Below the pieces are notes generated by a model. That model saw only the letters and a list, made by a program, of their open reading frames with translations, did not search any database and was not told the DNA's origin. Positions 1-64,000 of a DNA stretch of 64,000 bases are shown here, one piece after another. The stretch comes from Methylobacter sp. (GTDB lineage Bacteria > Pseudomonadota > Gammaproteobacteria > Methylococcales > Methylomonadaceae). Numbering within the stretch: the stretch's first letter is position 1; the number at the start of each line of letters is the position of its first letter. A program made the translations under genes and the position numbers. Where the stretch lies: NCBI GenBank assembly GCA_004299305.1, contig SCPZ01000109.1:44918-108917 (forward strand), written 5' to 3'.

Positions 1-1
1 T

Positions 2-682
2 CCGCAAGGCTATAAGGAAAATGACGAACCGAAACCCGGCGCTAATTTGGCCAACGGCTATGCGCAGAGTAAATGGGTCGCCGAAAAATTGGTGAGATCG
101 GCCAGGGACAGGGGCTTTCAAGTGACTGTTTATCGACCGGCTACCGTTGCCGGAGACAGCCGTAGCGGTAGTTGGAATACTGAAGACTTTCTGTGCCGGT
201 TGATCAAAGGCTGCATACAGATGGGCTATGCGCCTGTTGAATCGGTCCGCATGGATATGGCGCCCGTCAATTACATGAGCCGGGCTATTGTCTTGCTTTC
301 ATTGCTGCCGAGTTCTATCAGCGCTTGCTTCCATTTAAACCATCCCGCCCCGCCTTATTCCGATCAGCTGATCGATGGCTTTAGCCGGTCGGCTTATAGC
401 CTGGAGCGCATTCCTTATAAAGATTGGGTGAAAAAGGTGCTGGAGACCAATTGTCAGGACTTTGCGTTATTGCCTTTGCTGTCGATGTTTTCGGAGCAGA
501 ACCAGGATGATCAGATGGAGTTATTGGAAGAGGACGCTATCCGCTACGACTGTAGCGAAACGCAAGCGGTCTTGTCGAAGTTAGGCATTGAGTGCGCCTT
601 GTTGGAGGTTGAGTTATTGACACGCTATCAGGCCTATTTTAAGCGTAGCGGCTTTATTCTGGAGCCGGAACATTACCAATAG
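2..682 (+). CDS. C-terminal thioester reductase (R/TD) domain of an NRPS; 5'-partial, gene begins before the window
   Basis: Frame is open from nt 2. NGYAQSKWVAEKLV (YxxxK extended-SDR motif), YRPATVAGDS and DMAPVNY are typical of NRPS terminal reductases. An MbtH gene lies in the same cluster. Confidence 0.85.
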   Translation, partial: PQGYKENDEPKPGANLANGYAQSKWVAEKLVRSARDRGFQVTVYRPATVAGDSRSGSWNTEDFLCRLIKGCIQMGYAPVESVRMDMAPVNYMSRAIVLLSLLPSSISACFHLNHPAPPYSDQLIDGFSRSAYSLERIPYKDWVKKVLETNCQDFALLPLLSMFSEQNQDDQMELLEEDAIRYDCSETQAVLSKLGIECALLEVELLTRYQAYFKRSGFILEPEHYQ

Positions 683-846
683 AAATTATTTTAAACAAAA
701 TGATTTTTGCAGGTGGGGTGGATTTTAAGTTTGGTCGTCTACCTAAGGTAAATGTATTGATCGTACCTATAACAATACCTGCAAATATTGGGTTCTGTTG
801 TTAAAGAACCGGCTACGCGCAGGAAACTACTAAGGAAAATTCCAGA

Positions 847-3303
847 ATGGCTAATAAAAAGAAGAATTTTTTGCCGGGTGAAACGATGACTCATCCAGGA
901 AAAAAGCTCAGGGCTTGCTTTATAAAAGGAGTCTTTGTTTTAACGTTTTGTCACGCAGTACCGGCGCTATCGGAAGCGGACAAAGCTCAAAAGATTCAAT
1001 TTGATATGCCTTCCACTGATTTGGCTTCCGCATTGAATAGCTTTGCAGAGAAAACCGGAATGGAATTAAGTTATCCGGCCTCTATGGTAGTCAATGCAAA
1101 ATCCAAACCGCTTAAGGGTAGTTATGGCGTCCAGCAAGGCTTGCATGAACTATTGCAAGGAACCGGGTTGGCTTATCGCTTGACCGGGAATAATAGCGTA
1201 ACGCTGGAGAAGGTGGCCGTTGCTGAACCGCAATCGGGCAAAACTATGCCGTCGGTGACGGTCACGGGTAAAGCCGTCTCTGCCGACAGCGATCCTTACA
1301 ACACCGATTACAACCGCACCAATGCCACAACAGCCACCAAAACCAACACGTCGATCATGCAGACGCCGATGTCGGTGAAAGTGGTGCCTCAGCAGGTATT
1401 AAAGGATCAGCAGGTTGTAACCCTTGATCAGGCGTTGAAAAACGTCAGCGGTGTTATAAGTGGCTCAGGAACCGATAGGCAATTTTTTATCCGCGGCTTT
1501 GATGTTTATAACTATTATCGCGACGGTTTTCCGTTTGTTAGTAATTGGTATCATACCGAAGAGCTTGCTAATATCGAACGGGTAGAAGTTCTGAAAGGTC
1601 CGGGTTCGATTTTATACGGACGCGCCGAGCCGGGAGGCATTGTCAACTTCGTCACCAAACAGCCGCTGGACACGCCGTATTACAGCTTGCGCCAGCAATT
1701 CGGCTCTTATGACCATTATCGCACCGATATTGACGCCACCGGCCCGTTGACCGCGAATAAGGATCTCGCCTACCGCTTTAATCTGGCTTATCAAACCAAT
1801 AACTCTATTACCGAATTTGCGGGAGGAGAGCGGATATTTGTCGCACCGCAATTACGTTGGAATATTTCGGACAAAACCGTATCCAACATCAAGCTTGAAT
1901 ACAGCAATATCAAGAGAAACGCCGACAACCTGCTGCCATTGAATACAGCCGGTACGCAGCCGGCCGCGCTGCCCCGCAGTCAAAATCTTAGCGATCCCTG
2001 GAGCTATATGGAGGATGAATATGTGATGCTATCGCTGAATACCGAGCACAAATTTAATCCGAATTGGAGCCTGCGGCACCGCTTTAATGCAAGTTTTGCC
2101 AACGGGTCAGGTATAAACGTCAGTGCCAGCGGCAATGTAGCGGCCAACGGCGATGTCGGACGCTTTTTCTTTGAAGGAAACGCCAAAGGCAAGGATTATT
2201 TCAACAACTTTTATAACTCGCTGGAACTCACCGGCAAATTCGATACCGGCTTGTTCAAGCACACCATGCTGGTGGGTGGCGATTACATGAACACCGATGC
2301 CAGAGCGACAATGGGGCCGATTTTTGGCTTAAATCCTGCCGGCACCAATATCTATAATCCTGTTCATTTTGCCCAGGCGCCGACAGTTACCGCATACAAT
2401 ACTTTCGGCTATTCGCAGCCCTGGTTCGGCGTTTACGGTCAAGACCAGATCGAATTGCCTTATCATGTTCATTTGCTGGCAGGCTTACGTTATGACAATG
2501 CCGAAACCGGCGGCGATTCCGCTTGGGGTGCGTTCGGCAACAATACAAAAACCATCAACCCGACCGTCACGGACGATAAGGTTTCACCGCGCGGCGGATT
2601 GCTATGGCAGCCTATTCCTGAACTATCACTCTACGGTAGTTATACCGAAAACTTCGGCGCCTCAAATGGTAACAATTCCCAAGGAAATCGGCTTCCTGCC
2701 CAGACAGCCCAACAATGGGAAGTCGGCGCAAAAACAGAACTTTGGGGGAGTCGCTTTACCGGTACGCTCGCCTACTTTGACCTGACTAAACAAAATGTGC
2801 CTATGCAAGTCGCCCAAGGTATATCAAGAGCGGTCGGCGAAGCCGAAAGCCGAGGCATTGAACTGGATTTGACCGGCGAAATTTTGCCGGGATGGAAAGT
2901 GATTGGTGCGTATGCTTACACGCCTTTTGCCAAAACGCTTAAAGACAGCATTGGCGCTGGAACCGTAGGAATGAGGCTACACAATGCCCCGGTTAATAAC
3001 GGCAATCTGTGGACAACCTACGAGTTTCAAGACCGGACTTTGCATGGCTTGAAACTAGGGGCGGGTGTTCAAGCCGTTGGAATGCGCCAAATCGGTTATA
3101 CCGAAGCCATTAAAACACCTGGTTACGCCACGCTTAATTTAATGGCCAGCCAATCATGGAAAGTAGGCAAGACCAATGTCACGGCGCAGCTTAATGCCGA
3201 TAATTTGCTCGATAAGACCTATCATGGCGGCGTATACAGCTATGGCCCTGCTTTGTATGGAGCGCCGCGCACGTTTATGGGGTCGATTAAAATCGAATAT
3301 TGA
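847..3303 (+). CDS. TonB-dependent siderophore/metallophore receptor with N-terminal STN signalling domain (FecA/FpvA class); start may be 886
   Basis: Signal peptide, then STN (FDMPSTDLASALNSF...LLQGTGLAY), plug motif NIERVEVLKGPGSILYGRAEPGGIVN, C-terminal NLLDKTY...PRTFMGSIKIEY. Confidence 0.93.
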   Translation: MANKKKNFLPGETMTHPGKKLRACFIKGVFVLTFCHAVPALSEADKAQKIQFDMPSTDLASALNSFAEKTGMELSYPASMVVNAKSKPLKGSYGVQQGLHELLQGTGLAYRLTGNNSVTLEKVAVAEPQSGKTMPSVTVTGKAVSADSDPYNTDYNRTNATTATKTNTSIMQTPMSVKVVPQQVLKDQQVVTLDQALKNVSGVISGSGTDRQFFIRGFDVYNYYRDGFPFVSNWYHTEELANIERVEVLKGPGSILYGRAEPGGIVNFVTKQPLDTPYYSLRQQFGSYDHYRTDIDATGPLTANKDLAYRFNLAYQTNNSITEFAGGERIFVAPQLRWNISDKTVSNIKLEYSNIKRNADNLLPLNTAGTQPAALPRSQNLSDPWSYMEDEYVMLSLNTEHKFNPNWSLRHRFNASFANGSGINVSASGNVAANGDVGRFFFEGNAKGKDYFNNFYNSLELTGKFDTGLFKHTMLVGGDYMNTDARATMGPIFGLNPAGTNIYNPVHFAQAPTVTAYNTFGYSQPWFGVYGQDQIELPYHVHLLAGLRYDNAETGGDSAWGAFGNNTKTINPTVTDDKVSPRGGLLWQPIPELSLYGSYTENFGASNGNNSQGNRLPAQTAQQWEVGAKTELWGSRFTGTLAYFDLTKQNVPMQVAQGISRAVGEAESRGIELDLTGEILPGWKVIGAYAYTPFAKTLKDSIGAGTVGMRLHNAPVNNGNLWTTYEFQDRTLHGLKLGAGVQAVGMRQIGYTEAIKTPGYATLNLMASQSWKVGKTNVTAQLNADNLLDKTYHGGVYSYGPALYGAPRTFMGSIKIEY

Positions 3304-3320
3304 TGTCATACCTATTGTTA

Positions 3321-3342
3321 GGCTGCCGTTTTTTTGGCAGCC
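3321..3342 (+). terminator. Hairpin downstream of the receptor gene (terminator or mRNA-stabilising stem)
   Basis: GGCTGCC-N8-GGCAGCC inverted repeat 18 nt after the stop; no clear downstream U-tract. Confidence 0.4.
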
Positions 3343-3387
3343 CAATATTTCGGCAAACGACTCGACTATAAATTCTTAAGGGCTACG

Positions 3388-4572
3388 ATGGATCTAAGTC
3401 TAAAAAATCGCCGTAAAATCTGGCTCAAAGTGCATTTATATCTTGGCTTGTTTGCCGGAGCGATATTTGTATTGATTGGACTCACCGGCAGCTTGTTGGT
3501 TTTTGAAGACGCGATAGATGTCTGGTCAAACTCTAAACTGATGGTTGCGCCTGCGCCTGGCGGCAATAAAAGATTTCTGCCGCTGGATGAAATTGTTGCG
3601 TCGGGCATGAAAGCGCTGCCGAACAAGGCCAAGGCGCTTGATTTAGGCTTTCCCAGAGATTCGGAGCGGACTTTTGATTTGTGGTTTGAGCAGCCTTCAC
3701 CGAATGCGGATTATTTCGAAAGACACCAAATATTTATTAATCCTTATACGGCTGAAATTACCGGACAGCGGCTTTTAATCGATTTTCAACGTCCTTGGCG
3801 CGACCCCTTTATGGATTTTATTTTGCGCCTGCACTACAGCCTGGCTTTAGGATCGATAGGGATGAATATCGTAGGTTGGGTCGGTTTAGCATTATTTTTT
3901 ACGGTATTAACAGGGGTGATTTTATGGTGGCCTCGTTCAGGAAAGATCAGCAAGGCATTAACGATTAAACGCAATGCCAGTTCGGAACGGCTCAACTTCG
4001 ATTTACATAAAACATTCGGTTTTTATAGCGCAATTATTCTTGTTTTTTTGATTGCGTCAGGGGTATATCTGGTTTTTCCGAAATACGCGCGTGGCTTGGT
4101 CGGTATTTTTTCGCCTGTATCCCGCCCTTGGCCTGATTATCAAAGTGTCGTTCCAGTGGGTGATAAAACACCGCTAAGCCTAGTTGAAATTAAGCGTATT
4201 ACCGATGCGCGTTTTCCCGATGGCGAATATCGACGAATCGTTTTTCCGCAGAATGAGCGAGGAGTTTATGTTGTAAGTAAGCGGGCAATCGATGAGGTTA
4301 ATCAAAAAAAGGCTTATCGACGCCTTTGGATTGATCAATATAGCGGAAATATTCTTCATGTCCGTGAACATAGTACGCGTACAACCGGAGATATTATTGA
4401 GGAATGGCTTTTCCCGTTACACACAGGCGAGGCTTTCGGTATGACCGGACAGATAATAATTTTAAGTTTTGGGCTGACGCCATTGATACTTTATGTAACC
4501 GGGGTTATCCGGTGGTTACAGAAGAATAGAGCCGTTAATAGAAAGCAGGGTAAGTGCGAAGCAGGCGGTTGA
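3388..4572 (+). CDS. PepSY-associated TM-helix protein (FpvG/FoxB-like inner-membrane ferri-siderophore reductase)
   Basis: WLKVHLYLGL, LRLHYSLA, FDLHKTFGF and FPLHTGE (four TM His), two PepSY-like periplasmic loops, directly after the TBDR. ATG 3388 preferred over the ORF-track start 3334. Confidence 0.88.
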   Translation: MDLSLKNRRKIWLKVHLYLGLFAGAIFVLIGLTGSLLVFEDAIDVWSNSKLMVAPAPGGNKRFLPLDEIVASGMKALPNKAKALDLGFPRDSERTFDLWFEQPSPNADYFERHQIFINPYTAEITGQRLLIDFQRPWRDPFMDFILRLHYSLALGSIGMNIVGWVGLALFFTVLTGVILWWPRSGKISKALTIKRNASSERLNFDLHKTFGFYSAIILVFLIASGVYLVFPKYARGLVGIFSPVSRPWPDYQSVVPVGDKTPLSLVEIKRITDARFPDGEYRRIVFPQNERGVYVVSKRAIDEVNQKKAYRRLWIDQYSGNILHVREHSTRTTGDIIEEWLFPLHTGEAFGMTGQIIILSFGLTPLILYVTGVIRWLQKNRAVNRKQGKCEAGG

Positions 4573-4616
4573 AAGCATCTATATATAAAATAACCGGTTG
4601 TTCCGCTATCGATTCC

Positions 4617-4635
4617 GAAAATATTAATTATCAAT
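4617..4635 (+). promoter_or_regulatory. Possible Fur box in front of the tailoring genes
   Basis: GAAAATATTAATTATCAAT matches 13 of 18 informative positions of AATGATAATnATTATCATT and sits 2 nt upstream of ATG 4638. The region is AT-rich, so a chance match is possible. Confidence 0.35.
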
Positions 4636-4637
4636 CT

Positions 4638-5849
4638 ATGGAAAAAATAATGAATAAAACATCCCATGCGCCTGTGTTTATTTTATCGTGTGAACGATCA
4701 GGTTCTACGATGCTTAGATATATTATCGATACCCATTCTAAAGTAGCCTGCCCCAGTCATTTATATATGGGTAGTTTATGCGATAGCCTGAATCGTGCGG
4801 TAATGGGAACTATTGCACAGAATCAGGTTGAGCTGGATGAAGTAGCTAAGAAACAGTTTGCAGTAAGCGAAACAAGAAAAATTATTGATAATATAATGAA
4901 TAATTATATTGAGATAAAAAACAAACAAGTATGGTGCGAAAAAACGCCAATGAATTTGGAATATCTGTCTATATTGGATACCCATTTTCCTGATGCCAAA
5001 TATATTTGTCTGTATCGGAATTGCATGGATGTGGTTCACTCCAGTATTAACTTGAGTAAATACCGATTCCTTACCGAGCATATACCTTATGTACATAGAA
5101 ATCCTGAAAGCATTATTGCGGCGATGTTGGAGAATTGGTTGGAAAAAACCGATAGATTGCTGGATTTTGAATCGACTCATCAGGAACGTTGTTTTCGGGT
5201 GAAATATGAATCGATAGCCATGCAGCCTGAAGAAACGCTCGCCCCCTTATTCCGGTTTTTGGGGCTTGAATGGGAAAAAGACTTGATGGAACGTGTATTT
5301 GAGGTCAGCCATGATAAGGGAGAAGGCGACGGTAGAGCCGCATTATCCAGTAGGATTCGGCAAGACTCAGTCGGAAAAGGCATTGAAGTGCCACGGGCCG
5401 GAATCCCAAAGAAGTTTATAACAGAAATTGACAGCCTGCTTTGCAAGCTGGGTTATCCATGTCTGGATGATTATTATTCCAATAATTTTATTCGAAATGA
5501 AACAAATAAGGATGACCTGTTTAATGTATCGGATGTATTCGAAAACCGTTTTATGAATGCGATTAAAAAAAACCGATCTCGTTATCCTGCACTCAAGGGG
5601 ATATGGAAGATTATTGTCAAAGGTGATGAAGACGGGGTTTGGTTAATCGATTTATCCAATGAAGACGGCTTAATTAAAGAAGGCGATTTTAGAGCGGATT
5701 CCACACTTCGTTTATCTGCAGCTCTGCTGGCCGATATGGTAAATGGAACAAGAGATGCGATAGAGGCTTTTTCTCATGGAGAGATTGAAATGGATGGGGT
5801 TGATAATGAAGTATCGTTAATGAATTTAGGGCGATTGCTTTTTTCTTGA
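4638..5849 (+). CDS. Sulfotransferase fused to a C-terminal SCP2 (sterol/lipid carrier)-like domain
   Basis: 5'-PSB motif SCERSGSTMLRY, EKTP, and 3'-PB YRNCMDVVHS. C-terminal ~100 aa (GVWLIDLSN...ADSTLRLS...DMVNGTRDAIEAFSHGEIEMDG) follows the SCP2 pattern. Confidence 0.85.
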   Translation: MEKIMNKTSHAPVFILSCERSGSTMLRYIIDTHSKVACPSHLYMGSLCDSLNRAVMGTIAQNQVELDEVAKKQFAVSETRKIIDNIMNNYIEIKNKQVWCEKTPMNLEYLSILDTHFPDAKYICLYRNCMDVVHSSINLSKYRFLTEHIPYVHRNPESIIAAMLENWLEKTDRLLDFESTHQERCFRVKYESIAMQPEETLAPLFRFLGLEWEKDLMERVFEVSHDKGEGDGRAALSSRIRQDSVGKGIEVPRAGIPKKFITEIDSLLCKLGYPCLDDYYSNNFIRNETNKDDLFNVSDVFENRFMNAIKKNRSRYPALKGIWKIIVKGDEDGVWLIDLSNEDGLIKEGDFRADSTLRLSAALLADMVNGTRDAIEAFSHGEIEMDGVDNEVSLMNLGRLLFS

Positions 5850-5880
5850 ATAATGCTTTTTAATCGGCAAGGTTAATAAT

Positions 5881-7248
5881 ATGGCAAACATTGTTTTTTG
5901 TTTTCCTCCAATAGTGAGCACTATTAATTCAAGCTTACGATTGGCTAGAGAGTTAAAGTTGCGTGGTCATCAAATTACTTATTTAGGCATTGCCGATTGT
6001 AAACCCGTGATATGCGCCAATGGTTTTGAATTTGTGTCTATTTATGAAGAATGGTTTCCAAAAGGATGCTTTGGGAGTGCTTATATGAAATCACAACCTT
6101 CAACTGTGGATGATTATTCTGAAGACAGAAATAATTCGCTTAGGTTTAATAATTTTTTGGATTATTTAATTGCTGGCGGTGATGACGAATTAAATAGTGT
6201 AACTCGAGAATTAAATCCGGATTTGATTATTGTCTCAACCTCTTTATCTGATTCTGTTATTTGGGCTTTATTTTTCCATAAATTAAGATTAAAAGTTATA
6301 TATGTTTTTGATGTGTTGGGCGGATGTAATAATACAGTACCACCAATACATACAGAACTTATTTCAGATGGTTCGCTATGGTCTTCAGTAAAAACAATTT
6401 TGGCATGGCATATTCATAAAATAAAAAAAATTCGCCATGAAAGACATTTGGTTAGTAATGGGCTTGATTTAATATCATCAAAGAAGTTAAAAATGCTTTC
6501 CGAATATTGCGGCTATTCGATCAAAGACATCGATTTTTGGACGGATATGCCGGGTTTTCAATTGAAATTACCTGAATTGGTTCTTTTTCCAAAACGCTTT
6601 GATTTTCCAGGAGTAAAAAAGACAGGGCGATATTATGCCGAGGCTTCAATTGATTTAGATCGAGAGCAAGCTTCTTTTCCTTGGGAGAAAGTAATTGAAT
6701 CGCAACCTATCGTGTATGCGGCACTAGGCACCCTTCCGTTATTGGCTAAATCCGATTATGAAAATTTCTTTCGCATAGTGATAGACGCATCACTCAAGTG
6801 GCCTGCATGGAATTGGGTGCTCTCGATTGGTAATAATTTGACGGTGGATGATTTTGAGTCTGTTCCTGCTAATGTGATTATCGTCAATCGTGCTCCACAG
6901 CTGGAGTTGTTAAAAAAAGCATCATTAATGATTACTCACGGAGGGCCTAATTCCGTTAAGGAATGCATATTTTTTGGCGTTCCAATGATAGTTTTTCCGT
7001 TATGGTTTGATCAGCCCGGCAATGTGGCAAGAGTGACTTATCATGGCTTAGGTCTGAAAGGCGATTTTAAGACAATTACCGCCAAAGCATTACAGGATCT
7101 TATAGAAGAAGTGACTGTTAATCCTGAATTCAGGGAACGTACAAAAGCCATGCAAAAATATTTTATCGAAACTGAACAAGCTAAACCCAGCCTACAGTTA
7201 ATTGAAAGATTTATAAGTCAACCCAATATTCCGCCTTTTTTGAATTAA
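5881..7248 (+). CDS. Family-1 (GT-B) glycosyltransferase, MGT/UGT-like, copy 1
   Basis: ELKLRGHQITY N-terminus, YAALGT, and the PSPG-like box RAPQLELLKKASLMITHGGPNSVKECIFFGVPMIVFPLWFDQ. Confidence 0.92.
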   Translation: MANIVFCFPPIVSTINSSLRLARELKLRGHQITYLGIADCKPVICANGFEFVSIYEEWFPKGCFGSAYMKSQPSTVDDYSEDRNNSLRFNNFLDYLIAGGDDELNSVTRELNPDLIIVSTSLSDSVIWALFFHKLRLKVIYVFDVLGGCNNTVPPIHTELISDGSLWSSVKTILAWHIHKIKKIRHERHLVSNGLDLISSKKLKMLSEYCGYSIKDIDFWTDMPGFQLKLPELVLFPKRFDFPGVKKTGRYYAEASIDLDREQASFPWEKVIESQPIVYAALGTLPLLAKSDYENFFRIVIDASLKWPAWNWVLSIGNNLTVDDFESVPANVIIVNRAPQLELLKKASLMITHGGPNSVKECIFFGVPMIVFPLWFDQPGNVARVTYHGLGLKGDFKTITAKALQDLIEEVTVNPEFRERTKAMQKYFIETEQAKPSLQLIERFISQPNIPPFLN

Positions 7249-7369
7249 TTGAGTAAAGAGTAGCTCTGTTTTATTTTCTATATATCGATTTTATTATGGG
7301 CTTCATGCTTATGATAATTTTGTAAATACGTTATTTAATTAATGTTGTTTTAATTTTCAAGGGAAATCT

Positions 7370-9370
7370 ATGCTGGTTTTAGGCTTAAATGGTGGTGGCG
7401 ATTCGGTATTTGATGCGTATTTCGGGCTATCTGAACATGCCTATCATGATACTGCGGCAGTATTGATGCAAGATGGTGTTGTTATTGCCGGAATCGAAGA
7501 AGAACGATTAATTCGTATTAAACACGCCAATAAAATATGGGTATTTGCAGTACAGTTTTGTTTGGAGAAAGCAAATAAAAAACTTGAAGATATAGATTAT
7601 ATTGCTGTCTACTCCAATGAAGATGCTTTAAATAAAGTATTAAAACAGCAGCAGCTAGGCAATCCCCTGTTCGCTGAAATTGGAGATGCGCATAAGTTTT
7701 TTAACTATTTGTTTCAGCGGGAATTTAATTATTGCTTAAAACATAACCAGCTGGTATTTGTTGACCACCATACTACTCATGCGGCAACGGCTTATTACAT
7801 GTCGGGTTTTAAGGATAGTTTGGTGTTGACCATAGACGGTCTCGGCGACGAAGTAGCGACCAAGGTGATTGATGTTCGCAACAAGCATTTTGACTGTTTA
7901 TTGAATAAACCGGCTGTTGATTCGTTAGGGCTTTTATATTGGGAAGTGATACGTTTTCTCGGCTATAGTCATTTCGATGAATATAAGGTAATGGGTTTGT
8001 CGCCTTACGGTTGTCGTGAAGCTTATAAAGAGCAATTTCAACGATTGTATACCTTATTGCCGGACGGCGATTATTCGTTACACCGGGATCGTGTAATTGA
8101 CTTATTTAATATACTGACTCCTCGGAAAAAGGATGCGCCGTTTACCCAAGTCCACATGGATATTGCGGCGGCATTGCAAGAAGCGCTAGAGACTATTGTT
8201 TTCCATATTCTGCGCCATTTTCAGCAAGCGACCGGTCACGCTCGTCTGGTAATCAGCGGGGGAGTGGGGCAAAACAGCAGCATGAATGGCAAGATTCTCT
8301 GTTCCGGTTTATTCGAGGATGTTTTTCTGCCGTCTTTTGCCGGTGATTCGGGCTGTGCTTATGGCGCAGCCGCTTATGTTTCTCACCAGATGCAGCCGAC
8401 GTTGTCTCTTGCGCGCGTTCCTCACGCTTATTGGGGAACGCCGATTCATGACGATGAAGTCGGCAGCGTTTTAGAGGCTTGGCGCGCATTTTTACATATC
8501 GAAAAAATGGATAACCGCTCGGAGCAAGTGGCCGACCTGATTATCGACGGCGCAGCGATCGGATGGGTGCAAGGTTGCTCCGAGTTCGGCCCTAGGGCTT
8601 TGGGTAATCGCAGTATCCTGGCCGATCCGCGTGTTGCCTCGCATAAGGAGACGATCAATGCGATGATTAAAATGCGCGAAGGTTACCGGCCGTTTGCGCC
8701 GTCGATATTGGAAGAGCGGGTGCGGGAGTTCTTCGAGGTGCCGGGAGATCATGCCGATTTCCCTTTCATGTCGTTCGTACTGAATGTTAAACCGGAACGG
8801 CGCGCACAATTGCCCGCCATCACCCACGTAGACGGCAGCGCCAGGCTGCAAACCGTAAGTAGGACTACTAATCTGCGCTATTGGGAGTTAATCAACGCTT
8901 TCGGCAGCAAAACCGGCATCCCGATTTTGCTGAATACCTCGTTCAATAACAATGCCGAGCCTATAGTCGACAGCATAGACGATGCCGTGGTGTGTTATTT
9001 GACCTCCGGGTTGGATTACCTGGTCGTGGGCGATTATTTGGCCAGTAAAACAGCCTGGCAGCCTGAGGACTTGGCCGACTTAATCGTCAGCTTGCCGAAA
9101 GCCGCAGTATTGCTAAGAGAAGATCGCTATGTCAGCCATAGTGAACGCGCTTTCAGTTATGCGTTGGTTTGGAATTACGATTCCGCACGACGCCATGCGT
9201 TGTCGGAAGTAGGCTACAAGATATTGCAGGCGGCCGACGGAGAACAGTCTGTAGGGCGGCTTATGCTTACTTTAGGTTTTTCAAAGGAACAGCAAGCACA
9301 GGTTCTGGAGGAATTGCCGGGATTGTGGTCGGATCGATTGCTGGTGTTGCGGCCAAAGCTGAGTTTGTAG
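7370..9370 (+). CDS. Carbamoyltransferase (NodU/CmcH/TobZ family) with ~110-aa C-terminal extension
   Basis: HDTAAVL, EEERLIRIKH, DHHTTHAATAYY, DGLGD, EYKVMGLSPYG, SGGVGQN, EFGPRALGNRSILADP, REGYRPFAPS, LNTSFN. Confidence 0.95.
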   Translation: MLVLGLNGGGDSVFDAYFGLSEHAYHDTAAVLMQDGVVIAGIEEERLIRIKHANKIWVFAVQFCLEKANKKLEDIDYIAVYSNEDALNKVLKQQQLGNPLFAEIGDAHKFFNYLFQREFNYCLKHNQLVFVDHHTTHAATAYYMSGFKDSLVLTIDGLGDEVATKVIDVRNKHFDCLLNKPAVDSLGLLYWEVIRFLGYSHFDEYKVMGLSPYGCREAYKEQFQRLYTLLPDGDYSLHRDRVIDLFNILTPRKKDAPFTQVHMDIAAALQEALETIVFHILRHFQQATGHARLVISGGVGQNSSMNGKILCSGLFEDVFLPSFAGDSGCAYGAAAYVSHQMQPTLSLARVPHAYWGTPIHDDEVGSVLEAWRAFLHIEKMDNRSEQVADLIIDGAAIGWVQGCSEFGPRALGNRSILADPRVASHKETINAMIKMREGYRPFAPSILEERVREFFEVPGDHADFPFMSFVLNVKPERRAQLPAITHVDGSARLQTVSRTTNLRYWELINAFGSKTGIPILLNTSFNNNAEPIVDSIDDAVVCYLTSGLDYLVVGDYLASKTAWQPEDLADLIVSLPKAAVLLREDRYVSHSERAFSYALVWNYDSARRHALSEVGYKILQAADGEQSVGRLMLTLGFSKEQQAQVLEELPGLWSDRLLVLRPKLSL

Positions 9371-9566
9371 AGTTGTCACAAAAGAGGCTGTTTAATTTTG
9401 ATCAATAGTCATCGGTCGCCGAATAATTTTCGAAAAAAATGAGTGATGTGAAATGTTGAAAATAGCCGATGCCGGATGGCGCACCGGTAGGCTCGGCAAT
9501 GCTTTTGCACCCGCTATAGAGATACCGTTTATTGTTGGAAATGCAGCTCGCCTCACAGCGTCACTA

Positions 9567-10577
9567 ATGGCTTGGCTGCTTTCTTGCTGGTTTCTGGGTT
9601 TTTGTGCTTCTGCACAGGCGACGCCCATACCGGTTCGCACCCAAACGCTGGCGGACTTGGCGATTTATCCCGAGTCAGCAGCTCCGGCTGTCGTCGTGAG
9701 CCTGAATGATGCGCCCATCGCCGCCCAAGTAGATGCCTTAGTGGTCGATGTGCCGGTTCGGGTAGGCGATACGGTCAAAGCCGGGGCAACGCTGGTTAAG
9801 CTGGCCTGTCGTGATTTTGAACTGGAACAGTCGAGGTTGAAAGCGGAACGACAAGCCATTCAGGCGCGCCTGGAACTGGCGCAGTGGCAGCTCAAACAGG
9901 CGGAAACTCTGGCCGCACAGCAAACTCTGCCGGAAGAACAGGTACAGGAGAAACGCTCGCAACTGGCGGTGTTACGCGGCGACCTTGCCGCTCACGGCGC
10001 ACGTATCGAAATCACCGACCGTCAGATAGACCATTGCACCGTAAAAGCGCCTTTCCCAGGCGTGGTAACGGCGCGTTTAATCGCGGTAGGGCAATTTGCA
10101 TCGCAAGGCACAGCCTTGGTGCGGCTGTTGGATATGACTCGGCCCGAAGTGTCCGCACAGGTATCCAGCCGCGAAACCGATGCTTTGCGTCAGGCAAAAA
10201 CATTGGTCTTTGAACACGACGGCAAGCACTATCCGTTGAATTTACGGGCGGTACTGCCGACCATCCATACCGAAACCGGAACACAGGAGGTACGCTTGGA
10301 TTTCACTGAACTACACAGCGATCCCGGCGCCGCCGGTCGATTGATTTGGCAGGAGGGTGTGCAGCATGTTCCAGCCGAATACCTGGTGCAGCGTGGCGGC
10401 CAGCTCGGCGTATTTATTATGTCCGACGGCAAAGCGCATTTTCATGCGCTTCCCGGCAGCCAAAGCGGGCGGCCTGCCACTATCTCGCTTCCGTCTGAAA
10501 CTCAGTTAATCGTCACCGGTCAGTTCGGCTTGAGCGAAGAATCGGATGTAAAGGCTGAGCCGTTGAAAGGACGCTAA
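9567..10577 (+). CDS. RND efflux periplasmic adaptor (MFP)
   Basis: Lipoyl/barrel halves (VRVGDTVKAG; VKAPFPGVV) around a coiled coil; first gene of an MFP-RND-TolC trio. ATG 9567 preferred over 9453. Confidence 0.9.
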   Translation: MAWLLSCWFLGFCASAQATPIPVRTQTLADLAIYPESAAPAVVVSLNDAPIAAQVDALVVDVPVRVGDTVKAGATLVKLACRDFELEQSRLKAERQAIQARLELAQWQLKQAETLAAQQTLPEEQVQEKRSQLAVLRGDLAAHGARIEITDRQIDHCTVKAPFPGVVTARLIAVGQFASQGTALVRLLDMTRPEVSAQVSSRETDALRQAKTLVFEHDGKHYPLNLRAVLPTIHTETGTQEVRLDFTELHSDPGAAGRLIWQEGVQHVPAEYLVQRGGQLGVFIMSDGKAHFHALPGSQSGRPATISLPSETQLIVTGQFGLSEESDVKAEPLKGR

Positions 10578-10581
10578 CCGG

Positions 10582-13500
10582 ATGCTTAAGCGTTTTTATC
10601 AAAATCACGTACTGGCTAACCTGGCCTATGCATTGGTGTTGTTGTTAGGTTTGTTCGCCTACGGGAGTTTGGCGCGCGAAGAGTTTCCCGATGTAAACCA
10701 AAATTTTATGAGCGTGTGGATAGGCGTGCCGGGGCTTTCAGCAGAAGACATTGAGCAACGCCTAACCCTGCCTTTCGAGCAACTGTTGCACGCTCGATTG
10801 GCCGATGTGCGAACCATCTCAAGCACTACCGGCGCCGGGTTTTCCTCCACTTTACTTCGCTTTAACTCGCTGGACCGGGCGACTTTTGAAAAACGCGGCG
10901 CAGAACTGCGCCGCGAAGTTCAGGCGGCTTATGCGACGATCTTTCCCAAAGAAACCACGATCTATTGGGTTTGGGGCGACACCGGTTCGGTCACTCGTAG
11001 CGTCGGCACCGTGCTCGTGCAGGGCGGCGGCGATCCCGAGCGATTCAAAGCCACTATACGAGAAATCAAACGCGATTTGGAGAGGATTTCCGGCATCGAG
11101 AAACTTGATTATTACGGCTATTCGGAATCGGAAATTCACATCGCATTTCATCCCGAACAGCTTGAAGGTTTGGGGCTGCGTCCGCTGGATATTGCCGATA
11201 CGGTAAGCATTTATTTGCGTGACGAAGCGGCAGGGCCGGTAGCGTTGGGCGACAAGGAGTGGCTGGTGCGGGTGGTGGGTAGCGGCAATCTTCCGTCACG
11301 TCTGGCCGAGCTGTCCATAGTCGGCGCTCATGGCGTGGTCAAGCTGGGCGACATCGCCGAGATTGTGCGGAGCGACAACAGTTTCAATCCTATGCCCCGT
11401 AGCGATGGCGTACCGGCCGGGTTATTTTCGCTGTATAAGAAGAATGCTGCCGATGCCTTCGAGGTGATTAAACAAGTGCAGCAATTTATCGATGCGCGCA
11501 ATGCCGAAAGCGGGCGTACCGGGGTAAAACTGCTGCTCGCCGAGGATGAGACGGTTCGTACCCGAAGCGCTATCTCTATCATGGAGCACAAGGCTTGGTG
11601 GGGCTTGCTGCTGGTGCTGATCATGACCTGGGTATTTCTGGGTTCACGGCTTGCTGCGTTGTGTACTCTCGCAGTTCCCTTTGCTTTGGGCGGAACCTTC
11701 CTGATGTTGCAGGCGGCGGGCATGACGTTGAACACCAGCGTGTTGCTTGGCGTGATGATCGCCCTCGGGATGCTGGTTGATTATGCGGTGGTCGTGGTCG
11801 AAGCGATTGCCTACCGGATCCGGCAAGGCATGGCGGCATTGGATGCTGCGCTTGATGCGTTAGGCGAAGTCGGAACGCCTGTGATCAGTTCGTTTCTTAC
11901 TACGATTGCGGCGTTTTTGCCGTTGGCGCTGCTGCCTGGATTTCTAGGCGGTATCATGCGCGTAGTGCCGATTGCAGTGACCGCTGCATTATTGGCGGCA
12001 CTTATAGAAGCATTGTGGATGTTGCCCGCCCACATCGCGGCATTGGGTCCGGCGCTGGCGAGTCCTTCGCGATTCCAGGCAAAGCGCACCCAAGCCAGCT
12101 ATTGGTTGCGAGTCCGCTACACTCGCCTGTTGTTGGGTTGCCTGCGCCATCCCGGACGGGCATTTTTTCCAGCCTTGCTTGCCTTTGGCATAGCCGGAGC
12201 GGCGCTGATTTGGGGTTGGGTTGCGGTCGATTTTTTCCCCAAGGAACCTACCCGTTCGTTTACGGTACAGGTCCAATTTCCGCCCGGTACTAAAGCCGAC
12301 AGCACCTATCCGGTATTCGAGGCTATGGAAGCGCGTGTCCGTGCAGCACTGACTATCGATGAACTACAGACTATCGTGACGCTTCCGCCGGAGGAACTGC
12401 GGGTATATCTCGCCCCGAATGGCCGGAAGTTGCCTGACATATTGGCGCTGATTGAGCCTTCACTACAGCAAGTTATAGGCCCTACTGAAGTATCAATCCT
12501 CGGGCAATCCAGCGGCGGCCCGCAAGGCGCGCCGATCAAGGCGAAATTGACCGGTTCGGATTTTCTTGCCTTGAGGTTGGCTGCTGACGATTTGCAAGCC
12601 GCGATAAGCAAGCATCCGGCCTTTAGCAATATGCACAGCGATTATCAGGGCGGCGCGCCGCAGCTGGATTTGCGCCTCAACGGCGTCGCCATCCAGCGTA
12701 GCGGCGTTGCCCCGGAAACAGTCTTACGCACCGTTAAACTGCTGGTGCGCGGCGAAGTCGTGGCCGGCTACCGAGAAGGCGCCGACACGATTGGGGTTAG
12801 GGTGATGTCCAAAACAGCGCCGTATCAAGACCTCGATGCCTTATTGCGGCAAACGGTCGCCCGTCCCGGCGGCGGCGCGGTGCCGCTGGCCGATTTGGTC
12901 GAAGCGGAACGCCGCGAAGGTCCGCAGATGATCCATCATTACAATTATCGGCGCGTGATCACCCTGGAAGCCAACCTGGATGCAAAACAGATGAATGTGA
13001 GCGATGCCAATGACTGGATCGCCAAACAGTGGCAGACCTTCAGTACAGCACACCCCGAAGTGAAACTGGATTTGACCGGCGAGATCGAAGACATCAAGGA
13101 GAGCCTGGGTGGCCTTCGCCATCTGGCGTTTCTGGGCTTGGGCCTGATCTTTTTGATTCTGGGCGCGCAATACCGCAGCTATTTGCAGCCTGCGCTTATC
13201 TTGCTCAAAGTGCCGATGGGATTTGCTGGGGTTATTTTGGGGCTGCTCATCTCGCGGGAGCCGGTTAGTCTTTATACGCTGTACGGCGGCGTAGCGCTGG
13301 CCGGGATCACCGTCAACTCGGCCATTTTGTTGTTTTCCGCCGCCAATGACCGGGTCGAAGCGGGCATGAACGTCGTTCATGCGGCCTTCTATGCCGCACG
13401 GCGACGGCTGATTCCTATCCTCATTACCTCCTTTGCCACGATGGCCGGGCTGCTGCCTCTGGCTGTAGCCGGGGACGAAGCCTCTTCGCTTTGGCGGCCT

Positions 13501-13620
13501 GTGGCTACGGCTATTGTTTGGGGCTTGGGTTTTTCAACCTTGCTGACCCTGTTCGTGGTGCCGCTCATTTATCGCTTGGCGATAGGTTGGACACAAAACA
13601 GGGTAAGAAAATCGACATGA
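10582..13620 (+). CDS. RND efflux permease (AcrB/CusA superfamily) with atypical proton-relay residues
   Basis: 1012 aa, two repeats of TM plus large periplasmic domain; GMLVDYAVVVVE (TM4), GITVNSAILL (TM10), RRRLIPILITS (TM11), AIVWGLGFSTLLTLFVVP. Confidence 0.92.
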   Translation: MLKRFYQNHVLANLAYALVLLLGLFAYGSLAREEFPDVNQNFMSVWIGVPGLSAEDIEQRLTLPFEQLLHARLADVRTISSTTGAGFSSTLLRFNSLDRATFEKRGAELRREVQAAYATIFPKETTIYWVWGDTGSVTRSVGTVLVQGGGDPERFKATIREIKRDLERISGIEKLDYYGYSESEIHIAFHPEQLEGLGLRPLDIADTVSIYLRDEAAGPVALGDKEWLVRVVGSGNLPSRLAELSIVGAHGVVKLGDIAEIVRSDNSFNPMPRSDGVPAGLFSLYKKNAADAFEVIKQVQQFIDARNAESGRTGVKLLLAEDETVRTRSAISIMEHKAWWGLLLVLIMTWVFLGSRLAALCTLAVPFALGGTFLMLQAAGMTLNTSVLLGVMIALGMLVDYAVVVVEAIAYRIRQGMAALDAALDALGEVGTPVISSFLTTIAAFLPLALLPGFLGGIMRVVPIAVTAALLAALIEALWMLPAHIAALGPALASPSRFQAKRTQASYWLRVRYTRLLLGCLRHPGRAFFPALLAFGIAGAALIWGWVAVDFFPKEPTRSFTVQVQFPPGTKADSTYPVFEAMEARVRAALTIDELQTIVTLPPEELRVYLAPNGRKLPDILALIEPSLQQVIGPTEVSILGQSSGGPQGAPIKAKLTGSDFLALRLAADDLQAAISKHPAFSNMHSDYQGGAPQLDLRLNGVAIQRSGVAPETVLRTVKLLVRGEVVAGYREGADTIGVRVMSKTAPYQDLDALLRQTVARPGGGAVPLADLVEAERREGPQMIHHYNYRRVITLEANLDAKQMNVSDANDWIAKQWQTFSTAHPEVKLDLTGEIEDIKESLGGLRHLAFLGLGLIFLILGAQYRSYLQPALILLKVPMGFAGVILGLLISREPVSLYTLYGGVALAGITVNSAILLFSAANDRVEAGMNVVHAAFYAARRRLIPILITSFATMAGLLPLAVAGDEASSLWRPVATAIVWGLGFSTLLTLFVVPLIYRLAIGWTQNRVRKST

Positions 13621-14951
13621 AACGATACCGTCAAGCCACCCTGAGTTTGGTTGTTGTTTTATTTGGCGCACCGCTTCAAGCAAACGACCTTCTTTCCGTC
13701 TATCAAGACGCTGCACGGGAAGATCCGCAACTGGAACGAGCGCGGGAATCCCTTGCCGCAATTCAGGAGACCCAGTCCCAGGCTAGTGCGGCGCTGTTTT
13801 TGCCCGAAGCGACCGCCACTGCCAACATCAATCAGGATTCCCAGAGCGTTCAGTTTAGTGGAGCGAGTGCAACAGGCGCCAGTGGACGCAGTCATTTTAA
13901 AAGTGGCGGTTATATGCTGAACCTGACACAACCGTTGCTGCATTATGACCGGATTATTGCTTGGCGGCAGGCGGACAGTCGCATTGCCCAGGCTGAAGCC
14001 GAATATGCCGCAGCAGAAATTGCACTGATGTTGCGGGTTGCCGAACGCTATTTCGACTTGCTTGCCGCCAAAGAAAACCTCCAGTTTGCCAAGGCGCAGC
14101 AGGAAACGCTGGGCCGCGGACTGAATGAGACCCGGCAGCGTCAAGCCGTGGGATTCCTAGCGATGACTGACGTGCAGGAAGCCCAGGCAGGATACGATCG
14201 GGCCTTGGCGGATACCGTTGAGGCCGAACATTTGCTGCGCGATGCGAAAGAAAGTTTGCAGGAAGTCACGGGCGCGGACTATGACCGGCTTGCCGCTTTG
14301 CGGGATGAAATACCGTTGGTCAAACCCGATCCAGCCATTGAGGAAGATTGGGTCGGTCAGGCATTGCGACAGAATATAGGACTGCTGGTCAGCGAACAGG
14401 CTGCGCAAATAGCAAAAGCGGCAATCGACATCCAGCAAGCCGGGCATTTGCCTACCTTGGATGCCGTCGGCAGTCATAGTTTTTCGACTTCAGGCGGGCG
14501 TTTCGGTACTGCGGATATTGAGGACAGTGTTGTCGGCTTGTCTCTGAACGTGCCGCTTTATCAGGGCGGACGCGTTAATTCAAGAACGCGGGAAGCTGAG
14601 CACCGCTATCGTGCTGCGCTTGCTACCTTAAAACAGGAACAGCGGGCGGTGCATCGGGCCGCCAGCAACGCCTTTCTGGGCGTGGTGGCGGGTATCAGCC
14701 GGGTCAGTGCCTTGCAACAGACCTTGCGTTCAAGCGAGACCGGGGTCAATGCGACTGAAGCCGGTTTTAGAGCCGGTCGCCGCACCGCGCTGGATGTTAT
14801 CGTCGCCGAGCGCGAACGGCTGCGCGCGCAAAAAGACTATGCCCGCGCCCGTTACGATTATTTGCTTAACACGTTGCGCTTGAAACAGGCGGTAGGGACA
14901 TTATCGCCCGCTGATCTTGCGCAGGTTAATGAGTGGCTTGAAGCTACTTAG
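13617..14951 (+). CDS. TolC-family outer-membrane efflux protein
   Basis: MKRYR signal peptide starts at an ATGA overlap with the RND stop; DLLSVYQDA, LPTLD, GRRTALDV, ARYDYLLNTLRLKQAVGTL. Confidence 0.93.
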   Translation: MKRYRQATLSLVVVLFGAPLQANDLLSVYQDAAREDPQLERARESLAAIQETQSQASAALFLPEATATANINQDSQSVQFSGASATGASGRSHFKSGGYMLNLTQPLLHYDRIIAWRQADSRIAQAEAEYAAAEIALMLRVAERYFDLLAAKENLQFAKAQQETLGRGLNETRQRQAVGFLAMTDVQEAQAGYDRALADTVEAEHLLRDAKESLQEVTGADYDRLAALRDEIPLVKPDPAIEEDWVGQALRQNIGLLVSEQAAQIAKAAIDIQQAGHLPTLDAVGSHSFSTSGGRFGTADIEDSVVGLSLNVPLYQGGRVNSRTREAEHRYRAALATLKQEQRAVHRAASNAFLGVVAGISRVSALQQTLRSSETGVNATEAGFRAGRRTALDVIVAERERLRAQKDYARARYDYLLNTLRLKQAVGTLSPADLAQVNEWLEAT

Positions 14952-15074
14952 GAATGAGGCACGAAATAACTTAGGCAAGTTGCCAATAGTCGGAGTGCAG
15001 GCTTCGCCTGCGTGCGCAAGCAAAGCTTGCACTCCTGCCGCATACAGTTGTCCACTTTATTTCATGCTCGTTCC
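14951..15074. mobile_element. MITE shell type F1 (GGAATG.GCACGAAATAACTT ends), 124 bp
   Basis: TTA duplicated at 14948-50 and 15075-77 around GG...CC. Near-complete reverse-complement copy at 48461-48605. Left end overlaps the tolC stop. Confidence 0.85.
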
Positions 15075-15077
15075 TTA

Positions 15078-15343
15078 GGAATGCGCACGAAATAACTTGA
15101 ACAGATAACATCCCTTGAAGGGATGGTAAGTATTCAGAGCCCTTGGCTTCATGCGGTTGGCTTAGCCATTAAATGGTTCGTTTAGAATTTTATGGCTAAA
15201 ACATCCTATTGAAAAATATATTGTTACCCCAAGACCTTCCAGGTTTTAAAAACCTGGAAGGTCTAAATATACGGTCGGGGTCTGAATAGTTACAAGGGAT
15301 GTTATCTGTAAATTGGCTGTATGAGTTATTTAATTTTCATCCC
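15078..15343. mobile_element. Second F1 MITE in tandem, containing a palindrome interrupted by an F3 MITE
   Basis: Left end GGAATGCGCACGAAATAACTT, degenerate right end AGTTATTTAATTTTCATCCC, TTA on both sides (15075-77, 15344-46). Confidence 0.65.
15126..15293. mobile_element. MITE shell type F3 (IS66-like ends) carrying a 33-bp palindrome
   Basis: Ends GTAAGTATTCAG...CTGAATAGTTAC; perfect 8-bp duplication AAGGGATG (15118-25, 15294-301); internal AGACCTTCCAGGTTTT-A-AAAACCTGGAAGGTCT. Confidence 0.9.
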
Positions 15344-15438
15344 TTAGTATTCAGTCTGTATTCGTAAGCGATTGCGTAATATGCCGGAATTATTATTCTG
15401 GTTGAAATATATATCAATTTCATCTGTAAGGTTTATAT

Positions 15439-16809
15439 ATGGCTAATATTGTTTTTTGCTTTCCTCCCATAACCAGTACTATTAATTCGAGTTTACGATT
15501 GGCTAGGCTGCTAAAAAGCGGGGGGCATAACGTTAGCTATATTGGAATTCTTGATTGTAAGTCCAATGTGCGCGCCAATGGATTTGATTTTTTTTCAGTA
15601 TATGAAAAATGGTTTCCGAAGGGGTGGTTTGATGATTATTTCGTAAAATCACAATCTTCACTTGATAGCGAACATACTATTAAAAGAGATGTTGCTGGTA
15701 ATTTTAATGACTTTTTAAATTACATTATCAATGGCGGGGATAGTGAACTGGCTTTAATATTAAAAGATATAAAACCGGATATTGTTCTTATATCGACATC
15801 GGGTATTGATTCTGTCGTTTGGGCTTTACTGATGCATAAGATGAATTACAAAAGTATTTATGTTTTTGATATTTTGGGAGGTGTGGTAAATCATACCGTC
15901 CCTCCGGTGCATACCGGATTAATTTCAACTGGCAGTTTATGGTCATCGCTAAAGACTTTGTTGGTATGGTGTGTTTTTTATTTTAAAAAAATAAAAATAC
16001 AAAAAATTTTAACGAAAAACGGTTTTGATATTTTTTCGAATAAAAAAATACTCGGACTGGCTGATTATTGTCGATATCCATCCGAAGATATTAGCTTTTT
16101 TAATGATATGTCCGGTCCGCTGTTAAAGTTGCCTGAATTGGTTCTTTTTCCAAAACGCTTTGATTTTCCAGGGGTAAAAAAGACAGGGCGATATTATGCC
16201 GAGGCTTCAATTGATTTAGACCGGGAGCAAGCTTCTTTTCCTTGGGAGAAAGTAATTGAATCGCAACCTATCGTGTATGCGGCATTAGGCACTCTTCCGT
16301 TATTGGCTAAAGCCGATTATGAAAATTTCTTTCGCATAGTGATAGACGCATCACTCAAGTGGCCTGAATGGAATTGGGTGCTCTCGATTGGTAATAATTT
16401 GACGGTGGATGATTTTGAGTCTGTTCCTGCTAATGTGATTATCGTCAATCGTGTCCCACAGCTGGAGTTGTTAAAAAAAGCATCATTAATGATTACTCAC
16501 GGAGGGCCTAATTCCGTTAAGGAATGCATATTTTTTGGCGTCCCAATGATAGTTTTTCCGTTATGGTTTGATCAGCCCGGCAATGTGGCAAGAGTGACTT
16601 ATCATGGCTTAGGTCTGAAAGGCGACTTTAAGACAATTACCGCCAAAGAATTACAGGATCTTATAGAAGAAGTGACTGTTAATCCTGAATTCAGGGAACG
16701 TACAAAAGCCATGCAAAAATATTTTATCGAAACTGAACAAGCCAAACCCAGCCTACAGTTAATTGAAAGATTTATAATGCAAGCTAATATTCCGCCTTTT
16801 TTGGATTAA
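15439..16809 (+). CDS. Family-1 glycosyltransferase, copy 2
   Basis: Same motifs as copy 1; nt 16132-16777 are ~98% identical to 6571-7216, while the 5' half is diverged. Confidence 0.92.
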   Translation: MANIVFCFPPITSTINSSLRLARLLKSGGHNVSYIGILDCKSNVRANGFDFFSVYEKWFPKGWFDDYFVKSQSSLDSEHTIKRDVAGNFNDFLNYIINGGDSELALILKDIKPDIVLISTSGIDSVVWALLMHKMNYKSIYVFDILGGVVNHTVPPVHTGLISTGSLWSSLKTLLVWCVFYFKKIKIQKILTKNGFDIFSNKKILGLADYCRYPSEDISFFNDMSGPLLKLPELVLFPKRFDFPGVKKTGRYYAEASIDLDREQASFPWEKVIESQPIVYAALGTLPLLAKADYENFFRIVIDASLKWPEWNWVLSIGNNLTVDDFESVPANVIIVNRVPQLELLKKASLMITHGGPNSVKECIFFGVPMIVFPLWFDQPGNVARVTYHGLGLKGDFKTITAKELQDLIEEVTVNPEFRERTKAMQKYFIETEQAKPSLQLIERFIMQANIPPFLD

Positions 16810-16873
16810 TTTTGGATTAATTAATGTAGTCAATACAGCTCTTTATGTTATTCAATTAATGTTGAGGGGCGTT

Positions 16874-17038
16874 GTAGATATTCAGCCCCTTAGCGCCATA
16901 CGGTTGGCTTAACCATTAAACGGTTCGTTTAGAATTTTATGGCTAAATCATTCTATTGAAAAATATATTGTTACGCCAAGACCTCCCAGGTTTTAAAAAC
17001 CTGGAAGGTCTAAATACGGTCGGGATCTGAATAGTTAC
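16874..17038. mobile_element. F3 MITE, direct-repeat sister of 15126-15293
   Basis: About 17 differences over ~165 nt by manual alignment; ends GTAGATATTCAG...CTGAATAGTTAC; target duplication not clean. Confidence 0.8.
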
Positions 17039-17171
17039 TAGGAGGCGTTGCCTCAATTGTGTCCGGATAGCTTGCCGATTTTAAGTCGAATCGGGTGTTT
17101 GTAAAGATTATTGCCATAAATTCAAATGGCAGACGGGATGCAAACAAATCCCGTCTCTGTTCATTCTCGGG

Positions 17172-17390
17172 CTATTGCGATGCCGTTTGTTGCATATGTA
17201 TCTGTAAGCTTAGCGGACGCATATCGGTCCAGGCTTCTTTGATGTAATCCAAACATTCCTGTTTGTTGCCGGTTTTGCCGACCGTTCGCCAGCCGCCCGG
17301 TATTTCTTTGTATTCCGGCCAAATTGAATATTGTTCTTCGTGATTGACCACAACTTGGTAAATAGTCGTATCTTCGTCGTCCCAAGCCAT
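17172..17390 (-). CDS. mbtH: MbtH-like NRPS accessory protein
   Basis: [15 protein letters not shown]...IPGGW...[17 protein letters not shown] signature; GGAG RBS before ATG 17390. Confidence 0.97.
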
Positions 17391-17488
17391 TGTTTTTCTC
17401 CGTTGATAGGTAATTGTTGTAAATAACCATGCCATTTATTGCGATGGCTTGGTTTCCGTAGAGTAGACGATAGAAGCGCTAGAATACC

Positions 17489-17992
17489 TCACAGGTCCAA
17501 TCGTTGGTTTTTGAAATGCTTACGGCAGTGCAGCAGCGCTTTGGCTATATGTTTTTCAACGGAGCTGTCGGATATGCCGAGTTCCTTGGCGGTTTCGGTA
17601 TAGGTCATGCCGTAAACTCTATTCAGGACAAATATTTCTCGGGTGCGCAACGGCAACTCCTCAAGTATCAGGGTAATGGCGGCTAACCTTTCATTGACGG
17701 ATGCAAGTTTTTCGGCAGAGGGAAATTCGCTTGGCGGGGGGAGGGTTTGTTCTTTGGTTTGCTGGTAATTTTCCGTTACTTTTCGATGCTTGATGTGGTC
17801 GTAAGCGAGGTTTTTAGCAATTCGGAACAGAAAGCCGCGCGGATGATCGATAGTTTGTTTTTGCGCTTCACGGAAAAAAATAATGAAGCTTTCTTGAGCG
17901 ATGTCGGCGGCTATATCAGGGCAGTCGACAATCCGAGTCAAATGAAACTGCAACTCAGACCGGTGATTTAAATAAATGGCTTCTATGTTCAA
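17489..17992 (-). CDS. ECF sigma factor, FecI/PvdS/FpvI (iron-starvation) class
   Basis: AADIAQESF, FLFRIAKNLAYDH, LEELPLRTREIFVLNRVYGMTYTETAKELGIS..VEKHIAKAL. Confidence 0.92.
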   Translation of the reverse strand: MNIEAIYLNHRSELQFHLTRIVDCPDIAADIAQESFIIFFREAQKQTIDHPRGFLFRIAKNLAYDHIKHRKVTENYQQTKEQTLPPPSEFPSAEKLASVNERLAAITLILEELPLRTREIFVLNRVYGMTYTETAKELGISDSSVEKHIAKALLHCRKHFKNQRLDL

Positions 17993-18905
17993 GATTAAAT
18001 CCCTCTTTTATTATTGTTAGGAATATTTATTTTGCTGTTCCGGCGGCATCTGAATAAGGGCGCTATGGCTTCCCGTGCTTGGGCTTTCAAGCCTATCCGT
18101 TAAGCGTGTAGCGAATCCAGTCTACATGGAGGTCATGGACCGACATCCACGGAACTGGATATCCGTTTCCCGGTCGGCATGACGGGTTACTTGGATATTT
18201 GTGAAAGATCAGGGCTTGAGCTTGGAAATTAGCGAGCATATGTGAGTCCATATTTCTTATTTACCCCGCTCCTGTACGATGCGTAGGGTATTGAATAAGC
18301 CGAGTCTGCACGGCAAGTTAAGTTGCCGTCCAATATGTCGTTATGTTTGTTGTCGATGCTTAAAGGCATGTGTTTGGTATGGAAGTCTATTTGAGATGCT
18401 CTGTTACTTTGCACTCGGCGATGCGGTGATTGATACATTACTCTGGCTGCTTTTATTTTGTAAAGCAATGAATATGCCAGATTTTTGTTATAGTGATTTC
18501 AATTGTTTGTCTATAAGTGCAGGATATGAATTTGAAAGAAGCGGCATATAACGTATTTACAATGCGTTATATAACATAGTTTTTTAAGCGAGGCGCGGAC
18601 GTCGCTACTGCGAACGGTGTGATTACGGGGGGAAGCAAGTTTAAGGCTGGGCGATTTTACAGATAATATCCTTCAATCCCAGCGTAGATTGCTTGCCTGA
18701 TTAGCGCATAAGGGATACGGATTTTTTTCATGAACCTGGCAATCGGGGTCATATTAGGCAGTATTTTTGGCGGAGCGGATGAGGTTAAAACGGCCTTAAA
18801 GCGTCCTATTATTGGGCCTGATTTGGCTTTGAGGCCTGATATGCGGCATAGGTTTTGTTCTAACGCATTGAATTGTGTATCCGCGAGCTTAAAGGAAAAT
18901 ATTTT

Positions 18906-20531
18906 ATGTTAGTTTTTTTGTGCCGCTCTTCCTGGCTAACGATAGTCGGCGTACTGCTTACCGGCATTATCAGCGGATTATGCAGTGCCGCTTTGGTGGC
19001 GGTAATTAATTCGACATTGTCGAATACCTTAGATGTCAGGCTTTTACCGTGGTTGTTTGTCGGCCTGTCTGTTGCGGTATTGTTCAGCGGTTTTTTATCG
19101 CATTATCTGCTCAACAGGCTCAGCGCTAAAATTGTCTGTGATCTTCGTATTCAAATCAGCCGATTAATACTCGCCGCACCCTATCCTTATCTGCAAAAAC
19201 TCGGCAAGTCGGCATTATTGACTAACCTGACCGAGGACATCACTGCGATTGCCAATGCCAGTCAATTATTGCCGATAGTTTGCATTAATTTTGCGGTCGT
19301 AGCAGGCAGTATGGCCTATCTGAGCTGGCTATCCTGGCAGTTGGCCCTGGTTTTGGCCGGAGTGATTGTATTCGGAGTCTTGAGCTCCAGTTTATTCAGG
19401 GAGTGGCCGAAAAAAGCCGTACTCAAGGCGCGGGAGGAATACGATGTGCTCAGCGGCGATTTTCGGGCCTTGACGGAAGGCGTCCGAGAGCTGAAATTAC
19501 ACAAGCAGCGTAGCGATGCGTTTATGGCGCAGTCGCTGGCGGCCAGCGCCGAAGCCTATCGCCGATACTCTTTTCGGGGAGCGGTGAGTTATTTGCTGGT
19601 TAATCAATGGGCGCAGCTTCTGTATTACTTGGCCATAGGTGTGATCCTCTATGTTTTTCCGGTTTGGCAGGTTATCGATCAGAAGGTGATCGGCGGTTAT
19701 ACCTTGGTATTTTTGTTTATGATGTCGCCGTTAACCATACTCACTAACAGTTTGCCGGTGTTTAGCCGTGCCAATGTGTCGTTGCAAAAAGTCCGGCAGC
19801 TCGGCGATCAGCTCAATAGCCGGATTGTACCGGCTGATACAGCCGATACATCGGAGGCTTGCGCGGGCTTTTCCGGGTTGTCGCTACAAGGCGTGACGCA
19901 TAGTTTTCATCGGGAAAAGGAAAATCGTAATTTTACCTTGGGGCCTGTCGACCTGGACTTTAAGTCCGGGGAACTGGTGTTTTTGATCGGCGGCAACGGC
20001 AGCGGCAAGACTACGTTGGCAATGTTGCTGATAGGGCTCTATATGCCCGAGCAAGGGATTATTCGTTGGAATGGAAAGATCGTCGACAACGCTAACAGGG
20101 ATGATTATTTACAAAACTTCTCGGTGATTTTTTCGGATTTTTATTTATTCGACGAGCTGTATGGGGTCGATAATGGGAATATCCTGGTCGCCGATTATTT
20201 GCAACGCTTGCACTTACATCATAAGGTGCAGGTTGAGAATGGCCGGTTTTCCTCGGTGAATTTGTCGCAAGGCCAGCGTAAACGTCTGGCGCTGTTGGTC
20301 GCTTATCTGGAAGATCGGCCTTTTTACGTTTTCGACGAATGGGCGGCGGATCAAGATCCCGAATTCAAACACTTATTCTATACGGAGCTGTTGCCGGCCT
20401 TAAAAAAACGCGGCAAAACAGTGTTGATTATCAGTCATGACGATCGCTATTTCTATTTGGCGGATCGCTGTATCAAGCTGGAAGAAGGCCGGATTATAGC
20501 CATCGAAAAGCCGGTAGCAGTCGGCAATTAG
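18906..20531 (+). CDS. Cyclic-peptide export ABC transporter (PvdE/SyrD/YojI family)
   Basis: 6-TM domain fused to an NBD; GGNGSGKTT, LSQGQRKRLALL, VFDEWAADQDPEFK, ISHDD. Confidence 0.95.
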   Translation: MLVFLCRSSWLTIVGVLLTGIISGLCSAALVAVINSTLSNTLDVRLLPWLFVGLSVAVLFSGFLSHYLLNRLSAKIVCDLRIQISRLILAAPYPYLQKLGKSALLTNLTEDITAIANASQLLPIVCINFAVVAGSMAYLSWLSWQLALVLAGVIVFGVLSSSLFREWPKKAVLKAREEYDVLSGDFRALTEGVRELKLHKQRSDAFMAQSLAASAEAYRRYSFRGAVSYLLVNQWAQLLYYLAIGVILYVFPVWQVIDQKVIGGYTLVFLFMMSPLTILTNSLPVFSRANVSLQKVRQLGDQLNSRIVPADTADTSEACAGFSGLSLQGVTHSFHREKENRNFTLGPVDLDFKSGELVFLIGGNGSGKTTLAMLLIGLYMPEQGIIRWNGKIVDNANRDDYLQNFSVIFSDFYLFDELYGVDNGNILVADYLQRLHLHHKVQVENGRFSSVNLSQGQRKRLALLVAYLEDRPFYVFDEWAADQDPEFKHLFYTELLPALKKRGKTVLIISHDDRYFYLADRCIKLEEGRIIAIEKPVAVGN

Positions 20532-20717
20532 AAAGTTGAGCCGCTGATGAGCGACAGGTTATACAGCAATTTTTTGCAGCGCTATTTGAGAGAGGCGCAA
20601 GCTGGCGTGGCATAATGTCTTATTAGTGTTTATCTGTGTAAATGTGTGCTTGACTAAAGTTTTTTAAGGTTATTGAAAATCAGCATCTACTGGGTAGTAA
20701 CAATTCCATAATATTGG

Positions 20718-23135
20718 ATGGCAAGAGTGAATATTCGAAAAATTATCATATATAGCGGCTTGGGCTTGGTGAGTGTGGCGGCTGTCGCTATCGGCGGCGG
20801 TTTTTGGGTCTTGCATGGGGCTATGCCGCAACTCGACGGCACGGTGAAACTGGATCGGCTGACGGCGGAGGTTCGCGTATATACTGATGCACACGGTATC
20901 CCGGTCATCAATGCCGCTAACCGTATTGATGCGGTTCGGGCATTGGGTTATGTCACCGCCCGCGACCGTTTGTTCCAGATGGAGTTAATGCGGCGCAGAA
21001 GTGCAGGGCGTTTGTCGGAAATCTTCGGCGCTTTGGCCTTGGACAGCGACATCAAAGCCCGAACCTACGGATTTCACCGGGAGACAAAAGCGATACTGGC
21101 AAAACTGCCGTCGACGCATCTGCATTACCTGCAAAGCTACGCCGACGGCATCAACAGTTATATGGCGGAATCCGGCAAACTGCCTTTCGAGTTTACGGTG
21201 CTGGGTTATCAACCGGAGCCTTGGACAATCGAGGACAGTCTGCTGGTTGTATTAGGCATGTGCGAGAATTTGACTGCCGGTGAGGAAAGCGGCGAGCGCA
21301 TGTTGACGGTGATGGAAAAAACCTTGCCGGATGCGGCCATGCGTTTTTTAACGCCGGATACCGATTTTTATACCGAACAGCTGCAAAAGCAGGCCGAATC
21401 GTTGCGTCCCGCACAAGCGATTCCTGTCGAAGCGTTGGCAAGCGCATTGGGCCGACAACCGGCGGATAAGACATTGTCGGCCCAGTTGGTTCAGCAGTCC
21501 GATTTAATGCTCGGCTCCAATGCCTGGGCGGTCAGCGGTAAGCTTACCGGGGATGGCCGGGCTATTCTGGCTAACGATATGCATTTGGGTATATCGGTGC
21601 CCAATATTTGGTATCGCATCGAACTGAATTACGGCGATACACATGCCGCAGGCGTGACCTTGCCCGGTACGCCTTTATTAATTGTCGGCAGCAACCGCCA
21701 TATCGCCTGGGGAACAACCAATCTTACCGGCGATTTCCTGGATTTGGTCAAGCTTGACATTAATCCTGCCGATCCCGGTCAATACCGGGTAGGCGATCAA
21801 TGGCAGCGCTTCGACGAGTATCCTGAAACTATTCTTGTCAAAGGCGGCGGCGCCAAACAGATCATGGTCAAACAGACCCGCTGGGGACCGGTTGCAAGTC
21901 AGCCGTTGCTGGACCAGCCGGTAGCCATTCACTGGGTGGCGCTGGATGCCGATGCGATGAACCTCAATTTATTTGATTTGGAGCAAGGCGAAACCCTGGA
22001 ACAAGCGGTAAAGATAGTCAACAGCGGCGGCGGTCCGCAGTTGAATATTTTATTGGCTGACGACCAAGGCCATATCGCCTGGACCTTGATGGGCAAAATC
22101 CCCAAGCGCTTCGGCAATGACGGCTTGACCAGCCGCTCCTGGGCGGATGGCAGTGTGGGCTGGAATGGTTATGTCGAACCCGAGAATTTGCCTCGGGTTA
22201 TCGATCCTCCCGAAGGCTTTTTGGCATCGGCCAATGACCGGCGCGTGGGCAAAAATTATCCATATATCATCGGCCACCAATTCGGTAACGGTTACCGAGC
22301 CTATAGGATTACCCAACAGCTTAAACAAATGTCCAAGATTGGCGAACAGGCCATGCTCTATCTGCAACTTGATACCGAAAGCGAGTTCTATGGCTTTTAT
22401 CAGCAGTTGGCTTTAAATAGCCTGAGCGCCGAAGCGATTGCGTTGCAACCGGAGTTGGCCGAGGCGCGCGACTATCTGTTGGCCTGGGATGGCCGGGCCG
22501 ATGTCGACAGTCTGGGTTTTGCCTTGCTGGTTGAGTTTCGTAAGCAATTGGCCGAGGCGGTATTTGCGCCGTTTTTATCGGCCAGTCGGCAGGCCGATAA
22601 AAATTTCAGCTACTCATGGACTTATATCGATACGCCGTTGCAAGCCCTGCTGAACGAAAAGTTGCCGCACACATTGCCCGATGCGGCGCATTATCGAAAT
22701 TGGAACGATTTTATTCGGGGGCAATTGAAACTCAGTATACAGAAGCTGCAAGCTCAACATCCAGGGATGGCATTAATGGAATTGACCTGGGGCAAGCAGA
22801 ATATAATCAAGCATATGCATCCATTTTCCAGGGCATTGCCGATACTGAGCGATTTGCTTGATATGCCGGGCGAGGCATTGCCGGGCTGCGCTTTTTGCGT
22901 TCGTGCGGCGGGACCCGTGTTCGGGGCCAGCGAACGGCTGGTTGTCTCGCCGGGGCATTTTGAAGACGCTATTCTACACATGCCCGGCGGCCAATCCGGT
23001 CAGCCCTTGTCGCCTTATTACCGGGATCAGCAGAACTATTGGTTAAAGGGCTTACCGATACCATTGACGGCTGGAAAGTCTGAGCATACCTTGTTGTTAC
23101 AGCCGCATAAGGTACAAAATCCTGGCGGAATATAA
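20718..23135 (+). CDS. Ntn-hydrolase acylase (penicillin acylase/PvdQ-like, peptidase S45)
   Basis: N-terminal anchor, DAHGIPVI, ARDRLFQM, autocleavage motif GSNAWAVSG..LANDMHL, HMPGGQSGQPLSPYYRDQ. Confidence 0.92.
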   Translation: MARVNIRKIIIYSGLGLVSVAAVAIGGGFWVLHGAMPQLDGTVKLDRLTAEVRVYTDAHGIPVINAANRIDAVRALGYVTARDRLFQMELMRRRSAGRLSEIFGALALDSDIKARTYGFHRETKAILAKLPSTHLHYLQSYADGINSYMAESGKLPFEFTVLGYQPEPWTIEDSLLVVLGMCENLTAGEESGERMLTVMEKTLPDAAMRFLTPDTDFYTEQLQKQAESLRPAQAIPVEALASALGRQPADKTLSAQLVQQSDLMLGSNAWAVSGKLTGDGRAILANDMHLGISVPNIWYRIELNYGDTHAAGVTLPGTPLLIVGSNRHIAWGTTNLTGDFLDLVKLDINPADPGQYRVGDQWQRFDEYPETILVKGGGAKQIMVKQTRWGPVASQPLLDQPVAIHWVALDADAMNLNLFDLEQGETLEQAVKIVNSGGGPQLNILLADDQGHIAWTLMGKIPKRFGNDGLTSRSWADGSVGWNGYVEPENLPRVIDPPEGFLASANDRRVGKNYPYIIGHQFGNGYRAYRITQQLKQMSKIGEQAMLYLQLDTESEFYGFYQQLALNSLSAEAIALQPELAEARDYLLAWDGRADVDSLGFALLVEFRKQLAEAVFAPFLSASRQADKNFSYSWTYIDTPLQALLNEKLPHTLPDAAHYRNWNDFIRGQLKLSIQKLQAQHPGMALMELTWGKQNIIKHMHPFSRALPILSDLLDMPGEALPGCAFCVRAAGPVFGASERLVVSPGHFEDAILHMPGGQSGQPLSPYYRDQQNYWLKGLPIPLTAGKSEHTLLLQPHKVQNPGGI

Positions 23136-23267
23136 TAAACGGCAGGTTTTAAGCAGAATAGACATTATGGAACGTAACGCTTCAGTGATTTCAACGGCTC
23201 GGCGCTTTTGTTGCAGATTGTTTTCGGGCCACGGGGAGCTTTCCATGCATAAACCGAGTAGTTACTT

Positions 23268-24248
23268 ATGAAACAAGAAAACCAGAAGAACAGTTTGGAA
23301 TCCGGACTTGACAACGATATTGACGAGCAAGCGGCGGCTTGGTTTATAAGGCTGCGGGCCGACAATGTCTCCGGCGAGGAAAAGGGGGCATTTCTTCGAT
23401 GGTTGAACCAGGATGACGCGCATAGAGATACCTTTAATGAAATCAGCAAATTGTGGGGCGATGCCGATTTGCTGCAAGCGCTAGTTGAAACCGGACAAAA
23501 ACATCGCATAGCACCCTGTAAAAAAACAACAGCCGTTAATAAATTTAAACTGCCGCTGGCAATGGCGGCTGGTTTGGCTTTAGCTTTGCTGTTTCAGGGC
23601 GAATTGGCGATTTTGATGCAAAGCGATTATTCGACCAGGATAGGCGAACGAAAAACCGTTTATTTCGATGACGGTTCAACGGCGATGCTCAATACCGACA
23701 GTTCCATTGCCGTCAGCATGGATGGCCCTCAACGCAGGGTCGAACTGCTGAAGGGCGAGGCTTACTTCGAGGTTAAACCCGATCCCAATCGGCCGTTTAT
23801 TGTTCAAGCCGGACATTCGGCGACCCGCGTACTGGGCACACGGTTTTTCGTGCATGAAAAGAGCGATAGCGATGAAGTTAAAGTCGTATCAGGCCGCGTT
23901 GAAGTGGGCAATCGGCACAGCTTGGAGCCGCCATTGATTTTGCATGATCGCGAAGCTGTATCGGTCGATGCCGAAGGGCTGGGCGAAACCCGGTTACTGG
24001 ATTCGGCGCTGACCACATCCTGGGTGAACGGTTTTTTGGTGTTTGAGAATGCGTCCCTGGAGAGCGTTATTAGCCAGATCCGCCGCTACAGGCGTGGTAT
24101 GGTGGTCTACAAGGACAATACTTTACGTAAACTCGAAATCAATGGCCGCATCAATTTGCGCGAATCGGACGACATGCTGAAAGTATTGGGCAAAAACCTG
24201 TCGGTAAGAATGACCTATCTGAGCGACTGGTTGGTGATTGTCGGGTGA
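23268..24248 (+). CDS. FecR-family anti-sigma/transmembrane signal transducer
   Basis: EQAAAWFIRL..FLRWL, a TM segment, STRIGERKTVYFDDGS..LNTDS, GEAYFEV, VLGTRF. Confidence 0.93.
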   Translation: MKQENQKNSLESGLDNDIDEQAAAWFIRLRADNVSGEEKGAFLRWLNQDDAHRDTFNEISKLWGDADLLQALVETGQKHRIAPCKKTTAVNKFKLPLAMAAGLALALLFQGELAILMQSDYSTRIGERKTVYFDDGSTAMLNTDSSIAVSMDGPQRRVELLKGEAYFEVKPDPNRPFIVQAGHSATRVLGTRFFVHEKSDSDEVKVVSGRVEVGNRHSLEPPLILHDREAVSVDAEGLGETRLLDSALTTSWVNGFLVFENASLESVISQIRRYRRGMVVYKDNTLRKLEINGRINLRESDDMLKVLGKNLSVRMTYLSDWLVIVG

Positions 24249-24251
24249 TGA

Positions 24252-24451
24252 GGCAACTCGCAAAAAATAAACTACCACACCCTATAATCTTGATAACTCA
24301 GCAGCTAGAAAAATGGAACACGGATGACGCGGATTAAACAGATTATCACTGATAAAACAATTAATTATGTATATTAAAAAATCCGTTCAAATCCGTCTCA
24401 TCCGTGTTCTATTGTATTTAATTTAGGTATTTTTATTTATTGCGAATTGCC
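24252..24451. mobile_element. MITE shell type F2 (GGCAACTCGCAA.AAATA ends) with CACGGAT/ATCCGTG hairpin cargo
   Basis: TGA duplicated at 24249-51 and 24452-54; terminal IRs GGCAACTCGCAAAAAATAAA / TTTATTTATTGCGAATTGCC; sits right after the fecR stop. Confidence 0.85.
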
Positions 24452-24552
24452 TGAGGGTTTTGAGTTATTTAAGGTGGGACGATTTTACAGGTAGCATTCC
24501 TCAAAACGATGTTGCCTGTCTTGCTTAGTTGGTAGCTCGTGTTGTTCAATAA

Positions 24553-24651
24553 GGAATGCGCACGAAATAACTTTGACAACTAGCTCCCTCTCCTGCTGGA
24601 GAGGGCTGGGGTGAGGAGAATAAAATACATAAGTTATTTCAGGCACATTCC
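24553..24651. mobile_element. F1 MITE with CCCTCTCC..GGAGAGGG..GGGGTGAGG REP-like cargo
   Basis: TAA duplicated at 24550-52 and 24652-54; IRs GGAATGCGCACGAAATAACTT / AAGTTATTTCAGGCACATTCC. Confidence 0.85.
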
Positions 24652-24659
24652 TAAATGAC

Positions 24660-24688
24660 TTGTAAAGTGTAAAGCGTAAAGATACACT
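24660..24688 (+). promoter_or_regulatory. Sigma70 promoter of higBA, probably leaderless, with triple (T/C)GTAAAG repeat (putative operator)
   Basis: TTGTAA-17 nt-TACACT, 5 nt before ATG 24694, no RBS; TGTAAAG TGTAAAG CGTAAAG in the spacer. Confidence 0.55.
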
Positions 24689-24693
24689 CGGCT

Positions 24694-24954
24694 ATGATTA
24701 AGAGCTACCGGCATAAAGGTATCCAACAATTTTTTGAAACCGGCTCGAAAGCCGGTATTGCAGCGGAACATGAAGCAAAATTGGCCTTGCTTAATGTGGT
24801 CAAAGGCCCGCTTGAAATGGATGTGGCAGGCTGGAAGTTGCATCAACTAAAAGGTGAACTGGCCGAACATTGGGCGGTAAAAGTAAGCGGCAACTGGCGG
24901 CTCACATTCACGTTTGAAGGCGAAGATGCAATTTTGGTTGATTACCAAGATTAG
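24694..24954 (+). pseudogene. higB: HigB (RelE/ParE killer-protein family) toxin, truncated at its last two codons by a MITE
   Basis: MIKSYRHKG...WKLHQLKG..HWAVKVSGNWRLTF.F...VDYQD. Removing the element restores CAA GAT TAT CAC TGA (QDYH*). Confidence 0.85.
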
Positions 24955-25111
24955 GCGATTTCCTGCGAAAAATATACCCACCTGACTGGTCTTTTTGTCC
25001 GTCTGCTGCGTTGTAAAAATGGTTGCATAGCTCGCTATGCGCCCATTTTTACGCCTTGCAGACGAACAAAAATCCTGCGTCATTTGGGTATATTTATTCT
25101 TGGCAATCGCC
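24954..25111. mobile_element. MITE shell type F4, 158 bp
   Basis: TTA duplicated at 24951-53 and 25112-14; IRs GGCGATTTCCTGCGAAAAATATACCC / GGGTATATTTATTCTTGGCAATCGCC; 5 differences from the inverted copy at 63497-63654. Confidence 0.92.
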
Positions 25112-25133
25112 TTATCACTGACAGGTGTTCGAT

Positions 25134-25429
25134 ATGACTATGTTTAATCCGCCCATCCGGGCAGTATTTTAAAACAAGACGTTTTGCCTGAGCTAGGTAT
25201 CGGCGTAACAGAAGCCGCCGCACAACTTGGCGTATCGCGTGTTGCTTTGTCCCGTGTCATCAATGGCCGGGCGGCTATCAGTGCAGATATGGCGATTCGC
25301 CTTGAAGCCTGGATGAACGGCCCCACCGCCGAAAGCTGGGTGCGTATGCAAGCAGAATACGACCTCTGGCAAGCCAGACAGAAGCCGCGCCCCAACATTA
25401 AACCGGTGGCAATGCCTCATACAGCCTAA
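25134..25429 (+). pseudogene. higA: HigA antitoxin with a 1-nt deletion near codon 7
   Basis: ATG 25134 with RBS reads MTMFNPP then shifts. Adding one base in CCGCCCATCCGGGC gives (P)HPGSILKQDVLPELG..., continuous with the ORF at 25184 (HTH, AISADMAIRL, ESWVRMQAEYDLW). Confidence 0.8.
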
Positions 25430-25578
25430 CCGCGCATCGAGACCTTACGAGCAAATCGTTATTTCCCCACTGTGTTCCACATAGAACCAAATCCCTGAGC
25501 CTCATGCGTAACATTCAGTTAATCAGTATCCTGATGTTTGTCTGCTCCAATGCAAATGACTTTTCGGCTATTTAAGAT

Positions 25579-26724
25579 ATGACTTCACCGGGCAAAAAAC
25601 CACTCATTATCATCATAGGTATTGCGCTGATTGTTGCAGCTTATGTTTTTAATAAACCGACAAAATTCGTTGATGTTGAAATCGTCACACTCGAACAAGG
25701 CGAGGTGAGGGCGACGGTATCCAACACCCGCGTCGGTACGGTTAAAGCCTGTCGGCGCGCTTATCTGGCGCCTGCCACAGGCGGGCAAGTCGCTATGTTG
25801 CATGTCAAAGAAGGCGACAGCGTTAAACAAAATCAGTTGCTGCTGGAGGTTTGGAATAAGGACCTGAAAGCGCAGGTCAAATTGCAGGACGCCCAAATCA
25901 GGGCCAACCGGGCATCGGCCGAACAAGCCTGCCAACTTGGCGCAGGGGCTGAACGCGAGGCTGATCGCGTGTCGCGCCTGCAAAAATTCGATCATCTTGT
26001 TTCTGAAGAACAGGTCGATATTAAAGCGACCGGCGCACGCGCTAAGCGGGCATCCTGCACTGCCGCTGTTGAGGCTATCGCGGTCAGCCAAGCCAACCGC
26101 GATGTGGTTCAGGCCGCTGTCGAACGCACCTTGGTTGTCGCGCCTTTTGACGGTACGGTGGCTGAAATCAATGCCGAACTAGGGGAGTTTATTACGCCGT
26201 CGCCTCCCGGCATTCCGACCTTACCGGCCATCGACTTACTGGATGTCAGTTGTTTATATGTGTCCGCGCCGATTGATGAAGTGGATGCGCCGCAGATCAA
26301 AACCGGCATGAGCGCTTGTGTGACGCTGGATGCCTTTGCCGAAAAACGTTGCTCCGGTACGGTAAGCCGCATTGCTCCCTACGTGTTGGAAAAAGAAAAA
26401 CAGGCGCGCACCGTCGAGGTTGAAGTTAAATTAACCGATCCCAAAGATCTTAACGGGCTGTTGCCCGGCTACAGCGCCGATATTGAAGTCTTGTTGTCCA
26501 GCAAACCACAGGCGCTAAGGGTGCCTGCCGAAGCGGTACTGGAAAATAACCGGGTTCTGCTGATGCGGGCGGACGGCTTGCTGGAAGAGCGCAGCTTTAA
26601 GCCGGGCCTGGTCAACTGGAACACCGTAGAAGTGCTGTCGGGCCTGAATGTCGGCGATAAAGTCGTGTTGTCGGTAGGCCGGGATGGCGTGGTGGCAGGC
26701 GCTTATGCCCGCGTACAAAAATGA
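25579..26724 (+). CDS. MacA-like periplasmic adaptor of an ABC efflux system
   Basis: N-terminal TM, lipoyl halves, coiled coil, APIDEVDA, LLPGYSADIE. Confidence 0.9.
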   Translation: MTSPGKKPLIIIIGIALIVAAYVFNKPTKFVDVEIVTLEQGEVRATVSNTRVGTVKACRRAYLAPATGGQVAMLHVKEGDSVKQNQLLLEVWNKDLKAQVKLQDAQIRANRASAEQACQLGAGAEREADRVSRLQKFDHLVSEEQVDIKATGARAKRASCTAAVEAIAVSQANRDVVQAAVERTLVVAPFDGTVAEINAELGEFITPSPPGIPTLPAIDLLDVSCLYVSAPIDEVDAPQIKTGMSACVTLDAFAEKRCSGTVSRIAPYVLEKEKQARTVEVEVKLTDPKDLNGLLPGYSADIEVLLSSKPQALRVPAEAVLENNRVLLMRADGLLEERSFKPGLVNWNTVEVLSGLNVGDKVVLSVGRDGVVAGAYARVQK

Positions 26725-27380
26725 TACGCTTGGAACATATCCATCGCTATTTTCAGGTAGGCGATCAAACCGTTCATGCCTTGAATGACATTAATGTCAA
26801 CATCGAAAAGGGCGAATATGTGTCAGTGATGGGGCCGTCAGGTTCCGGTAAATCGACGTTATTAAATGTCATAGCCCTACTTGATCAGCCCAGCTCAGGG
26901 CTATACCTGTTAAATAATCATCCGGTTACCCAGCTTAACGATGATGAACTCGCCAAAGTTCGCCGGGAAAACATCGGCTTTGTATTTCAGTTTTTTCATT
27001 TGATTCCGCGTTTGACGGCGGCAGAAAACATTGAAATACCGATGATATTGGCTGGCGTGGCGCTGAAGGAGCGTAAGCAACGGGTGCTGGATGCGCTGGT
27101 ATCGGTCAGCCTGCAAGATCGGGCCGAGCACAGGCCGGATCAGCTTTCCGGCGGGCAGCTACAGCGCGTCGCGATTGCCAGGGCGATGATCATGCGTCCT
27201 GCGATTTTATTGGCAGATGAGCCGACCGGCAATCTCGACAGTAAGTCCGGCAAGGAAATTGTCGAGTTATTGGAAGGACTTAACCGCCAGGGCGTAACCT
27301 TGGTGATTATTACCCATGACCAGGGGTTGGGTGACAGGGCAAAGCGGAAAATTCGTATTGTTGATGGGCGGATAGGGTAA
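26721..27380 (+). CDS. ABC ATP-binding protein (MacB/LolD-type NBD)
   Basis: GPSGSGKST, LSGGQLQRVAIARA, LLADEPTGNLD, ITHD; ATGA overlap with the adaptor gene. Confidence 0.95.
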   Translation: MIRLEHIHRYFQVGDQTVHALNDINVNIEKGEYVSVMGPSGSGKSTLLNVIALLDQPSSGLYLLNNHPVTQLNDDELAKVRRENIGFVFQFFHLIPRLTAAENIEIPMILAGVALKERKQRVLDALVSVSLQDRAEHRPDQLSGGQLQRVAIARAMIMRPAILLADEPTGNLDSKSGKEIVELLEGLNRQGVTLVIITHDQGLGDRAKRKIRIVDGRIG

Positions 27381-27593
27381 TTAGATTGCATAACTGCCGA
27401 GTTGTGCCGCAAAATGTGGTGATAGCTTTTACATGGTTTATCGAATTGGGAAGCGGGTCAGGTTAATTACCGATAGTAAAGAGTAATTTTATTCGCTTTT
27501 ATTGCGCAGCATGTTCCTTAAGCCACTCCTTCAAAGCTTCTTCATGCGGGTTTGCCAGCCTTTACCTTGGGCGCGGAATACTTCAAGTACGCT

Positions 27594-27770
27594 CATAATA
27601 AGGCGCTATCAAAACAACGTGTTTTCATTGAGCACGTTAACCGACGCTGTAAGATTTTCAGGGTTGTTAAAGATGTTTACCGGGGACAAGCACAAAAACT
27701 ACTCACTGACATGGAGTTTAGTTGCGGCTCTCGTCAACTTGCGCTACGGCTGTATTTAGGAAAGATGTCT
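27594..27770 (+). pseudogene. C-terminal remnant of an IS5-family (ISL2/DDE_Tnp_4-like) transposase, frameshifted
   Basis: HNKALSKQRVFIEHVNRRCKIFRVVKDVYRG, then a frameshift at ~27686 into KHKNYSLTWSLVAALVNLRY*; resembles the NR.LS..RV..EHV....KIF...YR...F.L...L.A...N pattern. Confidence 0.6.
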
Positions 27771-27980
27771 ATTGATTTGCATCTCGGCTTCTTACCAAAA
27801 AACACAGGATTTTTAGAGATGCCCATAAATTGAAAAAACGCTACCAAGATCAAAAAACATATAAATATCTATTGACCGACTATAGGAAAACACAATACCC
27901 TTAAAAACAAGAAAGCATTGTTCAATATTGGGGCGAGGCTTTCGATTTTCCTATTAAACAATATTTTAAGGATACCCACC

Positions 27981-28598
27981 ATGAATAAATCAAAGTTATT
28001 AATTGCGTCATTAATCGCACTAAGCATGCCTGGATTAGTATCAGCTGATAATAAACCGACTCCCCAAAATGGATTTGGTTTTACGGGTGTAGGTATAGGA
28101 TCAAGTCAATATTTAGGGGTTTATCTTTCAACCCCACCCGCTCCGACGATTCCAACAAAACCCGGAATAGATGGGGGATCAACTCCGCCAACACCACCAG
28201 TCTGCAATGTTGATATTCAAGTGCTTGGAGATGATGGCCAACCAAATCTTAATGTTAAGCCAATAACAAACCAAATTATTCAACCAGGAACAACAGTATT
28301 TCTAAGACCTACCGATCCTGAAACTGCTGTTACCGATCCCACTACTACAGGTGGTGTTACCGACCCTGCTACAACGCCCACTGACCCTGCTACAACACCC
28401 ACTGACCCTGTTATCAGCCCTGCAACGGGGCCTCAATATTTCAATGTAAGTGTTAAAATAAACACACCAAGCATGACTCCAGGTAAAGATAAAAAGAATA
28501 TGGTTTGCGCAGGACTCACAGGAACTCTCGGAGTCTATGACAAAACATCACAAAACTTGCAGGTGTTAGTCCCAATGTTGCCAGCGCCTCTAAAATAA
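27981..28598 (+). CDS. Secreted hypothetical protein with Pro/Thr-rich TDP repeats
   Basis: MNKSKLLIASLIALSMPGLVSA signal peptide; two Cys; VTDPATTPTDPATTPTDP; followed by a terminator. Confidence 0.75.
   Translation: MNKSKLLIASLIALSMPGLVSADNKPTPQNGFGFTGVGIGSSQYLGVYLSTPPAPTIPTKPGIDGGSTPPTPPVCNVDIQVLGDDGQPNLNVKPITNQIIQPGTTVFLRPTDPETAVTDPTTTGGVTDPATTPTDPATTPTDPVISPATGPQYFNVSVKINTPSMTPGKDKKNMVCAGLTGTLGVYDKTSQNLQVLVPMLPAPLK
28362..28410 (+). repeat. 21-bp in-frame tandem repeat (~2.3 copies)
   Basis: GACCCTGCTACAAC(G/A)CCCACT twice plus GACCCTG. Confidence 0.85.
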
Positions 28599-28632
28599 CA
28601 CCGACAATAAGTTTAAATAACCAATAGCTAAG

Positions 28633-28664
28633 GAAGCCTCAGTTCGTTGCCGGACTGAGGCTTC
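28633..28664. terminator. Hairpin terminator between convergent genes
   Basis: GAAGCCTCAGT-N10-ACTGAGGCTTC. Confidence 0.7.
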
Positions 28665-28785
28665 ATAAATTATTTTTTGCTACCCCACCTAGCAATGCTT
28701 TCAAGCCGCATTATCCCGGTCGAAACGTAACTGACCTTCATAATTAAACCCACATCACTTTAGTTATCGCAGCAAGCACCACTAC

Positions 28786-29106
28786 TTACTGAGCTTTGTC
28801 TATATCCGCATCACTCATATTCAAACGGTAATAGAGTGCTTTTTTAACTGCGTGTATTCCTTGCTTTATACTATCCATCGCAACTGCTTTATTTCCGCCA
28901 AAATTATCAGGCGCTGCCTCTAAATCTTTAAGAGCGGCCTTCATTTCATCAATAGCTTTAACTAAATTAGGATGAGCTGCTCGTTCTTGTTGTATTGTCG
29001 ACTGAGGATTAGCATAGACAGGCATAGAAGCTCCTCCTATCATAACTGTCGCCAACACGCCGATTGAAGTCATTGTTCTAAAATTAACATTCATAAGATT
29101 CTCCAT
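28786..29106 (-). CDS. Small secreted helical hypothetical protein
   Basis: Signal-like N-terminus (ASMPVYA), then HPNLVKAIDEMKAAL..AAPDNFGGNKAVA; GGAG RBS upstream. Confidence 0.7.
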   Translation of the reverse strand: MENLMNVNFRTMTSIGVLATVMIGGASMPVYANPQSTIQQERAAHPNLVKAIDEMKAALKDLEAAPDNFGGNKAVAMDSIKQGIHAVKKALYYRLNMSDADIDKAQ

Positions 29107-29498
29107 GGTAGAGTTGAAATCAAGGGCAAGCTACGCAGCCACCCCTAACAGATTGATAATAGACTACTGTTAACCGGTTGCTACTATCAGTCAAGAAAAA
29201 TTATCAGCACCATCCATATTTACCCCCATTTCATTGTTCAGCTACTTTGAACTAAAGTTTCAGAGTTCAAGAAACAAAGCAACATAGTGATAAATAATAA
29301 AGCGCCCTGCAAGAGTATAACTAGTGTCAAACTTATAATTAATTATTTATAATCAACACCTTATAATTAAAACGCAAAGGCAAGTTAGCCGTCTCCAAAG
29401 TAGCGGCCACGAATTGATCGACGGTGAGTTATTGAATTCCGGTTACACCAACACGAAAACCACCCCAGCTTCCCAAAATCTTCGTCAGTTGGAATTTT

Positions 29499-29783
29499 AT
29501 GCGCATAGTACACAACCCGCAAATGACCTTTGGCCAAGTCGACATTGCCGACATTGAGATCAACCTCAAATCCAGAGACGACATCCCGCACATTTTACTG
29601 GGCTTACAATACCTCTATGCCGTTGCGTTGATACAAGACAGGGTAGCCGAAAATGTCGGCTGTCGTTTTGTTGTGACCGATGCCAAAAGCGAAGCTGTCA
29701 GCTTTTATGAAAAACAGGGATTTGTTTTGTTGGATTCCGATGGTAACCAATCGACCGAACATCATTTGATGTTTTGGATTTAG
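29499..29783 (+). pseudogene. Chimeric remnant: transposase N-terminus fused to a GNAT acetyltransferase C-terminus
   Basis: First 40 aa (MRIVHNPQMTFGQVDI..KSRDDIPHILLGLQYLY) recall ISNCY/IS5-like transposase starts; the rest (GCRFVVTDAKSEAVSFYEKQGF) is a GNAT motif-B end. Family calls are from memory. Confidence 0.6.
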
Positions 29784-29954
29784 TAGGCTTGGTGTTATTT
29801 CCGCTTGGATATATTGCCGGGTAACACCGGCTTTTTTGTGCCTGGAAGTTGGCAAGTGTTGCGGGTGATTATTTGAGCGTCTGTCATGAGTGCGCCACAG
29901 AGAATTTCAGGCATAAAAAAAGACCCTCGAATTACCGTAAGGTCTTGATTTTAA

Positions 29955-30031
29955 TGGTGGCGATAGGTGGACTTGAACCACCGACCCCGGGGTTATGAAT
30001 CCCGTGCTCTAACCAGCTGAGCTATATCGCC
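29955..30031 (-). tRNA. tRNA-Met (CAT), elongator type
   Basis: Reverse complement GGCGATATAGCTCAGCTGGTTAGAGCACGGGATTCATAACCCCGGGGTCGGTGGTTCAAGTCCACCTATCGCCACCA: 77 nt cloverleaf, encoded CCA, G1-C72 paired. Ile2 not fully excluded. Confidence 0.93.
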
Positions 30032-30084
30032 ATTTAAGCGGGCCTTTCAAAGAGCGGAAATTATAAATACTCGCTCTTACTTTG

Positions 30085-31176
30085 TCAAACGTTGAATCTA
30101 AAATGTACGACGTCTCCGTCTTTAACGATATAATCTTTGCCTTCAAGTCGCCATTTTCCGGCATCTTTGGCCCCCTGTTCACCTTTGTAGTCAATGAAAT
30201 CCTGATAGGCAATAACTTCGGCGCGAATAAAGCCTTTTTCGAAATCACTGTGAATTACGCCAGCCGCCTGAGGTGCAGTAGCACCAACCGGAATAGTCCA
30301 AGCCCTGACTTCTTTTACGCCAGCAGTAAAATAGGTAGCTAGGTTTAATAATTTATATCCCGCTCTTACGACACGGTTCAAGCCGGGTTCTTCGAGTCCC
30401 AGATCATCAAGAAATTCCTTCTTTTCCTCTTCATCCAGTTGGGCTATCTCCGCTTCTATGGCAGCACAGATAGGCACCACCATGGCCCCTTCTTTGTCGG
30501 CCAGCACTTTTACTTTATCCAGTAACGGATTGTTCTCGAAACCGTCATCCTGAACATTGGCAATATACATGGCCGGTTTGAGTGTCATCAGGCATAGGTC
30601 TCTAATTAGGGCTTTTTCATCTTCGGTTAAAGGTAAGGTTCTCGCAGGTTCCCCTGCATCCAGTTGCTTGAAAACTTTTTCCAGCACGTCTTTTTTTGCC
30701 TGTTCGTCTTTGTTGCCGGTTCTGGCCGCTTTGCTTGCACGTAACAGGGCTTTTTCAACGGAAGCCATATCGGCCAAGGCCAATTCTGTATTAATAACTT
30801 CGATGTCGGAAATAGGGTCGATTTTTCCTGCGACATGGATGACGTTATCATCATGAAAGCAGCGCACAACATGAGCAATGGCATCCGTTTCACGAATATT
30901 AGCTAAAAACTGGTTGCCTAAACCTTCGCCCTTTGAAGCACCCGCAACCAAGCCTGCGATGTCTACAAATTCAATCGTCGTAGGCAGCGTGCGCTCAGGC
31001 TTTACAATTTCCGCAAGCTTATCCATCCGAGGGTCAGGCACTGGAACCACGCCTACATTGGGATCAATGGTGCAGAAAGGATAATTTTCGGCCGCGATTT
31101 TCGCACGGGTTAATGCATTAAATAAGGTCGATTTTCCAACGTTGGGTAGACCAACGATTCCACAATACAGCGCCAT
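30085..31176 (-). CDS. ychF: Redox-regulated ribosome-binding ATPase YchF
   Basis: [77 protein letters not shown]. Confidence 0.98.
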
Positions 31177-31424
31177 AGAGTTCTCTGAAATTTTAGAAGA
31201 AGTGAGTGCAGCAAGATGAGTCAAGCCGAAACAAAGCGGGGATTATACAAGCTATGGCTTTAATCTAAAAAACTAAAACAAGAGAAATTCATTAAAGCTA
31301 GAGGAATTAACAGTTTAAATGGCTTAAAAAAGCTCCGTTTATCAGAATAACAAAACAGCGCAATCCATAGTGGATCGCACAGATAAATCTATAAAACCTA
31401 TGCAATCCTGTTATAGATTTGCCC

Positions 31425-31595
31425 GTAACTATTCAGCGTATGCTAAAAATGATTAATGGAACACGGATGCCAAAAGTAGGCGCCTCTAGGCGACACTGAT
31501 TAAACGGATAATCACCGATTAAAAGCACAGAATATTTTAAAAAATCCGTGTAAATCCGTCCTATCCGTTCCATTTCTTTTTCGCTGAATAGTTAC
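31425..31595. mobile_element. F3 (IS66-like) MITE with CACGGAT/ATCCGTG cargo
   Basis: GTAACTATTCAGC...GCTGAATAGTTAC; flanks ATTTGCCC / ATTTGCCA (7 of 8 match). Confidence 0.88.
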
Positions 31596-31658
31596 ATTTG
31601 CCATTAGTATGCTGATTTTTTGACAGTAACGACAACGCTTACCACGAAGAAGATTTTC

Positions 31659-33608
31659 TCAATTCCCAAGCAATGCAAGCATTTCTTCCCTGTTAATCAC
31701 TTCTTTTTCTTGTAACAAATCGGCCAGCTTTTCCAATGCCGACTTGTTTGCGATGATAATTTCACGAGCGCGTGTTTCACCTTCTTCAACTAGCGCTATT
31801 ATTTCAGTATCAATCAGGCGGGCTGTCACATCGGAGTAATTGCGATACTCGGAAACGTCTGTTTCCAGAAACTGGAGCTGCTGGCGTTTTCCGTAAGTTA
31901 ATGGTCCCATTTTTTTGCTCATACCCAGATTACAGACCATATTGCGGGCAATCTCACTGGCTTTTTCCAAATCATTCTGGGCTCCGCTGGAGATACTGTC
32001 TAGTGCAATTTCCTCAGCCATGCGCCCGCCTAACAGAATGGCTATTTGATCTTTAAGTTCATTTTCTGTCGATAAGAATTTTTCCTCCACCGGTAATTGC
32101 AAAGTAAAACCCAATGCAGACACGCCACGAGGAATAATGGAAATTTTATGAACGGGTTGTCCGGTTGGCACATGTTCTGCCACCATGGCGTGTCCTGCTT
32201 CGTGGAAAGCTACCCTGCGCTTTTCATCCGGATTTAAAACCCTGTTCTTTTTTTCAGGCCCAGCCAATATGCGGTCAATAGCCGACTCGAAATCCTCTTT
32301 TTTAACGTTATCATGACCAACTCGAGTCGCCATAATCGCCGCCTCATTGGCTATGTTGGCAAGATCTGCGCCGACCAGTCCAGGCGTCCGCTTGGCAATT
32401 ATTGATAGGTCGATATTATCAGCCAGAGTCAGTGCTTTGGTATGCAATTTAAGAATCTCAACCCGGTCTCGCAAATCCGGTTTATCAACCACAATCTGAC
32501 GATCGAAACGTCCTGCGCGCAACAGCGCTTTATCCAGCACTTCAGGGCGATTGGTTGCCGCCATGACTACCACGCCGACTGAGGTATCAAATCCGTCCAT
32601 TTCGGTCAGCAACTGGTTTAAGGTCTGTTCGCGTTCATCATGACCGCCAATCATCACCGGGCCGCCGCGGGTGCGGCCAATAGCGTCCAGCTCATCGATA
32701 AATATGATACAGGGTGCTTGATTCCGCGCCTGTATAAAAAGCTCGCGCACCCTGGCAGCGCCCACGCCGACAAACAGTTCAATAAATTCAGAGCCGCTGA
32801 TATTAAAAAACGGCACCTGCGCTTCCCCGGAAACTGCACGCGCCAGCAGGGTTTTTCCGGTTCCGGGCGGTCCTACCAGTAATACGCCTTTGGGCATACG
32901 ACCGCCCAATTTCTGGAATTTTTCCGGTGTTTTTAGAAAATCGATGGATTCTTTAAGCTCCTGTTTTGCACTATCGGCACCGGCCACATCATCAAATGTA
33001 ATCTTAGCTTGGGTGTCTTGATGAATATGAATTTTGTCTCCCAAATTAAGGAACGATTGCGCACCGGCCGCAGTACGGCGCATAACCCATGACCAGATTA
33101 GCACTAGGATTAACATCGGGATAATCCAGTTGAAAAAAAGATTGCTTAACCAGTTATCACTACTTCGAACTACAAACTCAACCTTATTCTGTTCCAGCAT
33201 TTGTGCAAGATCATTTTGCCACAATGGAATCGTCATGAAATTTTTGGCGGACTGTTTTGGATCGTCAGGCTTGATAACACCGGTAATGAACCTTTCGGTT
33301 ACCACCGCCTTATCAATTTTTGTCTCTTTGACCAACTTAATAAACTGGCTGTAGGGAATTTCGTCTTGTTGCACTTCCCGAACGCTATTGATAAAGGTCA
33401 ATGCCAGAATTAATAACAAGGCAAAGTAAAGAATCTTTCTTTGCCGGGAGGTAGTGGTTTTTTTATCCAGCGGTTTATTGAGCTCCCGTTCCGGTTCCTG
33501 TTTGGATAGGTAGCTAAATCCGGTAATTAATAAACTTTTTAGATAGACGAAGATATTGCTTAGCAGCGTGAGTATTGTCTTAACGATAGGGTTCTTTGAG
33601 TCGTCCAT
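31659..33608 (-). CDS. ftsH: ATP-dependent zinc metalloprotease FtsH (probable accessory paralogue)
   Basis: Two TMs, [47 protein letters not shown]. Confidence 0.95.
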
Positions 33609-33650
33609 TGTGGCATCACCTTGTGTTAATGGTCATTTTATTTGGTGTGA

Positions 33651-34424
33651 TTAACCGTTAACAAGCCGCCAATGAGGCCAAGACTGGTCCGGTTCTGTCT
33701 TTGCCTTGTTTATCCGATTCTGAAAATGATCTACCGACTGATCCAGTATTGAAACAATCTCTTCACAGCAAATAATATTTTTGCTGTTGTAAAAAATATA
33801 ATTTGCCAGTTTTGTGATTGCAGCCCAGTTTGCATCATTATTTACAAAGTCAAATGCCGCATCGAACAATTTAGCTAATTTGTCATCTCTTTGTTGAGCA
33901 TCGGCGGAGAAGCTATGCAAATATTCATTAACCAAGGCAAGATCTGAACTGCCGCCATAATTTCTTAATGCTTTCAGGTTAACTATCCGCGGATTAAACA
34001 GCTCATCATCGGTGTCTGCTACATGTTTGGCCTCAGCCAACGGCCCGATGAGCAGGTTAACAATATCCGCTTCAAAGGCTATCATATAATCCTTTATCAA
34101 TTGCACCATTGCGTCATTGTGTTCTGTTAATTCGCATACCAGGTTATCAATGAAAGGCGGTATTTCAATTAACCGACCGCCTTGAACTCGTGCAATACAA
34201 TCGTCATGGCTTGTTTGATAAGTCATGATGTCCGCTTCCGTCGCATTATTCATGTCCTTAAAAATAATGTTAAAAAAAACCGGCGGTAGCTGCCTCGCTT
34301 GGTTATTTAAATGAATACCTGCCGCATGTCCAGCTTCATGAAATGCAATACGTTGTTTATGCTCTATTAATTTATTCTGACTGAAGGTATCAGTTATTTT
34401 ATTTCTTTTCATATTAAGCACCAT
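33651..34424 (-). CDS. Stand-alone peptidase M41-like domain protein (no AAA domain, no TM)
   Basis: [16 protein letters not shown] (cf. FtsH GGR.AEE), GGSSDL (cf. GA.ND), NWAAITKLANY terminal helix. Confidence 0.65.
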   Translation of the reverse strand: MVLNMKRNKITDTFSQNKLIEHKQRIAFHEAGHAAGIHLNNQARQLPPVFFNIIFKDMNNATEADIMTYQTSHDDCIARVQGGRLIEIPPFIDNLVCELTEHNDAMVQLIKDYMIAFEADIVNLLIGPLAEAKHVADTDDELFNPRIVNLKALRNYGGSSDLALVNEYLHSFSADAQQRDDKLAKLFDAAFDFVNNDANWAAITKLANYIFYNSKNIICCEEIVSILDQSVDHFQNRINKAKTEPDQSWPHWRLVNG

Positions 34425-34463
34425 AAGCTTTAAGTTAACAAATATTGTGATTTAAAAAGATAC

Positions 34464-34658
34464 TCAGCATTCCTGTGACCAATAAAAGTATTGATTTTTG
34501 ATTTCCCATTCGGCCTCAAGCCAGTCTTCCATTTCATGCCCATCCACAAAACCTCTTTTTTCGGATTTACAGTAAGCCCGTTCTGCAACCATTTTTTTAA
34601 ATCTATCTTCGTCAATAGCTTGATTATTTGATTTTTGCACTAAATTAAAATCGACCAT
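34464..34658 (-). CDS. DUF2934-domain small protein
   Basis: VAERAYCKSEKRGFVDGHEMEDWLEAEWEI matches the I..RAY..WE..G...G....DW..AE pattern; GGAGG RBS before ATG 34658. Confidence 0.85.
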   Translation of the reverse strand: MVDFNLVQKSNNQAIDEDRFKKMVAERAYCKSEKRGFVDGHEMEDWLEAEWEIKNQYFYWSQEC

Positions 34659-35148
34659 AACCCCTCCGCATATTTTGAAGAAACATACTCCGGTTTTCAT
34701 TCGATGAGCTTTTTCAGAAATTAAATTTCCAGCTTTATCAGTTAAAAAAGCTTTAAAATCAGAGTTGTTCTACGCAATATTGGGAAATTATTTATCTGAA
34801 AGTTGTATATACAAAAAGATAGTGGAACAATTTGTATGAATACGCTGTTAATCTATCATGAAAAATTAGGTAATATAATCCGTATAAACACCTATACTTG
34901 CTATAGAGCATGTTTTACGAAGGGGTCATGCCGTTACATGCATGGGACTGGTCATTATCGGTTTATGATTGTACATTAGGCGAGATGCTTGATTTTATTG
35001 GTCCCGGTGACGGTTTTAGCCCGCATTTATGCGCACTAGTCGTGGTTGAAACCACCGACTTTCAAGCATCTTCTCTTTAGCGAGTGGTTGTTCAGTTTAA
35101 CGATAATTTCACAGGTTTTTTAAACTCTCGCAAAAACAGGTACCCGTT

Positions 35149-37053
35149 ATGAGTCAATCGCCTAATGAACACCTGAATACCGAAACTCTTGACAGTAAAG
35201 CGGAAGTCTTATTGGATAAACACCGTGCAGATATCCAAAAACAGGCAGAAATCATGCTCTCTCATTCCGGTGCCGATATTGCCCGAATGTCCACTAACGA
35301 CATTCAAAAGCTGTTGTTCGAACTTCAGGTTTACCAAATAGAACTAAAAATGCAGAACGAAGAGTTAAACAGAGCTAACCAGGAATTGACTGCATCCCGT
35401 GATGATTATGCCCAACTTTATGATTCATCGCCTGTCGCTTACCTGACGCTAAATGAGGCTGGGATCATTAAAAATGCCAATATTGCGGCCTCAGTCCTGC
35501 TAAGGCATCCAAAAGAAACACTGATAAACAAGCGATTGGGAGAGTTTATTCATCCTACCGACCAGGATAATTATTACTTGTTTCTCCGTAGTCTTTTAGG
35601 GCAAAAAACGGATCAAGTTCTTAACGCCAAACTCAGGGATGCATGTGATGCAGCACCTCATTCAGAATGTCGGCACTTTCAATTTTGTACAAATCTGACA
35701 GGTTTGTCTAAACCCTGCGATAAAAGCAAGCTATTAGCTTATATTGAATGCTACGCAAGGGTTATCCACAAAGATAAAAACCCATTAGAAATATACCTGA
35801 CTATTAATAACGTAACCGAACGTAAGCAAGCGGAAGACACCATTACCTGCCTTAATGAAAAACTGGAAACAAAAATTCGCAAACAGACCAGCGAATTGAC
35901 TGCCAGTAATCTGAGTCTGATGAAAAAAGTCGAAGAACTCCGTCGTTCCAAGCACCAATTACTGGAAAGGGAAGCCAAGCTCAATTCCATTTTTAATGCA
36001 TCGGTGGAAGGCATTATCACCATTAACATGTCCGATGTCATCGTATCTGCTAATGCCGCAGTAGAAACGATTTTCGGCTATAAACCGAAAGAGTTATTGG
36101 GTTGCAGTATTAACAAATTGATGCTGTTATCGCCAAAAGAAATGACTTACAGTTTGCCCAGCGCGATAAAATTTGTCGGTCAAATTAGGGAAATTGACGG
36201 TCTACACAAAAATGGTTCTGTGGTGCCTTTGGATCTGTCCATAGCGGAATTTTCAATCGATAATGAGCGCTACTTCACTAATATCGTGCGTGATGTGAGT
36301 TTGCGTAAACATAGGGAGCAGCAAGATAAGGAACACCTGGACGAACTCGCCCATGTCACTCGCCTTGGACTGATGGGGGAGATGGCTTCAGGCATTGCTC
36401 ATGAGGTCAACCAACCCTTGTCTGCGATTTCCAGCTATACGCAAGCCAGCATAAACCTGATTAACACTGAAAATCTTGATCGGGTAAAGCTTATCGAAAT
36501 CTTGTACAAAACACAGCAACAGGCTTTAAGAGCGGGACAAATAATTCATCGTATGAGGGACTTTGTCAAATCTCATGCAAAACACCGTTCAACTACTGAT
36601 ATCAATACCTTGATTCATGACGCTGTCGGCTTGTGTGTTGCCGAACTTAAACAAAACGATATAAAACTAACATTCGAACTGGAAAATAACCTGCCGTCTA
36701 TCTATGTCGATCATGTACAAATCGAGCAGGTTATCATCAACCTGATCAGAAACAGCATTGAGGCTTTGCAAAATTCGCCTGCAAAACAGCAACGCCAGTT
36801 AACCATTCATAGTCGATTGACGCTCAATAATGGCATACAGGTCAGGGTAAAGGACAATGGGCCGGGACTTGATAAGGACCAGCAACAAAAAATATTGACG
36901 CCTTTTTACACCACAAAAGCAAACGGCATGGGCATGGGACTATCCATCAGTCGATCACTAATCGACGCCCATGAAGGCACTTTGCACTTCAATAGCAAAC
37001 CTGAAAAAGGCACTACTTTTTATTTCACCCTACCCATACGGAGAAAAATCTAA
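35149..37053 (+). CDS. Cytoplasmic PAS-PAS sensor histidine kinase (FixL/TtrS-like)
   Basis: Coiled coil, two PAS domains, GEMASGIAHEVNQPL, QIEQVIINLIRN, DNGPG, FYTTKANGMGMGLSIS. Confidence 0.93.
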   Translation: MSQSPNEHLNTETLDSKAEVLLDKHRADIQKQAEIMLSHSGADIARMSTNDIQKLLFELQVYQIELKMQNEELNRANQELTASRDDYAQLYDSSPVAYLTLNEAGIIKNANIAASVLLRHPKETLINKRLGEFIHPTDQDNYYLFLRSLLGQKTDQVLNAKLRDACDAAPHSECRHFQFCTNLTGLSKPCDKSKLLAYIECYARVIHKDKNPLEIYLTINNVTERKQAEDTITCLNEKLETKIRKQTSELTASNLSLMKKVEELRRSKHQLLEREAKLNSIFNASVEGIITINMSDVIVSANAAVETIFGYKPKELLGCSINKLMLLSPKEMTYSLPSAIKFVGQIREIDGLHKNGSVVPLDLSIAEFSIDNERYFTNIVRDVSLRKHREQQDKEHLDELAHVTRLGLMGEMASGIAHEVNQPLSAISSYTQASINLINTENLDRVKLIEILYKTQQQALRAGQIIHRMRDFVKSHAKHRSTTDINTLIHDAVGLCVAELKQNDIKLTFELENNLPSIYVDHVQIEQVIINLIRNSIEALQNSPAKQQRQLTIHSRLTLNNGIQVRVKDNGPGLDKDQQQKILTPFYTTKANGMGMGLSISRSLIDAHEGTLHFNSKPEKGTTFYFTLPIRRKI

Positions 37054-37703
37054 TGAGCGGTAATAACTCAATGCCCTTGGTTTATTTAGTTGATGATGAA
37101 TTTCCGATACGCGACTCACTAACCCTATTGATTGAATCAACAGGACAAACGGTCAGGAGCTTTGAATCCGCCGAGGCATTTTTGGAGAACTATGACCCTG
37201 AACAACCAGGATGTCTGGTTTTGGATGTTAGAATGCCTTTAATGAGCGGTCACGAACTCCAGAACGAATTATTGAACAGGGATATTACCATTCCTATCAT
37301 ATTTATCAGCGGCAATGCCGATATTGCTGATTCGGCAAAAGCATTCAGGGCCGGTGCTGTTGATTTTTTGGAAAAACCGTTTGATACCGATGTATTGCTG
37401 GAACGAATTGATGAAGCCATTAAAAAAGACATTGTATTCAGGGAAGATCGTATCAAGAAACGCCATATACAAGAGCGTATCAATCATTTAACAACGAGGG
37501 AAAAAGAAGTGCTGGGCTTGATAGTCAAAAGCCACTCAAATAAAGAGTCTGCAAGCATACTTAATATCAGCAATCGCACCATCGAAGCACACCGGAGTAG
37601 TATCATGGAAAAAATGCAGGCTGAAAATGTCGCCGAACTGATAACGATGGTCATGTATTGTGAAGCCTTAGGTAATCGTTTACAGGAAAAAAGGTTTCGT
37701 TAG
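37053..37703 (+). CDS. FixJ/TtrR-like response regulator (REC + LuxR HTH)
   Basis: LVDDE, LVLDVRMP, FLEKPF, LTTREKEVL, ISNRTIEAHRSSIMEKM. Confidence 0.93.
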   Translation: MSGNNSMPLVYLVDDEFPIRDSLTLLIESTGQTVRSFESAEAFLENYDPEQPGCLVLDVRMPLMSGHELQNELLNRDITIPIIFISGNADIADSAKAFRAGAVDFLEKPFDTDVLLERIDEAIKKDIVFREDRIKKRHIQERINHLTTREKEVLGLIVKSHSNKESASILNISNRTIEAHRSSIMEKMQAENVAELITMVMYCEALGNRLQEKRFR

Positions 37704-37751
37704 TTCCATTTTGTCACCGCTAAAATTCCAACCATCACGTCTCAAGATAAC

Positions 37752-38189
37752 ATGTCAAAACCCGTCACCCCTTTATTAGCAGCCGATATTTTAATTGAAT
37801 TAACCGACCAACCAGATCGGCCCTTTGTGTTAATTGAACGTGCCTATCCGCCTTACGGTTGGGCTGTTCCGGGAGGTTTTGTCGATGTTGGCGAAACCGT
37901 AGAGCAAGCCGCCATCCGTGAAGCCAAGGAAGAAACCTGTCTTGATATTACATTGACGGTTTTACTGGGTATCTATTCCAACCCCAAACGCGATCCGCGC
38001 AACCATACCGTTACCGCCGTCTATATTGCCGAAGCGACTGGAATGCCGTTAGCTGCGGATGATGCAAAGAATTTCGGTATTTTTACTTTTGCCAATCTTC
38101 CGGCTGTGTTGGCATTCGACCATGCCCAGGTTGTGGATGATTATAAAAATTACCGCATGACCGGTAAAGTTACGCCGTTGCGGGTGTAA
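37752..38189 (+). CDS. NUDIX hydrolase (ADP-ribose pyrophosphatase-like)
   Basis: PGGFVDVGETVEQAAIREAKEETCL Nudix box; RDPR.HTV; LAFDH. Confidence 0.93.
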   Translation: MSKPVTPLLAADILIELTDQPDRPFVLIERAYPPYGWAVPGGFVDVGETVEQAAIREAKEETCLDITLTVLLGIYSNPKRDPRNHTVTAVYIAEATGMPLAADDAKNFGIFTFANLPAVLAFDHAQVVDDYKNYRMTGKVTPLRV

Positions 38190-38201
38190 ATAAAAAAAGC
38201 C

Positions 38202-38474
38202 TTGTCCACGAAAAGCACGAAAAATAGTTTGAGCAAAACTTTGTGTATTACCGGAGTACAAGGCTGGCCTTGTACGTGTCAATCGTTCAAAGCCAGCTTT
38301 GCCTACATGGATGCAGGAGGTAGAGCAATGCAGGAGCAATTGCCGAGGCGACACAGATAGGACGGATTTACACGGATTTTTTAAAATATTCTGTGCTTTT
38401 AATCAGTGATTATCCGTTTAATCAGTGTCGCCTAGAGGCGCCTACTTTTGGCATCTCGTGCCTTTCGTGGACAA
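38202..38474. repeat. Composite hairpin element between convergent nudix and gcvP
   Basis: Outer IR TTGTCCACGAAAAGCACGAAA / TCTCGTGCCTTTCGTGGACAA. It encloses the TGCAGGAGGTAGAGCAATG module (38303-38346) and a ~110-bp module that is the reverse complement of the cargo at 31465-31570. Confidence 0.75.
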
Positions 38475-38487
38475 TATTTAACATCAG

Positions 38488-41382
38488 TTATTCATCATCC
38501 ACCGGCGGCGGACAGCTGCAAAACACATGCCGGTCGCCATACACATTATCGATACGCCCCACCGGCGGCCAGTATTTGTCATCATGTTGATCACTATTCG
38601 GGAAAAAAGCCTGTCGTTTGGAGTAAGGCAGCGTCCATTTGTCCAGTAACAAGCGGTGGGTGTGCGGCGCATTATGCAGCAGGTTGTTTTCGACATCGGC
38701 AACCCCGGTTTCTATAGCTTTGATTTCCTCGCGAATAGCGATTAACGCCGCACAAAAACGGTCTATCTCAGCTTTATCTTCGCTTTCCGTCGGTTCTATC
38801 ATCAAGGTGTCGGCAACCGGGAACGATACGGTCGGCGCATGAAATCCATAGTCGATCAGGCGTTTGGCGATGTCTTCGACGGTGATGTTGCAGGTCTTTT
38901 TAAAGGCATGGCAATCGATAATGCATTCATGCGCGACCCAGCCGTTTTTGCCGGTGTATAAAATCGGGTAATACGGCGTTAGCCGTTTGGCGATGTAATT
39001 GGCGTTCAGGATTGCGGTCAGCGTCGCGCGTTTTAAACCGGCGGCCCCCATCATCGCGATATAGGCCCAGGAAATGGTATAGATACTGGCCGATCCCCAC
39101 GGCGCGGCGGATACCGTACCGATGGTGCCGTGTTCGCTTTTGGCCGGGTTGACGCCTTCGACAACCGGATGATCGGGCAGGAACGGAGCCAAATGCGCGC
39201 CAACGCCTATGGGCCCTACGCCCGGTCCGCCGCCGCCATGCGGAATGCAGAAGGTTTTATGCAGGTTAAGATGAGCGACGTCCGCGCCGATTTTGCCGGG
39301 ACGGCTTAAACCTACTAAGGCATTAAAGTTTGCGCCATCCAAGTAAACTTGTCCGCCGTGCTGGTGGATCAAGTCGCAAATCTCCCTGAATGCCTGCTCA
39401 AATACGCCGTGAGTGGACGGATAGGTGATCATTAGCGCGGCCAGCGTGTCATGATATTCGGCTGTTTTCGTGCGTAAATCATCCAGGCTGACGTTGCCGT
39501 AAGCATCGCAGGCGACCACCACGACCTTGAGTCCTGCCATCGTGGCGCTGGCCGGATTGGTGCCGTGCGCGGAAGCGGGTATCAAGCAGATGTTGCGCTG
39601 TGCTTGCCCCCTGACTTCATGATATTTGCGAATGACTAGCAAGCCGGTGTATTCACCCTGGGAACCGGCGTTGGGTTGCAGTGAAAAGGCGTCGAAGCCG
39701 GTCAGGTCGCATAACATGTCTTCCAGCTCGGCAAACATCTGTTGGTAGCCGTGGGTTTGGTACATCGGTGCGAACGGGTGCAGCGCGTTAAATTCATAAT
39801 AAGAGATGGTCTGCATTTCCGTCGCGGCATTCAGTTTCATCGTGCAGGACCCCAGCGGTATCATCGAACGATCCAGCGCTATATCGCGCCTAGCTAGGCG
39901 ACGCATATAACGCATCATTTCGGTTTCGGAATGATAACGGTCGAAAACCGGATGTTGCAGGATTTGATCGTGGCGCAATAAGGCTTCCGGGATACATTCG
40001 CCGACTACGGCATCCAAGACATTAATGTCAGGAAGGTCTGCGGTGGCAGAGGCAAAAACCTGCCAGACATCTCGTAAGTTCCCCCGCGTGGTGGTTTCGT
40101 CCAACGATATGCCGATATGGTCCGCGTCGATAATCCGCAAGTTAATATTGGTTTCTGTCGCCTGGGCCGCGATGCGTTTTGCCCGGTTCGGTGTAAAGAT
40201 AACCAAGGTATCGAAATAACAATTGCTCAGCACTTGATGACCCAGCTGGGTAATTCCGGCAGCCAGGATTTGCGCGTAACGATGCACCCGACTTGCAATC
40301 AAGCGCAAACCTTCCGCACCGTGATAAACCGCATAAAACCCGGCAATCACGGCAAGCAACACCTGCGATGTGCAGATGTTGCTGGTGGCCTTATCCCTGC
40401 GGATATGTTGCTCGCGGGTTTGCAGCGCCATGCGCAAGGCAAGCTGTCCGTGGCTGTCTTTCGATACGCCGATAATACGGCCGGGAACCGAGCGCTTGTA
40501 TTCGTCTTTGGTTGCAAAATACGCGGCATGAGGGCCGCCATAACCCATCGGTACGCCAAAACGCTGGGAGTTGCCGACCACTATGTCGACGCCGAATTCG
40601 GCAGGCGCTTTAAGCAACACCAGCGCCAACAAATCCGCCGCGACCGTGATCAGCGCCGATTTTGCCTGGGCGATGGCGGTGACTGCGCACAGGTCTTTTA
40701 TTTCACCTTTACAGCCGGGATATTGCACCAGCAACGCAAAAAAATCGTATTGCTCCAGGTCCTGATAAGGGTCGCCGACGATAACTTCATAACCCAAGGA
40801 GTGGGCGCGGGTCTTGATCACGGCAATGGTCTGCGGGTGGCAATCTTGATCCAGGAAAATACTGTTGGCAGCGCTCTTGGACAAGCGCCGCGACATGGTC
40901 ATAGCTTCCGCCGCCGCCGTAGCTTCATCAAGCAGCGAGGCGTTAGCCAAGGCCATGCCGGTTAAATCGATGATAACTTGCTGGAAAGTCAGCAACGCTT
41001 CCAGCCGCCCTTGGCTGACCTCGGCCTGATAAGGCGTATAAGCCGTATACCAAGCGGGATTTTCCAACACATTGCGCTTAATCACCGCAGGCATGACGGT
41101 GTCGTAATAGCCCATGCCTATCATGGAGGTGAACACCTTATTGCGTTCGCGCATTTTACGCAGATGCTTGATCACAGCGCGTTCGCTGATTGTCTCGGTG
41201 AGTTTTAACGGCTCATGATTCAGGATATTGGCCGGAATGGCTAGGTCGATAATATCTTCCAGTTCACTTATGCCCAGTTCCGCCAGCATTTCTTTGGTTT
41301 GCTGCGGATTGGGGCCGATATGGCGGTTGATGAAATTACCGCGCATTTCCAGTTGAGCCAAGCTAGGGCGAGATAGAGGCAT
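38488..41382 (-). CDS. gcvP: Glycine dehydrogenase (decarboxylating), glycine cleavage P protein
   Basis: [79 protein letters not shown]. Confidence 0.98.
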
Positions 41383-41699
41383 AATTTATAATTACTCAGC
41401 AGTTAGGGGAATAGAACACGGCTTTGACCGATAAACATCTATAAAACAGGGCTTCTTCATAAAGATGACACGTGATGAATATATCATCATTATCTTATTA
41501 CTTATATCACTGCCTACCTGCGCGAAACCCATGATAAATTTATTCTTCCCAGTAAATCCAATATCCTTAATAAACTTAATGCCTTTTGTAAGCATCTGAC
41601 GATAGCCCTGGCCGCTACCCCATTTTTAAAGCACCCCGCTTTATTTCGTGTCAAAATATACCTTTATTTAAATGTATTAAATCGAGAACTTAAGTCTTT

Positions 41700-42644
41700 A
41701 TGAAAATTGCTATTTTGTCCCGTAACCCCAAACTGTACTCGACCTCTCGGTTGGTTAAAGCCGCAGAAGCACGGGGGCATAAGGTACGGGTTTTGGATGT
41801 ATTGCGCTGTTATATGAATATTACTTCGCATAATCCATCCATTCATTATCGGGGTGAAGACTTAACGGGATTTGATGCCGTTATTCCCCGGATTGGCGCT
41901 TCAGTCACGTTCTACGGAACTGCGGTATTGAGACAGTTTGAAATGATGAATGTGTTTCCTTTAAACGAGTCGGTAGCTATATCACGGTCACGCGATAAAT
42001 TAAGGTCAACCCAGTTACTTGCCAGAAAAGGCATAGGCCTACCGGTAACAGGCTTTGCCAATAATCCTGACGATATTGAGGATTTAATCGCCCAAGTCGG
42101 CGGCGCTCCGCTGGTGATTAAATTATTGGAAGGTACGCAAGGCATCGGCGTGGTTTTGGCCGAAACCCATAATGCCGCAGAGAGCGTTATTCAAGCTTTT
42201 ATGGGACTTAAAGCCAATATTATGGTGCAGGAGTTTATTAAGGAAGCCGGCGGCAGTGATATTCGCTGCTTTGTGGTAGACGGCAAAGTCGTTGCCGCGA
42301 TGAAACGTCAGGCAACGCCGGGGGAGTTTCGTTCAAATTTACATCGCGGCGGTTCTGCGGCTTTAGTGCGCTTAACCCCAGAGGAACGCTCTACTGCCGT
42401 GCGAGCCGCGAAAATCATGGGCTTGAATGTGTGCGGCGTCGATATGCTGCGATCCAACCACGGCCCGGTCATTATGGAGGTCAATTCGTCTCCCGGACTG
42501 GAGGGTATTGAAGCCGCCAGCGGCAAGGATATTGCGGATTTAATCATTCAATTTATTGAAAAACGCTTTGAAACGCTGGAAATATCTAAAGACAAATCGC
42601 CTGTCGGCACCAGCACTCGAACCCGTACTCGCGGCAAAGGTTAA
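41700..42644 (+). CDS. rimK: Ribosomal protein S6 glutamyl ligase RimK
   Basis: [61 protein letters not shown]. Confidence 0.97.
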
Positions 42645-42688
42645 TCGTGCCTCCTGTTTCCAACACGCGTAGACTACCCTTTTAACTT

Positions 42689-42907
42689 ATGTCTGATTTT
42701 AAAAAATACCAGTGCCTGGAATGCGAGCATATCTATGATGAAGCCAAAGGCGACCCCGACAGTGGTATTGCAGCGGGAACCCGCTGGGCGGATATTCCCG
42801 ATAGCTGGGATTGCCCGATATGCGGCGCTCCCAAAAGTTTTTTCAAGTTATCGGCAATTGCTCCCTGCATTGCTCTACCTCCTGCATCCATGCAGTCGAT
42901 GGAATAA
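42689..42907 (+). CDS. Rubredoxin with a repeat-derived C-terminal tail
   Basis: CLEC..YDEAKGDPDSGIAAGTRWADIPDSWDCPICG; the last ~18 codons come from the repeat at 42851-42898. Confidence 0.92.
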   Translation: MSDFKKYQCLECEHIYDEAKGDPDSGIAAGTRWADIPDSWDCPICGAPKSFFKLSAIAPCIALPPASMQSME

Positions 42908-42916
42908 TCAAACCTT

Positions 42917-43657
42917 TTGGATTGGGGAATATCAAAAATGAAACATAACCGTGCTTTTGGTATTGCTTACATGGATGCAGGCAAGGGGCGTGCTCTACCC
43001 GATTACAGATCATTCAACAAAGCCGCCCAACGACTGATAGTGGCGCTGCTGTTTTTTTGTCCTCTTAGCGCATTCGCTGACAATACTTGGAGCTATCATC
43101 AAGAAAGTGACCGATTAAGCAATCGAAGCTATAGCTTTGCCTTGTCGCCTATGCCGCCTCGCGGTCTTTATGATAACGTTAGATTGAAAATTACCTGTAA
43201 GGACAACGCCTTGCAAGTGAGTATCGATGCCGACAGCCTGATCGCCTCGCAAGGCAGCGATTTTGATTTTGAGTATCAAATAGATAAAAATCCCCCGGTT
43301 ACGCTTCCAATGAAGACCTTTAAGGACTCAAAGCGAAAAGGTTATACAGAAGAATATGCCAAACGCATCGTCGATGACTTATTGACCGGGCAATCCGTTT
43401 TTATTCGCATCAACACCATGATACGCAAGGTTCTGTCCGCAGTAATGCCGTTGGAAAATGCCGCCGACCCTATTAAACACGTCATCACCGATTGCGGCCT
43501 CAGCTTATCCGATAACACAAGCAATGAATCGGCCTATAGTTTGAGCGAATTTGAACAGGAATTCGGCAAACTGCCTTCAGTACAGCAACAGCAGGTGCTG
43601 AGTAAAATAAAGCAAATCATCAAAGACACACAAAAGGCTCTTTTAATAGAGAAATGA
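42917..43657 (+). CDS. Hypothetical exported protein; true start uncertain
   Basis: Long ORF with a signal-like segment LIVALLFFCPLSAFA; the 5' part overlaps repeat-derived sequence. Confidence 0.65.
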   Translation: MDWGISKMKHNRAFGIAYMDAGKGRALPDYRSFNKAAQRLIVALLFFCPLSAFADNTWSYHQESDRLSNRSYSFALSPMPPRGLYDNVRLKITCKDNALQVSIDADSLIASQGSDFDFEYQIDKNPPVTLPMKTFKDSKRKGYTEEYAKRIVDDLLTGQSVFIRINTMIRKVLSAVMPLENAADPIKHVITDCGLSLSDNTSNESAYSLSEFEQEFGKLPSVQQQQVLSKIKQIIKDTQKALLIEK

Positions 43658-43658
43658 G

Positions 43659-43814
43659 GTAACTACTCAGGGCTAATTTTATAATAGAACACGGATGACA
43701 CAGATTTAAACGGATTTTAAAGAGTCGATGGACAGCCCATTCATTGGTTTTATCCGTGTTTATCAGTCTAATCCGTGTCATCCGTGTTCCATTTTCTATC
43801 TGCTGAGTAGTTAC
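43659..43814. mobile_element. F3 (IS66-like) MITE
   Basis: GTAACTACTCAG...CTGAGTAGTTAC with perfect 8-bp duplication GAAATGAG (43651-58, 43815-22), which includes the upstream stop codon. Confidence 0.92.
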
Positions 43815-43874
43815 GAAATGAGTATAATTACCGGCATTCTCAAACGCTGAGCCGATCGGCTGGAAAACATAGCA

Positions 43875-45050
43875 ATGAAATCACAACCTATTTTTGATTA
43901 CCCCCTTTTTGCCCTGGGATTTAGAGCCTTTTTTGCCTTGGCCGGGCTCGCGGCGCTGATCTTGATTGTCTTTTGGAATGCCATGTTCAACGGCACGTTA
44001 ACGGCGGAACATTATTTTTCCAATACTTACTGGCATGCGCACGAAATGTTATTGGGCTATGCCGTAGCCGTCATTGCAGGATTTTTATTAACGGCAGTTA
44101 AAAATTGGACGGGTAAGCCGACGCTGATCGGCGACCCATTGGCTGGCTTGTGTTTGTTATGGCTCTATGGGCGCATCTTGCCGTTTTATGCGGGCGTGTT
44201 GCCTGACGCATTAATTGCCTTGGTGGACTTTTCGTTTTTGCCCGCCCTGGCTTATCAAGTCAGCAAGCCTATCATTGAGGCAAAGCAATATAGAAATCTG
44301 TTTTTTATAGGCCTGTTACTGCTGTTGGCTTTGGGCAATGGCCTGATCCATATTGAAATGCTGGGTTTGCAGGATAACACTGCGGCAACGGGCATTCAGC
44401 TGGTCGTTGCGACTATTATCATCCTGATCCTAGTTATTGCCGGACGGGTATTTCCTTTTTTTACCGAACGCGGCATCCCGGGAACCCTAATCATCAAAAA
44501 CCCGTTGCTGGATAGCTTATCGGTAGCCTCTGCTGTGATCGTATTCGCCCTGCAATTATTCGGCATTTCGGGAACCTTGTTAGCCTTAGCTGCGGGTGTT
44601 GCCGTTGCCGTCAATGCCGCTAGGCTAGCGGGTTGGTATGTGCAACGCATCCTATACGTACCGTTGTTATGGGTGCTTTATGCCGGTTACGGCTGGATAA
44701 TCCTGGGTTTTATGTTGACCGTATTATCGGCCTATTCTGTGGTGCCGTCGTCGTTGGCGCTTCATGCTTTTACGTTGGGAGGGATCGGCGTATTAACATT
44801 GGGCATGATGGCGAGGGTATCGCTAGGCCATACAGGCCGGGCTATGAAGGCTTCCAATGCGATAGCGATTGCATTTGCGTTGATTAATCTTGCCGCTTTA
44901 TTCCGGGTTTTATTACCGATAGCGATGCCGGACTGGTACGAAAATTTACTCTATGTATCGATACTTCTCTGGCTGGCGGCATTCTCCTTATTTGTGTTTG
45001 TTTATGCGCCGATATTAACCCGCGCAAGAATTGACGGTCAGGAGGGGTAA
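43875..45050 (+). CDS. nnrS: NnrS family haem-copper membrane protein
   Basis: LGFRAFF, WHAHEMLLGY, GFLLTAVKNWTG, GRVFPFFT, LHAFTLGGIG..LGMMARVSLGHTGR. Confidence 0.95.
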   Translation: MKSQPIFDYPLFALGFRAFFALAGLAALILIVFWNAMFNGTLTAEHYFSNTYWHAHEMLLGYAVAVIAGFLLTAVKNWTGKPTLIGDPLAGLCLLWLYGRILPFYAGVLPDALIALVDFSFLPALAYQVSKPIIEAKQYRNLFFIGLLLLLALGNGLIHIEMLGLQDNTAATGIQLVVATIIILILVIAGRVFPFFTERGIPGTLIIKNPLLDSLSVASAVIVFALQLFGISGTLLALAAGVAVAVNAARLAGWYVQRILYVPLLWVLYAGYGWIILGFMLTVLSAYSVVPSSLALHAFTLGGIGVLTLGMMARVSLGHTGRAMKASNAIAIAFALINLAALFRVLLPIAMPDWYENLLYVSILLWLAAFSLFVFVYAPILTRARIDGQEG

Positions 45051-45479
45051 ATGCTTCACAAGCTGGATGGTATTGTTGAACTGGTAACCAGCTCTCTTGT
45101 TTTATTTTCCAGTATCGGCATTTTTGTACTGACTTTGAATGCCCGTTATACCCATGCCATCGGTCGGGTGAGGGACATCTATGAAGAGCTTAAAACCAGT
45201 TCAAAAGCGGAAAAACTGGAAAAGGAACTCAATACCATGGTGTACCGGTGTCAAGTGCTCAAGTGGAGTTTCGGATTGCTGTTGTGTAGCGCGATAAGCA
45301 GCGGCGTGTTTGTACTGGGCTCAATCGCTTTGCGCTTTACCGAACAAATCAGCGCGGAAGTTTTGATTTTATTTGTCGTCTTCAGCGTGTTATTTATTTT
45401 CAGTTCAATGGTTTGTTTGTTTATCGACGTACTGGCTTCTTTAAAAGCAACCATGATTCATATTGAAAGAATGAACTGA
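45051..45479 (+). CDS. Small membrane protein (DUF2721-like)
   Basis: IGIFVLTLNARYTHAIGRVR pattern, three TM segments, operonic with nnrS. Confidence 0.75.
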   Translation: MLHKLDGIVELVTSSLVLFSSIGIFVLTLNARYTHAIGRVRDIYEELKTSSKAEKLEKELNTMVYRCQVLKWSFGLLLCSAISSGVFVLGSIALRFTEQISAEVLILFVVFSVLFIFSSMVCLFIDVLASLKATMIHIERMN

Positions 45480-45567
45480 AATATCGTGGCAAGCAGAACG
45501 TTAAAAGGCCTTTCTTTCCAATGTGACGTTTGGCGCGGCACTTTAAGTCATACAGCAGGTTTTGTTA

Positions 45568-45999
45568 ATGTGGGTACAAAAAGAGTTTTTATTATCGGAA
45601 AAGAGCAGGGGATTTCACCTGATCACCGGTGAAATCCTGAACGTCATTCCAGAATTGGCCGCCATAGAGTGCGGATTGCTGCACCTTTTTATCAAGCATA
45701 CATCGGCATCGTTGACGGTTAATGAGAATGCCGACCCGACGGTGCGGCAGGACATGGAAAGCCACTTTAATCGATTTGTGCCGGAAGGAGCGCCTTACTA
45801 TAAACATGCCTATGAGGGTGATGACGACATGCCCGCCCACATAAAAAATGCCCTGCTAGGTTCCAGTTGCAGCATACCCATTACCAAAGGCAAGCTTAAT
45901 CTGGGCATCTGGCAAGGCATTTACCTGTGCGAGCATCGCAATCATGGCGGCAGCAGACGTATCGTGGCTACTATTCAGGGACAGGCTCGGGCCGGGTAG
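45568..45999 (+). CDS. yjbQ: YjbQ/UPF0047 family protein
   Basis: [44 protein letters not shown]. Confidence 0.95.
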
Positions 46000-46043
46000 T
46001 TCCATCCGGCAGGGATTGTCGAGCCCGAGCCTGTTAAAGCGCA

Positions 46044-48281
46044 CTACTTCCAAATACTGACAATATTAGTAAAGTCATCCGTCCATGGCTTCATATCAAA
46101 ATATAAAGGCATTTTTTGCCAGTTGCCGAGACGGCTTAGGCGTAATGGTTCTAGTGTTTCTGCCTGTTTTGCCATAACCACCCAGTCGGTCGCAACCACT
46201 AGCGGGATGTCCTGTTGCGGCTTGAACTCCTGAATCAACGCGGCCAAGTGTAGGGCTTCCGCATTAATCGACAATACTTTTTTCAGCGATAAATGGCGGT
46301 TGGTCATATGAAATGCCAGTATGCCGCCGGGTTTGAGCTTTTTGAAATAAAGCGCCAGCGCTTCCTTGGTTAAAAGATGGGTCGGCACCGAATCGGAACT
46401 GAACGCATCCATGACTAATAAGTCAAAGTGCTGGTCCGGCTCTTTTTCCAGCGACAAGCGGGCGTCGCCGACGCGCATCGTGGCGTTATGGGCGCATTGG
46501 CTCAGGTAGCTGAAATAAGCGGGGGTACTCGCAATGTCTACCACCAGCGGATCGATTTCGTACAGCGTCCAGTTCTGTTGATCTTTGGCATAACAGGCTA
46601 AGGCTCCGGCGCCCAAGCCAACCACGCCTATATTCCAGGCTTGATCATTATTATCGTATTCCTTAAACAGCTGTCCCATCGGTCCTGGGCGACTGTAATA
46701 GGTCAACGGTATTTGGCTTAAGTTTGCAGCCAGACGTTGCGCTCCGTGTTTGGTCGTGCCGTGGAAAAGTTCATGATAGTGTTCAGGTTTGCCTTGTTCA
46801 TCGGTTAACACCGCATCACGCACGGCCAGTACGCCAAAAAAGGTGCGTTCTTGATACAGCGTATGCGATGACAGGCCATGTAAGCCCAGAGCAAGGAAAA
46901 TAATCGCGCCGGTCGTTAAAGCGAAGCCGACTGGGCGCTCTCTGAGCAAGTAGGTTAGCAAGGTTAAGCCTATCAAGCCGATGACGATGACGTCGAAATA
47001 CTGGAGCAAATCGTCGACGGTGGCATGAACAATAATCCCGACTATGACCAGCAGGGTAGGGGCTATTATTTGCAGCACCAAGCCGGTGTTCATTGTCAGT
47101 TTTAGGCCGGGGCGCAGCAGCAAGGCCGCAATGATCATAATCGGGTATTCATAAACGGCATTAAACACAAACGGCGCAACAAAGGTGTTGAACATGCCGC
47201 CTAACATGCCGGCAAAAGACATGATCAGGTAGAAATTGGTTAAATGCCGGGTATGTGGTCTTAGTTTTGCCAGTTCGCCGTGACAAACCATTACTGCAAA
47301 GAAAAAGGCGATCAGGTGCAAAATCAGGTAGGCCCAATAAGGCAAATCGGCCGGATTAATGAATGCGTAGGCGATAAACGGCAACAGGAAGATTGGTTGC
47401 AGTTTGACCATGAGTGGATGAATTTTGTCGTTCCATTTAGAAAAAACGATCACAAAAGACAGTAAATACAGCGTTAATGGGATAATCCACAACAACGGCA
47501 CCGAGGCAATATCGGTGCTGATGAAATTGGTCAAGCCCAGCAACAGGCTGGACGGCACCAAGGCCAGAGCCAGCCAGTGTAATTTGGTGATTAGGCTGAG
47601 ATTGTTTTCATCGCTTGCATCCAGGTCCTCGTGTTGCTCGGTTGTTTGCCGACTTTTCCACAGCACAAAAGCACAAGTTGCAATTAGCAGGCAAAGCAGC
47701 AGGTAGCCGACGCTCCAATAACTTTTCTGGTTAGCCAGTCCGATATTAGGTTCGAGCAGGAACGGATAACTCAGCAATGCAATCAGGCTGCCGGTGTTGC
47801 TGGCCGCATACAGGTAATAAGGATCATGGCTGGTATGGTGGCCAACATGGGCAAACCATTTTTGAATCAGCGGTGCGGTCGTGGAGACCACGAAAAAAGG
47901 CAGGCCGATGGCAAGGAATAAAGTCCATAGCAGCCAGAAGGTCGGGTTGCTGTCGGTCGGCGGGACGGTGTTTTCAGGCAAGGCTAATGGCAGCGCCAAG
48001 AAGCTAATCAGTATCAGCGCAGTATGAACCTGAATTTGGCGGTGCTGGCTATACCGCGTTGAAAGATAGTGCGCGTAAAGATAACCCAGAAACAAAATAC
48101 TCTGGTAAAACACCATGCAGGTGTTCCAGACTGCCGGGGATCCGCCCAGTAAGGGTAATAAAATCTTCCCGAACAGGGGTTGCAACACAAACATCAGCGA
48201 TGCGCTGGTAAATAAGGTTGCTGCAAACAGGAAGATGAGGGATAAATTGCGATCGGTTGTAGCTTCTTGATGGTGGTTCAT
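46044..48281 (-). CDS. Fused MFS-like/spermidine synthase-like methyltransferase membrane protein
   Basis: Many TMs, YAASNTGS, HGTTKHGAQ, VGLGAGALA, YEIDPLVV, GDARL, MDAFSSDSVPTHLLT. Confidence 0.9.
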   Translation of the reverse strand: MNHHQEATTDRNLSLIFLFAATLFTSASLMFVLQPLFGKILLPLLGGSPAVWNTCMVFYQSILFLGYLYAHYLSTRYSQHRQIQVHTALILISFLALPLALPENTVPPTDSNPTFWLLWTLFLAIGLPFFVVSTTAPLIQKWFAHVGHHTSHDPYYLYAASNTGSLIALLSYPFLLEPNIGLANQKSYWSVGYLLLCLLIATCAFVLWKSRQTTEQHEDLDASDENNLSLITKLHWLALALVPSSLLLGLTNFISTDIASVPLLWIIPLTLYLLSFVIVFSKWNDKIHPLMVKLQPIFLLPFIAYAFINPADLPYWAYLILHLIAFFFAVMVCHGELAKLRPHTRHLTNFYLIMSFAGMLGGMFNTFVAPFVFNAVYEYPIMIIAALLLRPGLKLTMNTGLVLQIIAPTLLVIVGIIVHATVDDLLQYFDVIVIGLIGLTLLTYLLRERPVGFALTTGAIIFLALGLHGLSSHTLYQERTFFGVLAVRDAVLTDEQGKPEHYHELFHGTTKHGAQRLAANLSQIPLTYYSRPGPMGQLFKEYDNNDQAWNIGVVGLGAGALACYAKDQQNWTLYEIDPLVVDIASTPAYFSYLSQCAHNATMRVGDARLSLEKEPDQHFDLLVMDAFSSDSVPTHLLTKEALALYFKKLKPGGILAFHMTNRHLSLKKVLSINAEALHLAALIQEFKPQQDIPLVVATDWVVMAKQAETLEPLRLSRLGNWQKMPLYFDMKPWTDDFTNIVSIWK

Positions 48282-48407
48282 TATTTTTATAGGTAGCCCT
48301 AGCGGCCTTTAATTTTTAATCTGCTAATGATAAAGCATTTGTTGCTGTATGGGGCAGTTGAAAATAACGCGGCTTAATACCTATCAGTTTTAATGAAAAT
48401 TCCCAGT

Positions 48408-48683
48408 ACGTCATTCCGGCAGGGATTGCCGGTATCCAGAAGCCAGGGATGGCAATCTTAGGAACGAGTATGAAATAAAGTGGACAACTGTGTGCGGCAG
48501 GAGTGCAAGCTTCGCCTAAAGCGCCTACTGTTGGTGCTTGCGTATGCAGGCGAAGCCTGCACTCCGACTATTGGCAACTTGCCTAAGTTATTTCGTGCTC
48601 ATTCCTTAGATCACATCCATGCATTGCTCTACCTCCTGCATCCTTGCAGTCGTGGATACCGGCAGTCCATGCCGGTATGACGT
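48408..48683. mobile_element. Nested element: ACGTCATTCCGGCA..TGCCGGTATGACGT hairpin module interrupted by an F1 MITE (48461-48605)
   Basis: Inner element has TTA duplication at 48458-60 and 48606-08 and is the reverse complement of 14951-15074; the outer arms recur at ~57405-57592. Confidence 0.85.
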
Positions 48684-48710
48684 GAAAGTGATAGGTGGTA
48701 AGGAATCGCG

Positions 48711-49277
48711 CTACAACGAACCAAAATAAGCCGCTAATGCTTTAAAATCGGTTTCAGGCATATTAGCGATAATGGCTTGCATCGGCCCGCTTTTACGTGA
48801 GCCGTCTTTAAAGGCTTTTAGTTGTTGCTCAAGATAGTCAGGATGTTGCCCGGCGAGTCTTGGAAACTGGCCGTTACCTCCAGCGGTGGCGCCATGACAT
48901 CCCAGGCACATAGCGGCTTTGGACTCGCCTGTTTTTGCCAATGCCGGATTGCCACCGGCTTTAACCGGCGCTAGACTGGAAAAATAAGCGGCAAGGTTAT
49001 TGATGTCGTCATTAGCCAGGTTGGCCGCCATCGATTGCATCATAGGGTTGATACGATCTCCAGCCTTAAATGCTTTGAGTTGATTAACCAGATAGGTCGA
49101 TTGTTGCGCCGCCAAATTGGGCCATTGCGCATTGGTGCTGCTCCCTTTTTGGCCATGACAACCGGCGCAGGAATTTGCTTTTTGCTCTCCGGCTGCACTA
49201 TCGGCTGCCGAAACCGGCAATGTTAAAAACACTGCCGGAAGAAAAAATAGGATAAATGCTTGTTGTAGTGAGTTCAT
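48711..49277 (-). CDS. Dihaem cytochrome c4/c553
   Basis: Signal peptide, CAGCH and CLGCH, PNLAAQQSTYL, PRLAGQHPDYL, distal Met motifs. Confidence 0.93.
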   Translation of the reverse strand: MNSLQQAFILFFLPAVFLTLPVSAADSAAGEQKANSCAGCHGQKGSSTNAQWPNLAAQQSTYLVNQLKAFKAGDRINPMMQSMAANLANDDINNLAAYFSSLAPVKAGGNPALAKTGESKAAMCLGCHGATAGGNGQFPRLAGQHPDYLEQQLKAFKDGSRKSGPMQAIIANMPETDFKALAAYFGSL

Positions 49278-49564
49278 GATTCACCTCGTAAGATAGGGTT
49301 AGGCCATCCGGCTGGCGGATTATCGACAGAGTCCGCCTTTTGGACAGGTCTTCACTATACAACCAAAAAGATTAGCTGATAACAAAAAAGTATATTAAAC
49401 CTTTTCTGATCATCCTTCTTTGGCCCTATTTAAAACCCATCTAAACTCAGTCTTAATTGACTTTATGTTTTTCATGAAAGCATTTGCTTACATTAAAGTG
49501 TATTTGCGGGTTTATTCACGATAGAATAAAACACCTAATTTCGTTGATAGAAGAGAATTTTCTA

Positions 49565-51628
49565 ATGGCGTCGCGAAAGATCAACCAAATTGCATTAACG
49601 GTAAGCCTGCTGACTTCGGTGCAGGTACAAGCGGATAACAGCATAACGCTTGAATCTATGGATGAGGCCGTAAATCCCCCTTCTACTGAGGACTTATTGG
49701 CTATGCCGCTTGAACAAGTCATGGCATTAAACATCACCACATCCGTTAGCAAGAAGCAGCAAAACGTGAAAGACTCCGCGGCCGCTGTTTTTGTTATTTC
49801 AGCCGAAGATATTCGCCGTAGCGGAGCGACCAGCATTCCCGAAGCGCTTAGAATGGCGCCAGGCATACAGGTTGCACGCATCAATGCCAATCAATGGGCG
49901 GTCACTGTACGCGGATTTAATGAACGCACCAGTAACAAATTATTGGTATTAATGGACGGTAGAACCCTTTATGCGCCGATTTTTTCCGGAACGCTGTGGG
50001 AAACCCAGGATATGTTGCTGGAAAATATCGAGCGCATTGAGGTGATTCGCGGCCCTGGCGCGACTTTATGGGGCGCAAATGCGGTCAACGGGGTTATCAA
50101 TATCATCAGCAAAAATGCCAAAAAAACTCAGGGTGCTGAACTGAGTGTCACTGGGGGCGACGAACAGGTATTCGGCTCTGCTCGCTATGGTTTTCAAATC
50201 GATAAACATAGTTTTGGCAGGGTTCATGTTCAGAGTAAAAAACACGATAGTTACCTTAGCTCCAGCGGTGCGGATAATTATGATGGTTGGGATGCGCAAC
50301 AAGGCGGAATACAGTTGGATTTATCGGATGGCGATAATGATGCTGTGAAAATTCAGGGCAATTTTTTCCACGGCCAATTTAATGAGCAATCGCAAAGGCC
50401 AATGTTAACAGCCCCTTATTTTGATACGCAACGCAACCAACTGGACAGCTCCATGTTCAGCTTATTAAGCCGTTGGGATAAAACATTGTCTGCCGATTCC
50501 GACTTTTCCTTGCAGGCCTATTATGATTATCAACAACATGAATTTTTTCATCAGTCTAATTTTCATCAATTTGACCTGGATTTTCAGCACCATCTGAAAC
50601 TGACCGCTCGACATGATTTCATCTGGGGTGGGGGCTATCGTTTTATACAAGATCATTTAATTGAAAATGCCTATTATCAGTACCAACCTGGCAATCGTGC
50701 TTACCAATTGTTCAGTGGTTTTCTACAAGATGAAATGTCGTTGATTCCAGACCGGCTAAAATTCATTTTTGGCAGTAAATTGGAACATAATGATTTTTCC
50801 GGTTTTCAAGTTCAACCCAATGCACGGCTGATTTGGAGTCCTGACAGCCATCATAGTGTTTGGTCTGCCCTATCTAAGGCGGTAATGACGCCTAGCCGCA
50901 GCAAACAAGATTTAGATGTCTGGCTGGCTACTGAGCCGCCTTCGGAAGAAACCGGGAATTTACCGGTAAAAGTTACAGGCCAAGCGTCTTTACCAACAGA
51001 AAAATACAAAGCCGAAGATGTTTTAGCCTACGAGTCAGGCTATCATTTTCAGGCCTCAAAAGTGACTGCCGATGTTGCTTTGTTTTATAACGATTACAGT
51101 AGATTGCCGTTGCTCATGACAGGAGCGCCTAATCTTACGGCATCTGAAGCCGGTACGCCTTATATACTGCTTCCAGTGGGCTTGACCAATGGCGTAAAAG
51201 GTTACACCTATGGCTCCGAAGTATCGGGCACTTGGCAAGCAACTGATTTTTGGAAATTAAATTTAAGCTACGGTTATCTTGCTGCAAGATTTAAACGACC
51301 GGATGGCAGCATTCATCCGTTTACTGATGAAAACCCACAAAATCAATTCAGCTTACGCTCATCTTTTGATGTTTTAGATAATGTGGAGTTGGATTTATGG
51401 TTTAGATATGTCGATAAATTAGCCGCTATCAACACCAAGCCGGTAGCCGCTTACACCAGTCTTAACCTGCGCCTGGCGTATAAACCGATACCAAAATTAG
51501 AATTTTCGCTAGTCGGTAATAATTTACTCGAAAATCACCTTGAGTTTAATCCCGATTTATTGCTGGGGGGAGGGAATAACAGTGTGCTGGAGAGGCACTT
51601 TTATTTTAAAACCCGCTTGGATTTTTAA
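49565..51628 (+). CDS. TonB-dependent receptor of the YfiR-associated (signalling) subfamily
   Basis: LLAMPLEQVMALNITTSVSKK, IRRSGATSIPEALRMAPG, IERIEVIRGPGATLWGANAVNGVINII, C-terminal F. Confidence 0.92.
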   Translation: MASRKINQIALTVSLLTSVQVQADNSITLESMDEAVNPPSTEDLLAMPLEQVMALNITTSVSKKQQNVKDSAAAVFVISAEDIRRSGATSIPEALRMAPGIQVARINANQWAVTVRGFNERTSNKLLVLMDGRTLYAPIFSGTLWETQDMLLENIERIEVIRGPGATLWGANAVNGVINIISKNAKKTQGAELSVTGGDEQVFGSARYGFQIDKHSFGRVHVQSKKHDSYLSSSGADNYDGWDAQQGGIQLDLSDGDNDAVKIQGNFFHGQFNEQSQRPMLTAPYFDTQRNQLDSSMFSLLSRWDKTLSADSDFSLQAYYDYQQHEFFHQSNFHQFDLDFQHHLKLTARHDFIWGGGYRFIQDHLIENAYYQYQPGNRAYQLFSGFLQDEMSLIPDRLKFIFGSKLEHNDFSGFQVQPNARLIWSPDSHHSVWSALSKAVMTPSRSKQDLDVWLATEPPSEETGNLPVKVTGQASLPTEKYKAEDVLAYESGYHFQASKVTADVALFYNDYSRLPLLMTGAPNLTASEAGTPYILLPVGLTNGVKGYTYGSEVSGTWQATDFWKLNLSYGYLAARFKRPDGSIHPFTDENPQNQFSLRSSFDVLDNVELDLWFRYVDKLAAINTKPVAAYTSLNLRLAYKPIPKLEFSLVGNNLLENHLEFNPDLLLGGGNNSVLERHFYFKTRLDF

Positions 51629-51747
51629 TTCTTGAAGCATTTTTTTTCAACATTATTCGGACAGGTAGATGGCCGCACCATTACAACAATAACTCAGTCG
51701 CGCCTTCAAGCAGACCGACTCAATGGCCTAATTGCCGACCGATAATT

Positions 51748-52477
51748 ATGCTATGTTGTAACTTGGCTTTAGGTAACGCGCAGACAATAAACTACCTCTT
51801 GACACCTTGGCAGCTAGAAAAATAGAACACGGATGACACAGATAAGACGGATTTACACGGATTTTTTAGAATATTCTGCGCTTTTAATCAGTGATTATCC
51901 GTCCTATTCTGTGTCGCCTAGAGGCGACTACTTTTGGTATCCGTGTTCTATTGTATTTAACACGGTATTTTATTTATTGCGAGTTGCCTTAGTCGTGTCG
52001 GCTGTCTTGTGTCCATGGAATTACAGCGCTGCCGAAGAGTCGACCGGTCGGGAATTGCAAATTAAGGTTGCGTATTTATATCATTTTACCAAGTTCACCG
52101 AATGGCCGTCCGTATCGCCGGTTTTTCATTACTGTGTTTACGAGGATGCTGATTTTACTAATTTGTTACGGCAAAGCTACAGCAATAAAACCATAGGCGA
52201 AGCGAGCATTGAGGTCAAAAATATCAACGCCCAAACCAAGCTGGACGACTGTCAATTGATTTATTTTTCTCAAGCTGTGCCTGCCGGTTTCTTGGAAAAG
52301 ATCGGTAAACTCGCTATCTTATCGGTTGGCTCGCAGCAAGATTTTACAGAATTAGGGGGAATTATTTACCTGTTTGAAGAAGATCAAAAATTGCGTTTTT
52401 TTGTGAATAATGCAGCGGCAAGCAATGTCGGCTTGAAAATCAGCTCACAATTGATCAAGCTTTCCAAGGAACCCTAA
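51748..52477 (+). CDS. YfiR-family (DUF4154) periplasmic protein whose signal peptide is interrupted by a MITE
   Basis: ELQIKVAYLYHFTKFTEWP, LRFFVNNAA..GLKISSQLIKLS. Removing 51772-51991 gives in-frame MLCCNLALVVSAVLCPWNYSAA. Confidence 0.85.
51772..51988. mobile_element. F2 MITE with CACGGAT/ATCCGTG cargo
   Basis: TTA duplicated at 51769-71 and 51989-91; right IR TATTTATTGCGAGTTGCC, left IR degenerate GGTAACGCGCAGACAATAAA. Confidence 0.85.
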
Positions 52478-55400
52478 TGCTACCTAATCGATCGATTAAA
52501 TTTAAATTGATGTTCATTACGGTTTTTAGCAGCACTGTTGCGTTGCTGGCATTTAGCGCGGTTTTATTTTTTTATGAGCTAACATTCGTTGAAAAAAACT
52601 TGATCAACGCCTTGCAGACTCAAGCCGATATCATCACGGAAAATAGCCTGGCTTCGCTGGCTTTTATGGATGAGTCCACCACCAAAAAAACCCTGAGCGC
52701 ATTACGATATAACTCCGATATTCTTTATGCGGGCATCTATGATAAATCGCAAAATCTATTAGCGAGTTATCAAAAAAACGCATACCAAACGCCTGTGATT
52801 TTATCTGCCGACGACTTGCATAATGGCGTGCAATTTATAAAAAGCGAACATTTTTTTCAAATAATCCAAGCGGTGCGATTGGATAATGAATTACTCGGCT
52901 ATTTGCTGTTACGCGGAAGTTTTGAATCGCTTTATAACAAACTTTACAGCTTTGCGTTAACCGTTCTACTGGCATTTGGCATAGCCTTGCTGGTTGCTTT
53001 GTCCATGTCGCTACGCTTACAGCGGATTATTTCCCAACCTATTATTCGGGTTGCTAAATTTATTAATCGTGTCACCGAATCGAAAACCTATACGGTGCGG
53101 GCAAAAAAAGAAACTAACGATGAATTAGGGCTTTTAGTTGTCGCATTTAACCGGATGCTTGAACAACTTGATGCCAGCCTGCAAAAACGCGATGAAGCGG
53201 AACAAGCATTGGCGCATCATTTAGAACATTTGCAAGAGACCATAAACGAGCAAACCAAGGATTTACAGCTGGTGGCGGCAACTGCTGAGGCGGCAAATCG
53301 CGCCAAATCGAACTTTCTCGCCAATATGAGTCATGAAATTCGCACCCCGATGAATGCCATCATGGGCATGACCCATTTGGCCTTGCAAAGCGAGTTAACG
53401 GCAAAGCAGCGCAATTATCTGGATAAAATCGACACCTCAGCCAAATGGTTGTTGGGCGTACTCAACGATATTCTTGATTTCTCCAAGCTTGAGGCCGGCA
53501 AACTCAAACTGGAACACGCAGAGTTCAGGCTTGAAACAGTCATGCAGTATTTGTCCGACGTCACATCGTCGCTGCTGGAAGCCAAACCATTGACGCTGAA
53601 TTTCGAGGTTGAGCCTGATGTGCCGACGGCATTGATTGGCGATTCGCTACGACTGGGGCAGGTGTTGCTCAACTTGTTGAGCAATGCAATCAAATTTACC
53701 GAACAGGGCAGCGTGACCATACAGGTGCAGTTGCTGGCCTTTGAGGAAAAACAGGCGTATTTGCGCTTTGGTGTTATCGATACCGGCATCGGCTTGAGCG
53801 AAGAACAACAAGACCACTTGTTTGAGGCTTTCAATCAAGCCGATAACTCAACCACTCGCAAATACGGCGGCACGGGTTTGGGTTTGGCTATCAGTAAGGA
53901 CCTGGTGACAGCTATGGGCGGCACTATCGGCATCGAAAGCCGTTTGGGATTTGGCAGCACCTTTTATTTCACTGTCCTTCTGGATGTGCAGCCCTTGACT
54001 GCGCTCAATCCGCCGCCTCCGCAAACACTTACGCCCGCCCCCTGTCTTAGGTTGAACGATGTGTATCTGCTGTTGGTGGAAGATAACATCCCTATTCAGG
54101 AGATGATGCTGGAAATATTGAGTCATAACGGTATTGTTAAGGTTGACCTTGCAGGTAACGGCGCCGAAGCTGTCAAGTTGGTTGGCGAGCATGACTACTC
54201 AGTGGTGCTAATGGACTGTCAGATGCCGGTGATGGATGGTTTTGAAGCCACCCGTCTCATCCGTGCCGACTCGCGTTTTGCCGATCTGCCGATTATTGCG
54301 ATGACGGGCAACGTAATGACTGAAAATCAAGATCGTTGTCTCGCCTGCGGTATGAATGATTTTATTAGCAAGCCGATTGAGAGTGAGCTTTTTTTCCAAA
54401 CCTTGGCGCGTTGGGTCAAATCCGCCGATCGTCAACCCATTCCTACAACCCCAAGCAGTGATATAAACATCGGGCCGGGCAAGTATCCGATGTTGGAAAA
54501 TACCTACCTGCTGCTGGTGGATGATAATCCGGTCAATCGGGAGATGATGCCTGAAATACTGGGATATGAAGGCATTCGGGTTGATCTTGCAGGCAACGGC
54601 GCCGAAGCCATTACGATGATTGGCGAGCATGACTACTCGGCGGTGCTAATGGACTGCCAGATGCCGGTGATGGATGGTTTTGAAGCCACCCGTATTATTC
54701 GTGCCGATCCGCGTTTTACTAACCTGCCTATCATTGCGATGACAGGCAATATAATGACTGAAAATCGAGATCGTTGTCTCGCCTGCGGTATGAACGATCA
54801 TATTGCCAAGCCGTTTGATTGGGATCTGTTTTTTCAAACTTTGGTGCGCTGGGTTAAACCGCAAAATACAGTTGGCTTGGTTAAGGTGATCGAGAATCTA
54901 TCGGGCATGGACTTGGTATTTCCGGTGTTGACGGGGATAGACCAGGATGCAGCGAAAACGCTAACAGGCAACGATGTTGCGTTGTACCGAAAAATGCTGA
55001 TCCTGTTTCGCGCCAACCACGCCGATGACATCGCGCTGATCGGTGCGGCCTATCGGGCAGGGGATAACAAAACAGCTGAGCGCCTTGCCCACAAGCTGAT
55101 GGGGGGCGCTAACTCGATAGCAATGCCCCGGTTTTCCGGCTTGATTATAGAGCTGGAACAGGCCCTTAAGCAGTATAACGATATAGCGATGGAGTCCCTG
55201 CTGGAAAAAACCGGCGCTGTTTTGGCTGGACTGGTCAATGAGATTGACCGACTCCTGTTTCCGTTCAGCGAGATTGCAACGCTGCCGCAGGTTGTGGCCG
55301 AAGTAGTCGCCCTGCTTGCCACCGACTGTTTTGTCAGCGACGAACTGCTCAGCCAAGTCAAAATGCTTTTTCCCGATAACCAGCTGTCAAGTTACAACAG

Positions 55401-57192
55401 GCTGGTTCAGCATATTCTCGACACCGATTACGCTAAGGCCCAAGCTGTTTTAAACGCACAACTGGGGTTGTCGAATGAAAAAGTTGAAATAACAGCTCAA
55501 GACCGGCGGCCCACTATTTTGGTTGTTGATGATAAGCGCGTCAATCGGGAGATACTGGTTTCTTTTCTTAATCATGATTACCAAGTCAAAGTGGCCTGCA
55601 ATGGGCAAAGAGCGTTGGATATTGCCCAGCATTCCCTGCATACCGACCTCATTTTGCTTGATATTGACATGCCAAAAATGGATGGTTACGAAGTATTGAG
55701 ACGGTTGCAAGAGAACTTGCGTACCCGCGATATTCCGGTCATTTTCGTAACCGCAGCGTCCGATAAGGAATCTGAAACATACGGTCTGCAATTGGGAGCT
55801 GTGGATTACATCGCCAAGCCCATCAGCCCCGATATTGTATTGCTGCGGGTGCGCAACCAGGTGCTGCTCAAACAACACGAAAAGGAATTGAAGCGGAGCG
55901 CCCATTATGACTCATTAACAGGCATTCCCAACCGGGTTCTGTTGGCTGAGCGTATGAAACAGGCTATAGCGCAGACTAAACGCGAGCAAAAAATGTTGGG
56001 GGTTTGTTACCTGGATCTCGATGGTTTTAAACTGGTTAACGATACCTTTGGACATCAAGTCGGCGACCACGTATTGAATGCAATTGCCCGGCGCATCGGC
56101 AGTATCCTTCGTAAATCCGACACCGTCGCCCGTCTGGGTGGCGATGAGTTTGTGATATTGCTGCCTGATTTGAGTTGTGAGGAAGAATGTACAGCCAGCC
56201 TGATGCGAGTTCTTGAAATCATCGCTCAGCCTATTGTTATCCAGGACCGGTCGATTTCCCTAGGAGCCAGCATCGGAGTCAGTATTTTCCCTGGGGACGA
56301 TAACGATCCTGACGTACTATTACGTCATGCCGACCAAGCCATGTATGTCGCCAAACAATTGGGTAAGAACCGTTATCATCTCTTCGATCCCTCGTATGAA
56401 CAGAAAAGTCGATCCTGCCATGAGATTATGTTACGTATCGAGCAGGGACTGGATAACCAAGAATTTGAGTTTTACTATCAGCCCAAGGTTGATTTGGTCA
56501 CCCGAAAGGTTGTCTGCGCAGAAGCGCTTATTCGTTGGAATCATCCAGAGCGCGGTTTGCTGTTGCCGGACGATTTCCTAAATAACATCTGCCATTCGGA
56601 ACTGGAAATCAGATTGGGCGAGTGGGCGATTGACACTGCCCTGAGTCAGCTCATGCAATGGCGCGAAGCAGGTTTTGCAATGGATGTTTCCGTTAACATT
56701 GCCGCTTGTCACCTGCAATCGGAAGGATTCGTGGAATACCTCGAACGCTCTTTAGCCGGTTATCCTGAACTGCCGGTTGGTTGTTTGCATATTGAAATAT
56801 TGGAAACAGCGGCCATCGAAGATTTCGCCAAAGTGTCGGCGACTATGGAGGCCTGTCGGTTGAAAGGCGTTCGGTTTGCCCTGGATGATTTTGGCACCGG
56901 CTATTCCTCGCTCTCGTATTTGCACAGTTTACCGGTGGATACGCTCAAGATTGACCAATCTTTTGTCCGCGATATGCTGGTGGATAAAGGCGACAAAGCC
57001 ATTGTACAGGCGATTATCGTGTTGGCGAAAACCTTTGGCCTCAGTACAGTGGCGGAGGGTATTGAGACTATGGAGCAATTCGACGCTCTACTGGTTATGG
57101 GCTGCGAGTTTGGCCAGGGCTACGCCATTGCAAGTCCGATGTCGGCAGCCGCTTTTGTTGCTGAAAATAGACGGTTTTTGATGCAAACCTAG
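52477..57192 (+). CDS. 1571-aa hybrid: periplasmic sensor-HAMP-HisKA-HATPase-REC-REC-HPt-REC-GGDEF-EAL
   Basis: [12 protein letters not shown] (HAMP), [22 protein letters not shown], two [14 protein letters not shown] (HPt), [36 protein letters not shown]. Confidence 0.95.
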
Positions 57193-57323
57193 CAAGGGTT
57201 AGAAAGTTACAGGGTAACTACTTCTATACTCGACAAAAGCCGCAATCCGTACCCGTGTCGAATATAATTTCATGCTCTTCGTGGGTACTAAAAAATGTTA
57301 ATTGACTTTTGAACGACTACTTA

Positions 57324-57674
57324 GGCAACTCGCAATAAATACCCCTTAGCCCGAATAGTTCCCACGCCGGAGCGCTCATCGTTATACACAAGTATTTCAA
57401 AGCACGTCATCCCGGCAGGGATTGCCGGGATCCAGAAGCCATGGATGGCATGCTGAAGTAGGCAACAAGTCTCGCTACAGGAGTTGCTCAATGAAATCAA
57501 GCATTCACATCCCTGTGCTCTCGGCAACTGCTCCTGCGTTGCTCTACCTCCTGCATCCTTGCAGTCGTGGATCCCGACAATCTGCCGGGATGACGGTGTC
57601 TCCCAGACACTTGTGTATAACGATGAGCGCCGGAGCGTGGGAACGATAAGGGGGATTATTTATTGCGAGTTACC
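57324..57674. mobile_element. Multi-layer nested F2 MITE, 351 bp
   Basis: TTA duplication at 57321-23 and 57675-77. Inner IRs GTTCCCACG..CTCATCGTTATACACAAGT / ACTTGTGTATAACGATGAG..CGTGGGAAC, then GTCATCCCGGCA / CCGGGATGAC, then the CTACCTCCTGCATCC module. Confidence 0.88.
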
Positions 57675-57742
57675 TTAGTTACGTTACAGGTATGCGTTGT
57701 AAATTTGCTTTGTCAATATAACGCCCTATAATTGCGCCTTGC

Positions 57743-57928
57743 TTTCAGGTTCCAGAGGGTTTTTCAGACCTAATGGTTAAACGGGAAGTCGGTAAGGTTT
57801 AGACCAAATCCGACGCTGCCCCCGCAACGGTATATAAGTAAAAGCTTCATCGGGATGCCACTGTGCTTACGCATGGGAAGGTGATGATTCAGGTTAACGC
57901 CACTTATAAGCCCGGAGACCGGCCCGAA
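57743..57928 (+). ncRNA. Cobalamin (B12) riboswitch
   Basis: AAACGGGAAGTCGGT..AATCCGACGCTGCCCCCGCAACGGTA, GCCACTG..GGGAAGG and AAGCCCGGAGACCGGCC, upstream of a BtuB-like gene. Confidence 0.95.
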
Positions 57929-58058
57929 AGTGTAATTCGGTACAGCGGAGGGCTGTCAGCGAAAATGACAGTCCCCAGCTCCGCGTCATCTCTCGTTTTC
58001 TTTAGTCCTCTGTTGTGTAAATCAACCATCATGCGCGGGCGGCGCAGAGAGGACAACC

Positions 58059-59882
58059 ATGCAAAAACTCATTTTCGGCTCATTATTTCTCACGGGTTTT
58101 AATACCCAGTTACATGCGCAGGAAACTGTGCAAAACCTCCCTGATATGCTAGTTACGGCCACACGAACACAGACGGCTAAAAACCAGCTGTCGGCTGCGG
58201 CGACCGTATATACTCGAAAAGACATTGAACGCCTCCAAGCTAAAACCTTGCCTGAACTGTTACGCGGTACGACTGGGATCGACATGGCACAAAGCGGCGG
58301 TTACGGGAAAGATACCAATATTTACCTGCGCGGAACTAATTCCGACCATGTACTGGTGTTGATTGACGGCATTAAGGTCGGCTCTATTACTTCCGGCACG
58401 ACCCCCTTTCAACTCATTCCTATCGACCAGATCGAGCGGGTGGAAATTATTCGAGGGCCTCAATCGAGTCTATACGGTTCTGAAGCGATAGGCGGGGTTA
58501 TCCAGGTTTTTACCCGCAAAGGCGGGCAGGAGGATAAGCCCAGCGTTACTATGGATGCAGGCGGCGGCTCTTATGATACTTACCGCGCTGCCGGTTCTGT
58601 CAGCGGTCAATGGAAAAACAGCTGGTATAGCTTGGCTTCGTCGCAGTTTGGTTCCCAGGGTTTTAATGCTCGGCAGCCTATTAAAGGTTTAAACCAACCC
58701 GACCAGGACGGTTACCTGAACACGGCGCTGAATGCCCGCTTAGGTCATCGGTTTAACAACAATGCCGAAATTGAGGCGTTTTTTATGCGGGCTGAAGGGA
58801 AAAACGAATATGACGGTACTTTCCAAAATAAGACGGAATTTGTAGAGCAAACCGTTGGCACTACAGCCGTCATGAACATTGTCGATAACTGGCGCTCAAT
58901 ACTGCGCTTGGGGCAAAGCCGCGACGAAGGAGACAACTTTGCGCCTAACGGGGCCTTTTCCAGCAGCTTTAACAGCACCCGTTGGAATGCTAGCTGGCTG
59001 AATGAAGTTGCATTGTCCGATAATCATCAACTGGTTATTGGCTCCGACTACCGTTTGGATCAGGTCGACAGCTCAACCGTCTACAATGAAAGTTCCCGCT
59101 ATGATGCGGGCATTTTTACCGAATTGCACAGTTGCATTCTAAATGGTCATTTTATCAACGCATCGGTACGCGGAGATAAAAATGAAGCTTTTGGCGAGCA
59201 GCTGACCGGCAACTTCGGCTGGCGATATAACGGAAACTACGGTATCAGCCCGTTTGCCAGCTTTGGCAATGCGTTTAAAGCGCCGACCTTTAATCAGCTT
59301 TATTTTCCAGGGTTCGGTAATCCCTCGCTGAAAGCCGAGCAATCGACGTCTTTCGAAGCGGGGCTGGCCGGTGACCATGATTGGCTGCAATGGGAACTTC
59401 GCGGCTATCATACCAATATCGATAATTTGATCGTGAACGTCACCAACCCGACAACCTTTCTATTCAGCGCGGAAAATATCGGTAAAGCGCAAATTGACGG
59501 TATTGAAGCTGAGATCGGAACTCAGTTGATGGGCTGGAGCAACAAATTGAACATGAACCTGTTAAGCCCTAAAAGCAGGGAGTCCGATCTGCGGCTGCCG
59601 CGCCGGGCCGAAAAAACCTTGTCTTATGATTTATATCGTTCATTCGGACAGTTCGATCTAGGCGCCAATGTACTGGCCCAAGCCGAGCGTTTTGACGATA
59701 CATTGAACAAAACCAAGGTCGCCGGTTATGTAACTGTCGATTTACGTACAGCCTACCATTTAAATAAAAACTGGATGCTGAGTGCAAAGCTGAACAACCT
59801 GTTGGATAAACCCTATCAAACAATCAACACCTACAATAGCGCAGACCGGAATTTCTTTCTTTCAATCCACTACAACAACTAA
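58059..59882 (+). CDS. btuB: Vitamin B12 TonB-dependent receptor BtuB
   Basis: DMLVTATR TonB box, SGGYGKDTNIYLRGTNSDHVLVLIDG, GPQSSLYGSEAIGGVIQVFT; lies under a B12 riboswitch. Confidence 0.93.
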   Translation: MQKLIFGSLFLTGFNTQLHAQETVQNLPDMLVTATRTQTAKNQLSAAATVYTRKDIERLQAKTLPELLRGTTGIDMAQSGGYGKDTNIYLRGTNSDHVLVLIDGIKVGSITSGTTPFQLIPIDQIERVEIIRGPQSSLYGSEAIGGVIQVFTRKGGQEDKPSVTMDAGGGSYDTYRAAGSVSGQWKNSWYSLASSQFGSQGFNARQPIKGLNQPDQDGYLNTALNARLGHRFNNNAEIEAFFMRAEGKNEYDGTFQNKTEFVEQTVGTTAVMNIVDNWRSILRLGQSRDEGDNFAPNGAFSSSFNSTRWNASWLNEVALSDNHQLVIGSDYRLDQVDSSTVYNESSRYDAGIFTELHSCILNGHFINASVRGDKNEAFGEQLTGNFGWRYNGNYGISPFASFGNAFKAPTFNQLYFPGFGNPSLKAEQSTSFEAGLAGDHDWLQWELRGYHTNIDNLIVNVTNPTTFLFSAENIGKAQIDGIEAEIGTQLMGWSNKLNMNLLSPKSRESDLRLPRRAEKTLSYDLYRSFGQFDLGANVLAQAERFDDTLNKTKVAGYVTVDLRTAYHLNKNWMLSAKLNNLLDKPYQTINTYNSADRNFFLSIHYNN

Positions 59883-59902
59883 TCTTTAAGAGGAACAACA
59901 TT

Positions 59903-60472
59903 ATGAACATGAAACAATGGCTGCAAGTCGAGTATTTACCTATTTCCCTGATTGCGTTGATGGTGCTGACACGCTTTCACCATTTTGGTGATGTATTGCA
60001 TCTGCCCGATGCTTCATTGGCCGCTTTTTTCTTTGCCGGTTTTTACCGCAAAAAGATCTTGTTTCCCTTTTTGCTGGTTCTGGCCGGATTGATTGACACC
60101 ATCGCCATCGCAAACGGCGTCAGCAGCTGGTGTGTATCGCCCGCCTACGTTTTCCTGATTCCTACCTATGCGGTCATGTGGTTTGCGGGGCGCTATTGCT
60201 CGACGTTTAAATCGTTGAAAATCACTGAACTGGCAATGCAGTTTGGCGTGGTGACGCTGGCGACATCGATTGCATTTGCTATTTCAAACGGCAGCTTCTA
60301 TGTGTTTTCAGGTCGTTATCTGGATATATCCTGGGCTCAGTATTTTGCACGGGTAGCCCTGTATTATCCGCCTTATGTCAGTTCCGCCCTGCTTTATGCG
60401 GTTTTGGGTTATGGTATTATGACGTTGGTCAAGGCATTCCCTGCTTTAGCGATTGGACATAAAGACGTCTAA
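59903..60472 (+). CDS. btuM: BtuM-type solitary S-component cobalamin transporter
   Basis: LTRFHHFG..LPDAS, ID.IAI, WCVSPAY, FYVFSGRY match the recalled Thiobacillus denitrificans BtuM motifs (TRSHHW, LPDAS, CVSPAY, FYSGRF). Confidence 0.88.
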   Translation: MNMKQWLQVEYLPISLIALMVLTRFHHFGDVLHLPDASLAAFFFAGFYRKKILFPFLLVLAGLIDTIAIANGVSSWCVSPAYVFLIPTYAVMWFAGRYCSTFKSLKITELAMQFGVVTLATSIAFAISNGSFYVFSGRYLDISWAQYFARVALYYPPYVSSALLYAVLGYGIMTLVKAFPALAIGHKDV

Positions 60473-60501
60473 AAGATCAAGCAGTGCAAGGTATTATTTT
60501 C

Positions 60502-60526
60502 AAGCCTCCGGCTTTGTCGGAGGTTT
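60502..60526. terminator. Terminator hairpin after btuM
   Basis: AAGCCTCCGGC-TTT-GTCGGAGGTTT followed by Ts. Confidence 0.7.
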
Positions 60527-60568
60527 TTGGCCTGGGGGTGTCTATGTGATTTAAGACGGAACAACCAA

Positions 60569-61765
60569 TCACTCAGCCCGCAAAGCCTCCAACGGTTCCA
60601 ACCGCGCGGCCTTCATTGCCGGTGCTACTCCGGCGGCTATGCCGATCAGCAATGAGGCTATAAAGGCCGCAACGATATAGCCCCAAGCCAGTTCCACCGG
60701 TAAGGCGGGTAGTGCGATACCGAGAATCTTGACTATGCTTATGCCCAGCAATACGCCACATAGCCCGCCTGTGGCGCTTAATGCCAATGCCTCGCACAGG
60801 AACAGCTGGAAAATGGTTCTGCGTTCTGCGCCTACTGCGCGCAGCAGGCCGATTTCTGAAATTCTTTCGGAAACGGCGATGGTCATGATGGTTAGTATGC
60901 CGACCGAGCCGACCAGCAACGAAATGCTGCCCAAGGCTGCTACCGCCAGGGTCAGGATGTTCAGGATGGAATCCATGCTTTTCAGCATTTGGTTCTGGGT
61001 GACGAGGGTGAAATCTTCGCTGCCGTGCCTAGCAATCAACTGTCGTTTGATGGCTTTTTCTACGCCGGAAACAGCGGCATTACTTTTATAGAGCAGGTGG
61101 ATTTCCATCAGGCTTTCCCTGTCGAACAATTCCAGCGCTTTGGCAGCCGGGATGTAGATAGTGTCATCCATGTCGAAGCCGATCATCTGGCCTTTTTTTT
61201 CCATTACGCCGATAACCCTAAAACGGTCGCTGCCTATCCTGATGCGTTGGCCTAGCGGGCTTTTGGTTCCGAACAATTCGGTCGCCAATTTATTGCCCAG
61301 CACTGCAAAGGCGCGCGGATTGCTTTCTTCTTCCGGTAAAAAGCGCCCGCTGCTGGTTTTGATTGTCCATATTACCGGCACGGCTGAACCGACTCCCAGC
61401 ACGTTGGTGCGCCGCTGTTTTTCCCCTGCTTCAATGCGCGCATTGCCTTGCACCATCGGGGATGCGGCAATGATGTTTTCCACTTTGCTTAAGCTAACCA
61501 CATCGGCAAGGACCAACGGTCTAACCGTGCTTATCGATGCGCCGGACATGCCGAAGGTGGTGGTTTTTCCGGGATGAACGCCGATCAGGTTGGTGCCGAA
61601 CTGGGTGAATTCAGACAACACAAAGGTATGGATGCCCCGGCCTATCGAGGTTAACACGACTACCGCCGCGATGCCGATAATCAGTCCCAATGCGGTCAGC
61701 GATGAGCGCAGTTTGTGGCTGATAACCGTTCGGTAGGATAATGAGATCAGGTCGGCGTAGCGCAT
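60569..61765 (-). CDS. MacB/FtsX-type ABC permease 2
   Basis: MRYADL start at 61765; LRSSLTALGLIIGIAAVV, VSERISEIGLLRAVGA, PAMKAARLEPLEALRAE. Confidence 0.92.
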   Translation of the reverse strand: MRYADLISLSYRTVISHKLRSSLTALGLIIGIAAVVVLTSIGRGIHTFVLSEFTQFGTNLIGVHPGKTTTFGMSGASISTVRPLVLADVVSLSKVENIIAASPMVQGNARIEAGEKQRRTNVLGVGSAVPVIWTIKTSSGRFLPEEESNPRAFAVLGNKLATELFGTKSPLGQRIRIGSDRFRVIGVMEKKGQMIGFDMDDTIYIPAAKALELFDRESLMEIHLLYKSNAAVSGVEKAIKRQLIARHGSEDFTLVTQNQMLKSMDSILNILTLAVAALGSISLLVGSVGILTIMTIAVSERISEIGLLRAVGAERRTIFQLFLCEALALSATGGLCGVLLGISIVKILGIALPALPVELAWGYIVAAFIASLLIGIAAGVAPAMKAARLEPLEALRAE

Positions 61766-61769
61766 ATTT

Positions 61770-62975
61770 TTACCGCTTCGCCAAGGCGGCGACAGGATTG
61801 AGATTGGCCGCTTTCCTGGCCGGTAATACGCCAAACAGCAGCCCGGTAAATAACGACACAGCCAATGCGGCAAGCAGCGCCCAGGCCGGCAGTTCCATAG
61901 GAAAATCAGGGTACAAAGCCTGCAAAACGCCAAGCGTTAGGTAACCCAATAGTACGCCCAGCACGGCCCCGGCCAGCGATAACATCGCCGCTTCGCTCAA
62001 AAACAGCCACAGTAGTTGCCGTTTGGTCGCGCCTAATGCTTTCAGTAGGCCGATTTCTGCGGTGCGTTGGGTTACGCTGACCAGCATTACATTCATTACC
62101 AACACACCGGCCACCGCCAGGCTGATTCCGGCGATACTGGCTACGGTCAGGGTCAATGCGGTCAATATCTTGTCGAAAGTGCTGACCACGCTGTCTTGGG
62201 TAATCAGGGTGATGTCGTCTTCGCCTTCATGGCGGGCCTTGATAATTGTCCTGATTTCATCGACTGCCTTGTACATATCCGGCTTCGATTTGGCTTCAAT
62301 CAGCACTCTGAATAATGAATGGGTATCAAATAAAGCCTGCGCGGAAGCTACTGGTATGATCACGATTTCGTCAAAATCGATGCCGACCGATTGTCCTTCC
62401 GACGCGAGTACGCCGATCACTCGAAAACGCCGGTCATTGATGCGTAGCCATTGCCCAAGCGCCGGTTGATTGGCAAACAGTTGATTGCGTATGGTTTGGC
62501 CGATCACGCAAACCGACAGGGCCTTGTCGATCTCGGTTTGGGGTAGAAAGCTCCCCTGTGCCATTGTTAAGTGGCGTACCCGTCTTAATGCGTATGTTGA
62601 ACCTACGATATTGGTTTCCCGCTCCAATCCTTGCGAAGAGGCGGGGGCGGAACCTATGGTCAGCGGGGCGATGGCGGCAATATGATGACTGCGAAATAAT
62701 GCCTCGGCATCGTCCAGCGTTAAATCCCTGGGGGTTTCGCCAAACATCGGCGGCGGTCCGCCCGTGGTTTCGGTGCGTCCCGGCAACATAATAACCAGAT
62801 GCGTACCTAAGGCTTCAAACTCATTAACCACATAACGGCGAGCGCTTTCGCCCAAAGTCGTTAACACGGAAACCGAAGCGATGCCGATGCTCATGGCCAG
62901 GATAATCAACGCCGCACGTAAGCGCTGAGTATTGAGTGCGGCTAAGGCTTGGGTTAATGTGTCTTTAATAAACAT
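61770..62975 (-). CDS. MacB/FtsX-type ABC permease 1
   Basis: LAMSIGIASV, VMNVMLVSVTQRTAEIGLLKALGA, PARKAANLNPVAALAKR. Confidence 0.92.
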   Translation of the reverse strand: MFIKDTLTQALAALNTQRLRAALIILAMSIGIASVSVLTTLGESARRYVVNEFEALGTHLVIMLPGRTETTGGPPPMFGETPRDLTLDDAEALFRSHHIAAIAPLTIGSAPASSQGLERETNIVGSTYALRRVRHLTMAQGSFLPQTEIDKALSVCVIGQTIRNQLFANQPALGQWLRINDRRFRVIGVLASEGQSVGIDFDEIVIIPVASAQALFDTHSLFRVLIEAKSKPDMYKAVDEIRTIIKARHEGEDDITLITQDSVVSTFDKILTALTLTVASIAGISLAVAGVLVMNVMLVSVTQRTAEIGLLKALGATKRQLLWLFLSEAAMLSLAGAVLGVLLGYLTLGVLQALYPDFPMELPAWALLAALAVSLFTGLLFGVLPARKAANLNPVAALAKR

Positions 62976-63496
62976 GATTTACCTGATTCGGTTCTACTTT
63001 ATTTAGGGGCTTTGGTTATCAAGGTCTGTTGTGGTGTTTTAAGAATAACCCTCGATATAATTTTTAAAAAGACGCAAAAAATACAAAAAACCTTTAAATA
63101 ACAAGTCTTAATGATTTTTTATGGTTTGGGGGTGTATTGACATACTGTGATGAGTGGCGGTATAAATAATAAGTTTTTAAACGGGTCAAGAAATACGGTC
63201 ATGTCGTTAGTCGACACCGTCATAAAAAAATCCCCACACCGCCGATTCAGGTCCCGCGTTGTTATATTAAGTTCAGTGTCTACAGCAACGCAGAAAACAT
63301 GTCAATGCAAGATTTCAGATAAGAAAATACATTAAATAATAAACCGTTTAAATTTTATACATAAAACCTTAAAGAAAGTAAAATACAGCGGCTATGATAT
63401 AGGCACTGCAATAATTGGTAGTTTGTTTGTCTTAAAAAGACGTTCGAACGGATGCGCTTTCGATCTTAATTTTATAGTCTTACTTAATTGTGTTAA

Positions 63497-63654
63497 GGCG
63501 ATTGCCAAGAATAAATATACCCAAATGGCGCAGGATTTTTGTTCGTATTCAAGGCGTAAAAATGGGCGCATAGCGAGCTATGCAACCATTTTTACAACGC
63601 AGAAGACGGATAAAAAGACCAGTCAGGTGGGTATATTTTTCGCAGGAAATCGCC
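63497..63654. mobile_element. F4 MITE, inverted relative to 24954-25111
   Basis: TAA duplicated at 63494-96 and 63655-57; 153/158 identical to the higB copy by manual comparison. Confidence 0.92.
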
Positions 63655-63752
63655 TAATGAAAGTAAGCGGAAATTTAGCCAACAAGACATATCGATGAAA
63701 TACACAACAAACGTTGATTTTGTCAACACCATAATGAGCTCAGAAATTGAAT

Positions 63753-64000
63753 ATGAATGATATTATTAACAATAATCCCGCGACAAAAGCCCTGCCTTTT
63801 GTTATTTGGACATTGCAGCGCACTGGAGGCACTAATCTTACCCAACGATTAGTGGATCGTTCGGATTTAACTTGTGTTCAGCATGAGCCATTTAATCCAG
63901 GGCGTCTGTACGGTCATATCACCGAGCAATGGATAGCGTCGCATGATGAGTCGGCTCTTGTTAAGGAAATACAAGAGATAGCAGCTCAGCGAGTTCTCAT
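63753..64000 (+). CDS. Sulfotransferase-like (Stf0-type) protein, 3'-partial
   Basis: Manual translation MNDIINNNPATKALPFVIWTLQRTGGTNLTQRL..QHEPFNP: PAPS-binding R-T-G-G-T and HEPFN motifs; runs off the window and is absent from the ORF track. Confidence 0.6.
   Translation, partial: MNDIINNNPATKALPFVIWTLQRTGGTNLTQRLVDRSDLTCVQHEPFNPGRLYGHITEQWIASHDESALVKEIQEIAAQRVL

Follow-up and report, generated by a model that had tools for sequence, protein, structure and literature searches.

A predicted histidine-rich peptide metallophore cluster in Methylobacter and related methanotrophs

The window analysed here is a stretch of 64,000 nt from the genome of a Methylobacter sp., and its genes were called with Pfam and NCBIfam profiles (table 1). 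Every gene that the first-pass annotation had listed is present and intact, and the host, which it had considered a probable methanotroph, encodes pmoA. The annotated extent of the cluster, 1–24248, is correct for the genes that it covers; however, the cluster continues past 24248 to a conserved pump of the DevBA/MacAB type, which follows the FecR gene directly in relatives. In Methylobacter tundripaludum OWC-G53F two FtsX-type permease genes lie 3' of the ABC ATPase gene of this pump, whereas here they are inverted and moved by about 33 kb. The pump is thus split by a rearrangement, which counts against the interpretation that we favor below.

Table 1. Features of the cluster (window coordinates unless prefixed by C130)
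Feature	Position	Strand	Remarks
NRPS genes 1–4 and ankyrin gene	C130:24352-41040		3.9–20.6 kb left of window start
NRPS gene 5, 3' end: terminal thioester reductase domain	2..682	+	Pfam/NCBIfam
ECF-type promoter motif GGGGT-N16-CGTCTA, upstream of receptor operon	715..741	+	
TonB-dependent receptor, STN + Plug + barrel	847..3303	+	TIGR01783, 346 bits vs 223.5 cut-off
PepSY_TM membrane reductase, FoxB/FpvG-like	3334..4572	+	Pfam/NCBIfam; matches FoxB
PAPS-type sulfotransferase with C-terminal SCP2 lipid-binding domain (class I)	4638..5849	+	Pfam/NCBIfam, structure matches
GT1 glycosyltransferase a, MGT/YjiC/OleD-like	5881..7248	+	Pfam/NCBIfam
NodU/TobZ-type carbamoyltransferase	7370..9370	+	Pfam/NCBIfam
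Tripartite efflux pump	9453..14951	+	MFP 9453-10577, RND 10582-13620, outer-membrane factor (OEP) about 13617-14951
GT1 glycosyltransferase b	15439..16809	+	Paralogue of GT1 a
MbtH-like protein	17172..17435	-	Likely start = second Met, 17390
ECF-type promoter motif before mbtH	17464..17490	-	
FecI-type ECF sigma factor	17489..17992	-	Pfam/NCBIfam
ECF-type promoter motif before ABC-acylase-FecR operon	18781..18807	+	
Cyclic-peptide-type ABC exporter (PvdE/SyrD class)	18873..20531	+	TIGR01194, 476.8 bits vs 286 cut-off
Penicillin-amidase-family Ntn hydrolase, predicted periplasmic deacylase	20718..23135	+	Pfam/NCBIfam
FecR-type anti-sigma/transducer	23268..24248	+	Pfam/NCBIfam
Second pump, DevBA/MacAB type	25579..27380	+	MFP 25579-26724, ABC ATPase 26721-27380
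Two FtsX-type permeases	60572..62978	-	

The window opens within the fifth of five intact NRPS genes, which together span 20.4 kb directly upstream rather than the approximately 50–80 kb that had been anticipated. This speaks against the possibility, raised with the first-pass annotation, that the upstream NRPS genes are missing or pseudogenised. NRPS synthesis starts with a fatty-acyl-AMP ligase (FAAL) and an ACP, and the layout is FAAL-ACP-C-A-T followed by three C-A-T modules and a final C-A-T-R, giving five modules with a starter C domain; module 4 contains a dual E/C domain. The last gene encodes the C-A-T-R protein (1520 aa, start at C130:41037, left of the window), whose full-length version scores 243 bits on NAD_binding_4 and retains the GATGFLG and YAQSK motifs. 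Adenylation codes were read by anchoring on GrsA, with the anchor verified against 1AMU, and as code predictions resting on 8–9 of 10 matching positions they give, in order, His-His-Thr-Ser-His: the His code DSAAIAEVWK matches the published DSALIAEVWK at 9/10 positions, the Thr code DFWQVGMVHK matches DFWSVGMVHK at 9/10, and the Ser code DVWFISLVDK matches DVWHLSLVDK at 8/10. The predicted product is acyl-His-His-D-Thr-Ser-His, released reductively.

The tailoring genes are located within the receptor operon, and an equivalent block recurs in relatives. Because of homologue starts, the start of the sulfotransferase-SCP2 protein was placed at 4638, not 4554. Its best structural matches are the CurM and olefin-synthase sulfotransferases, which act on lipid-linked substrates, and TPST, and its C-terminal part matches SCP2; in contrast to the CurM and olefin-synthase enzymes, it is stand-alone and fused to SCP2. 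The carbamoyltransferase is closest to Nod-factor tailoring enzymes of the NodU/NoeE type, which also act on lipid-linked substrates. GT1 b is 76% identical to GT1 a overall and about 97% identical in the C-terminal half, and GT1 a has an orthologue in M. tundripaludum SV96 (80–81% identity). The GC content of the GT1 genes and the sulfotransferase gene is 36–39% compared with 48% for the genome, and these genes are therefore recent arrivals. Position suggests their substrate, the tailoring enzymes would all act on a single molecule, and the sulfate may be retained on the product or serve as a leaving group.

Among the transport and uptake proteins, the receptor has FoxA, FetA, and FpvA as its best structural relatives, the PepSY_TM protein carries His residues inside predicted TM helices, and the Ntn acylase has an N-terminal membrane anchor and a nucleophile at G|SNAW. 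We considered whether the acylase is a PvdQ orthologue and rejected this assignment (63 bits vs a 950-bit cut-off).

The same ECF-type promoter motif stands before each of four transcription units: the ankyrin gene with the NRPS genes; the operon running from the receptor through PepSY, sulfotransferase, GT, and carbamoyltransferase to RND; mbtH; and the ABC-acylase-FecR operon. All four copies are correctly oriented about 55–135 nt before the first gene of the unit. A genome-wide scan with G[AG]GG[TA]-N15-17-CGTC[CT][AT] returned 30 matches in 4.49 Mb, four of which lie inside the cluster, within 46 kb (Poisson p about 3e-4). The motif is kept before equivalent genes in Methylobacter, Methylomonas, and Methylovulum, and before the receptor gene it is conserved in G006, L058, L048, L051, L042, and SV96. 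Because the same motif precedes all four units, the synthesis, tailoring, export, and uptake genes form one regulon. A MITE separates the ankyrin gene from NRPS1, however, so that read-through from the ECF promoter into the NRPS genes is not guaranteed. An uncalibrated scan found no canonical Fur box.

A sulfotransferase profile identified 49 loci, and the cluster family is found in Methylobacter, Methylomicrobium agile, Methylomonas, Methylovulum, Methylogaea, and Methylocapsa. Synteny across genera comprises NRPS-R, receptor, PepSY, sulfotransferase, MbtH, ECF, ABC, acylase, and FecR; the sulfotransferase-SCP2 fusion is present in most members examined, and His/Ser-rich peptides with reductive release recur. 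The receptors are 35–60% identical compared with 80–92% for ABC, acylase, ECF, FecR, MbtH, and RND, with MbtH at 82–91% and the MFP-RND-OEP block at 85–92% in G006, G002, and G028 (remnants in SV96). By code prediction, M. agile encodes acyl-His-His-Asp-Ser-His-R and has the carbamoyltransferase without GT or RND, whereas G006 encodes acyl-His-His-Thr-Ser-X-His-R and has two GT1 genes, the carbamoyltransferase, and RND. Within a hypervariable region, the GTs, the carbamoyltransferase, and the RND pump behave as exchangeable accessories. Predicted deacylated peptides of the resolved members are H-H-T-S-H, H-H-D-S-H, H-S-H-H, S-Dab-H, and H-H-S-S-S-H-S. The named hosts of the His-type version, found by scanning with patterns derived from Methylobacter sequences, are almost all methanotroph genera and include the alphaproteobacterium Methylocapsa aurea. 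Several relatives encode a Cupin_8 (JmjC/FIH-like) hydroxylase, a candidate enzyme for beta-hydroxy-His formation; the whole genome of the present Methylobacter lacks a homologue. Distant acidobacterial versions combine FAAL-NRPS, sulfotransferase-SCP2, and ABC genes, and no receptor gene occurs in the stretches fetched.

Judged from its gene content, the part of the cluster inside the window probably makes up the right-hand two thirds of a locus of roughly 49 kb that serves the biosynthesis, export, and uptake of a secreted peptide metallophore. The N-acyl pentapeptide would leave the NRPS as a C-terminal aldehyde or alcohol and, still lipidated, would be O-sulfated in the cytoplasm while the SCP2 domain of the sulfotransferase grips the acyl tail. 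One or two glycosylations from UDP-hexose and a carbamoylation, probably on a sugar, would follow. The decorated lipopeptide would be exported by the ABC transporter. In the periplasm, the membrane-anchored Ntn hydrolase would remove the acyl group and so free the N-terminal amine, and the product would then be pumped out via the RND system or via the pump of the DevBA/MacAB type. The STN receptor would re-import the metal complex and relay a signal via FecR to the ECF sigma factor in a positive feedback, and the PepSY_TM haem reductase would free the metal by reduction. For this scheme the calculated [M+H]+ of the fully decorated alcohol is 1051.363, and the calculated mass of the bare deacylated core is 603.288 Da.

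This cycle was first proposed by likeness to pyoverdine, and the gene-by-gene comparison supports it. Both systems have a FAAL-primed NRPS making an acylated precursor (PvdL in Pseudomonas), a cyclic-peptide-class ABC exporter (PvdE), a periplasmic Ntn-hydrolase deacylase (PvdQ, although the acylase here falls far under the PvdQ equivalog threshold), a tripartite efflux pump (PvdRT-OpmQ), an STN receptor acting through a FecR-type protein on an ECF sigma factor (FpvA/FpvR/PvdS-FpvI), and a PepSY_TM reductase (FpvG). Pyoverdine loci likewise have a hypervariable NRPS, receptor, and tailoring region, with a divergent receptor beside conserved logistics genes, and tailoring enzymes fused to SCP2 have been observed there as well (PMC2938197). 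The likeness is one of function, and the cluster is not a member of the pyoverdine family: it lacks the Glu-Tyr-Dab chromophore module, PvdA/PvdF and other chelator genes, and maturation genes of the PvdP/O/N/M type; it releases its product by a reductase rather than a thioesterase; and its genes predict added sulfation, glycosylation, and carbamoylation. Diisonitrile lipopeptide chalkophores (mycobacterial nrp operon, SF2768), proposed to serve copper acquisition (PMC9600254, PMC13500777), share FAAL-initiated NRPS lipopeptide synthesis and reductive release, but the present cluster has no isonitrile synthase, a longer His-rich peptide, and Gram-negative TonB/FecIR/PepSY uptake. Methanobactin, the RiPP chalkophore of alphaproteobacterial methanotrophs, shares the host guild, TonB-dependent uptake, and FecIR-type regulation; however, it is ribosomal (MbnABC) with oxazolone/thioamide ligands, whereas the present product is non-ribosomal with imidazole ligands. 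Methylocystabactin, the triscatecholate siderophore of Methylocystis and Methylosinus (PMC12435222), is likewise an NRPS metallophore from methanotrophs but has DHB catecholate chemistry and lacks the acyl tail, the sulfate, the sugar, and the reductase. In agreement with the first-pass view that no known siderophore combines these features, our literature search found no paper describing the cluster family or its product. Intact and co-regulated, the cluster would belong to a so far unstudied metallophore family that may deliver copper rather than iron.

Three imidazoles and the amine exposed by the periplasmic acylase form the predicted ligand set, and no gene anywhere in the cluster specifies a catechol, hydroxamate, alpha-hydroxy-acid, or other recognised chelating group; this combination favors Cu(II), as well as Ni or Zn, rather than Fe(III). 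Reductive metal release fits Fe or Cu only, and the cluster analysis gave no pointer to a lanthanide, the third metal initially suggested. An ordinary Fe(III) siderophore, Fur-controlled via the ECF sigma factor just like pyoverdine and with groups not obvious from the genes, such as His hydroxylated by an enzyme encoded elsewhere, is a possibility that we hold tentatively. The receptor scores above the cut-off of the siderophore-receptor model and has FoxA, FetA, and FpvA as best structural relatives, the ferrisiderophore reductase FoxB is a match for the PepSY_TM protein, and FecI/FecR are classically iron systems; in addition, the Cupin_8 hydroxylase of several relatives could yield beta-hydroxy-His, which the His code is reported to accept. 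However, this genome has no Cupin_8 homologue, the cluster lacks TauD/SyrP-type, hydroxamate, and catechol genes, and Fe(III) is known to be bound poorly by imidazole and amine donors. In 12 relatives, the intergenic region between the sigma factor and ABC genes contained no Fur box that exceeded chance, a weak point since the scan was uncalibrated. A chalkophore of methanotrophs without methanobactin, in which deacylation would expose a Cu(II)-binding His-His or X-X-His at the N-terminus and the PepSY_TM protein would serve as a cupric reductase, is a similarly tentative possibility. In its favor, all resolved members have His-rich peptides, the His-type hosts are almost all methanotrophs, the host has pmoA, its only MbnB-family genes sit in bufferin-type operons rather than methanobactin operons, and a PepSY_TM protein has been proposed elsewhere as a periplasmic copper reductase (PMC13038864). 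This case is based entirely on ligand chemistry and host range, the latter scanned with Methylobacter-derived patterns, and no copCD, mopE/corA, or pmo genes are linked to the cluster. Moreover, Cu(II) bound at ATCUN-type sites resists reduction.

Two further explanations concern parts of the cluster. The GT1, carbamoyltransferase, and RND genes could be a mobile detoxification or resistance module (macrolide-type GT plus efflux) inserted in the cluster, leaving the peptide unmodified. The GTs belong to the macrolide-GT subfamily, the GC content is mosaic (GTs 36–37%, RND 56–57%), and close carbamoyltransferase homologues also occur outside the cluster in G032 and G018; we nevertheless regard this as improbable because at least five Methylobacter genomes (the present one, G006, G002, G028, and, as remnants, SV96) have the block at the same site within the ECF-promoted receptor operon, the M. 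agile carbamoyltransferase occurs without GT or RND, and G006 independently has two GTs. A role of the NRPS product as surfactant, antibiotic, or signal, next to an unrelated uptake system comprising the receptor, FecR, sigma factor, and PepSY protein, as the receptor-less acidobacterial stretches might suggest, is very improbable: the promoter motif is common to the biosynthetic, export, and uptake operons, synteny is kept across six genera, and the receptor diversifies along with peptide composition.

The first-pass annotation, which proposed a sulfated, carbamoylated, and glycosylated NRPS metallophore with pyoverdine-like logistics, correctly placed every gene that it listed, and each of these genes is intact. 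However, its estimate of ~50–80 kb for the NRPS stretch upstream was too large. The upstream NRPS genes that we looked for consist of four more genes (encoding proteins of 1767, 1123, 1132, and 1146 aa) without frameshifts, and the left border of the cluster is formed by the housekeeping genes infB, truB, and pnp; the interval between pnp and NRPS1, which was searched for a β-hydroxylase or other chelator gene, contains only a DUF6748 gene, an IS66 fragment, and an ankyrin-repeat gene. Based on this gene set and border, the biosynthetic core therefore spans 20.4 kb of a draft genome of 4.49 Mb, in which the window corresponds to C130:44918-108917.

NRPS1 opens the assembly line with a fatty-acyl-AMP ligase (FAAL), behind which lie an ACP and a C domain of the starter type, and the best structure matches of the NRPS1 N-terminus are FAAL domains (7r7e, SafB, and FadD23/32/28). 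LGGHSL is present in every T domain of the NRPS genes. The last protein (1520 aa, C-A-T-R) ends in a thioester reductase (R) domain of the SDR type (NAD_binding_4, 243.5 bits for the full-length protein) that follows the T domain and contains both TGATGFLG, the GxxGxxG NAD(P)H motif, and YAQSK, the YxxxK pair, as is indicative of reductive release. Stachelhaus positions were anchored on GrsA, the sequence of which was verified against 1AMU. The resulting codes are DSAAIAEVWK for modules 1, 2, and 5, DFWQVGMVHK for module 3, and DVWFISLVDK for module 4, and a 2025 survey lists the signatures DSALIAEVWK for His (and β-OH-His), DFWSVGMVHK and DFWNIGMVHK for Thr, and DVWHLSLVDK for Ser (PMC12283262). 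We decode the five modules as His, His, Thr, Ser, and His. The C domain of module 4 has a low Pfam score, and its nearest structures are the C domains of McyB and PvdL. According to a criterion that reportedly stems from work on arthrofactin, dual E/C domains combine an HHxxxD active site with an N-terminal HH[I/L]xxxxGD motif. Only the module-4 C domain has this combination (HHLLEAGGD at residue 112 and HHLVCDH at residue 231), and the Thr is therefore probably epimerized; a heterocyclization (Cy) domain was ruled out because the active site is HHxxxD instead of DxxxxD and the dual E/C motif is present. The product predicted from these sequences is N-acyl-L-His-L-His-D-(allo)Thr-L-Ser-L-His, which would be freed as an aldehyde or alcohol. 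For the fully decorated alcohol and aldehyde forms in this strain, the calculated [M+H]+ values are 1051.363 and 1049.348, respectively.

The receptor has the features of a cell-surface-signalling siderophore receptor, i.e., a TIGR01783 match above the cut-off (346 bits vs. 223.5), an STN domain (33 bits vs. 28.4), and adjacent genes for an ECF sigma factor of the FecI type and for a FecR protein with FecR, DUF4880, and FecR_C domains, and it resembles FoxA, FetA, and FpvA. The PepSY_TM protein matches FoxB, and the ABC exporter scores 476.8 bits on TIGR01194, the PvdE/SyrD class model with a cut-off of 286.2. The acylase is an Ntn hydrolase of the penicillin-amidase family (556 bits) that carries a membrane anchor at its N-terminus and the processing site G|SNAW; with 63.4 bits on NF051460 vs. 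a cut-off of 950 bits, it is not a PvdQ orthologue. In profile searches the sulfotransferase is nearest to CurM, olefin-synthase sulfotransferases, and tyrosylprotein sulfotransferases, the protein ends in a true SCP2 domain, and its 5'-PSB (RSGST) and 3'-PB motifs show no variation in 11 homologues. The two GT1 glycosyltransferases, GT1a and GT1b, share 76% identity over the whole protein and ~97% within the donor-binding half, and they probably use UDP-hexose because they are MGT/YjiC/OleD-like. The carbamoyltransferase is NodU/TobZ-like. Among these accessory genes, the GC content is 36–39% for the sulfotransferase and GTs and 56–57% for the RND genes, compared with 48% for the genome.

When the sigma/ABC intergenic regions of 12 relatives were aligned, a GAGGT-N16-CGTC element that is kept before the ABC gene became apparent. 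The pattern G[AG]GG[TA]-N15-17-CGTC[CT][AT] has 30 matches genome-wide, four of which are inside the cluster (0.3 expected, p ~3e-4), and all four are correctly oriented and located 5' of the gene with which a unit begins. The motif also precedes the corresponding genes in other Methylobacter genomes, Methylomonas rivi, and Methylovulum, and NRPS1 in a further relative (G029). The receptor operon, in which gaps do not exceed 122 nt, includes the genes for the sulfotransferase, GT1a, the carbamoyltransferase, and the RND pump. Read-through from the ankyrin gene into NRPS1 is an assumption because a MITE sits between the two genes in this genome. The motif distribution suggests that the genes for synthesis, uptake, tailoring, and export form one regulon. 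Scans for Fur boxes in the cluster and in the 12 orthologous sigma/ABC intergenic regions, using a consensus that is uncalibrated in this genome, found none above shuffled expectation, and the best Fur-box matches of the genome are mostly within genes. The ankyrin-repeat gene, the first behind its ECF-type promoter, also precedes NRPS1 in Methylobacter tundripaludum SV96. FIH-like hydroxylases are an enzyme class that hydroxylates ankyrin repeats, and there is a possible link, maybe a coincidence, between the Cupin_8 (FIH-like) hydroxylase of relatives and this gene.

Features in the window, elsewhere on its contig (C130), and on four other contigs of the same genome (C60, C75, C116, and C131)
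Feature	Position	Strand	Remark
ECF-type motif	C130:24256		before ankyrin gene leading into NRPS1
ECF-type motif	window 715		before receptor
ECF-type motif	window 17490	minus	before mbtH
ECF-type motif	window 18781		before ABC exporter
Ankyrin-repeat gene	C130:24352-24894		~20 kb left of window
MITE	C130:25000-25060		just 5' of NRPS1
MITE	window 14951-15080		after outer-membrane factor gene
C-A-T-R protein, tail	window 2-682		
HigB-like toxin ORF (PF05015)	window 24694-25429		between FecR and second pump
Second pump, MFP and ATPase	window 25579-27380		in place
Second pump, two FtsX permeases	window 60572-62978		
Bufferin-like operon	C131:1129-3304		PF05114 gene
Bufferin-like operon	C116:12011-16020		PF05114 gene
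Large NRPS(-PKS) locus	C75:1756-24450		
Large NRPS(-PKS) locus	C60:26268-35624		

In pyoverdine handling, a cytoplasmic acylated precursor is exported by an ABC transporter, deacylated in the periplasm, released by efflux, re-imported with STN signalling, and reduced in the periplasm. The life cycle that we propose follows from the parts of the cluster, and its order of steps is the one that established pyoverdine handling supports. Sulfation would take place before export because PAPS is cytoplasmic, and candidate sites for the sulfate are the hydroxyl of Ser or Thr, the terminal alcohol, and a sugar. The SCP2 domain would fit recognition of the acyl tail; in pyoverdine loci, a comparative study described SCP2 fused to tailoring dioxygenases (PMC2938197). 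The cluster functions like the pyoverdine system, with which it shares the N-terminal FAAL start, yet is not a member of it because chromophore modules, a PvdQ orthologue, and maturation or chelator genes are missing: the A-domain codes are not those of PvdL-type chromophore modules (L-Glu, D-Tyr, L-Dab), and no ORF between C130:22395 and window 28598 belongs to the Pfam families of PvdA/F and PvdP/O/N/M. The cluster also contains neither a methanobactin operon (MbnA with MbnB/MbnC) nor, beside its FAAL, ACP, and NRPS-R, the Fe/2OG isonitrile synthase of diisonitrile chalkophores, there being no dioxygenase ORF in it. Its product is neither methanobactin, methylocystabactin, nor a diisonitrile chalkophore, and a full-text literature search for the cluster family found no paper on it. 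Outside the cluster the genome has two PF05114 genes, each of which is part of a bufferin-like operon; these operons combine the DUF692 (MbnB/ChrH family) gene with a Cys-rich signal-peptide precursor and a putative partner of the DUF2063 type (BufC-like) that was recognized by eye, and their products are probably copper-stress peptides; the predicted membrane protein downstream in the C116 operon may be DoxX-like. The product would exemplify a pro-chelator that becomes armed only once exported, and it represents a candidate new chemical class of imidazole-based, O-sulfated metallophores with sugar, carbamoyl, methyl, and hydroxyl decoration in combinations.

Gammaproteobacterial methanotrophs are the main methane oxidizers in lakes, wetlands, and tundra and rely on copper and iron enzymes; to our knowledge, next to nothing has been described of the metal carriers that they secrete. 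The host genome of the cluster encodes pmoA. Genes for hydroxy-acid ligands and for the formation of catechol, hydroxamate, β-hydroxy-Asp/His, salicylate, and diazeniumdiolate are absent from the cluster, which, judged by known chelator-forming enzymes, does not qualify as an NRP-metallophore cluster. Release by a haem reductase points to Fe or Cu, and we consider iron and copper about equally likely. Homology of the receptor and reductase points to iron, and several relatives carry a hydroxylase able, in principle, to make β-hydroxy-His; the Cupin_8 hydroxylase of the relatives has no homologue in this Methylobacter genome. Three imidazoles together with the amine freed by the acylase suit Cu(II) as a donor set, and a PepSY_TM protein was recently proposed to be a cupric reductase (PMC13038864). 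With copper as the metal, the lipidated and sulfated pro-form would leave the cytoplasm, the periplasmic acylase would unmask the N-terminal amine and thereby generate a Cu(II) site of the His-His or X-X-His type, the cupric complex would enter through the STN receptor, and the PepSY_TM protein would reduce it to free copper for pMMO. That the family as a whole is such an NRPS-made, reductively discharged, acylase-armed copper carrier serving pMMO in methanobactin-less methanotrophs seems to us rather unlikely; if true, it would explain copper scavenging by Methylobacter, Methylomicrobium, and Methylomonas. A lanthanide was dropped from consideration because no supporting feature was found, the sole lead being an NRPS cluster in M. 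capsulatus that looks unrelated and responds to cerium (PMC10728633).

The family delineated by this analysis is widespread, and its peptides could be predicted. A sulfotransferase-SCP2 profile identified 49 loci in 185,579 species genomes and 266 proteins in a large protein collection; the host range rests on a pattern scan seeded with Methylobacter sequences. Named hosts are Methylobacter, Methylomicrobium agile, M. lacus, Methylotuvimicrobium buryatense, Methylomonas rivi, Methylovulum, Methylogaea oryzae, and Methylocapsa aurea, and further matches are a protein from a Burkholderiales MAG (52% identity) and an unclassified gammaproteobacterial MAG (33%). Methanotroph members keep the gene order NRPS, receptor, PepSY, tailoring, mbtH, sigma, ABC, acylase, FecR, MFP, and ABC ATPase. 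Predicted peptides are His-His-Thr-Ser-His-R in this genome, His-His-Asp-Ser-His-R in M. agile, His-His-Thr-Ser-X-His-R in the relative G006, His-Ser-His-His-R in G029, Ser-Dab?-His-R in Methylogaea, and His-His-Ser-Ser-Ser-His-Ser-TE in SV96. Reductive release is usual and thioesterase (TE) release the exception; a rule that the sulfotransferase implies reductive release was ruled out, given that SV96-type clusters use a thioesterase yet retain a class II sulfotransferase. The PepSY–mbtH interval is hypervariable and can hold sulfotransferase-SCP2 proteins of two classes, two other sulfotransferase types, the Cupin_8 hydroxylase, a methyltransferase, a PPTase, one or two GT1 genes, a carbamoyltransferase, and an RND pump. 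Most members examined have the sulfotransferase-SCP2 fusion, which is missing from G006, and the GT/carbamoyltransferase/RND block is accessory, being common to this genome, G006, G002, and G028 with deletion remnants in SV96. Across relatives the receptors are 35–60% identical, whereas the ABC, acylase, sigma, FecR, MbtH, and RND proteins are 80–92% identical; pyoverdine loci likewise have a divergent receptor beside conserved logistics genes. M. agile ATCC 35068 and M. tundripaludum SV96 are culturable carriers in which the predictions are testable. M. buryatense 5G was dropped as a test organism because its copy (L040, NZ_KB455575.1:721178-742374) looks degenerate, to judge from fragmented last-NRPS and Cupin_8 hits and a search of its genome for a FAAL module at E <= 1e-50 that found none.

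A distant version in Acidobacteriota (Pyrinomonadaceae and others; loci L043-L047, L050, L055, L060, L061, L070, and L080) consists of an ABC exporter, a sulfotransferase-SCP2, and a FAAL-NRPS with different, homoserine-like and basic-residue A-domain codes, and has no TonB receptor gene within the sequence stretches examined around the loci. It is possibly a family of sulfated lipopeptides in soil Acidobacteriota, and the SCP2-fused sulfotransferase is a marker of wider unexplored clusters of this kind.

The second pump, a DevBA/MacAB-type system that comes after FecR in relatives, is split in the window. Its FtsX permeases are 90% identical to the pair of M. tundripaludum OWC-G53F and lie ~33 kb off on the opposite strand, as if the 27.4–63.0 kb region had been inverted; a scan of the breakpoints of this ~35-kb rearrangement for inverted repeats found none of at least 40 nt there. 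The interval holding the HigB-like ORF is empty in relatives. One palindromic MITE (AGGAATGAG...GGAGTGCAGGCTTCGC...GCAAGC...TGCACTCC) is present at both MITE positions in the table, and many such elements occur across the cluster. The genome also contains two additional large NRPS(-PKS) loci.

Follow-up and report, generated by a model that had tools for sequence, protein, structure and literature searches.

Gene content of the locus

We analyzed a 64,000-nt stretch of contig SCPZ01000109.1 of Methylobacter sp. (the window) and found two paralogous glycosyltransferase genes, here called GT-A and GT-B, in an NRPS siderophore-like cluster (Table 1). Its genes code for five C-A-T modules together with an acyl-ligase start module and a terminal reductase. 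They also code for a sulfotransferase and a carbamoyltransferase, for two transporters (an RND pump and an ABC exporter), for an Ntn acylase, and for a TonB receptor that comes with an ECF sigma factor and FecR. The ECF sigma factor, FecR and the STN-domain TonB receptor together mark siderophore-type regulation and uptake. We compared the cluster with the pyoverdine type, looking for a PvdQ-type acylase, a PvdE-type ABC exporter, these three genes and an acyl-starter NRPS. The three were present, as was an NRPS opening with an extra AMP-binding domain; product release is by a reductase domain and not by a thioesterase. The ABC exporter passed TIGR01194 (477 bits against a cut-off of 286). The acylase was identified as Pfam Penicil_amidase and scored 63 bits with NCBIfam PvdQ, for which the cut-off is 950, and the O-carbamoyltransferase scored 157 bits with NCBIfam NodU, under the cut-off of that model. 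No sugar-biosynthesis genes are encoded in the cluster.

GT-A starts 31 nt downstream of the sulfotransferase gene and, because of this short distance, the two are probably co-transcribed. The sulfotransferase gene was found in L019 and was not found at the same position in G036, G002 and G006. The RND efflux genes separate GT-A from GT-B, which stands alone with the outer-membrane efflux gene on one side and the ECF sigma factor gene on the other. The gene content points to a so far uncharacterised metallophore made by the NRPS of Methylobacter and Methylomicrobium, with predicted glycosylation, carbamoylation and sulfation. We found no description of such a class for methanotrophs in the literature searched, and nothing relevant on a siderophore of Methylobacter or M. 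tundripaludum from this cluster.

Table 1. Features of the glycosyltransferase region, with positions in the window
Feature	Position	Strand	Basis or remark
TonB receptor with STN domain	847-3303		Pfam
Sulfotransferase with C-terminal SCP2 domain, predicted tailoring enzyme	4554..5849	+	Pfam Sulfotransfer_3, Sulfotransfer_1, SCP2
GT-A, predicted 455-aa GT1 glycosyltransferase of the GT-B fold	5881..7248	+	Pfam, AF2 and Foldseek
GT-A N half (acceptor-side domain)	5881..6570	+	Diverged from GT-B
Homogenised tract, copy 1	6571..7216	+	Last N-domain strands, linker and C-terminal donor-binding domain, to codon ~446
NodU/CmcH-type O-carbamoyltransferase, predicted tailoring enzyme	7370..9370	+	Pfam Carbam_trans_N, Carbam_trans_C
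RND efflux system (membrane-fusion protein, RND pump, outer-membrane factor)	9453..14951	+	Pfam HlyD_D23, ACR_tran, OEP
Dispersed ~170-nt repeat, MITE-like, with 33-nt palindrome, upstream of GT-B	15126..15293	+	~90% identical to 16874-17038
GT-B, 456-aa paralogue of GT-A	15439..16809	+	Pfam
GT-B N half	15439..16131	+	Old or foreign lineage
Homogenised tract, copy 2	16132..16777	+	
Second copy of the ~170-nt repeat, downstream of GT-B	16874..17038	+	Same orientation as the first
ECF sigma factor	17489..17992	-	Pfam
FecR	23268-24248		Pfam

Family and fold of the two enzymes

Both proteins matched Pfam UDPGT (57-59 bits; cut-off 19.5), EryCIII-like_C (53-57 bits; cut-off 31.7) and Glyco_tran_28_C (45 bits). 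The AF2 model (pLDDT 73, pTM 0.73) contained two Rossmann-like domains in a GT-B architecture, and its best Foldseek matches in the PDB were UGT109A1, YjiC, OleI, Kcn28 and CalG1-4 (prob 1.00, TM 0.6-0.78). By C-terminal signature and predicted architecture, both enzymes are assigned to the GT1 family of inverting NDP-sugar glycosyltransferases and are expected to adopt the GT-B fold. With the NCBIfam model of the macrolide glycosyltransferase (MGT) group, TIGR01426, whose curated cut-off is 260 bits, GT-A scored 136.4 and GT-B 132.0 bits, which suggests kinship with the group and not membership of it. In GT1 enzymes the catalytic general base is an N-terminal His that follows strand 1 and has a partner Asp. 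In YjiC this His lies in PAYGHVNP, whose G-H aligned to S13-T14 of PIVSTINS in a weak phmmer alignment (4 bits). In the family alignment no His was invariant within residues 1-28, while D114 was invariant. Catalysis may be atypical, given a Thr that this weak alignment puts at the usual GT1 catalytic His position.

Orthologues of GT-A (80-88% identity) were found in M. tundripaludum SV96, a Methylobacter MAG, Ca. Methylomicrobium oryzae and L019. GT-B orthologues with a 90-91% identical N half were found only in metagenome assemblies (P0001/L018, P0010-P0013 and L020), and the gene was present neither in 60 relatives nor in any GTDB species representative. A GT-B-type N half on a different C half was not found in 5.8 billion clustered proteins (8 matches), among 1.84 billion representatives (best match 49% identity), or in the 60 relatives or the GTDB species genomes. 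The genome holds no further copies of the pair, only GT-A and GT-B.

The C halves of GT-A and GT-B form a near-identical tract

The original prediction was that the 3' parts of the two genes align without gaps at an offset of 9561 with about 13 substitutions in 646 nt. We found exactly 13 (at 6612, 6660, 6663, 6724, 6732, 6751, 6806, 6893, 6894, 6981, 7065, 7088 and 7182), and the predicted coordinates of both copies were exact. Ungapped identity at this offset was 96-100% in each 50-nt bin from 6600 to 7199, just 44-64% in 6300-6549, and 20-36% in the flanks. By codon alignment, the N halves of GT-A and GT-B were homologous end to end with one 1-codon indel (63% identity in nucleotides, 55% in amino acids), and the C halves were 97% identical at both levels. 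A maximum chi-square scan identified one breakpoint at alignment column 696, which corresponds to window position ~6570 and codon 229/230 (K-LPELVLFP), with a chi-square of 254 compared to a maximum of 18.4 across 1000 permutations. The 3' edge of the tract lies at ~7216; the last 9-10 codons hold paralogue-specific differences, and beyond the stop codons the sequences are unrelated. A second conversion patch at the 5' end was ruled out, since the first 100 nt retain paralogue-specific states in both lineages.

The breakpoint had been placed near the interdomain linker of the GT-B fold, and this holds only approximately. In the AF2 model, aa 229/230 comes after a low-confidence loop (218-227), but strands 232-235 and 250-253 still lie downstream, and the first C-domain strand is 277-281. 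By counting of GT1 topology in the model, the two strands are probably the last two of the N domain. The breakpoint falls on KLPELVL, the most conserved motif of the family, and this conservation alone could explain a crossover resolving there.

A mosaic of this kind could be an artefact in which a collapsed or chimeric repeat wrongly joins the 3' half of GT-A to the 5' half of another gene. The genome is a draft of 144 contigs, and on both sides of the region lie dispersed repeats at which assemblies break in other places; both would favor such an error. However, the two copies differ at the 13 tract sites and at 5 more at the 3' end (18 positions in total), and each copy runs into unique flanks on one 119-kb contig. 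The GT-B tract has 5 private substitutions and its last codons have states found only in GT-B orthologues. Moreover, a gene with a GT-B N half and a GT-A-like C half was assembled independently in one NCBI metagenome and in several Logan runs, and five other independently assembled GT-B sequences show the same chimera. From these sequence comparisons, we regard assembly collapse as very unlikely.

Synonymous divergence excludes a conservation gradient

C-terminal domains of GT1 enzymes are generally better conserved, and most of the invariant columns of the family alignment lie in the C half. We considered whether differential purifying selection after an old duplication, with a far more constrained C-terminal domain and no recombination, could account for the pattern. 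The synonymous divergence between GT-A and GT-B argued otherwise, since dS fell abruptly from 1.37 (N half) to 0.078 (C half), a 17-fold difference. The same gradient at synonymous sites of homologues had been named beforehand as evidence that would count against conversion. We looked for it and found dS values of 0.67 (N half) and 0.70 (C half) between GT-A and its M. tundripaludum orthologue (G036), and of 0.117 and 0.137 between G036 and G002, that is, no gradient in either pair. The equal dS across the halves of GT-A and the M. tundripaludum orthologue excludes differential conservation, and the trees of the two halves were incongruent (below). With the synonymous-site and topology tests refuting it, this reading deserves next to no weight. 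Fast adaptive divergence of the GT-B N half after a recent duplication was likewise ruled out, as dS in that half is saturated at 1.37 and omega is 0.29. Across comparisons omega was 0.13-0.29 and both ORFs were intact, showing that purifying selection acts on both GT-A and GT-B.

GT-A was the donor of the C half

Separate trees of the N and C halves, as suggested in the original prediction, disagreed on the position of GT-B. In the N-half tree GT-B lay outside the clade of GT-A plus G006_2 (UFboot 99 and 83), on a long branch near P0007, P0006 and P0033. In the C-half tree it was nested inside the youngest GT-A subclade, that of G000_A and L019_A (UFboot 96). With AU tests, placing GT-B with G000_A and L019_A was rejected for the N-half protein (p=0.0005), and a GT-A clade without GT-B was rejected for the C-half nucleotides of close relatives (p=0.0067); for the C-half protein, the strict constraint of a monophyletic GT-A clade gave only a marginal result (p=0.062). 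Since the N half of GT-B falls outside the GT-A clade and its C half inside the youngest GT-A subclade, GT-A was the donor, and the C half was transferred from GT-A to GT-B. The N half of GT-B is either an anciently diverged paralogue of that of GT-A or was acquired elsewhere. Recombination has also left the N half of GT-A a mosaic when it is compared with the L019 orthologue: identity is 72-96% in patches, and the pS of 0.338 exceeds the 0.231 that the flanks set as baseline (P=0.003). The dS step, the breakpoint and the tree incongruence together support well the recent gene conversion, or domain-level recombination, that had been proposed.

Evidence for repeated homogenisation of the C halves

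We then weighed a single event against recurrent conversion. One ancient domain swap, or a foreign N half fused to a duplicated GT-A C half, could have produced the chimera with no later conversion; the C-half similarity within each lineage would then be sampling noise or segment transfer between strains. The chimeric architecture and the 5' boundary of GT-B recur in independent assemblies (L018, L020 and P0010-13). Both tract boundaries, 5' and 3', are the same in the two lineages, as would be expected from a single swap. We compared the G000 genes with a second lineage represented by L018 (GT-B) and L019 (GT-A), which come from different assemblies, seemingly of one project, and are assumed to be a single lineage. 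In the N half, 163 informative sites grouped the genes by orthology, 1 by lineage and 1 in the third way. Of the C-half sites, 14 grouped them by lineage, 5 by orthology and 1 in the third way, and 4 of the 5 orthology sites were at the tract edges. Within the tract interior, 14 of the 16 informative sites paired the paralogues by lineage (P=1e-5) and 1 by orthology, and the orthology topology of the C half was rejected by the AU test (p=0.040), both against a single swap.

The synonymous divergence led to the same view. The pS of the paralogue C halves was 0.074-0.077, far under the 0.231 found between the lineages at five flanking genes (P=3e-7), while the orthologue C halves had a pS of 0.114-0.117, above the paralogue values yet also under the flank baseline (P=2e-4). 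The GT-B N halves differed between lineages at about the baseline rate (pS 0.188); GT-B is therefore older than the split, and the C halves coalesce at a later time. These observations support a chimeric structure that is older than the split from the second lineage and C halves that were homogenised again afterwards, that is, repeated homogenisation (concerted evolution) and not one swap. Shared derived C-half states numbered 9 in the second lineage and 2 in G000, and post-split conversion within G000 itself rests on just these 2 polarised sites plus the low paralogue dS, a count that leaves some room for a single swap. The four C halves differ less among themselves than the flanks do, which a single swap with some exchange between lineages would also fit. 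The sub-baseline pS of the orthologue C halves is not predicted by within-genome conversion alone and hints at an extra exchange of the segment between lineages. On balance, we consider a single swap unlikely. The C halves of the tandem glycosyltransferases of G006 are just 50% identical, so homogenisation is not general for glycosyltransferase pairs in this cluster type.

GT-B is maintained as an intact gene

The repeats on both sides of GT-B belong to an element with 31 full-length and 25 partial copies in the genome. The 130-170-nt direct repeats were ruled out as a signature of GT-B insertion because the element is dispersed genome-wide and because the L018 and L020 orthologues of GT-B lack the repeat in their flanks. 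GT-B might nevertheless be a decaying or silent spare copy between two MITEs, in which case conversion would be neutral and the product unaffected. Its detachment from the tailoring operon, the MITE-like repeats on both sides, its rarity among relatives and species representatives, and an upstream region in which no strong sigma-70-type promoter stands out are all consistent with this. On the other hand, the ORF was intact in six independent sequences, and comparison of GT-B orthologues gave an omega of 0.20 for the N half and 0.25 for the C half. In addition, ~90 nt upstream, including the ribosome-binding region, were kept between lineages despite a differing wider context. We therefore think it quite unlikely that GT-B is silent.

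Proposed mechanism and function

Our overall explanation, to which we assign a probability of about 0.8, is that GT-A and GT-B are two functional GT1 tailoring enzymes, that the C half of GT-B was overwritten by GT-A, and that concerted evolution followed. GT-A sequence would have replaced the 3' 646 nt of GT-B by non-reciprocal homologous recombination between two direct copies 9.56 kb apart. The overwritten stretch would run from the last N-domain strands through the linker and across almost all of the NDP-sugar-binding domain, with one crossover resolving within KLPELVL and the other end ~30 nt before the stop codon. This first event would have left a long identical tract, and later conversions confined to it, in this genome and independently in the related lineage, would have kept the C halves alike by concerted evolution. 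Gene conversion and concerted evolution are textbook processes, and the surprise to a specialist is modest.

From the enzymology of the GT-B fold, it is plausible that, as originally proposed, GT-A and GT-B share one sugar and attach it to different acceptor sites. Against this, N-domain residues of GT1 enzymes also help to recognise the donor. Since sugar-biosynthesis genes are missing from the cluster, the shared donor would probably be a common UDP-sugar. The two enzymes might set the sugar on two positions of the peptide, or GT-B might extend the first sugar, and either would give a doubly glycosylated product.

A further, doubtful idea is that selection keeps the donor half identical, making the pair a natural system of constant donor domain and variable acceptor domain with a movable, MITE-bracketed GT-B cassette, equivalent at the level of DNA to the UGT1 locus of vertebrates. 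If so, the cassette would put the same sugar on the siderophore a second time, at a new position. Glycoform diversity at the population level would arise when the cassette is gained or lost or when A and B recombine, also by deletion between the 646-bp direct repeats, and could matter where methanotrophs pirate siderophores. The unusually low divergence of the C halves between lineages would then reflect one donor-domain allele spreading across strains.

The pair offers a clean natural case of a GT-B-fold glycosyltransferase tolerating recombination roughly at the domain boundary, and of evolution reusing a single donor-binding domain, in the same biosynthetic cluster, beside two acceptor-binding domains that differ greatly. 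This supports the rationale of chimeric glycosyltransferase engineering and provides a naturally validated junction, ...KLPELVLFP..., for this enzyme group.

Comparison with known systems

UrdGT1b and UrdGT1c of the urdamycin cluster are, like GT-A and GT-B, two GT1 tailoring glycosyltransferases in one biosynthetic cluster. In the work of Hoffmeister et al. of 2001-2002 they are reportedly a nearly identical pair whose functional difference lies within part of the N-terminal domain; the variable part is said to be a short patch, with the remainder ~91% identical. In GT-A and GT-B, the N half is an old paralogue over its full 230 aa, with 55% amino acid identity, and only the C half is homogenised, and the evidence of repeated conversion in two lineages is specific to our pair. 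Engineered domain-swap chimeras of the GT-B fold, such as glycopeptide Gtf hybrids and KanF/GtfE, join N and C domains near the linker to recombine acceptor and donor specificity. They resemble GT-B in having the N domain of one GT1 enzyme and the C domain of another. However, they are laboratory constructs with a linker junction, whereas the natural junction here falls within a conserved motif, ~25-45 residues before the strand predicted to be the first of the C domain.

Concerted evolution in biosynthetic clusters is familiar mainly from assembly-line modules, namely the KS and AT domains of modular PKS and the C and A domains of NRPS. There, as here, intragenomic conversion homogenises part of paralogous units while adjoining specificity-conferring parts stay different. 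Unlike such modules, GT-A and GT-B are stand-alone tailoring glycosyltransferases with 9.5 kb of unrelated genes between them. By sequence and fold, the best matches were Bacillus YjiC/UGT109A1 and the macrolide glycosyltransferases OleI/OleD of the MGT group of GT1 (phmmer E 7.5e-26 over the C half; Foldseek E ~4e-21). The N domain of our enzymes is ~55 residues longer than in YjiC, OleI and OleD and barely alignable by sequence, and they differ from YjiC in the Thr that aligns, weakly, to its N-terminal His.

A further parallel in design is the vertebrate UGT1 locus, which has variable first exons and shared constant exons (PMC1885805). There too, many acceptor-binding N domains are joined to one donor-binding C domain of a GT-B-fold enzyme, and little conversion was found in the variable exons (PMC1885805). 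In UGT1, alternative splicing joins the variable exons to C-domain exons that physically exist once (PMC1885805), whereas GT-A and GT-B have two physical copies that gene conversion keeps alike.

Mosaic structure of the glycosyltransferase pair

A repeat search recovered a spacing of 9561 nt between the paralogous glycosyltransferase genes GT-A and GT-B, the only two copies in the source genome (G000). When the copies were compared without gaps at this offset, as first proposed, every 50-nt bin over 6600-7199 was 96-100% identical, while identity was no more than 44-64% over 6300-6549 and 20-36% in the flanks. The original prediction counted about 13 substitutions over 6571-7216, and exactly 13 differences were found there. 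Codon alignment indicated that the N halves were homologous along their whole length, with one 1-codon indel, at 63% nucleotide and 55% amino acid identity; both values were 97% for the C halves. A maximum chi-square scan placed a single breakpoint at ~6570 (codon 229/230), immediately 5' of LPELVLFP where the abrupt switch had been predicted, with a chi-square of 254 against a maximum of 18.4 among 1000 permutations. The homogenised tract ended ~30 nt short of the stop codon. Paralogue-specific states occupied the final 9-10 codons, and the DNA past the two stops was unrelated. A collapsed or chimeric assembly could generate a mosaic of this kind, but the copies differed at 18 sites, five substitutions were private to the GT-B tract, and the last GT-B codons shared states with GT-B orthologues alone. 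Moreover, both genes had unique flanks on the same 119-kb contig, C130, of which the window spans 44918-108917, and the identical chimera was assembled independently several times.

Features of the glycosyltransferase pair and its surroundings (window coordinates)
Feature	Position	Strand	Remarks
Reductase domain	47-682		tail of last NRPS gene
AT-rich tailoring genes	4000-8100, 15200-17000		30-42% GC
Sulfotransferase-SCP2 fusion	4554-5849		C-terminal SCP2 lipid-binding domain
GT-A	5881-7248	+	ORF, 455 aa
GT-A PIVSTINS, S-T	5917-5925		residues 13-15
Homogenised tract, GT-A	6571-7216
MITE-like repeat, ~170 nt	15126-15293, 16874-17038		direct copies around GT-B; 33-nt internal palindrome GACCTTCCAGGTTTTAAAAACCTGGAAGGTC
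GT-B	15439-16809	+	ORF, 456 aa
GT-B PITSTINS, S-T	15475-15483
Homogenised tract, GT-B	16132-16777

Recombination and its direction

Synonymous divergence (dS) between GT-A and GT-B was 1.37 (saturated) in the N half and 0.078 in the C half. Differential constraint without recombination was excluded because orthologous control pairs had equal dS in both halves: 0.67 (N) and 0.70 (C) between GT-A and its M. tundripaludum (G036) orthologue, and 0.117 and 0.137 between G036 and the relative G002. Hence the homologues lacked the synonymous gradient that, according to the original prediction, would argue against conversion. Rapid adaptive change in a newly duplicated copy was also excluded, since the N-half synonymous sites were saturated and omega there was 0.29.

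We built trees with homologues from large protein collections and relatives' genomes. The tree of the N halves put GT-B and its orthologues on a long branch that lay outside both the GT-A clade (UFboot 99) and GT-A plus G006_2 of the relative G006 (UFboot 83). The tree of the C halves placed them within the youngest GT-A subclade, beside the GT-A genes of the source genome and of the related lineage L (G000_A and L019_A; UFboot 96). The C-type placement was rejected by the N-half protein data (AU p=0.0005). A GT-A clade without GT-B was rejected by the C-half nucleotide data (AU p=0.0067) and was marginal with the C-half protein data (AU p=0.062). The tree incongruence and AU tests indicate GT-A as the source of the GT-B C half, which was acquired after the G000/L lineage parted from M. 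tundripaludum. Together, the dS step, the incongruent trees and the chi-square breakpoint support the gene conversion or domain recombination initially proposed. No GT-B-type N half joined to another C half was found in the protein collections, relatives' genomes or GTDB species genomes.

Probable repeated homogenisation of the C halves

GT-B orthologues with 90-91% identical N halves were present in an NCBI metagenome assembly (P0001, locus L018) and in several Logan assemblies (P0010-P0013, L020), and locus L019 held the GT-A orthologue together with its cluster. All GT-B orthologues were the same chimera, bounded identically on the 5' side (columns 696/699) and on the 3' side. We analyzed site patterns in the quartet G000_A, G000_B, L018_B and L019_A, where L018 and L019 come from two assemblies, apparently of one project, and are assumed to represent a single lineage. 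Informative sites of the N half grouped by orthology, by lineage and in the third way at 163, 1 and 1 positions, respectively; the corresponding counts for the C half were 5, 14 and 1. Of the five sites that grouped by orthology in the C half, four lay at the tract edges, and the tract interior favoured lineage grouping by 14:1:1 (P=1e-5). For the C half, the AU test rejected the orthology topology (p=0.040), and L018_B joined L019_A with 95% bootstrap. Polarised with G036 and G002, shared derived states numbered nine in lineage L and two in G000.

Five flanking genes gave a between-lineage baseline pS of 0.231 (dS 0.18-0.46). The GT-B N halves fit this baseline (pS 0.188), indicating that GT-B is older than the lineage split, while the C halves of the paralogues had a pS of 0.074 in G000 and 0.077 in L (P=3e-7 versus the baseline). 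The simplest reading is a two-step history, in which an initial recombination would have fixed the tract boundaries and later conversions, restricted to the now-identical tract, would have followed the lineage split. We assign a probability of roughly 0.8 to recombination with GT-A as donor followed by homogenisation. This is gene conversion between paralogues of the ordinary kind, together with concerted evolution. Such homogenisation is not general for pairs of this type, since the C halves of the tandem glycosyltransferases at the GT-A position in G006 were only 50% identical.

Some features fit this history less well. Across both lineages and both paralogues, the four C halves differed from one another by a pS of 0.07-0.12, less than the flanking genes of the two lineages (0.231), and the orthologous C-half pairs (pS 0.114-0.117) were below the flank baseline (P=2e-4), which within-genome conversion does not predict; possibly the donor-domain segment was also exchanged between strains. 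The N half of GT-A differed from its L019 orthologue (5881-6570 versus L019:3384-4073) by a pS of 0.338, above the baseline (P=0.003), and was patchy, with 72-96% identity per 90-nt window, so the GT-A acceptor half has also taken in foreign sequence. G000_A was a more aberrant copy than L019_A when both were compared with M. tundripaludum. The glycosyltransferase genes thus hold at least three histories inside 1.4 kb.

Enzyme family and position of the junction

Both proteins matched the Pfam families UDPGT, EryCIII-like_C and Glyco_tran_28_C, and the closest solved relatives (UGT109A1/YjiC, Kcn28, YojK, OleI/OleD and CalG2) were matched across the C half only. An AlphaFold2 model of GT-A (pLDDT 73, pTM 0.73) had a GT-B fold, and its top Foldseek matches were these same enzymes. 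The NCBIfam MGT model scored 132-136 bits, under its 260-bit cut-off, so both proteins are GT1 enzymes related to the macrolide-glycosyltransferase group and non-members by that criterion. The N-terminal G-H of YjiC (PAYGHVNP) aligned weakly to S-T in both proteins, and no invariant His occurred in the first 28 residues of the family; on this weak alignment, the general base typical of GT1 enzymes may be absent or lie elsewhere.

The modelled N domain has five strands up to residue 143 and then long helices (166-217); a low-confidence loop (218-227) precedes strands 232-235 and 250-253, and strand IVYAALGT (277-281) opens the C domain. GT1 N domains usually have a seven-strand topology, by which strands 232-235 and 250-253 would still belong to the N domain, placing the junction ~25-45 residues ahead of the true linker. 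The junction falls at the KLPELVL motif, which shows little or no variation in the whole family; crossovers between diverged paralogues are expected to resolve in a conserved stretch. Since the variable, insertion-rich N-domain parts (residues 60-110 and 145-227) are all on the unconverted side, the predicted acceptor/donor partition is roughly right, although the junction, predicted to lie close to the linker, probably precedes it.

Cluster and mobile surroundings

The glycosyltransferase genes lie in an NRPS metallophore cluster, with related loci in M. tundripaludum SV96, a Methylobacter MAG and Ca. Methylomicrobium oryzae. Upstream on the contig is an NRPS with an extra AMP-binding (acyl-ligase-like) domain first and C-A-T modules next; judged by length and homology to neighbours, the remaining two NRPS genes probably add two modules. 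The NRPS genes are followed by an STN-domain TonB receptor, a PepSY_TM protein, the sulfotransferase-SCP2 fusion, GT-A, a NodU/CmcH-type carbamoyltransferase, RND efflux genes (MFP, RND, OMF), GT-B, an ECF sigma factor, a cyclic-peptide-type ABC exporter, a penicillin-amidase/PvdQ-like acylase and FecR. The cluster neighbourhood showed no genes for sugar biosynthesis. GT-A, GT-B, the sulfotransferase gene and the 5' third of the carbamoyltransferase gene are markedly AT-rich, and the neighbouring efflux genes have 52-63% GC; GC rises gradually within the carbamoyltransferase gene (~7800 to 8400).

Dispersed over many contigs, the MITE-like repeat occurs in the genome in 31 full and 25 partial copies, 7 of them within 400 nt of a contig end; one copy is in L019 (1894-2060), ahead of the sulfotransferase. 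Other short dispersed repeats are present in the stretch from the OMF gene to the MITE-like repeat (14951-15125), and copies of the first ~127 nt past the OMF stop, 81-96% identical, are found on contigs C88, C52, C69, C135 and others; this intergenic region is a nest of small mobile elements. In lineage L, GT-B adjoins a gene that carries an HNHEDH (metallo-beta-lactamase-like) motif and lacks any homologue in G000 (L020:1-1590, minus strand), and the 3' end of a 1994-aa gene replaces GT-B after the OMF gene (L019:12901-14751, minus strand). Only ~-90 to the stop codon is conserved, so GT-B behaves like a movable cassette. G006 has a different second glycosyltransferase with 43% identity to GT-A, placed in tandem on the upstream side of the GT-A orthologue (L016:13541-14884), and a 435-aa ORF with a weak Fic/DOC match at the GT-B position of G000 (L017:4446-5753). 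The sulfotransferase-SCP2 fusion was present in G000 and L019 and was not found at the corresponding position in G036, G002 or G006; G036 has a 404-aa ORF past the carbamoyltransferase, just 40% identical to the sulfotransferase. The tailoring complement of the cluster differs among Methylobacter species.

Functional implications and comparison

GT-B enzymes have their main nucleotide-sugar site in the C domain and the acceptor site in the N domain (PMC1885805, PMC8795383). Both GT-A and GT-B are intact ORFs under purifying selection (omega 0.13-0.29). We infer that the two enzymes would transfer one and the same nucleotide sugar, probably a common one, to different acceptor positions; alternatively, GT-B would extend the first sugar. 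We give the same-donor, different-acceptor function about an even chance. The carbamoyltransferase and sulfotransferase would decorate the sugar or the reduced C-terminus. Homologous recombination between 646-bp direct repeats 9.5 kb apart could delete the carbamoyltransferase and efflux genes. Located in an uncharacterised metallophore cluster of a methanotroph, the pair represents a neat GT-B "domain swap" of natural origin. UrdGT1b/1c is probably the closest natural analogue. The closest system in logic is the UGT1 locus, with its variable and constant exons (PMC1885805).

Follow-up and report, generated by a model that had tools for sequence, protein, structure and literature searches.

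MITEs are short, transposase-less elements with inverted ends and a target duplication that both belong to one IS family, and they are amplified in trans. Mobile insertion cassettes, such as MIC231 of the Bacillus cereus group, form an ISfinder category akin to MITEs. Like the repeats described here, both kinds of element can carry unrelated internal DNA and can insert into each other; here, however, the internal DNA is a repeat of another kind, the foldback of a nuclease cassette, which also occurs free, and this cargo recurs in shells of the unrelated families IS66 and IS5, for which no intact partner IS was found. Modular construction is also seen in the pneumococcal BOX elements, which combine boxA, boxB and boxC modules in varying ways, but these are not known to have IS ends with target duplications or a link to a nuclease cassette. 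Ogata and colleagues reportedly described, in 2000, Rickettsia palindromic elements as short repeats tolerated in frame within protein genes. The same tolerance applies to the mini-insert Q of this study in rubredoxin and histidine-kinase genes, although Q is only 47-48 nt long, is no long palindrome and nests inside other repeats.

REP/REPIN sequences and their RAYT genes, which have been viewed as replicators (bioRxiv 10.1101/2021.07.10.451892), are likewise palindromic doublets in high copy number, linked to a single-copy gene that the repeat itself flanks, and they too lack a target duplication and persist vertically over the long term. Here, in contrast, the gene encodes a PD-(D/E)XK (GxxExxY) protein of ~130 aa rather than an HUH Y1 transposase, and the arms are phased arrays of 9-10-nt units. 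The Ssn GIY-YIG nucleases, whose genes are linked to NTS repeats, again pair a small nuclease gene with a short repeat in hundreds of copies, and have many homologues, each with its own matched sequence (PMC11893778). The nuclease fold differs, Ssn is backed by biochemistry whereas GxxExxY proteins are known from sequence, and riding inside transposon ends is undescribed for Ssn/NTS (PMC11893778).

We analysed a 64-kb stretch (the window) of one contig of a Methylobacter draft genome (4.49 Mb, 144 contigs) that holds several hundred tiny transposon-derived repeats, one nested within another. Its shell-and-cargo repeats, in which a hairpin lies between transposon ends, are a real system, a form of nested or composite MITEs. 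The movement of one cargo within ends drawn from two unrelated transposon families is an unusual and apparently undescribed variation on mini-transposons.

Shells with IS5-type and IS66-type ends

The original prediction had placed 13 shells in the window and claimed target duplications for most of them. All 13 are present at those positions, and 12 have flanking duplications that are exact or match at 7 of 8 positions. The elements of the window are as follows.

14951-15074: F1a, IS5-type MITE with GGAATG... ends and hairpin core GGAGTGCAGGC...GCACTCC; TTA/TTA at 14948-14950 / 15075-15077
15078-15343: F1b, IS5-type MITE sitting at the TTA of F1a; core ACAGATAACATCCCTTGAAGGGATGTTATCTGT interrupted by F3a; TTA/TTA, again at 15344-15346
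15126-15293: F3a, IS66-type MITE of subfamily F3-A that lacks a hairpin cargo and lies inside F1b; exact 8-bp duplication AAGGGATG/AAGGGATG
16874-17038: F3b, second copy of F3-A; flanks GGGGCGTT / TAGGAGGC, an imperfect duplication (related 8-mer offset by 2 nt)
24252-24451: F2a, IS5-type shell with GGCAACTCGCAA... ends; cargo C at 24312-24413, beside it a decayed F3-like end GATAACTCAGCAGCTAGAAAAATG within the shell; TGA/TGA
24553-24651: F1c, IS5-type MITE of 99 bp; hairpin core CCCTCTCC..GGAGAGGG; TAA/TAA
24954-25111: F4a, IS5-type MITE with GGCGATT... ends and its own core GTAAAAATGG...CCATTTTTAC; TTA/TTA
31425-31595: F3c, IS66-type shell of subfamily F3-B; cargo C at 31455-31583; duplication ATTTGCCC/ATTTGCCA
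31470-31492: P insert of 23 nt in the F3c cargo
38202-38474: X, foldback repeat whose ends are CACGAA units (TTGTCCACGAAAAGCACGA); its interior is Q (about 38300-38346), abutting a cargo C that has lost both ends (38347-38455)
38429-38451: P in the truncated cargo C of X
42851-42898, minus strand: Q in the rubredoxin gene, a 48-nt mini-insert in frame near the 3' end
43659-43814: F3d, IS66-type shell of subfamily F3-C; cargo C at 43683-43793; exact 8-bp duplication GAAATGAG/GAAATGAG
48408-48683: Y, repeat with ACGTCATYCCGGCAGGGATTGCCGG ends that holds the nested F1d
48461-48605: F1d, IS5-type MITE nested in Y; hairpin core with a P-type insert; TTA/TTA
about 48620-48652, minus strand: Q within Y, partly deleted
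51772-51988: F2b, IS5-type shell with a degenerate left end; C + P at 51821-51952; TTA/TTA
57324-57674: F2c, IS5-type shell, four layers in all; TTA/TTA
57350-57393 / 57609-57652: GTTCCCACGC-type inverted repeat, inner layer of F2c
57404-57597: Y unit inside the GTTCCCACGC-type repeat
57521-57567, minus strand: Q inside this Y unit
63497-63654: F4b, IS5-type MITE of the F4a family in opposite orientation; TAA/TAA

Matches to the end motifs in the window far exceed expectation for F1 (4 versus 0.01), F2 (7 versus 0.46) and F3 (11 versus 2.8), and two of the elements are nested insertions, F3a within F1b and F1d within Y. Genome-wide, fuzzy motif matching in a draft whose contigs often end at these very repeats gave 97 end motifs for F1, 90 for F2, 202 for F3 and 152 for F4, in elements of 80-350 bp, and no end pair encloses a transposase ORF. 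Exact 3-bp duplications flank 28 of 37 F1, 16 of 17 F2 and 34 of 39 F4 end pairs (TTA/TAA), and 41 of 61 F3 pairs have exact 8-bp duplications. Controls shifted outward yielded one exact duplication for F1 and none for F2 or F3. Counted by single ends, TTA or TAA flanks 71 of the 90 for F2 and 138 of the 152 for F4.

The proposed parentage of the shells stood up in part. GG ends with TTA/TAA duplications fit the IS5 family, and a decayed IS5-family gene (NCBIfam transpos_IS5_3, C19:16602-17482), whose protein scores 182 bits against NF033580 in a profile search, terminates in the right end of an F1 repeat followed by TAA. F1, F2 and F4 presumably belong to the IS1031/IS427-like subgroup of IS5. 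The GTAA ends and 8-bp duplications are as expected for IS66, and upstream of the window lies an IS66 transposase remnant that terminates in GCTAAGGGGGCTGAATAACTAC, the subterminal sequence and end of F3-A. The F3-B and F3-C subfamilies share only the outer 12-14 nt with F3-A, and it is to F3-A that the IS66 remnant is linked. No parent element, even a decayed one, was found for F2 or F4. IS5 or IS66 elements with matching ends were recovered as decayed remnants (F1, F3-A) but not intact: neither the draft nor 25 genomes of the genus contain an intact transposase with F1, F2, F3 or F4 ends, and the intact IS5_3 copies in those 25 genomes have different ends, GGTTCTGTTGACGTTT. As no such transposase was found, current mobility is putative.

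Cargo C and the GxxExxY cassette

Judged from its sequence, cargo C, with arms of phased CACGGAT units, is a gene-less foldback of a 498-bp GxxExxY (PDDEXK_3) predicted-nuclease cassette. The genome has a single PF13366/TIGR04256 gene, and C ends enclose it (C97:2841-3338). A 19-mer of C occurs at more than 119 loci in many phyla, some of which enclose a GxxExxY gene (L013, L060) or a 25-aa remnant of one (L046). Within eight genomes that have this 19-mer, arms of the GAACACGGAT type accompany nine of the ten GxxExxY genes with ≥55% identity and none of the 20 with ≤50% identity, most of the latter having other unit arrays. The cargo-flanked GxxExxY gene that had been anticipated is thus found at C97 and, for proteins of that clade, in other phyla as well. 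The description of the cargo as REP-like did not survive. The genome has six PF01797 matches, and none has C, Q or P within 2.5 kb; the repeat that flanks the RAYT-like genes, at C141 and C27, is a different one, of the GGGGGTGTCGCTACGCTCAACCCCCGG type. We dropped a REP/REPIN-RAYT identity for cargo C, a repeat that flanks no Y1 (RAYT) gene here.

The same cargo had been recognized in an F3 shell, an F2 shell and a third inverted-repeat pair. The three copies (31455-31583, and 51821-51952 and 38336-38456 as reverse complements) indeed align closely over ~105 nt, loop included; the last is truncated. The third pair (38202-38474) is itself a CACGAA foldback with a 47-nt insert and the truncated cargo. 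This foldback, X, appears to be a repeat of the C kind, built of CACGAA units. The cargo C family also includes variant copies at 24312 and 43683, as had been suggested.

Combination and movement of shells and cargo

Among 140 copies of cargo C, 57 (41%) are shell-free, and the remainder lie in IS66-type or IS5-type shells, including 20 in F3-B, 15 in F3-C, 22 in F2 and five in hybrid shells (types K0/K2, K0/K1 and K3/K9). Each of cargo clusters 0-4, defined at ≥90% identity, occurs in at least two contexts, and clusters of this identity are found in IS66-type shells, in IS5-type shells and shell-free; the cargo is not bound to one shell. Conversely, the 15 F3-C copies hold 11 cargo clusters. 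Interchangeability holds insofar as identical cargo sits in differing shells, but some cases are plain nesting (F3a, F1d and the mini-inserts Q and P) and 41% of copies have no shell. The claim that F1 carries three unrelated cargos has likewise to be reduced, because the core of the copy at 15078-15343 is F1's own small hairpin cut by F3a. Neither the genome nor 41 genomes of the genus contain an F3-B, F3-C or F2 shell without cargo.

The proposal that hairpins hitch-hike agrees with the duplications around whole composites, which are of the shell's type: exact 8-bp duplications flank 15 of 24 F3 + C composites and 7 of 12 F3 + C + P composites, and 7 of 8 F2 + C composites, with or without P, have an exact duplication. 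The search for empty sites in sister strains succeeded for F3d, whose site is precisely empty in four sister species (G014, G009, G018 and G019), each with a single GAAATGAG-like 8-mer. Together, the shell-type duplications and this empty site show that composites move as units. GxxExxY-type hairpins can thus be carried by unrelated transposon ends, which explains their dispersal without an obvious transposase, and Methylobacter, with its many sequenced species, is a tractable genus for dating such movement.

The reading we consider probable is that of three-layer, non-autonomous repeats in which the shell transposase moves the composites and rare new combinations are then amplified. The outer layer would consist of classical MITEs that DDE transposases mobilize in trans (F1, F2 and F4 of IS5 type, F3 of IS66 type), the second of foldback hairpins of phased units, with cargo C as the gene-less version of a GxxExxY cassette of roughly 500 bp, and the third of the modules Q and P, precise duplication-free inserts in all other layers and in genes. 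A C hairpin between IS66-type or IS5-type ends is transposed together with them by the shell's transposase, a step that the duplications and the orthologous empty site demonstrate. From the hybrid shells and the identical cargo in differing shells, we infer that new combinations would form rarely, likely by nesting or capture and by recombination within the hairpin arms; each, once formed, would amplify as a subfamily. A few founding events, followed by amplification and recombination, can mimic free combinatorics in a repeat population.

How cargo and shell first met admits other answers. The original prediction was one of capture: IS66-type or IS5-type ends would have arisen or been recruited around pre-existing hairpins, as in mobile insertion cassettes, so that every shell class began around a cargo. 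Such de novo capture is possible but doubtful: the F3-B, F3-C and F2 shells never occur without C, the match of F3-B and F3-C to F3-A is confined to 12-14 nt of the end, and an F3-C-type left flank is recognizable on the cassette with the gene at C97; the right flank of this cassette, however, matches only weakly, the decayed F3-like end beside C in F2 shells points instead to nesting of an older composite, and the hybrid shells point to recombination. The reverse order, in which C, aided in trans by the GxxExxY nuclease, actively inserts into the centres of inverted repeats and the shells are its targets, seems unlikely. It would account for the 57 copies within unique DNA, for C + P with boundaries AATRGAACAC...GTGTTCYATT that are alike in F3-B, in F2 and shell-free, and for flanks just beyond the conserved core that are again inverted repeats in other phyla. 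The presence or absence of C also varies among species at orthologous intergenic sites, where the junctions are too diverged to be fixed. Against it, no empty shell was found in this genome or in the 41 genomes of the genus, C itself has no clear target duplication, at most an ambiguous AT, shell-free flanks are palindromic only to 4 nt, and a single gene, its nuclease activity predicted, would have to serve about 170 hairpins.

Gene conversion without any movement of cargo, with the hairpin arms as homology and interiors and shell halves swapped, would fit the five hybrid shells, the diverse interiors of the otherwise constant F3-C shells, and the different units at orthologous sites in sister species (CACGGAT versus CGCAGAT or CACGAA). 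It cannot account for the shell-free copies in unique DNA or for identical ends across phyla, so that we regard it as complementary, not sufficient, and as quite improbable on its own. Least plausible to us is retention of the hairpins for a host function, as two-way terminators or structured RNAs whose residence in MITEs is incidental. Shell-free copies do lie between an A-run and a T-run, folding is strong (z-scores -5.9 and -6.5) and many copies directly follow stop codons, but the hairpins match no Rfam family, and their copy number, nesting, truncation and cross-phylum link to a nuclease gene resemble selfish DNA.

The mini-inserts Q and P

Q (47/48 nt) and P (22/23 nt) are precise inserts without duplication. 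Their host contexts number 12 or more, and paralogous empty sites exist for 70 of the 111 copies of Q. Q is in frame within the rubredoxin and histidine-kinase genes; the rubredoxin copy adds SAIAPCIALPPASMQS, produces no duplication and is precisely absent in four sister species. Elements in or beside such genes are a concern for annotation and also break assembly. The precise, duplication-free insertion of modules of 22-48 nt is a problem separate from that of the shells. A bolder reading, which we consider rather unlikely, joins the two as hitherto unrecognized spreads of very small DNAs that lack a transposase: GxxExxY foldbacks mobile between IS66-type and IS5-type ends, their arms serving as hubs at which shells recombine, and Q inserting by its own route. 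If it is true, the duplications and the empty site would be the first positional evidence that the widespread GxxExxY hairpin class moves, and Q, with neither duplication nor inverted ends, would need an insertion route outside the known IS, REP and intron mechanisms.

The TwoAYGGAY RNA (RF01731) was considered for Q and Y and rejected, as the window has no match at the gathering score and positions 57300-57700 have none even at E-values up to 10. Resemblance to that motif is confined to the AUGGAU loop in the first hairpin of Q. The core 20-mer of Q occurs in many gammaproteobacterial families, in about a tenth of the sampled gammaproteobacterial genera.

Shells, target duplications and transposase remnants

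All 13 shells of the original prediction were found where it had placed them, and the flanks of each could be read. Their end motifs are non-random in the window (four F1 motifs against 0.01 expected, seven F2 against 0.46, and 11 F3 against 2.8), and exact target duplications border 11 of the 13: TTA, TAA or TGA at the IS5-type, GG-ended shells (F1, F2, and F4) and 8 bp at two of the IS66-type, GTAA-ended shells, F3a and F3d. The duplication of F3c matches at seven of eight positions, and that of F3b is shifted and imperfect. Across the whole genome there are ~97 F1, ~90 F2, ~202 F3, and ~152 F4 end tokens, counted by fuzzy motif matching in a draft with contig ends frequently located in the counted repeats; reading outward, TTA or TAA lies directly outside 71 of the 90 F2 ends and 138 of the 152 F4 ends. 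That duplications exceed chance was borne out genome-wide, with exact ones at 28/37 F1, 16/17 F2, 41/61 F3, and 34/39 F4 pairs, and control windows moved outward gave 1 (F1), 0 (F2), and 0 (F3). Chance or an assembly artefact as the source of the shells is ruled out by shuffles, by the duplications, and by conservation in sister genomes.

The draft comprises 4.49 Mb in 144 contigs with 48% G+C, the window being C130:44918-108917 (contig:position). Window genes are ordinary for gammaproteobacteria (TonB receptors, an RND pump, TolC, GcvP, BtuB and its riboswitch), and the nearest named records with the window's repeats are from Methylobacter, Candidatus Methylobacter oryzae being one example among the matches listed. 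F4, the mini-insert Q, or Y (a repeat that can hold Q or F1d) spans the start or end of many contigs, with an offset of ~93 (C129:93, C99:93, C55:93, C62:93, C91:1). The assembly has been fragmented by these repeats, and copy numbers are lower bounds. Self-megablast revealed no long multicopy IS in the assembly.

The proposed IS5 and IS66 affinities hold for F1 and for F3-A, the F3 subfamily that lacks hairpin cargo, because transposase remnants of the two families carry their ends; for F2 and F4 the assignment consists solely of GG ends and the TWA duplication. The one good match to DDE_Tnp_1 in the genome is a 255-aa ORF with a damaged C-terminus (C19:16602-17369; 182 bits on NCBIfam transpos_IS5_3), 3' of which lies AAGTTATTTTATGCGCATTCC followed by TAA, that is, the F1 right end and target triplet. 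The genome's only IS66 match, the remaining C-terminal part of a transposase, lies upstream of the window, and ~100 bp downstream of this remnant is GCTAAGGGGGCTGAATAACTAC, which matches the F3-A subterminal sequence and end. Full IS5 or IS66 elements with matching ends, which had been envisaged, did not emerge: the intact IS5_3 and IS66 genes of sister genomes all lack F1, F2, F3, and F4 ends, and the intact IS5_3 copies end in GGTTCTGTTGACGTTT. No intact partner transposase for the shells was found in this draft or among its relatives' IS5_3 and IS66 genes, nor were autonomous copies, all ORFs between paired ends being ordinary genes (CheB, a LuxR-type regulator, signal peptidase, etc.).

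Shell-by-cargo combinations

The cargo hairpin C, with its CACGGAT-type arms, is not tied to one shell. Among 140 cleanly paired copies genome-wide, 57 are bordered by unique sequence left and right, 20 lie in F3-B and 15 in F3-C shells (both IS66-type), 22 in F2 shells of three variants, and five in hybrid shells with halves from different classes. When interiors were clustered at ≥90% identity, cluster 1 (C together with the mini-insert P) had three members in F3-B, three in F2 and one free, clusters 0, 2, 3, and 4 each occurred in at least two contexts, and the 15 F3-C shells held 11 interior clusters. The three window copies that had been called identical align closely over ~105 nt, loop included. 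Such recurrence of identical interiors in different shells defeats the notion that cargo always belongs to one shell, and the claimed modularity stands. It extends to other cargo: a hairpin core CCCTCTCC..GGAGAGGG occurs in 12 F1, seven F3, and one F2 shells, and F2, F1, and F4 shells all hold GTTCCCACGC-type repeats.

C-bearing composites were mobilised by their shell. Exact 8-bp duplications flank 15/24 composites of F3 and C and 7/12 of F3, C, and P, and a TWA duplication flanks 7/8 of F2 and C. In four sister species the F3d site (43659-43814) is empty, with just one GAAATGAG-like 8-mer between its two flanks, which is direct evidence for insertion of the hairpin-bearing composite by an 8-bp-staggered cut. 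Shells also nest within other repeats. F3a lies within F1b with the duplication AAGGGATG and splits a small hairpin that is left intact in other F1 copies; F1d lies within Y with the duplication TTA; and F2c has four layers.

F1a and F1b (14948-15346) stand head-to-tail with one common TTA (15075-15077), the second of the pair having gone into the first one's duplicated target. A cobalamin riboswitch (57730-57941; 99 bits) comes right after F2c and before a BtuB-like receptor gene, placing the F2c composite directly upstream of a regulated leader.

How C and its shells came together is less directly visible. There is no C-less shell in this genome, and an exact-pattern search of 41 genomes of the genus revealed none of F3-C; C likewise lacks paralogous empty sites, the two matches being artefacts of adjacent copies. 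A decayed F3-like end adjoins C in F2 shells, which suggests that an older IS66-type composite came to be enclosed by IS5-type ends, and recombination within conserved arms is suggested by the hybrid shells and the sharing of interiors. The associations of shell and C may thus have been founded by nesting or capture, with arm recombination in addition. The combinatorial pattern of the original prediction is therefore confirmed as an observation, and its reading, capture of REP-like hairpins between unrelated transposon ends, is supported in part: the system is one of nested or composite MITEs with the foldback of a GxxExxY cassette as shared core. We found no account of such composites in the literature, for Methylobacter or in general.

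The cargo as a gene-less GxxExxY cassette

The inverted ends of C are AATRGAACACGGATGACACGGAT, its arms consist of ACGGAT-type units spaced ~9-10 nt, and its folding is strong (DNA z-scores of -6.5 and -5.9). Rfam has no family matching C, Y, or Q. The suggestion that the cargo is REP-like and linked to RAYT genes failed, because the two RAYT-like genes among six Y1 matches are flanked by another, G+C-rich repeat, which rules out a RAYT link of C; neither C nor Q nor P occurs near any of the six Y1 matches in the genome. These ~150-aa genes (C141:28804-29142 and C27:4895-5233), each between GCGACCCCGGCGGGGTCGC hairpins and CCGGGGGTTGAGCGTAGCGACACCCCCGGATGG-type repeats, are with their repeats a separate REP-like system of this genome.

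When one genome per species was scanned, the 19-mer GAACACGGATGACACNGAT was present at ≥119 loci, its carriers among the matches listed including Bacteroidota, Planctomycetota, Acidobacteriota, Gemmatimonadota, Leptospirales, Desulfobacterales, and others. At two Bacteroidota loci C ends surround a ~125-aa gene, and a third locus retains just the final 25 codons of it. The product is a GxxExxY protein (TIGR04256, PF13366), and the genome's single GxxExxY gene sits exactly between C ends (C97:2841-3338). This cassette has a P insert in its left arm, a recognisable F3-C-type left flank and a weak right flank. We compared arms at 30 GxxExxY genes in eight other genomes with GAACACGGATGACACNGAT, each of which has two to seven such genes. 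Arms of GAACACGGAT type occur at 9/10 genes whose products are ≥55% identical to the Methylobacter protein and at 0/20 with ≤50% identity, and flanking inverted repeats beat all 20 shuffles at 26/30 genes, the arm units of other GxxExxY genes being CACAGAG, GCACGAA, CGCAGAT, CACATAG, etc. The third inverted-repeat pair of the window, X (38202-38474), appears to be a foldback of this kind, judging from its CACGAA-unit ends. We found no published account of GxxExxY genes having inverted arms.

The 57 shell-free C copies have AAAAATR and YATTTTT outside GAACAC...GTGTTC, mostly with CAT on one side and TAT on the other; with a hairpin and a T-run on either strand, they resemble a two-way intrinsic terminator. 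At orthologues of C102:7607-7712, C11:25128-25298, and C124:29290-29400 (loci L175-L186), foldback type varies by species at the same intergenic positions: CACGGAT units here and in G022, CGCAGAT in G022, CACGAA in G039, G009, G011, and G018 (one copy with Q and P), and nothing in G021. This variation reflects either insertion hot spots just past stop codons or a swap of unit types. The junctions of C are not readable from orthologous intergenic alignments, in which divergence is too high.

Mini-inserts Q and P

Q (CGACTGCATGGATGCAGGAGGTAGAGCAAYGCAGGAGCARTTGCCGA) has 111 full copies, of which 55 are 47 nt, 26 are 48 nt, and 27, with P, are 69-71 nt long. Its hosts, in which it takes identical positions, are F4, F1, three variants of Y, further hairpin repeats, C, P, and Q itself. 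With Q taken out, the flanks of 70/111 copies match paralogues that lack it, often gap-free. None of the 111 has a target duplication, and the flanks prefer A on the left (83/111) and G on the right (102/111). P (CCAAMAGTAGGCGCYTYTAGGCG; ~68 copies) shows this behaviour too, within C, Q, and F1, and its presence differs between orthologous C copies of two species. No 'split Q' around a gene was found.

In the rubredoxin gene of the window (42690-42907), a 48-nt Q (42851-42898) lies in frame right before the last two codons. G022, G010, G014, and G019 have the site without insert (...TTCAAGTTA joined to ATGGAATGA), and in G025 the site is occupied by a Q in which another 48-nt insert is nested. 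Of 18 ORF-borne Q, 13 have a length divisible by three (48 or 69 nt), and just three are of the 47-nt form, though it is the commoner; examples in long frames are C63:13738, C45:25967, C94:2857, C41:22280, and others, and one copy adds DDCMDAGGRATQGAVA to a histidine-kinase-like frame. The lengths suggest that proteins may tolerate frame-preserving Q inserts.

Among 301 Gammaproteobacteria genomes sampled evenly, 28 (from 27 of 271 genera) have the 20-mer Q core TGGATGCAGGAGGTAGAGCA with ≤1 mismatch, usually at 1-20 copies per carrier versus 106 here; its reverse occurs in none of the genomes sampled. Within the genus, Q copies are 96-100% identical, versus 72-85% for neighbouring genes. The sole tandem array of Q seen, at C15:35929-36020, has three copies in direct succession (...GCCGA/CGACTGCATGG...).

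What the first reader, a model, noticed from the sequence alone, without database searches (positions are those of the whole stretch)
24694..25429. Toxin-antitoxin pair disarmed: MITE clips the catalytic Tyr-His off HigB, and HigA is frameshifted
The F4 element inserted into GAT|TAT creates a TAG and removes the final YH; the lost TAT CAC TGA is still visible at 25113-25121. Established: the C-terminal Asp-Tyr-His of Proteus vulgaris HigB is needed for mRNase activity. HigB also looks about 4 aa short around AKLALLN, and higA lacks one base near codon 7. Inference: a frozen record of TA decay (toxin first, antitoxin next), caused by a 158-bp non-autonomous element. Precise excision would restore the toxin without an antitoxin.
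Basis: partly seen in the sequence, partly recalled or inferred. Interest (0 to 1): 0.62.

Follow-up and report, generated by a model that had tools for sequence, protein, structure and literature searches.

The report
Dead HigBA toxin-antitoxin pair with MITE
A toxin-antitoxin gene pair in a Methylobacter genome is a recent wreck: a small hairpin transposon cuts off the toxin's two catalytic end residues, the toxin has also lost four residues, and the antidote gene is frameshifted, which is a tidy but ordinary example of how such modules die.

Summary
Four intact orthologous cassettes in other Methylobacter genomes define them.

1. A 158-bp MITE (24954-25111) sits in GA|TTA|TCAC with a 3-bp TTA duplication. 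It creates TAG after Asp86 and strands TAT CAC TGA at 25113-25121.
2. A 12-nt in-frame deletion (24786|24787) removes RQLM from the middle of helix alpha2.
3. higA has lost one C from a CCCC run (25152-25154), so it stops after 12 codons.

The lost Tyr-His align with Tyr91/His92 of Proteus vulgaris HigB, which are needed for toxicity and mRNA cleavage (PMC5027501). All 32 aligned relatives keep them.

The cassette is a lineage-specific insert between fecR and a macA-like gene. Substitutions on its own branch are mostly synonymous, so the decay is recent. A paralogous higBA in the same genome has a nonsense-mutated toxin and an intact antitoxin, which fits "toxin first".

Three points stay open:
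- Whether the MITE or the deletion came first.
- Whether the frameshift is in the reads.
- Whether excision would revive the toxin. This is doubtful, given the deletion and the lack of a detectable autonomous element.

This is ordinary gene decay, well documented.

The parts
24251..24656 (.). Nest of other repeat elements between fecR and the cassette: a MITE with AGGCAACTCGCAA... ends at 24251-24452, a 15-copy repeat at 24467-24536, and a MITE with GGAATGCGCACGAAATAACTT ends at about 24550-24656.
   Evidence: Repeat families. Copy-number profile against the whole genome.
24660..24693 (+). Conserved upstream region of the cassette. It is a putative promoter/operator: TTGTAA at 24660-65, a 17-nt spacer holding GTAAAG repeats, and TACACT at 24683-88, only 5 nt before the ATG.
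   Evidence: Conserved with four orthologous cassettes. The promoter reading is inference; the consensus scan did not flag it.
24694..24954 (+). higB remnant: 86 codons plus a TAG stop made of the target duplication and the first G of the element.
   Evidence: ORF. PF05015 at 49.3 bits against a cut-off of 27. Aligns end to end with P. vulgaris HigB residues 1-90.
24786..24787 (+). Junction of a 12-nt in-frame deletion. It removes RQLM, residues 32-35 of the orthologues, from the middle of helix alpha2.
   Evidence: Alignments. Helix 24-39 in the orthologue model against 24-33 in the window model.
24951..24953 (.). Left copy of the 3-bp target-site duplication (TTA).
24954..25111 (.). It folds end to end into a hairpin.
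   Evidence: About 40 copies at 92-100% identity. 31 complete copies, and this copy differs from their consensus at 3 positions. Free energy -75.7 kcal/mol, z -11.9. Absent from all four orthologous cassettes.
25112..25114 (.). Right copy of the target-site duplication (TTA).
25113..25121 (+). Stranded last codons of higB: TAT CAC TGA (Tyr-His-stop).
   Evidence: Matches the orthologues' ...GAT TAT CAC TAA.
25134..25172 (+). higA start (Shine-Dalgarno AGGTG at 25123-25127). It gives 12 codons, MTMFNPPIRAVF, then TAA.
   Evidence: The orthologues read MTMFNPPHPGSILKED....
25152..25154 (+). C run that is one base short (CCC here, CCCC in 3 of 4 orthologues). This is the higA frameshift.
25154..25429 (+). 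Out-of-frame body of higA (HPGSILKQDV... to TAA). The first possible start in this frame is TTG 25184, which gives 81 aa and has no Shine-Dalgarno.
   Evidence: ORF. TIGR02607 at 81.2 bits, but only profile positions 16-81. Matches PDB HigA chains.

Best explanation
This is a recently pseudogenised type II HigB-HigA toxin-antitoxin cassette. The lineage acquired it between fecR and a macA-like gene.

The toxin gene carries two lesions. First, a 158-bp non-autonomous hairpin transposon inserted at a TTA target two codons before the stop. Its duplication plus first base make a TAG, so the protein ends at the Asp that corresponds to Asp90 of P. vulgaris HigB. It lacks the Tyr-His pair that completes the active site. 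Second, a 12-nt in-frame deletion removes about one turn of helix alpha2.

Once the toxin was harmless, the antitoxin gene was no longer needed. It then lost one C in the C-rich Pro-Pro-His-Pro codons, leaving a 12-residue peptide.

Shown: the three lesions, their derived state, the homology of the lost residues to catalytic residues, and the transposon nature of the insert. Inferred: loss of toxicity, the toxin-before-antitoxin order, and that the frameshift is biological.
For: - Four intact orthologous cassettes in the genus (HigB 92 aa ending DYH, HigA 98-103 aa) define all three lesions.
- 72 of 80 closest genomic relatives are 92 aa and end in DYH, and none has the 4-aa gap. Tyr and His are invariant in 32 aligned relatives.
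- The window HigB aligns 1-86 to P. vulgaris HigB 1-90 at E 6e-14.
- In that protein, D90A, Y91A, H92A and delta-H92 abolish growth inhibition and slow cleavage 77- to 215-fold (PMC5027501).
- MITE hallmarks are all present: inverted-repeat ends, TAA/TTA duplications in 28 of 31 complete copies, about 40 copies, and empty sites in the orthologues.
- The HigA remnant lacks TIGR02607 profile positions 1-15.
- Branch-specific substitutions are 12 synonymous to 2 non-synonymous in higB and 4 to 4 in higA, so constraint was lost only recently.
- The paralogous pair at G000:C2:786-1055 has TGG-to-TGA at the invariant Trp of HigB and an intact 95-aa HigA, which is a toxin-first intermediate.
- Assembly quality argues against an indel error. 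83% of the genome lies in stop-free frames of at least 150 codons. There are 141 frames of at least 1000 codons despite about 10,400 C4/G4 runs. Contig-end overlaps stop at 119-120 nt, as in a short-read de Bruijn assembly.
Against: - No reads, transcript data or sister-strain sequence could be consulted, so the single-base deletion rests on one draft assembly.
- Loss of toxicity is extrapolated from a homologue with roughly 40% aligned identity (by eye from the alignment; not computed), not measured.
- The AlphaFold models still fold the shortened protein (mean pLDDT 78 against 88 for the orthologue), so the effect of the 4-aa deletion is unknown.
- The order of the MITE insertion and the deletion cannot be resolved.
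Confidence: 0.8

Rival explanations
1. The higA frameshift is an assembly or sequencing error. The locus would then be a dead toxin next to a living HigA, an orphan antitoxin or repressor like the paralogous pair on contig C2.
For: The lesion is a one-base change in a homopolymer (CCCC to CCC), the commonest kind of consensus error. HigA is otherwise almost unchanged in protein sequence: 4 branch-specific replacements, 3 of them in the variable tail. Reads could not be checked.
Against: The genome shows no sign of widespread indel errors: 141 open frames of at least 1000 codons despite about 10,400 C4/G4 runs. The assembly looks like a short-read de Bruijn assembly, where C4 errors are rare. 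The partner gene already carries two independent lesions, so relaxed selection on higA is expected.
Confidence: 0.1
2. The MITE did not disarm anything. It landed in a toxin gene already inactivated by the 12-nt deletion (or by F5Y), or in a cassette that was already entirely dead. It is a passenger in a pseudogene.
For: The deletion removes two positions conserved at 90% or more (Gln33, Leu34) from the middle of helix alpha2. F5 is invariant in relatives and is Tyr only here. This MITE family often sits at or within a few codons of gene ends, so a 3'-end hit needs no special explanation. The copy is among the younger ones, with 3 differences from the consensus.
Against: Nothing in the sequence orders the events. 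A 4-residue deletion keeps a helix nearly in register and may be tolerated. The MITE lesion is the only one whose effect is backed by experiments on a homologue.
Confidence: 0.35
3. The pair is still functional in a reduced form. The truncated HigB would keep ribosome binding or co-repressor activity, and an 81-aa HigA made from TTG 25184 would still bind it or the operator.
For: His50, Lys53, Arg69 and Asp86 (His54, Lys57, Arg73 and Asp90 of P. vulgaris HigB) are retained. H92Q HigB still associates with ribosomes according to PMC5027501. The HTH and dimerisation part of HigA is in one open frame.
Against: TTG 25184 has no Shine-Dalgarno, and the conserved NPPHPG segment (profile positions 1-15) is missing. 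The native ribosome-binding site drives a 12-aa peptide instead. A hairpin of -75.7 kcal/mol now separates the two genes. There is no sign of selection for the new state.
Confidence: 0.04

Closest known systems
HigB-HigA of plasmid Rts1, Proteus vulgaris (PDB 4MCT, 4MCX, 4PX8, 4YPB; PMC5027501)
   Same: Same Pfam family (PF05015) and the same toxin-then-antitoxin gene order. The ancestral length is 92 aa with a C-terminal Asp-Tyr-His. HigA is of the TIGR02607 type. The alignment is end to end at E 6e-14.
   Different: The window copy lacks Tyr-His and four helix alpha2 residues, and its higA is frameshifted. It is a chromosomal cassette in a methanotroph, and aligned identity is only roughly 40% (by eye from the alignment).
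Decayed chromosomal TA modules and orphan antitoxins
   Same: The toxin gene is inactivated and the antitoxin then drifts. A paralogue in the same genome shows the intermediate state.
   Different: Here one lesion is a MITE placed exactly at the catalytic C-terminus, and all stages can be compared with intact congeners.
Bacterial MITEs such as the Correia elements of Neisseria, and IS5/PIF-Harbinger-type 'Tourist-like' elements with 3-bp TWA duplications (recalled from memory, not tested)
   Same: It is short and non-coding, has terminal inverted repeats and folds into a long hairpin. It occurs in many copies, duplicates TAA/TTA, and inserts at gene ends.
   Different: No cognate transposase was found in this draft. 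The only PF01609 element, at C19:16600-17455, has unrelated ends. The family is not described in the searched literature.

Membership tests
HigB toxin (PF05015, RelE/ParE superfamily) | Profile match above the curated threshold | tested here: met
   49.3 bits against a cut-off of 27, profile positions 1-88 of 91.
HigB toxin (PF05015, RelE/ParE superfamily) | End-to-end homology to a structurally and biochemically characterised HigB | tested here: met
   Window 1-86 aligns to P. vulgaris HigB 1-90, E 6e-14.
HigB toxin (PF05015, RelE/ParE superfamily) | Complete active site (His54, Asp90, Tyr91, His92 in P. vulgaris numbering) | tested here: not met
   His50 and Asp86 are present. Tyr and His are cut off by the TAG at 24952-24954. 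Both are invariant in 32 relatives.
HigB toxin (PF05015, RelE/ParE superfamily) | Full-length fold with an intact helix alpha2 | tested here: not met
   The 4-aa deletion lies inside helix 24-39 of the orthologue model. The helix spans 24-33 in the window model, and mean pLDDT is 78 against 88.
HigB toxin (PF05015, RelE/ParE superfamily) | Growth inhibition or ribosome-dependent mRNA cleavage | not testable with these tools
   Needs expression in E. coli and a cleavage assay.
HigA antitoxin (NCBIfam TIGR02607) | Profile match above the curated threshold | tested here: met
   The remnant scores 81.2 bits against 47.7; the orthologue scores 107.4 bits.
HigA antitoxin (NCBIfam TIGR02607) | One open frame from the native start that includes the N-terminal NPPHPG segment | tested here: not met
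   There is a stop after 12 codons, and the remnant covers only profile positions 16-81.
Type II hig operon | Toxin gene upstream, a short spacer, then the antitoxin gene, under one promoter | tested here: met
   The ancestral arrangement is seen in four orthologues and is restored in silico by joining the flanks. The spacer is 12 nt. At present the genes are separated by the 158-bp element plus 3 bp.
MITE | Terminal inverted repeats | tested here: met
   27-nt ends, GGCGATTTCCTGCGAAAAATATACCCA and its near-complement.
MITE | Target-site duplication | tested here: met
   TAA in 16 and TTA in 12 of 31 complete copies; TTA here.
MITE | Small, non-coding and multi-copy | tested here: met
   158 bp with no ORF above 36 aa starting inside it. 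About 40 copies at 92-100% identity, plus size variants of 59-229 bp.
MITE | Empty site in relatives | tested here: met
   Four orthologous cassettes lack the element. G029 and G004 have a single TTA at the site.
MITE | Cognate autonomous element with the same ends | tested here: inconclusive
   None with both ends more than 260 bp apart. The only DDE_Tnp_1 element has different ends. The draft assembly breaks at repeats.

The most novel reading that the evidence does not exclude
HigB-type toxins may have a built-in weak point for this class of transposon. Their invariant catalytic end is encoded as GAT TAT CAY TAA, which offers TTA and TAA targets to elements that duplicate TWA and that are tolerated at gene 3' ends. 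A MITE burst could then be a one-step route by which a genome sheds addiction modules. The insertion kills catalysis, and its hairpin at the same time uncouples the antitoxin gene, an event that would be lethal at any other position. If so, MITE-rich lineages should show an excess of C-terminally clipped HigB genes.
Probability: 0.08. Interest if true: 0.45.

Novelty: new member of a known kind. Interest (0 to 1): 0.22.

Why it matters
The locus is a clean, fully reconstructible example of toxin-antitoxin decay. Three independent lesions can each be dated as recent against intact congeners, and a paralogue in the same genome is caught at the earlier, toxin-only stage. It shows that a two-residue truncation can be the functionally decisive lesion in HigB. 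It also flags an undescribed, highly active MITE family in Methylobacter that lands at gene ends. It does not change what is known about TA biology or MITEs.

Tried and rejected
- Independent assemblies: exact-protein look-ups of the 86-aa HigB and of the neighbouring 381-aa MacA-like protein found nothing on record.
- Sister strains: neither the species-representative genomes nor the metagenome scan gave a copy closer than about 93% protein identity. No empty-site allele of the same lineage could be examined. The nearest congeners are only 87-88% identical in flanking genes.
- Autonomous parent of the MITE: pairing of ends found nothing, and neither did inspection of solo ends. A relaxed 10-nt end search gave only noise. 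The single PF01609 transposase has other ends.
- Known RNA families in the region: only sub-threshold hairpin look-alikes.
- Literature on Methylobacter MITEs: none found.
- Programmed frameshifting or an alternative start for higA was considered and rejected. There is no slippery motif. The body frame is closed by TAA at 25145-25147, and the first start, TTG 25184, has no Shine-Dalgarno.
- Synteny of the cassette with congeners was rejected. Homology is confined to 24652-25430, and fecR and macA are 50-60 bp apart elsewhere.

Full report
**Observation.** The region holds an 86-codon ORF (24694-24954) ending VDYQD-TAG. It matches the HigB family PF05015 at 49.3 bits against a cut-off of 27. 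From 24954 runs a 158-bp element with ends GGCGATTTCCTGCGAAAAATATACCCA and its near-complement. It is flanked by TTA at 24951-24953 and at 25112-25114. TAT CAC TGA follows at 25113-25121. The higA start is ATG 25134, preceded by AGGTG. It reads MTMFNPPIRAVF and then stops. The HigA body (HPGSILKQDV...) continues one frame over and ends at 25429.

**Comparison with intact relatives.** The genus is Methylobacter, judging from the record titles. A protein search of related genomes found orthologous cassettes at 91-93% protein identity in four congeners. Aligning them shows HigB of 92 aa ending DYQDYH and HigA of 98-103 aa starting MTMFNPPHPGSILKED. Against these the window has three derived lesions:
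- A 12-nt in-frame deletion at 24786|24787 that removes RQLM.
- The 158-bp insertion in GA|TTA|TCAC.
- Loss of one C from CCG CCC CAT. Three orthologues have CCCC here; G018 has CCACAT.

No relative in the genome or metagenome scans shares the 4-aa gap. Of the 80 genome loci, 72 encode exactly 92 aa ending DYH. In a 33-sequence alignment the Tyr and His are invariant, Phe5 is Tyr only in the window, and two of the four deleted positions are at least 90% conserved.

**What the lost residues do.** The window protein aligns 1-86 to residues 1-90 of P. vulgaris HigB (4MCT_B, E 6e-14). His50, Lys53, Arg69 and Asp86 therefore correspond to His54, Lys57, Arg73 and Asp90. The missing Tyr-His correspond to Tyr91-His92. 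Schureck et al. 2016 (PMC5027501) report three relevant results:
- H54A, D90A, Y91A and H92A fully restore growth.
- Y91F and H92F also reverse toxicity.
- D90A, Y91A, H92A and delta-H92 slow cleavage 77-, 215-, 184- and 190-fold.

Loss of both residues should thus abolish toxicity. This is inference by homology, not a measurement.

AlphaFold models place the deleted RQLM in the middle of helix alpha2. The helix spans residues 24-39 in the orthologue (mean pLDDT 88.3) and 24-33 in the window protein (78.2). The functional effect of the deletion remains unknown.

**The antitoxin.** The out-of-frame remnant matches TIGR02607 (antidote_HigA) at 81.2 bits, but only over profile positions 16-81. 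An intact orthologue covers positions 1-81 at 107.4 bits. The remnant also matches solved HigA structures. Its frame is closed upstream by TAA at 25145-25147. The first start in that frame is TTG 25184, which has no Shine-Dalgarno. The native ribosome-binding site therefore yields only a 12-residue peptide.

**The insert.** The whole genome holds about 40 copies at 92-100% identity, several of them at contig ends.
- Pairing the ends gives 61-66 elements, depending on the pairing criteria. Size classes run from 59 to 229 bp, and 158 bp is the commonest.
- Of 31 complete copies of about 158 bp, 16 have TAA and 12 have TTA duplications. The higB copy differs from the consensus at 3 positions.
- The element folds end to end into a hairpin of -75.7 kcal/mol, z -11.9. 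Its centre looks like a weak bidirectional terminator.
- Related copies at 83-93% identity occur in several congeners, up to 19 matches in one genome. The expansion is strongest in this genome.
- No autonomous partner was found. The only PF01609 transposase element has unrelated ends.
- Many copies sit exactly at, or within a few codons of, the ends of long open frames. A hit two codons before a stop is therefore typical for the family. It matters here only because HigB's last two residues are catalytic.

**Context and age.** In congeners, fecR and the macA-like gene are 50-60 bp apart (G036, G066, G014; 238 bp in G029). G029 keeps its own higBA about 450 kb away. Window positions 24250-25554 are therefore a lineage-specific insert. 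It consists of three other repeat elements (24251-24656) followed by the cassette.

Substitutions unique to the window branch are 12 synonymous to 2 non-synonymous in higB. In higA they are 4 to 4, and three of the four replacements lie in the variable tail. The cassette was therefore under purifying selection for most of its separate history, and the lesions are recent.

**Order of events.** A live toxin without an antitoxin is harmful, so at least one toxin lesion should predate the higA frameshift. The same genome offers a parallel. It has four HigB-family loci:
- The pairs on C19 and C118 are intact.
- The pair at C2:786-1055 has TGG-to-TGA at the invariant Trp of the NWR motif. The rest stays in frame to EDYH, and its 95-aa HigA is intact.

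Whether the MITE or the 12-nt deletion came first cannot be decided from this sequence.

Three indirect arguments favour a real mutation:
- 83% of the genome lies in stop-free frames of at least 150 codons. There are 141 frames of at least 1000 codons despite about 10,400 C4/G4 runs.
- Contig-end overlaps stop at 119-120 nt, as in a short-read de Bruijn assembly.
- The partner gene is already broken twice.

I put the chance of an artefact at about 10%.

**Verdict.** The claim that the MITE caused the disarming is not established. The claim that excision would revive the toxin is doubtful, because the deletion would remain and no transposase is evident. Earlier notes of this scan list several decayed higBA pairs, including one hit by a MITE. 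This is an ordinary kind of event, although unusually well documented here.

Noticed in passing
G000:C2:786-1055 (locus L044 786-1062, minus strand), outside the window: A second higBA pair in the same genome. HigB has TGG-to-TGA at the invariant Trp of the NWR motif, and the rest stays in frame to EDYH-stop. Its 95-aa HigA is intact. This is a toxin-only stage of decay.
   Followed up: yes
whole genome G000; e.g. C78:10920-11077, C65:5893-6090, C52:79340-79497, C116:41926-42134: The GGCGATTTCC-ended MITE family (61-66 paired elements, 59-229 bp, TAA/TTA duplications) often sits exactly on the stop codon, or within about 5 codons of the end, of long open frames. This suggests TAA/TTA targeting plus tolerance at gene 3' ends.
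   Followed up: partly
window 24251-24656: The fecR to macA spacer is 50-60 bp in congeners. Here it has been filled by three other repeat elements (24251-24452, 24467-24536, about 24550-24656) before the higBA cassette. The last one ends 3 nt upstream of the putative -35 of higB.
   Followed up: partly
window 24660-24696: The conserved TTGTAA, 17-nt spacer and TACACT end only 5 nt before the higB ATG, and there is no Shine-Dalgarno. The orthologues are the same. higB may be translated from a leaderless mRNA.
   Followed up: no
window 25024-25041: The centre of the MITE is a short GC stem with T runs on both strands, so it looks like a terminator in both directions.
   Followed up: no
window 63497-63654 (minus strand): A second copy of the same 158-bp MITE, 96-97% identical, with a TAA duplication.
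   Followed up: partly
G000:C19:16600-17455, outside the window: The only clear PF01609 (IS4/IS5-type) transposase in the draft is an element of about 850 bp with AGTGCGTGTTTTAAAAG-like ends, unrelated to the MITE ends. The mobiliser of the several TTA/TAA-targeting MITE families is unidentified.
   Followed up: partly
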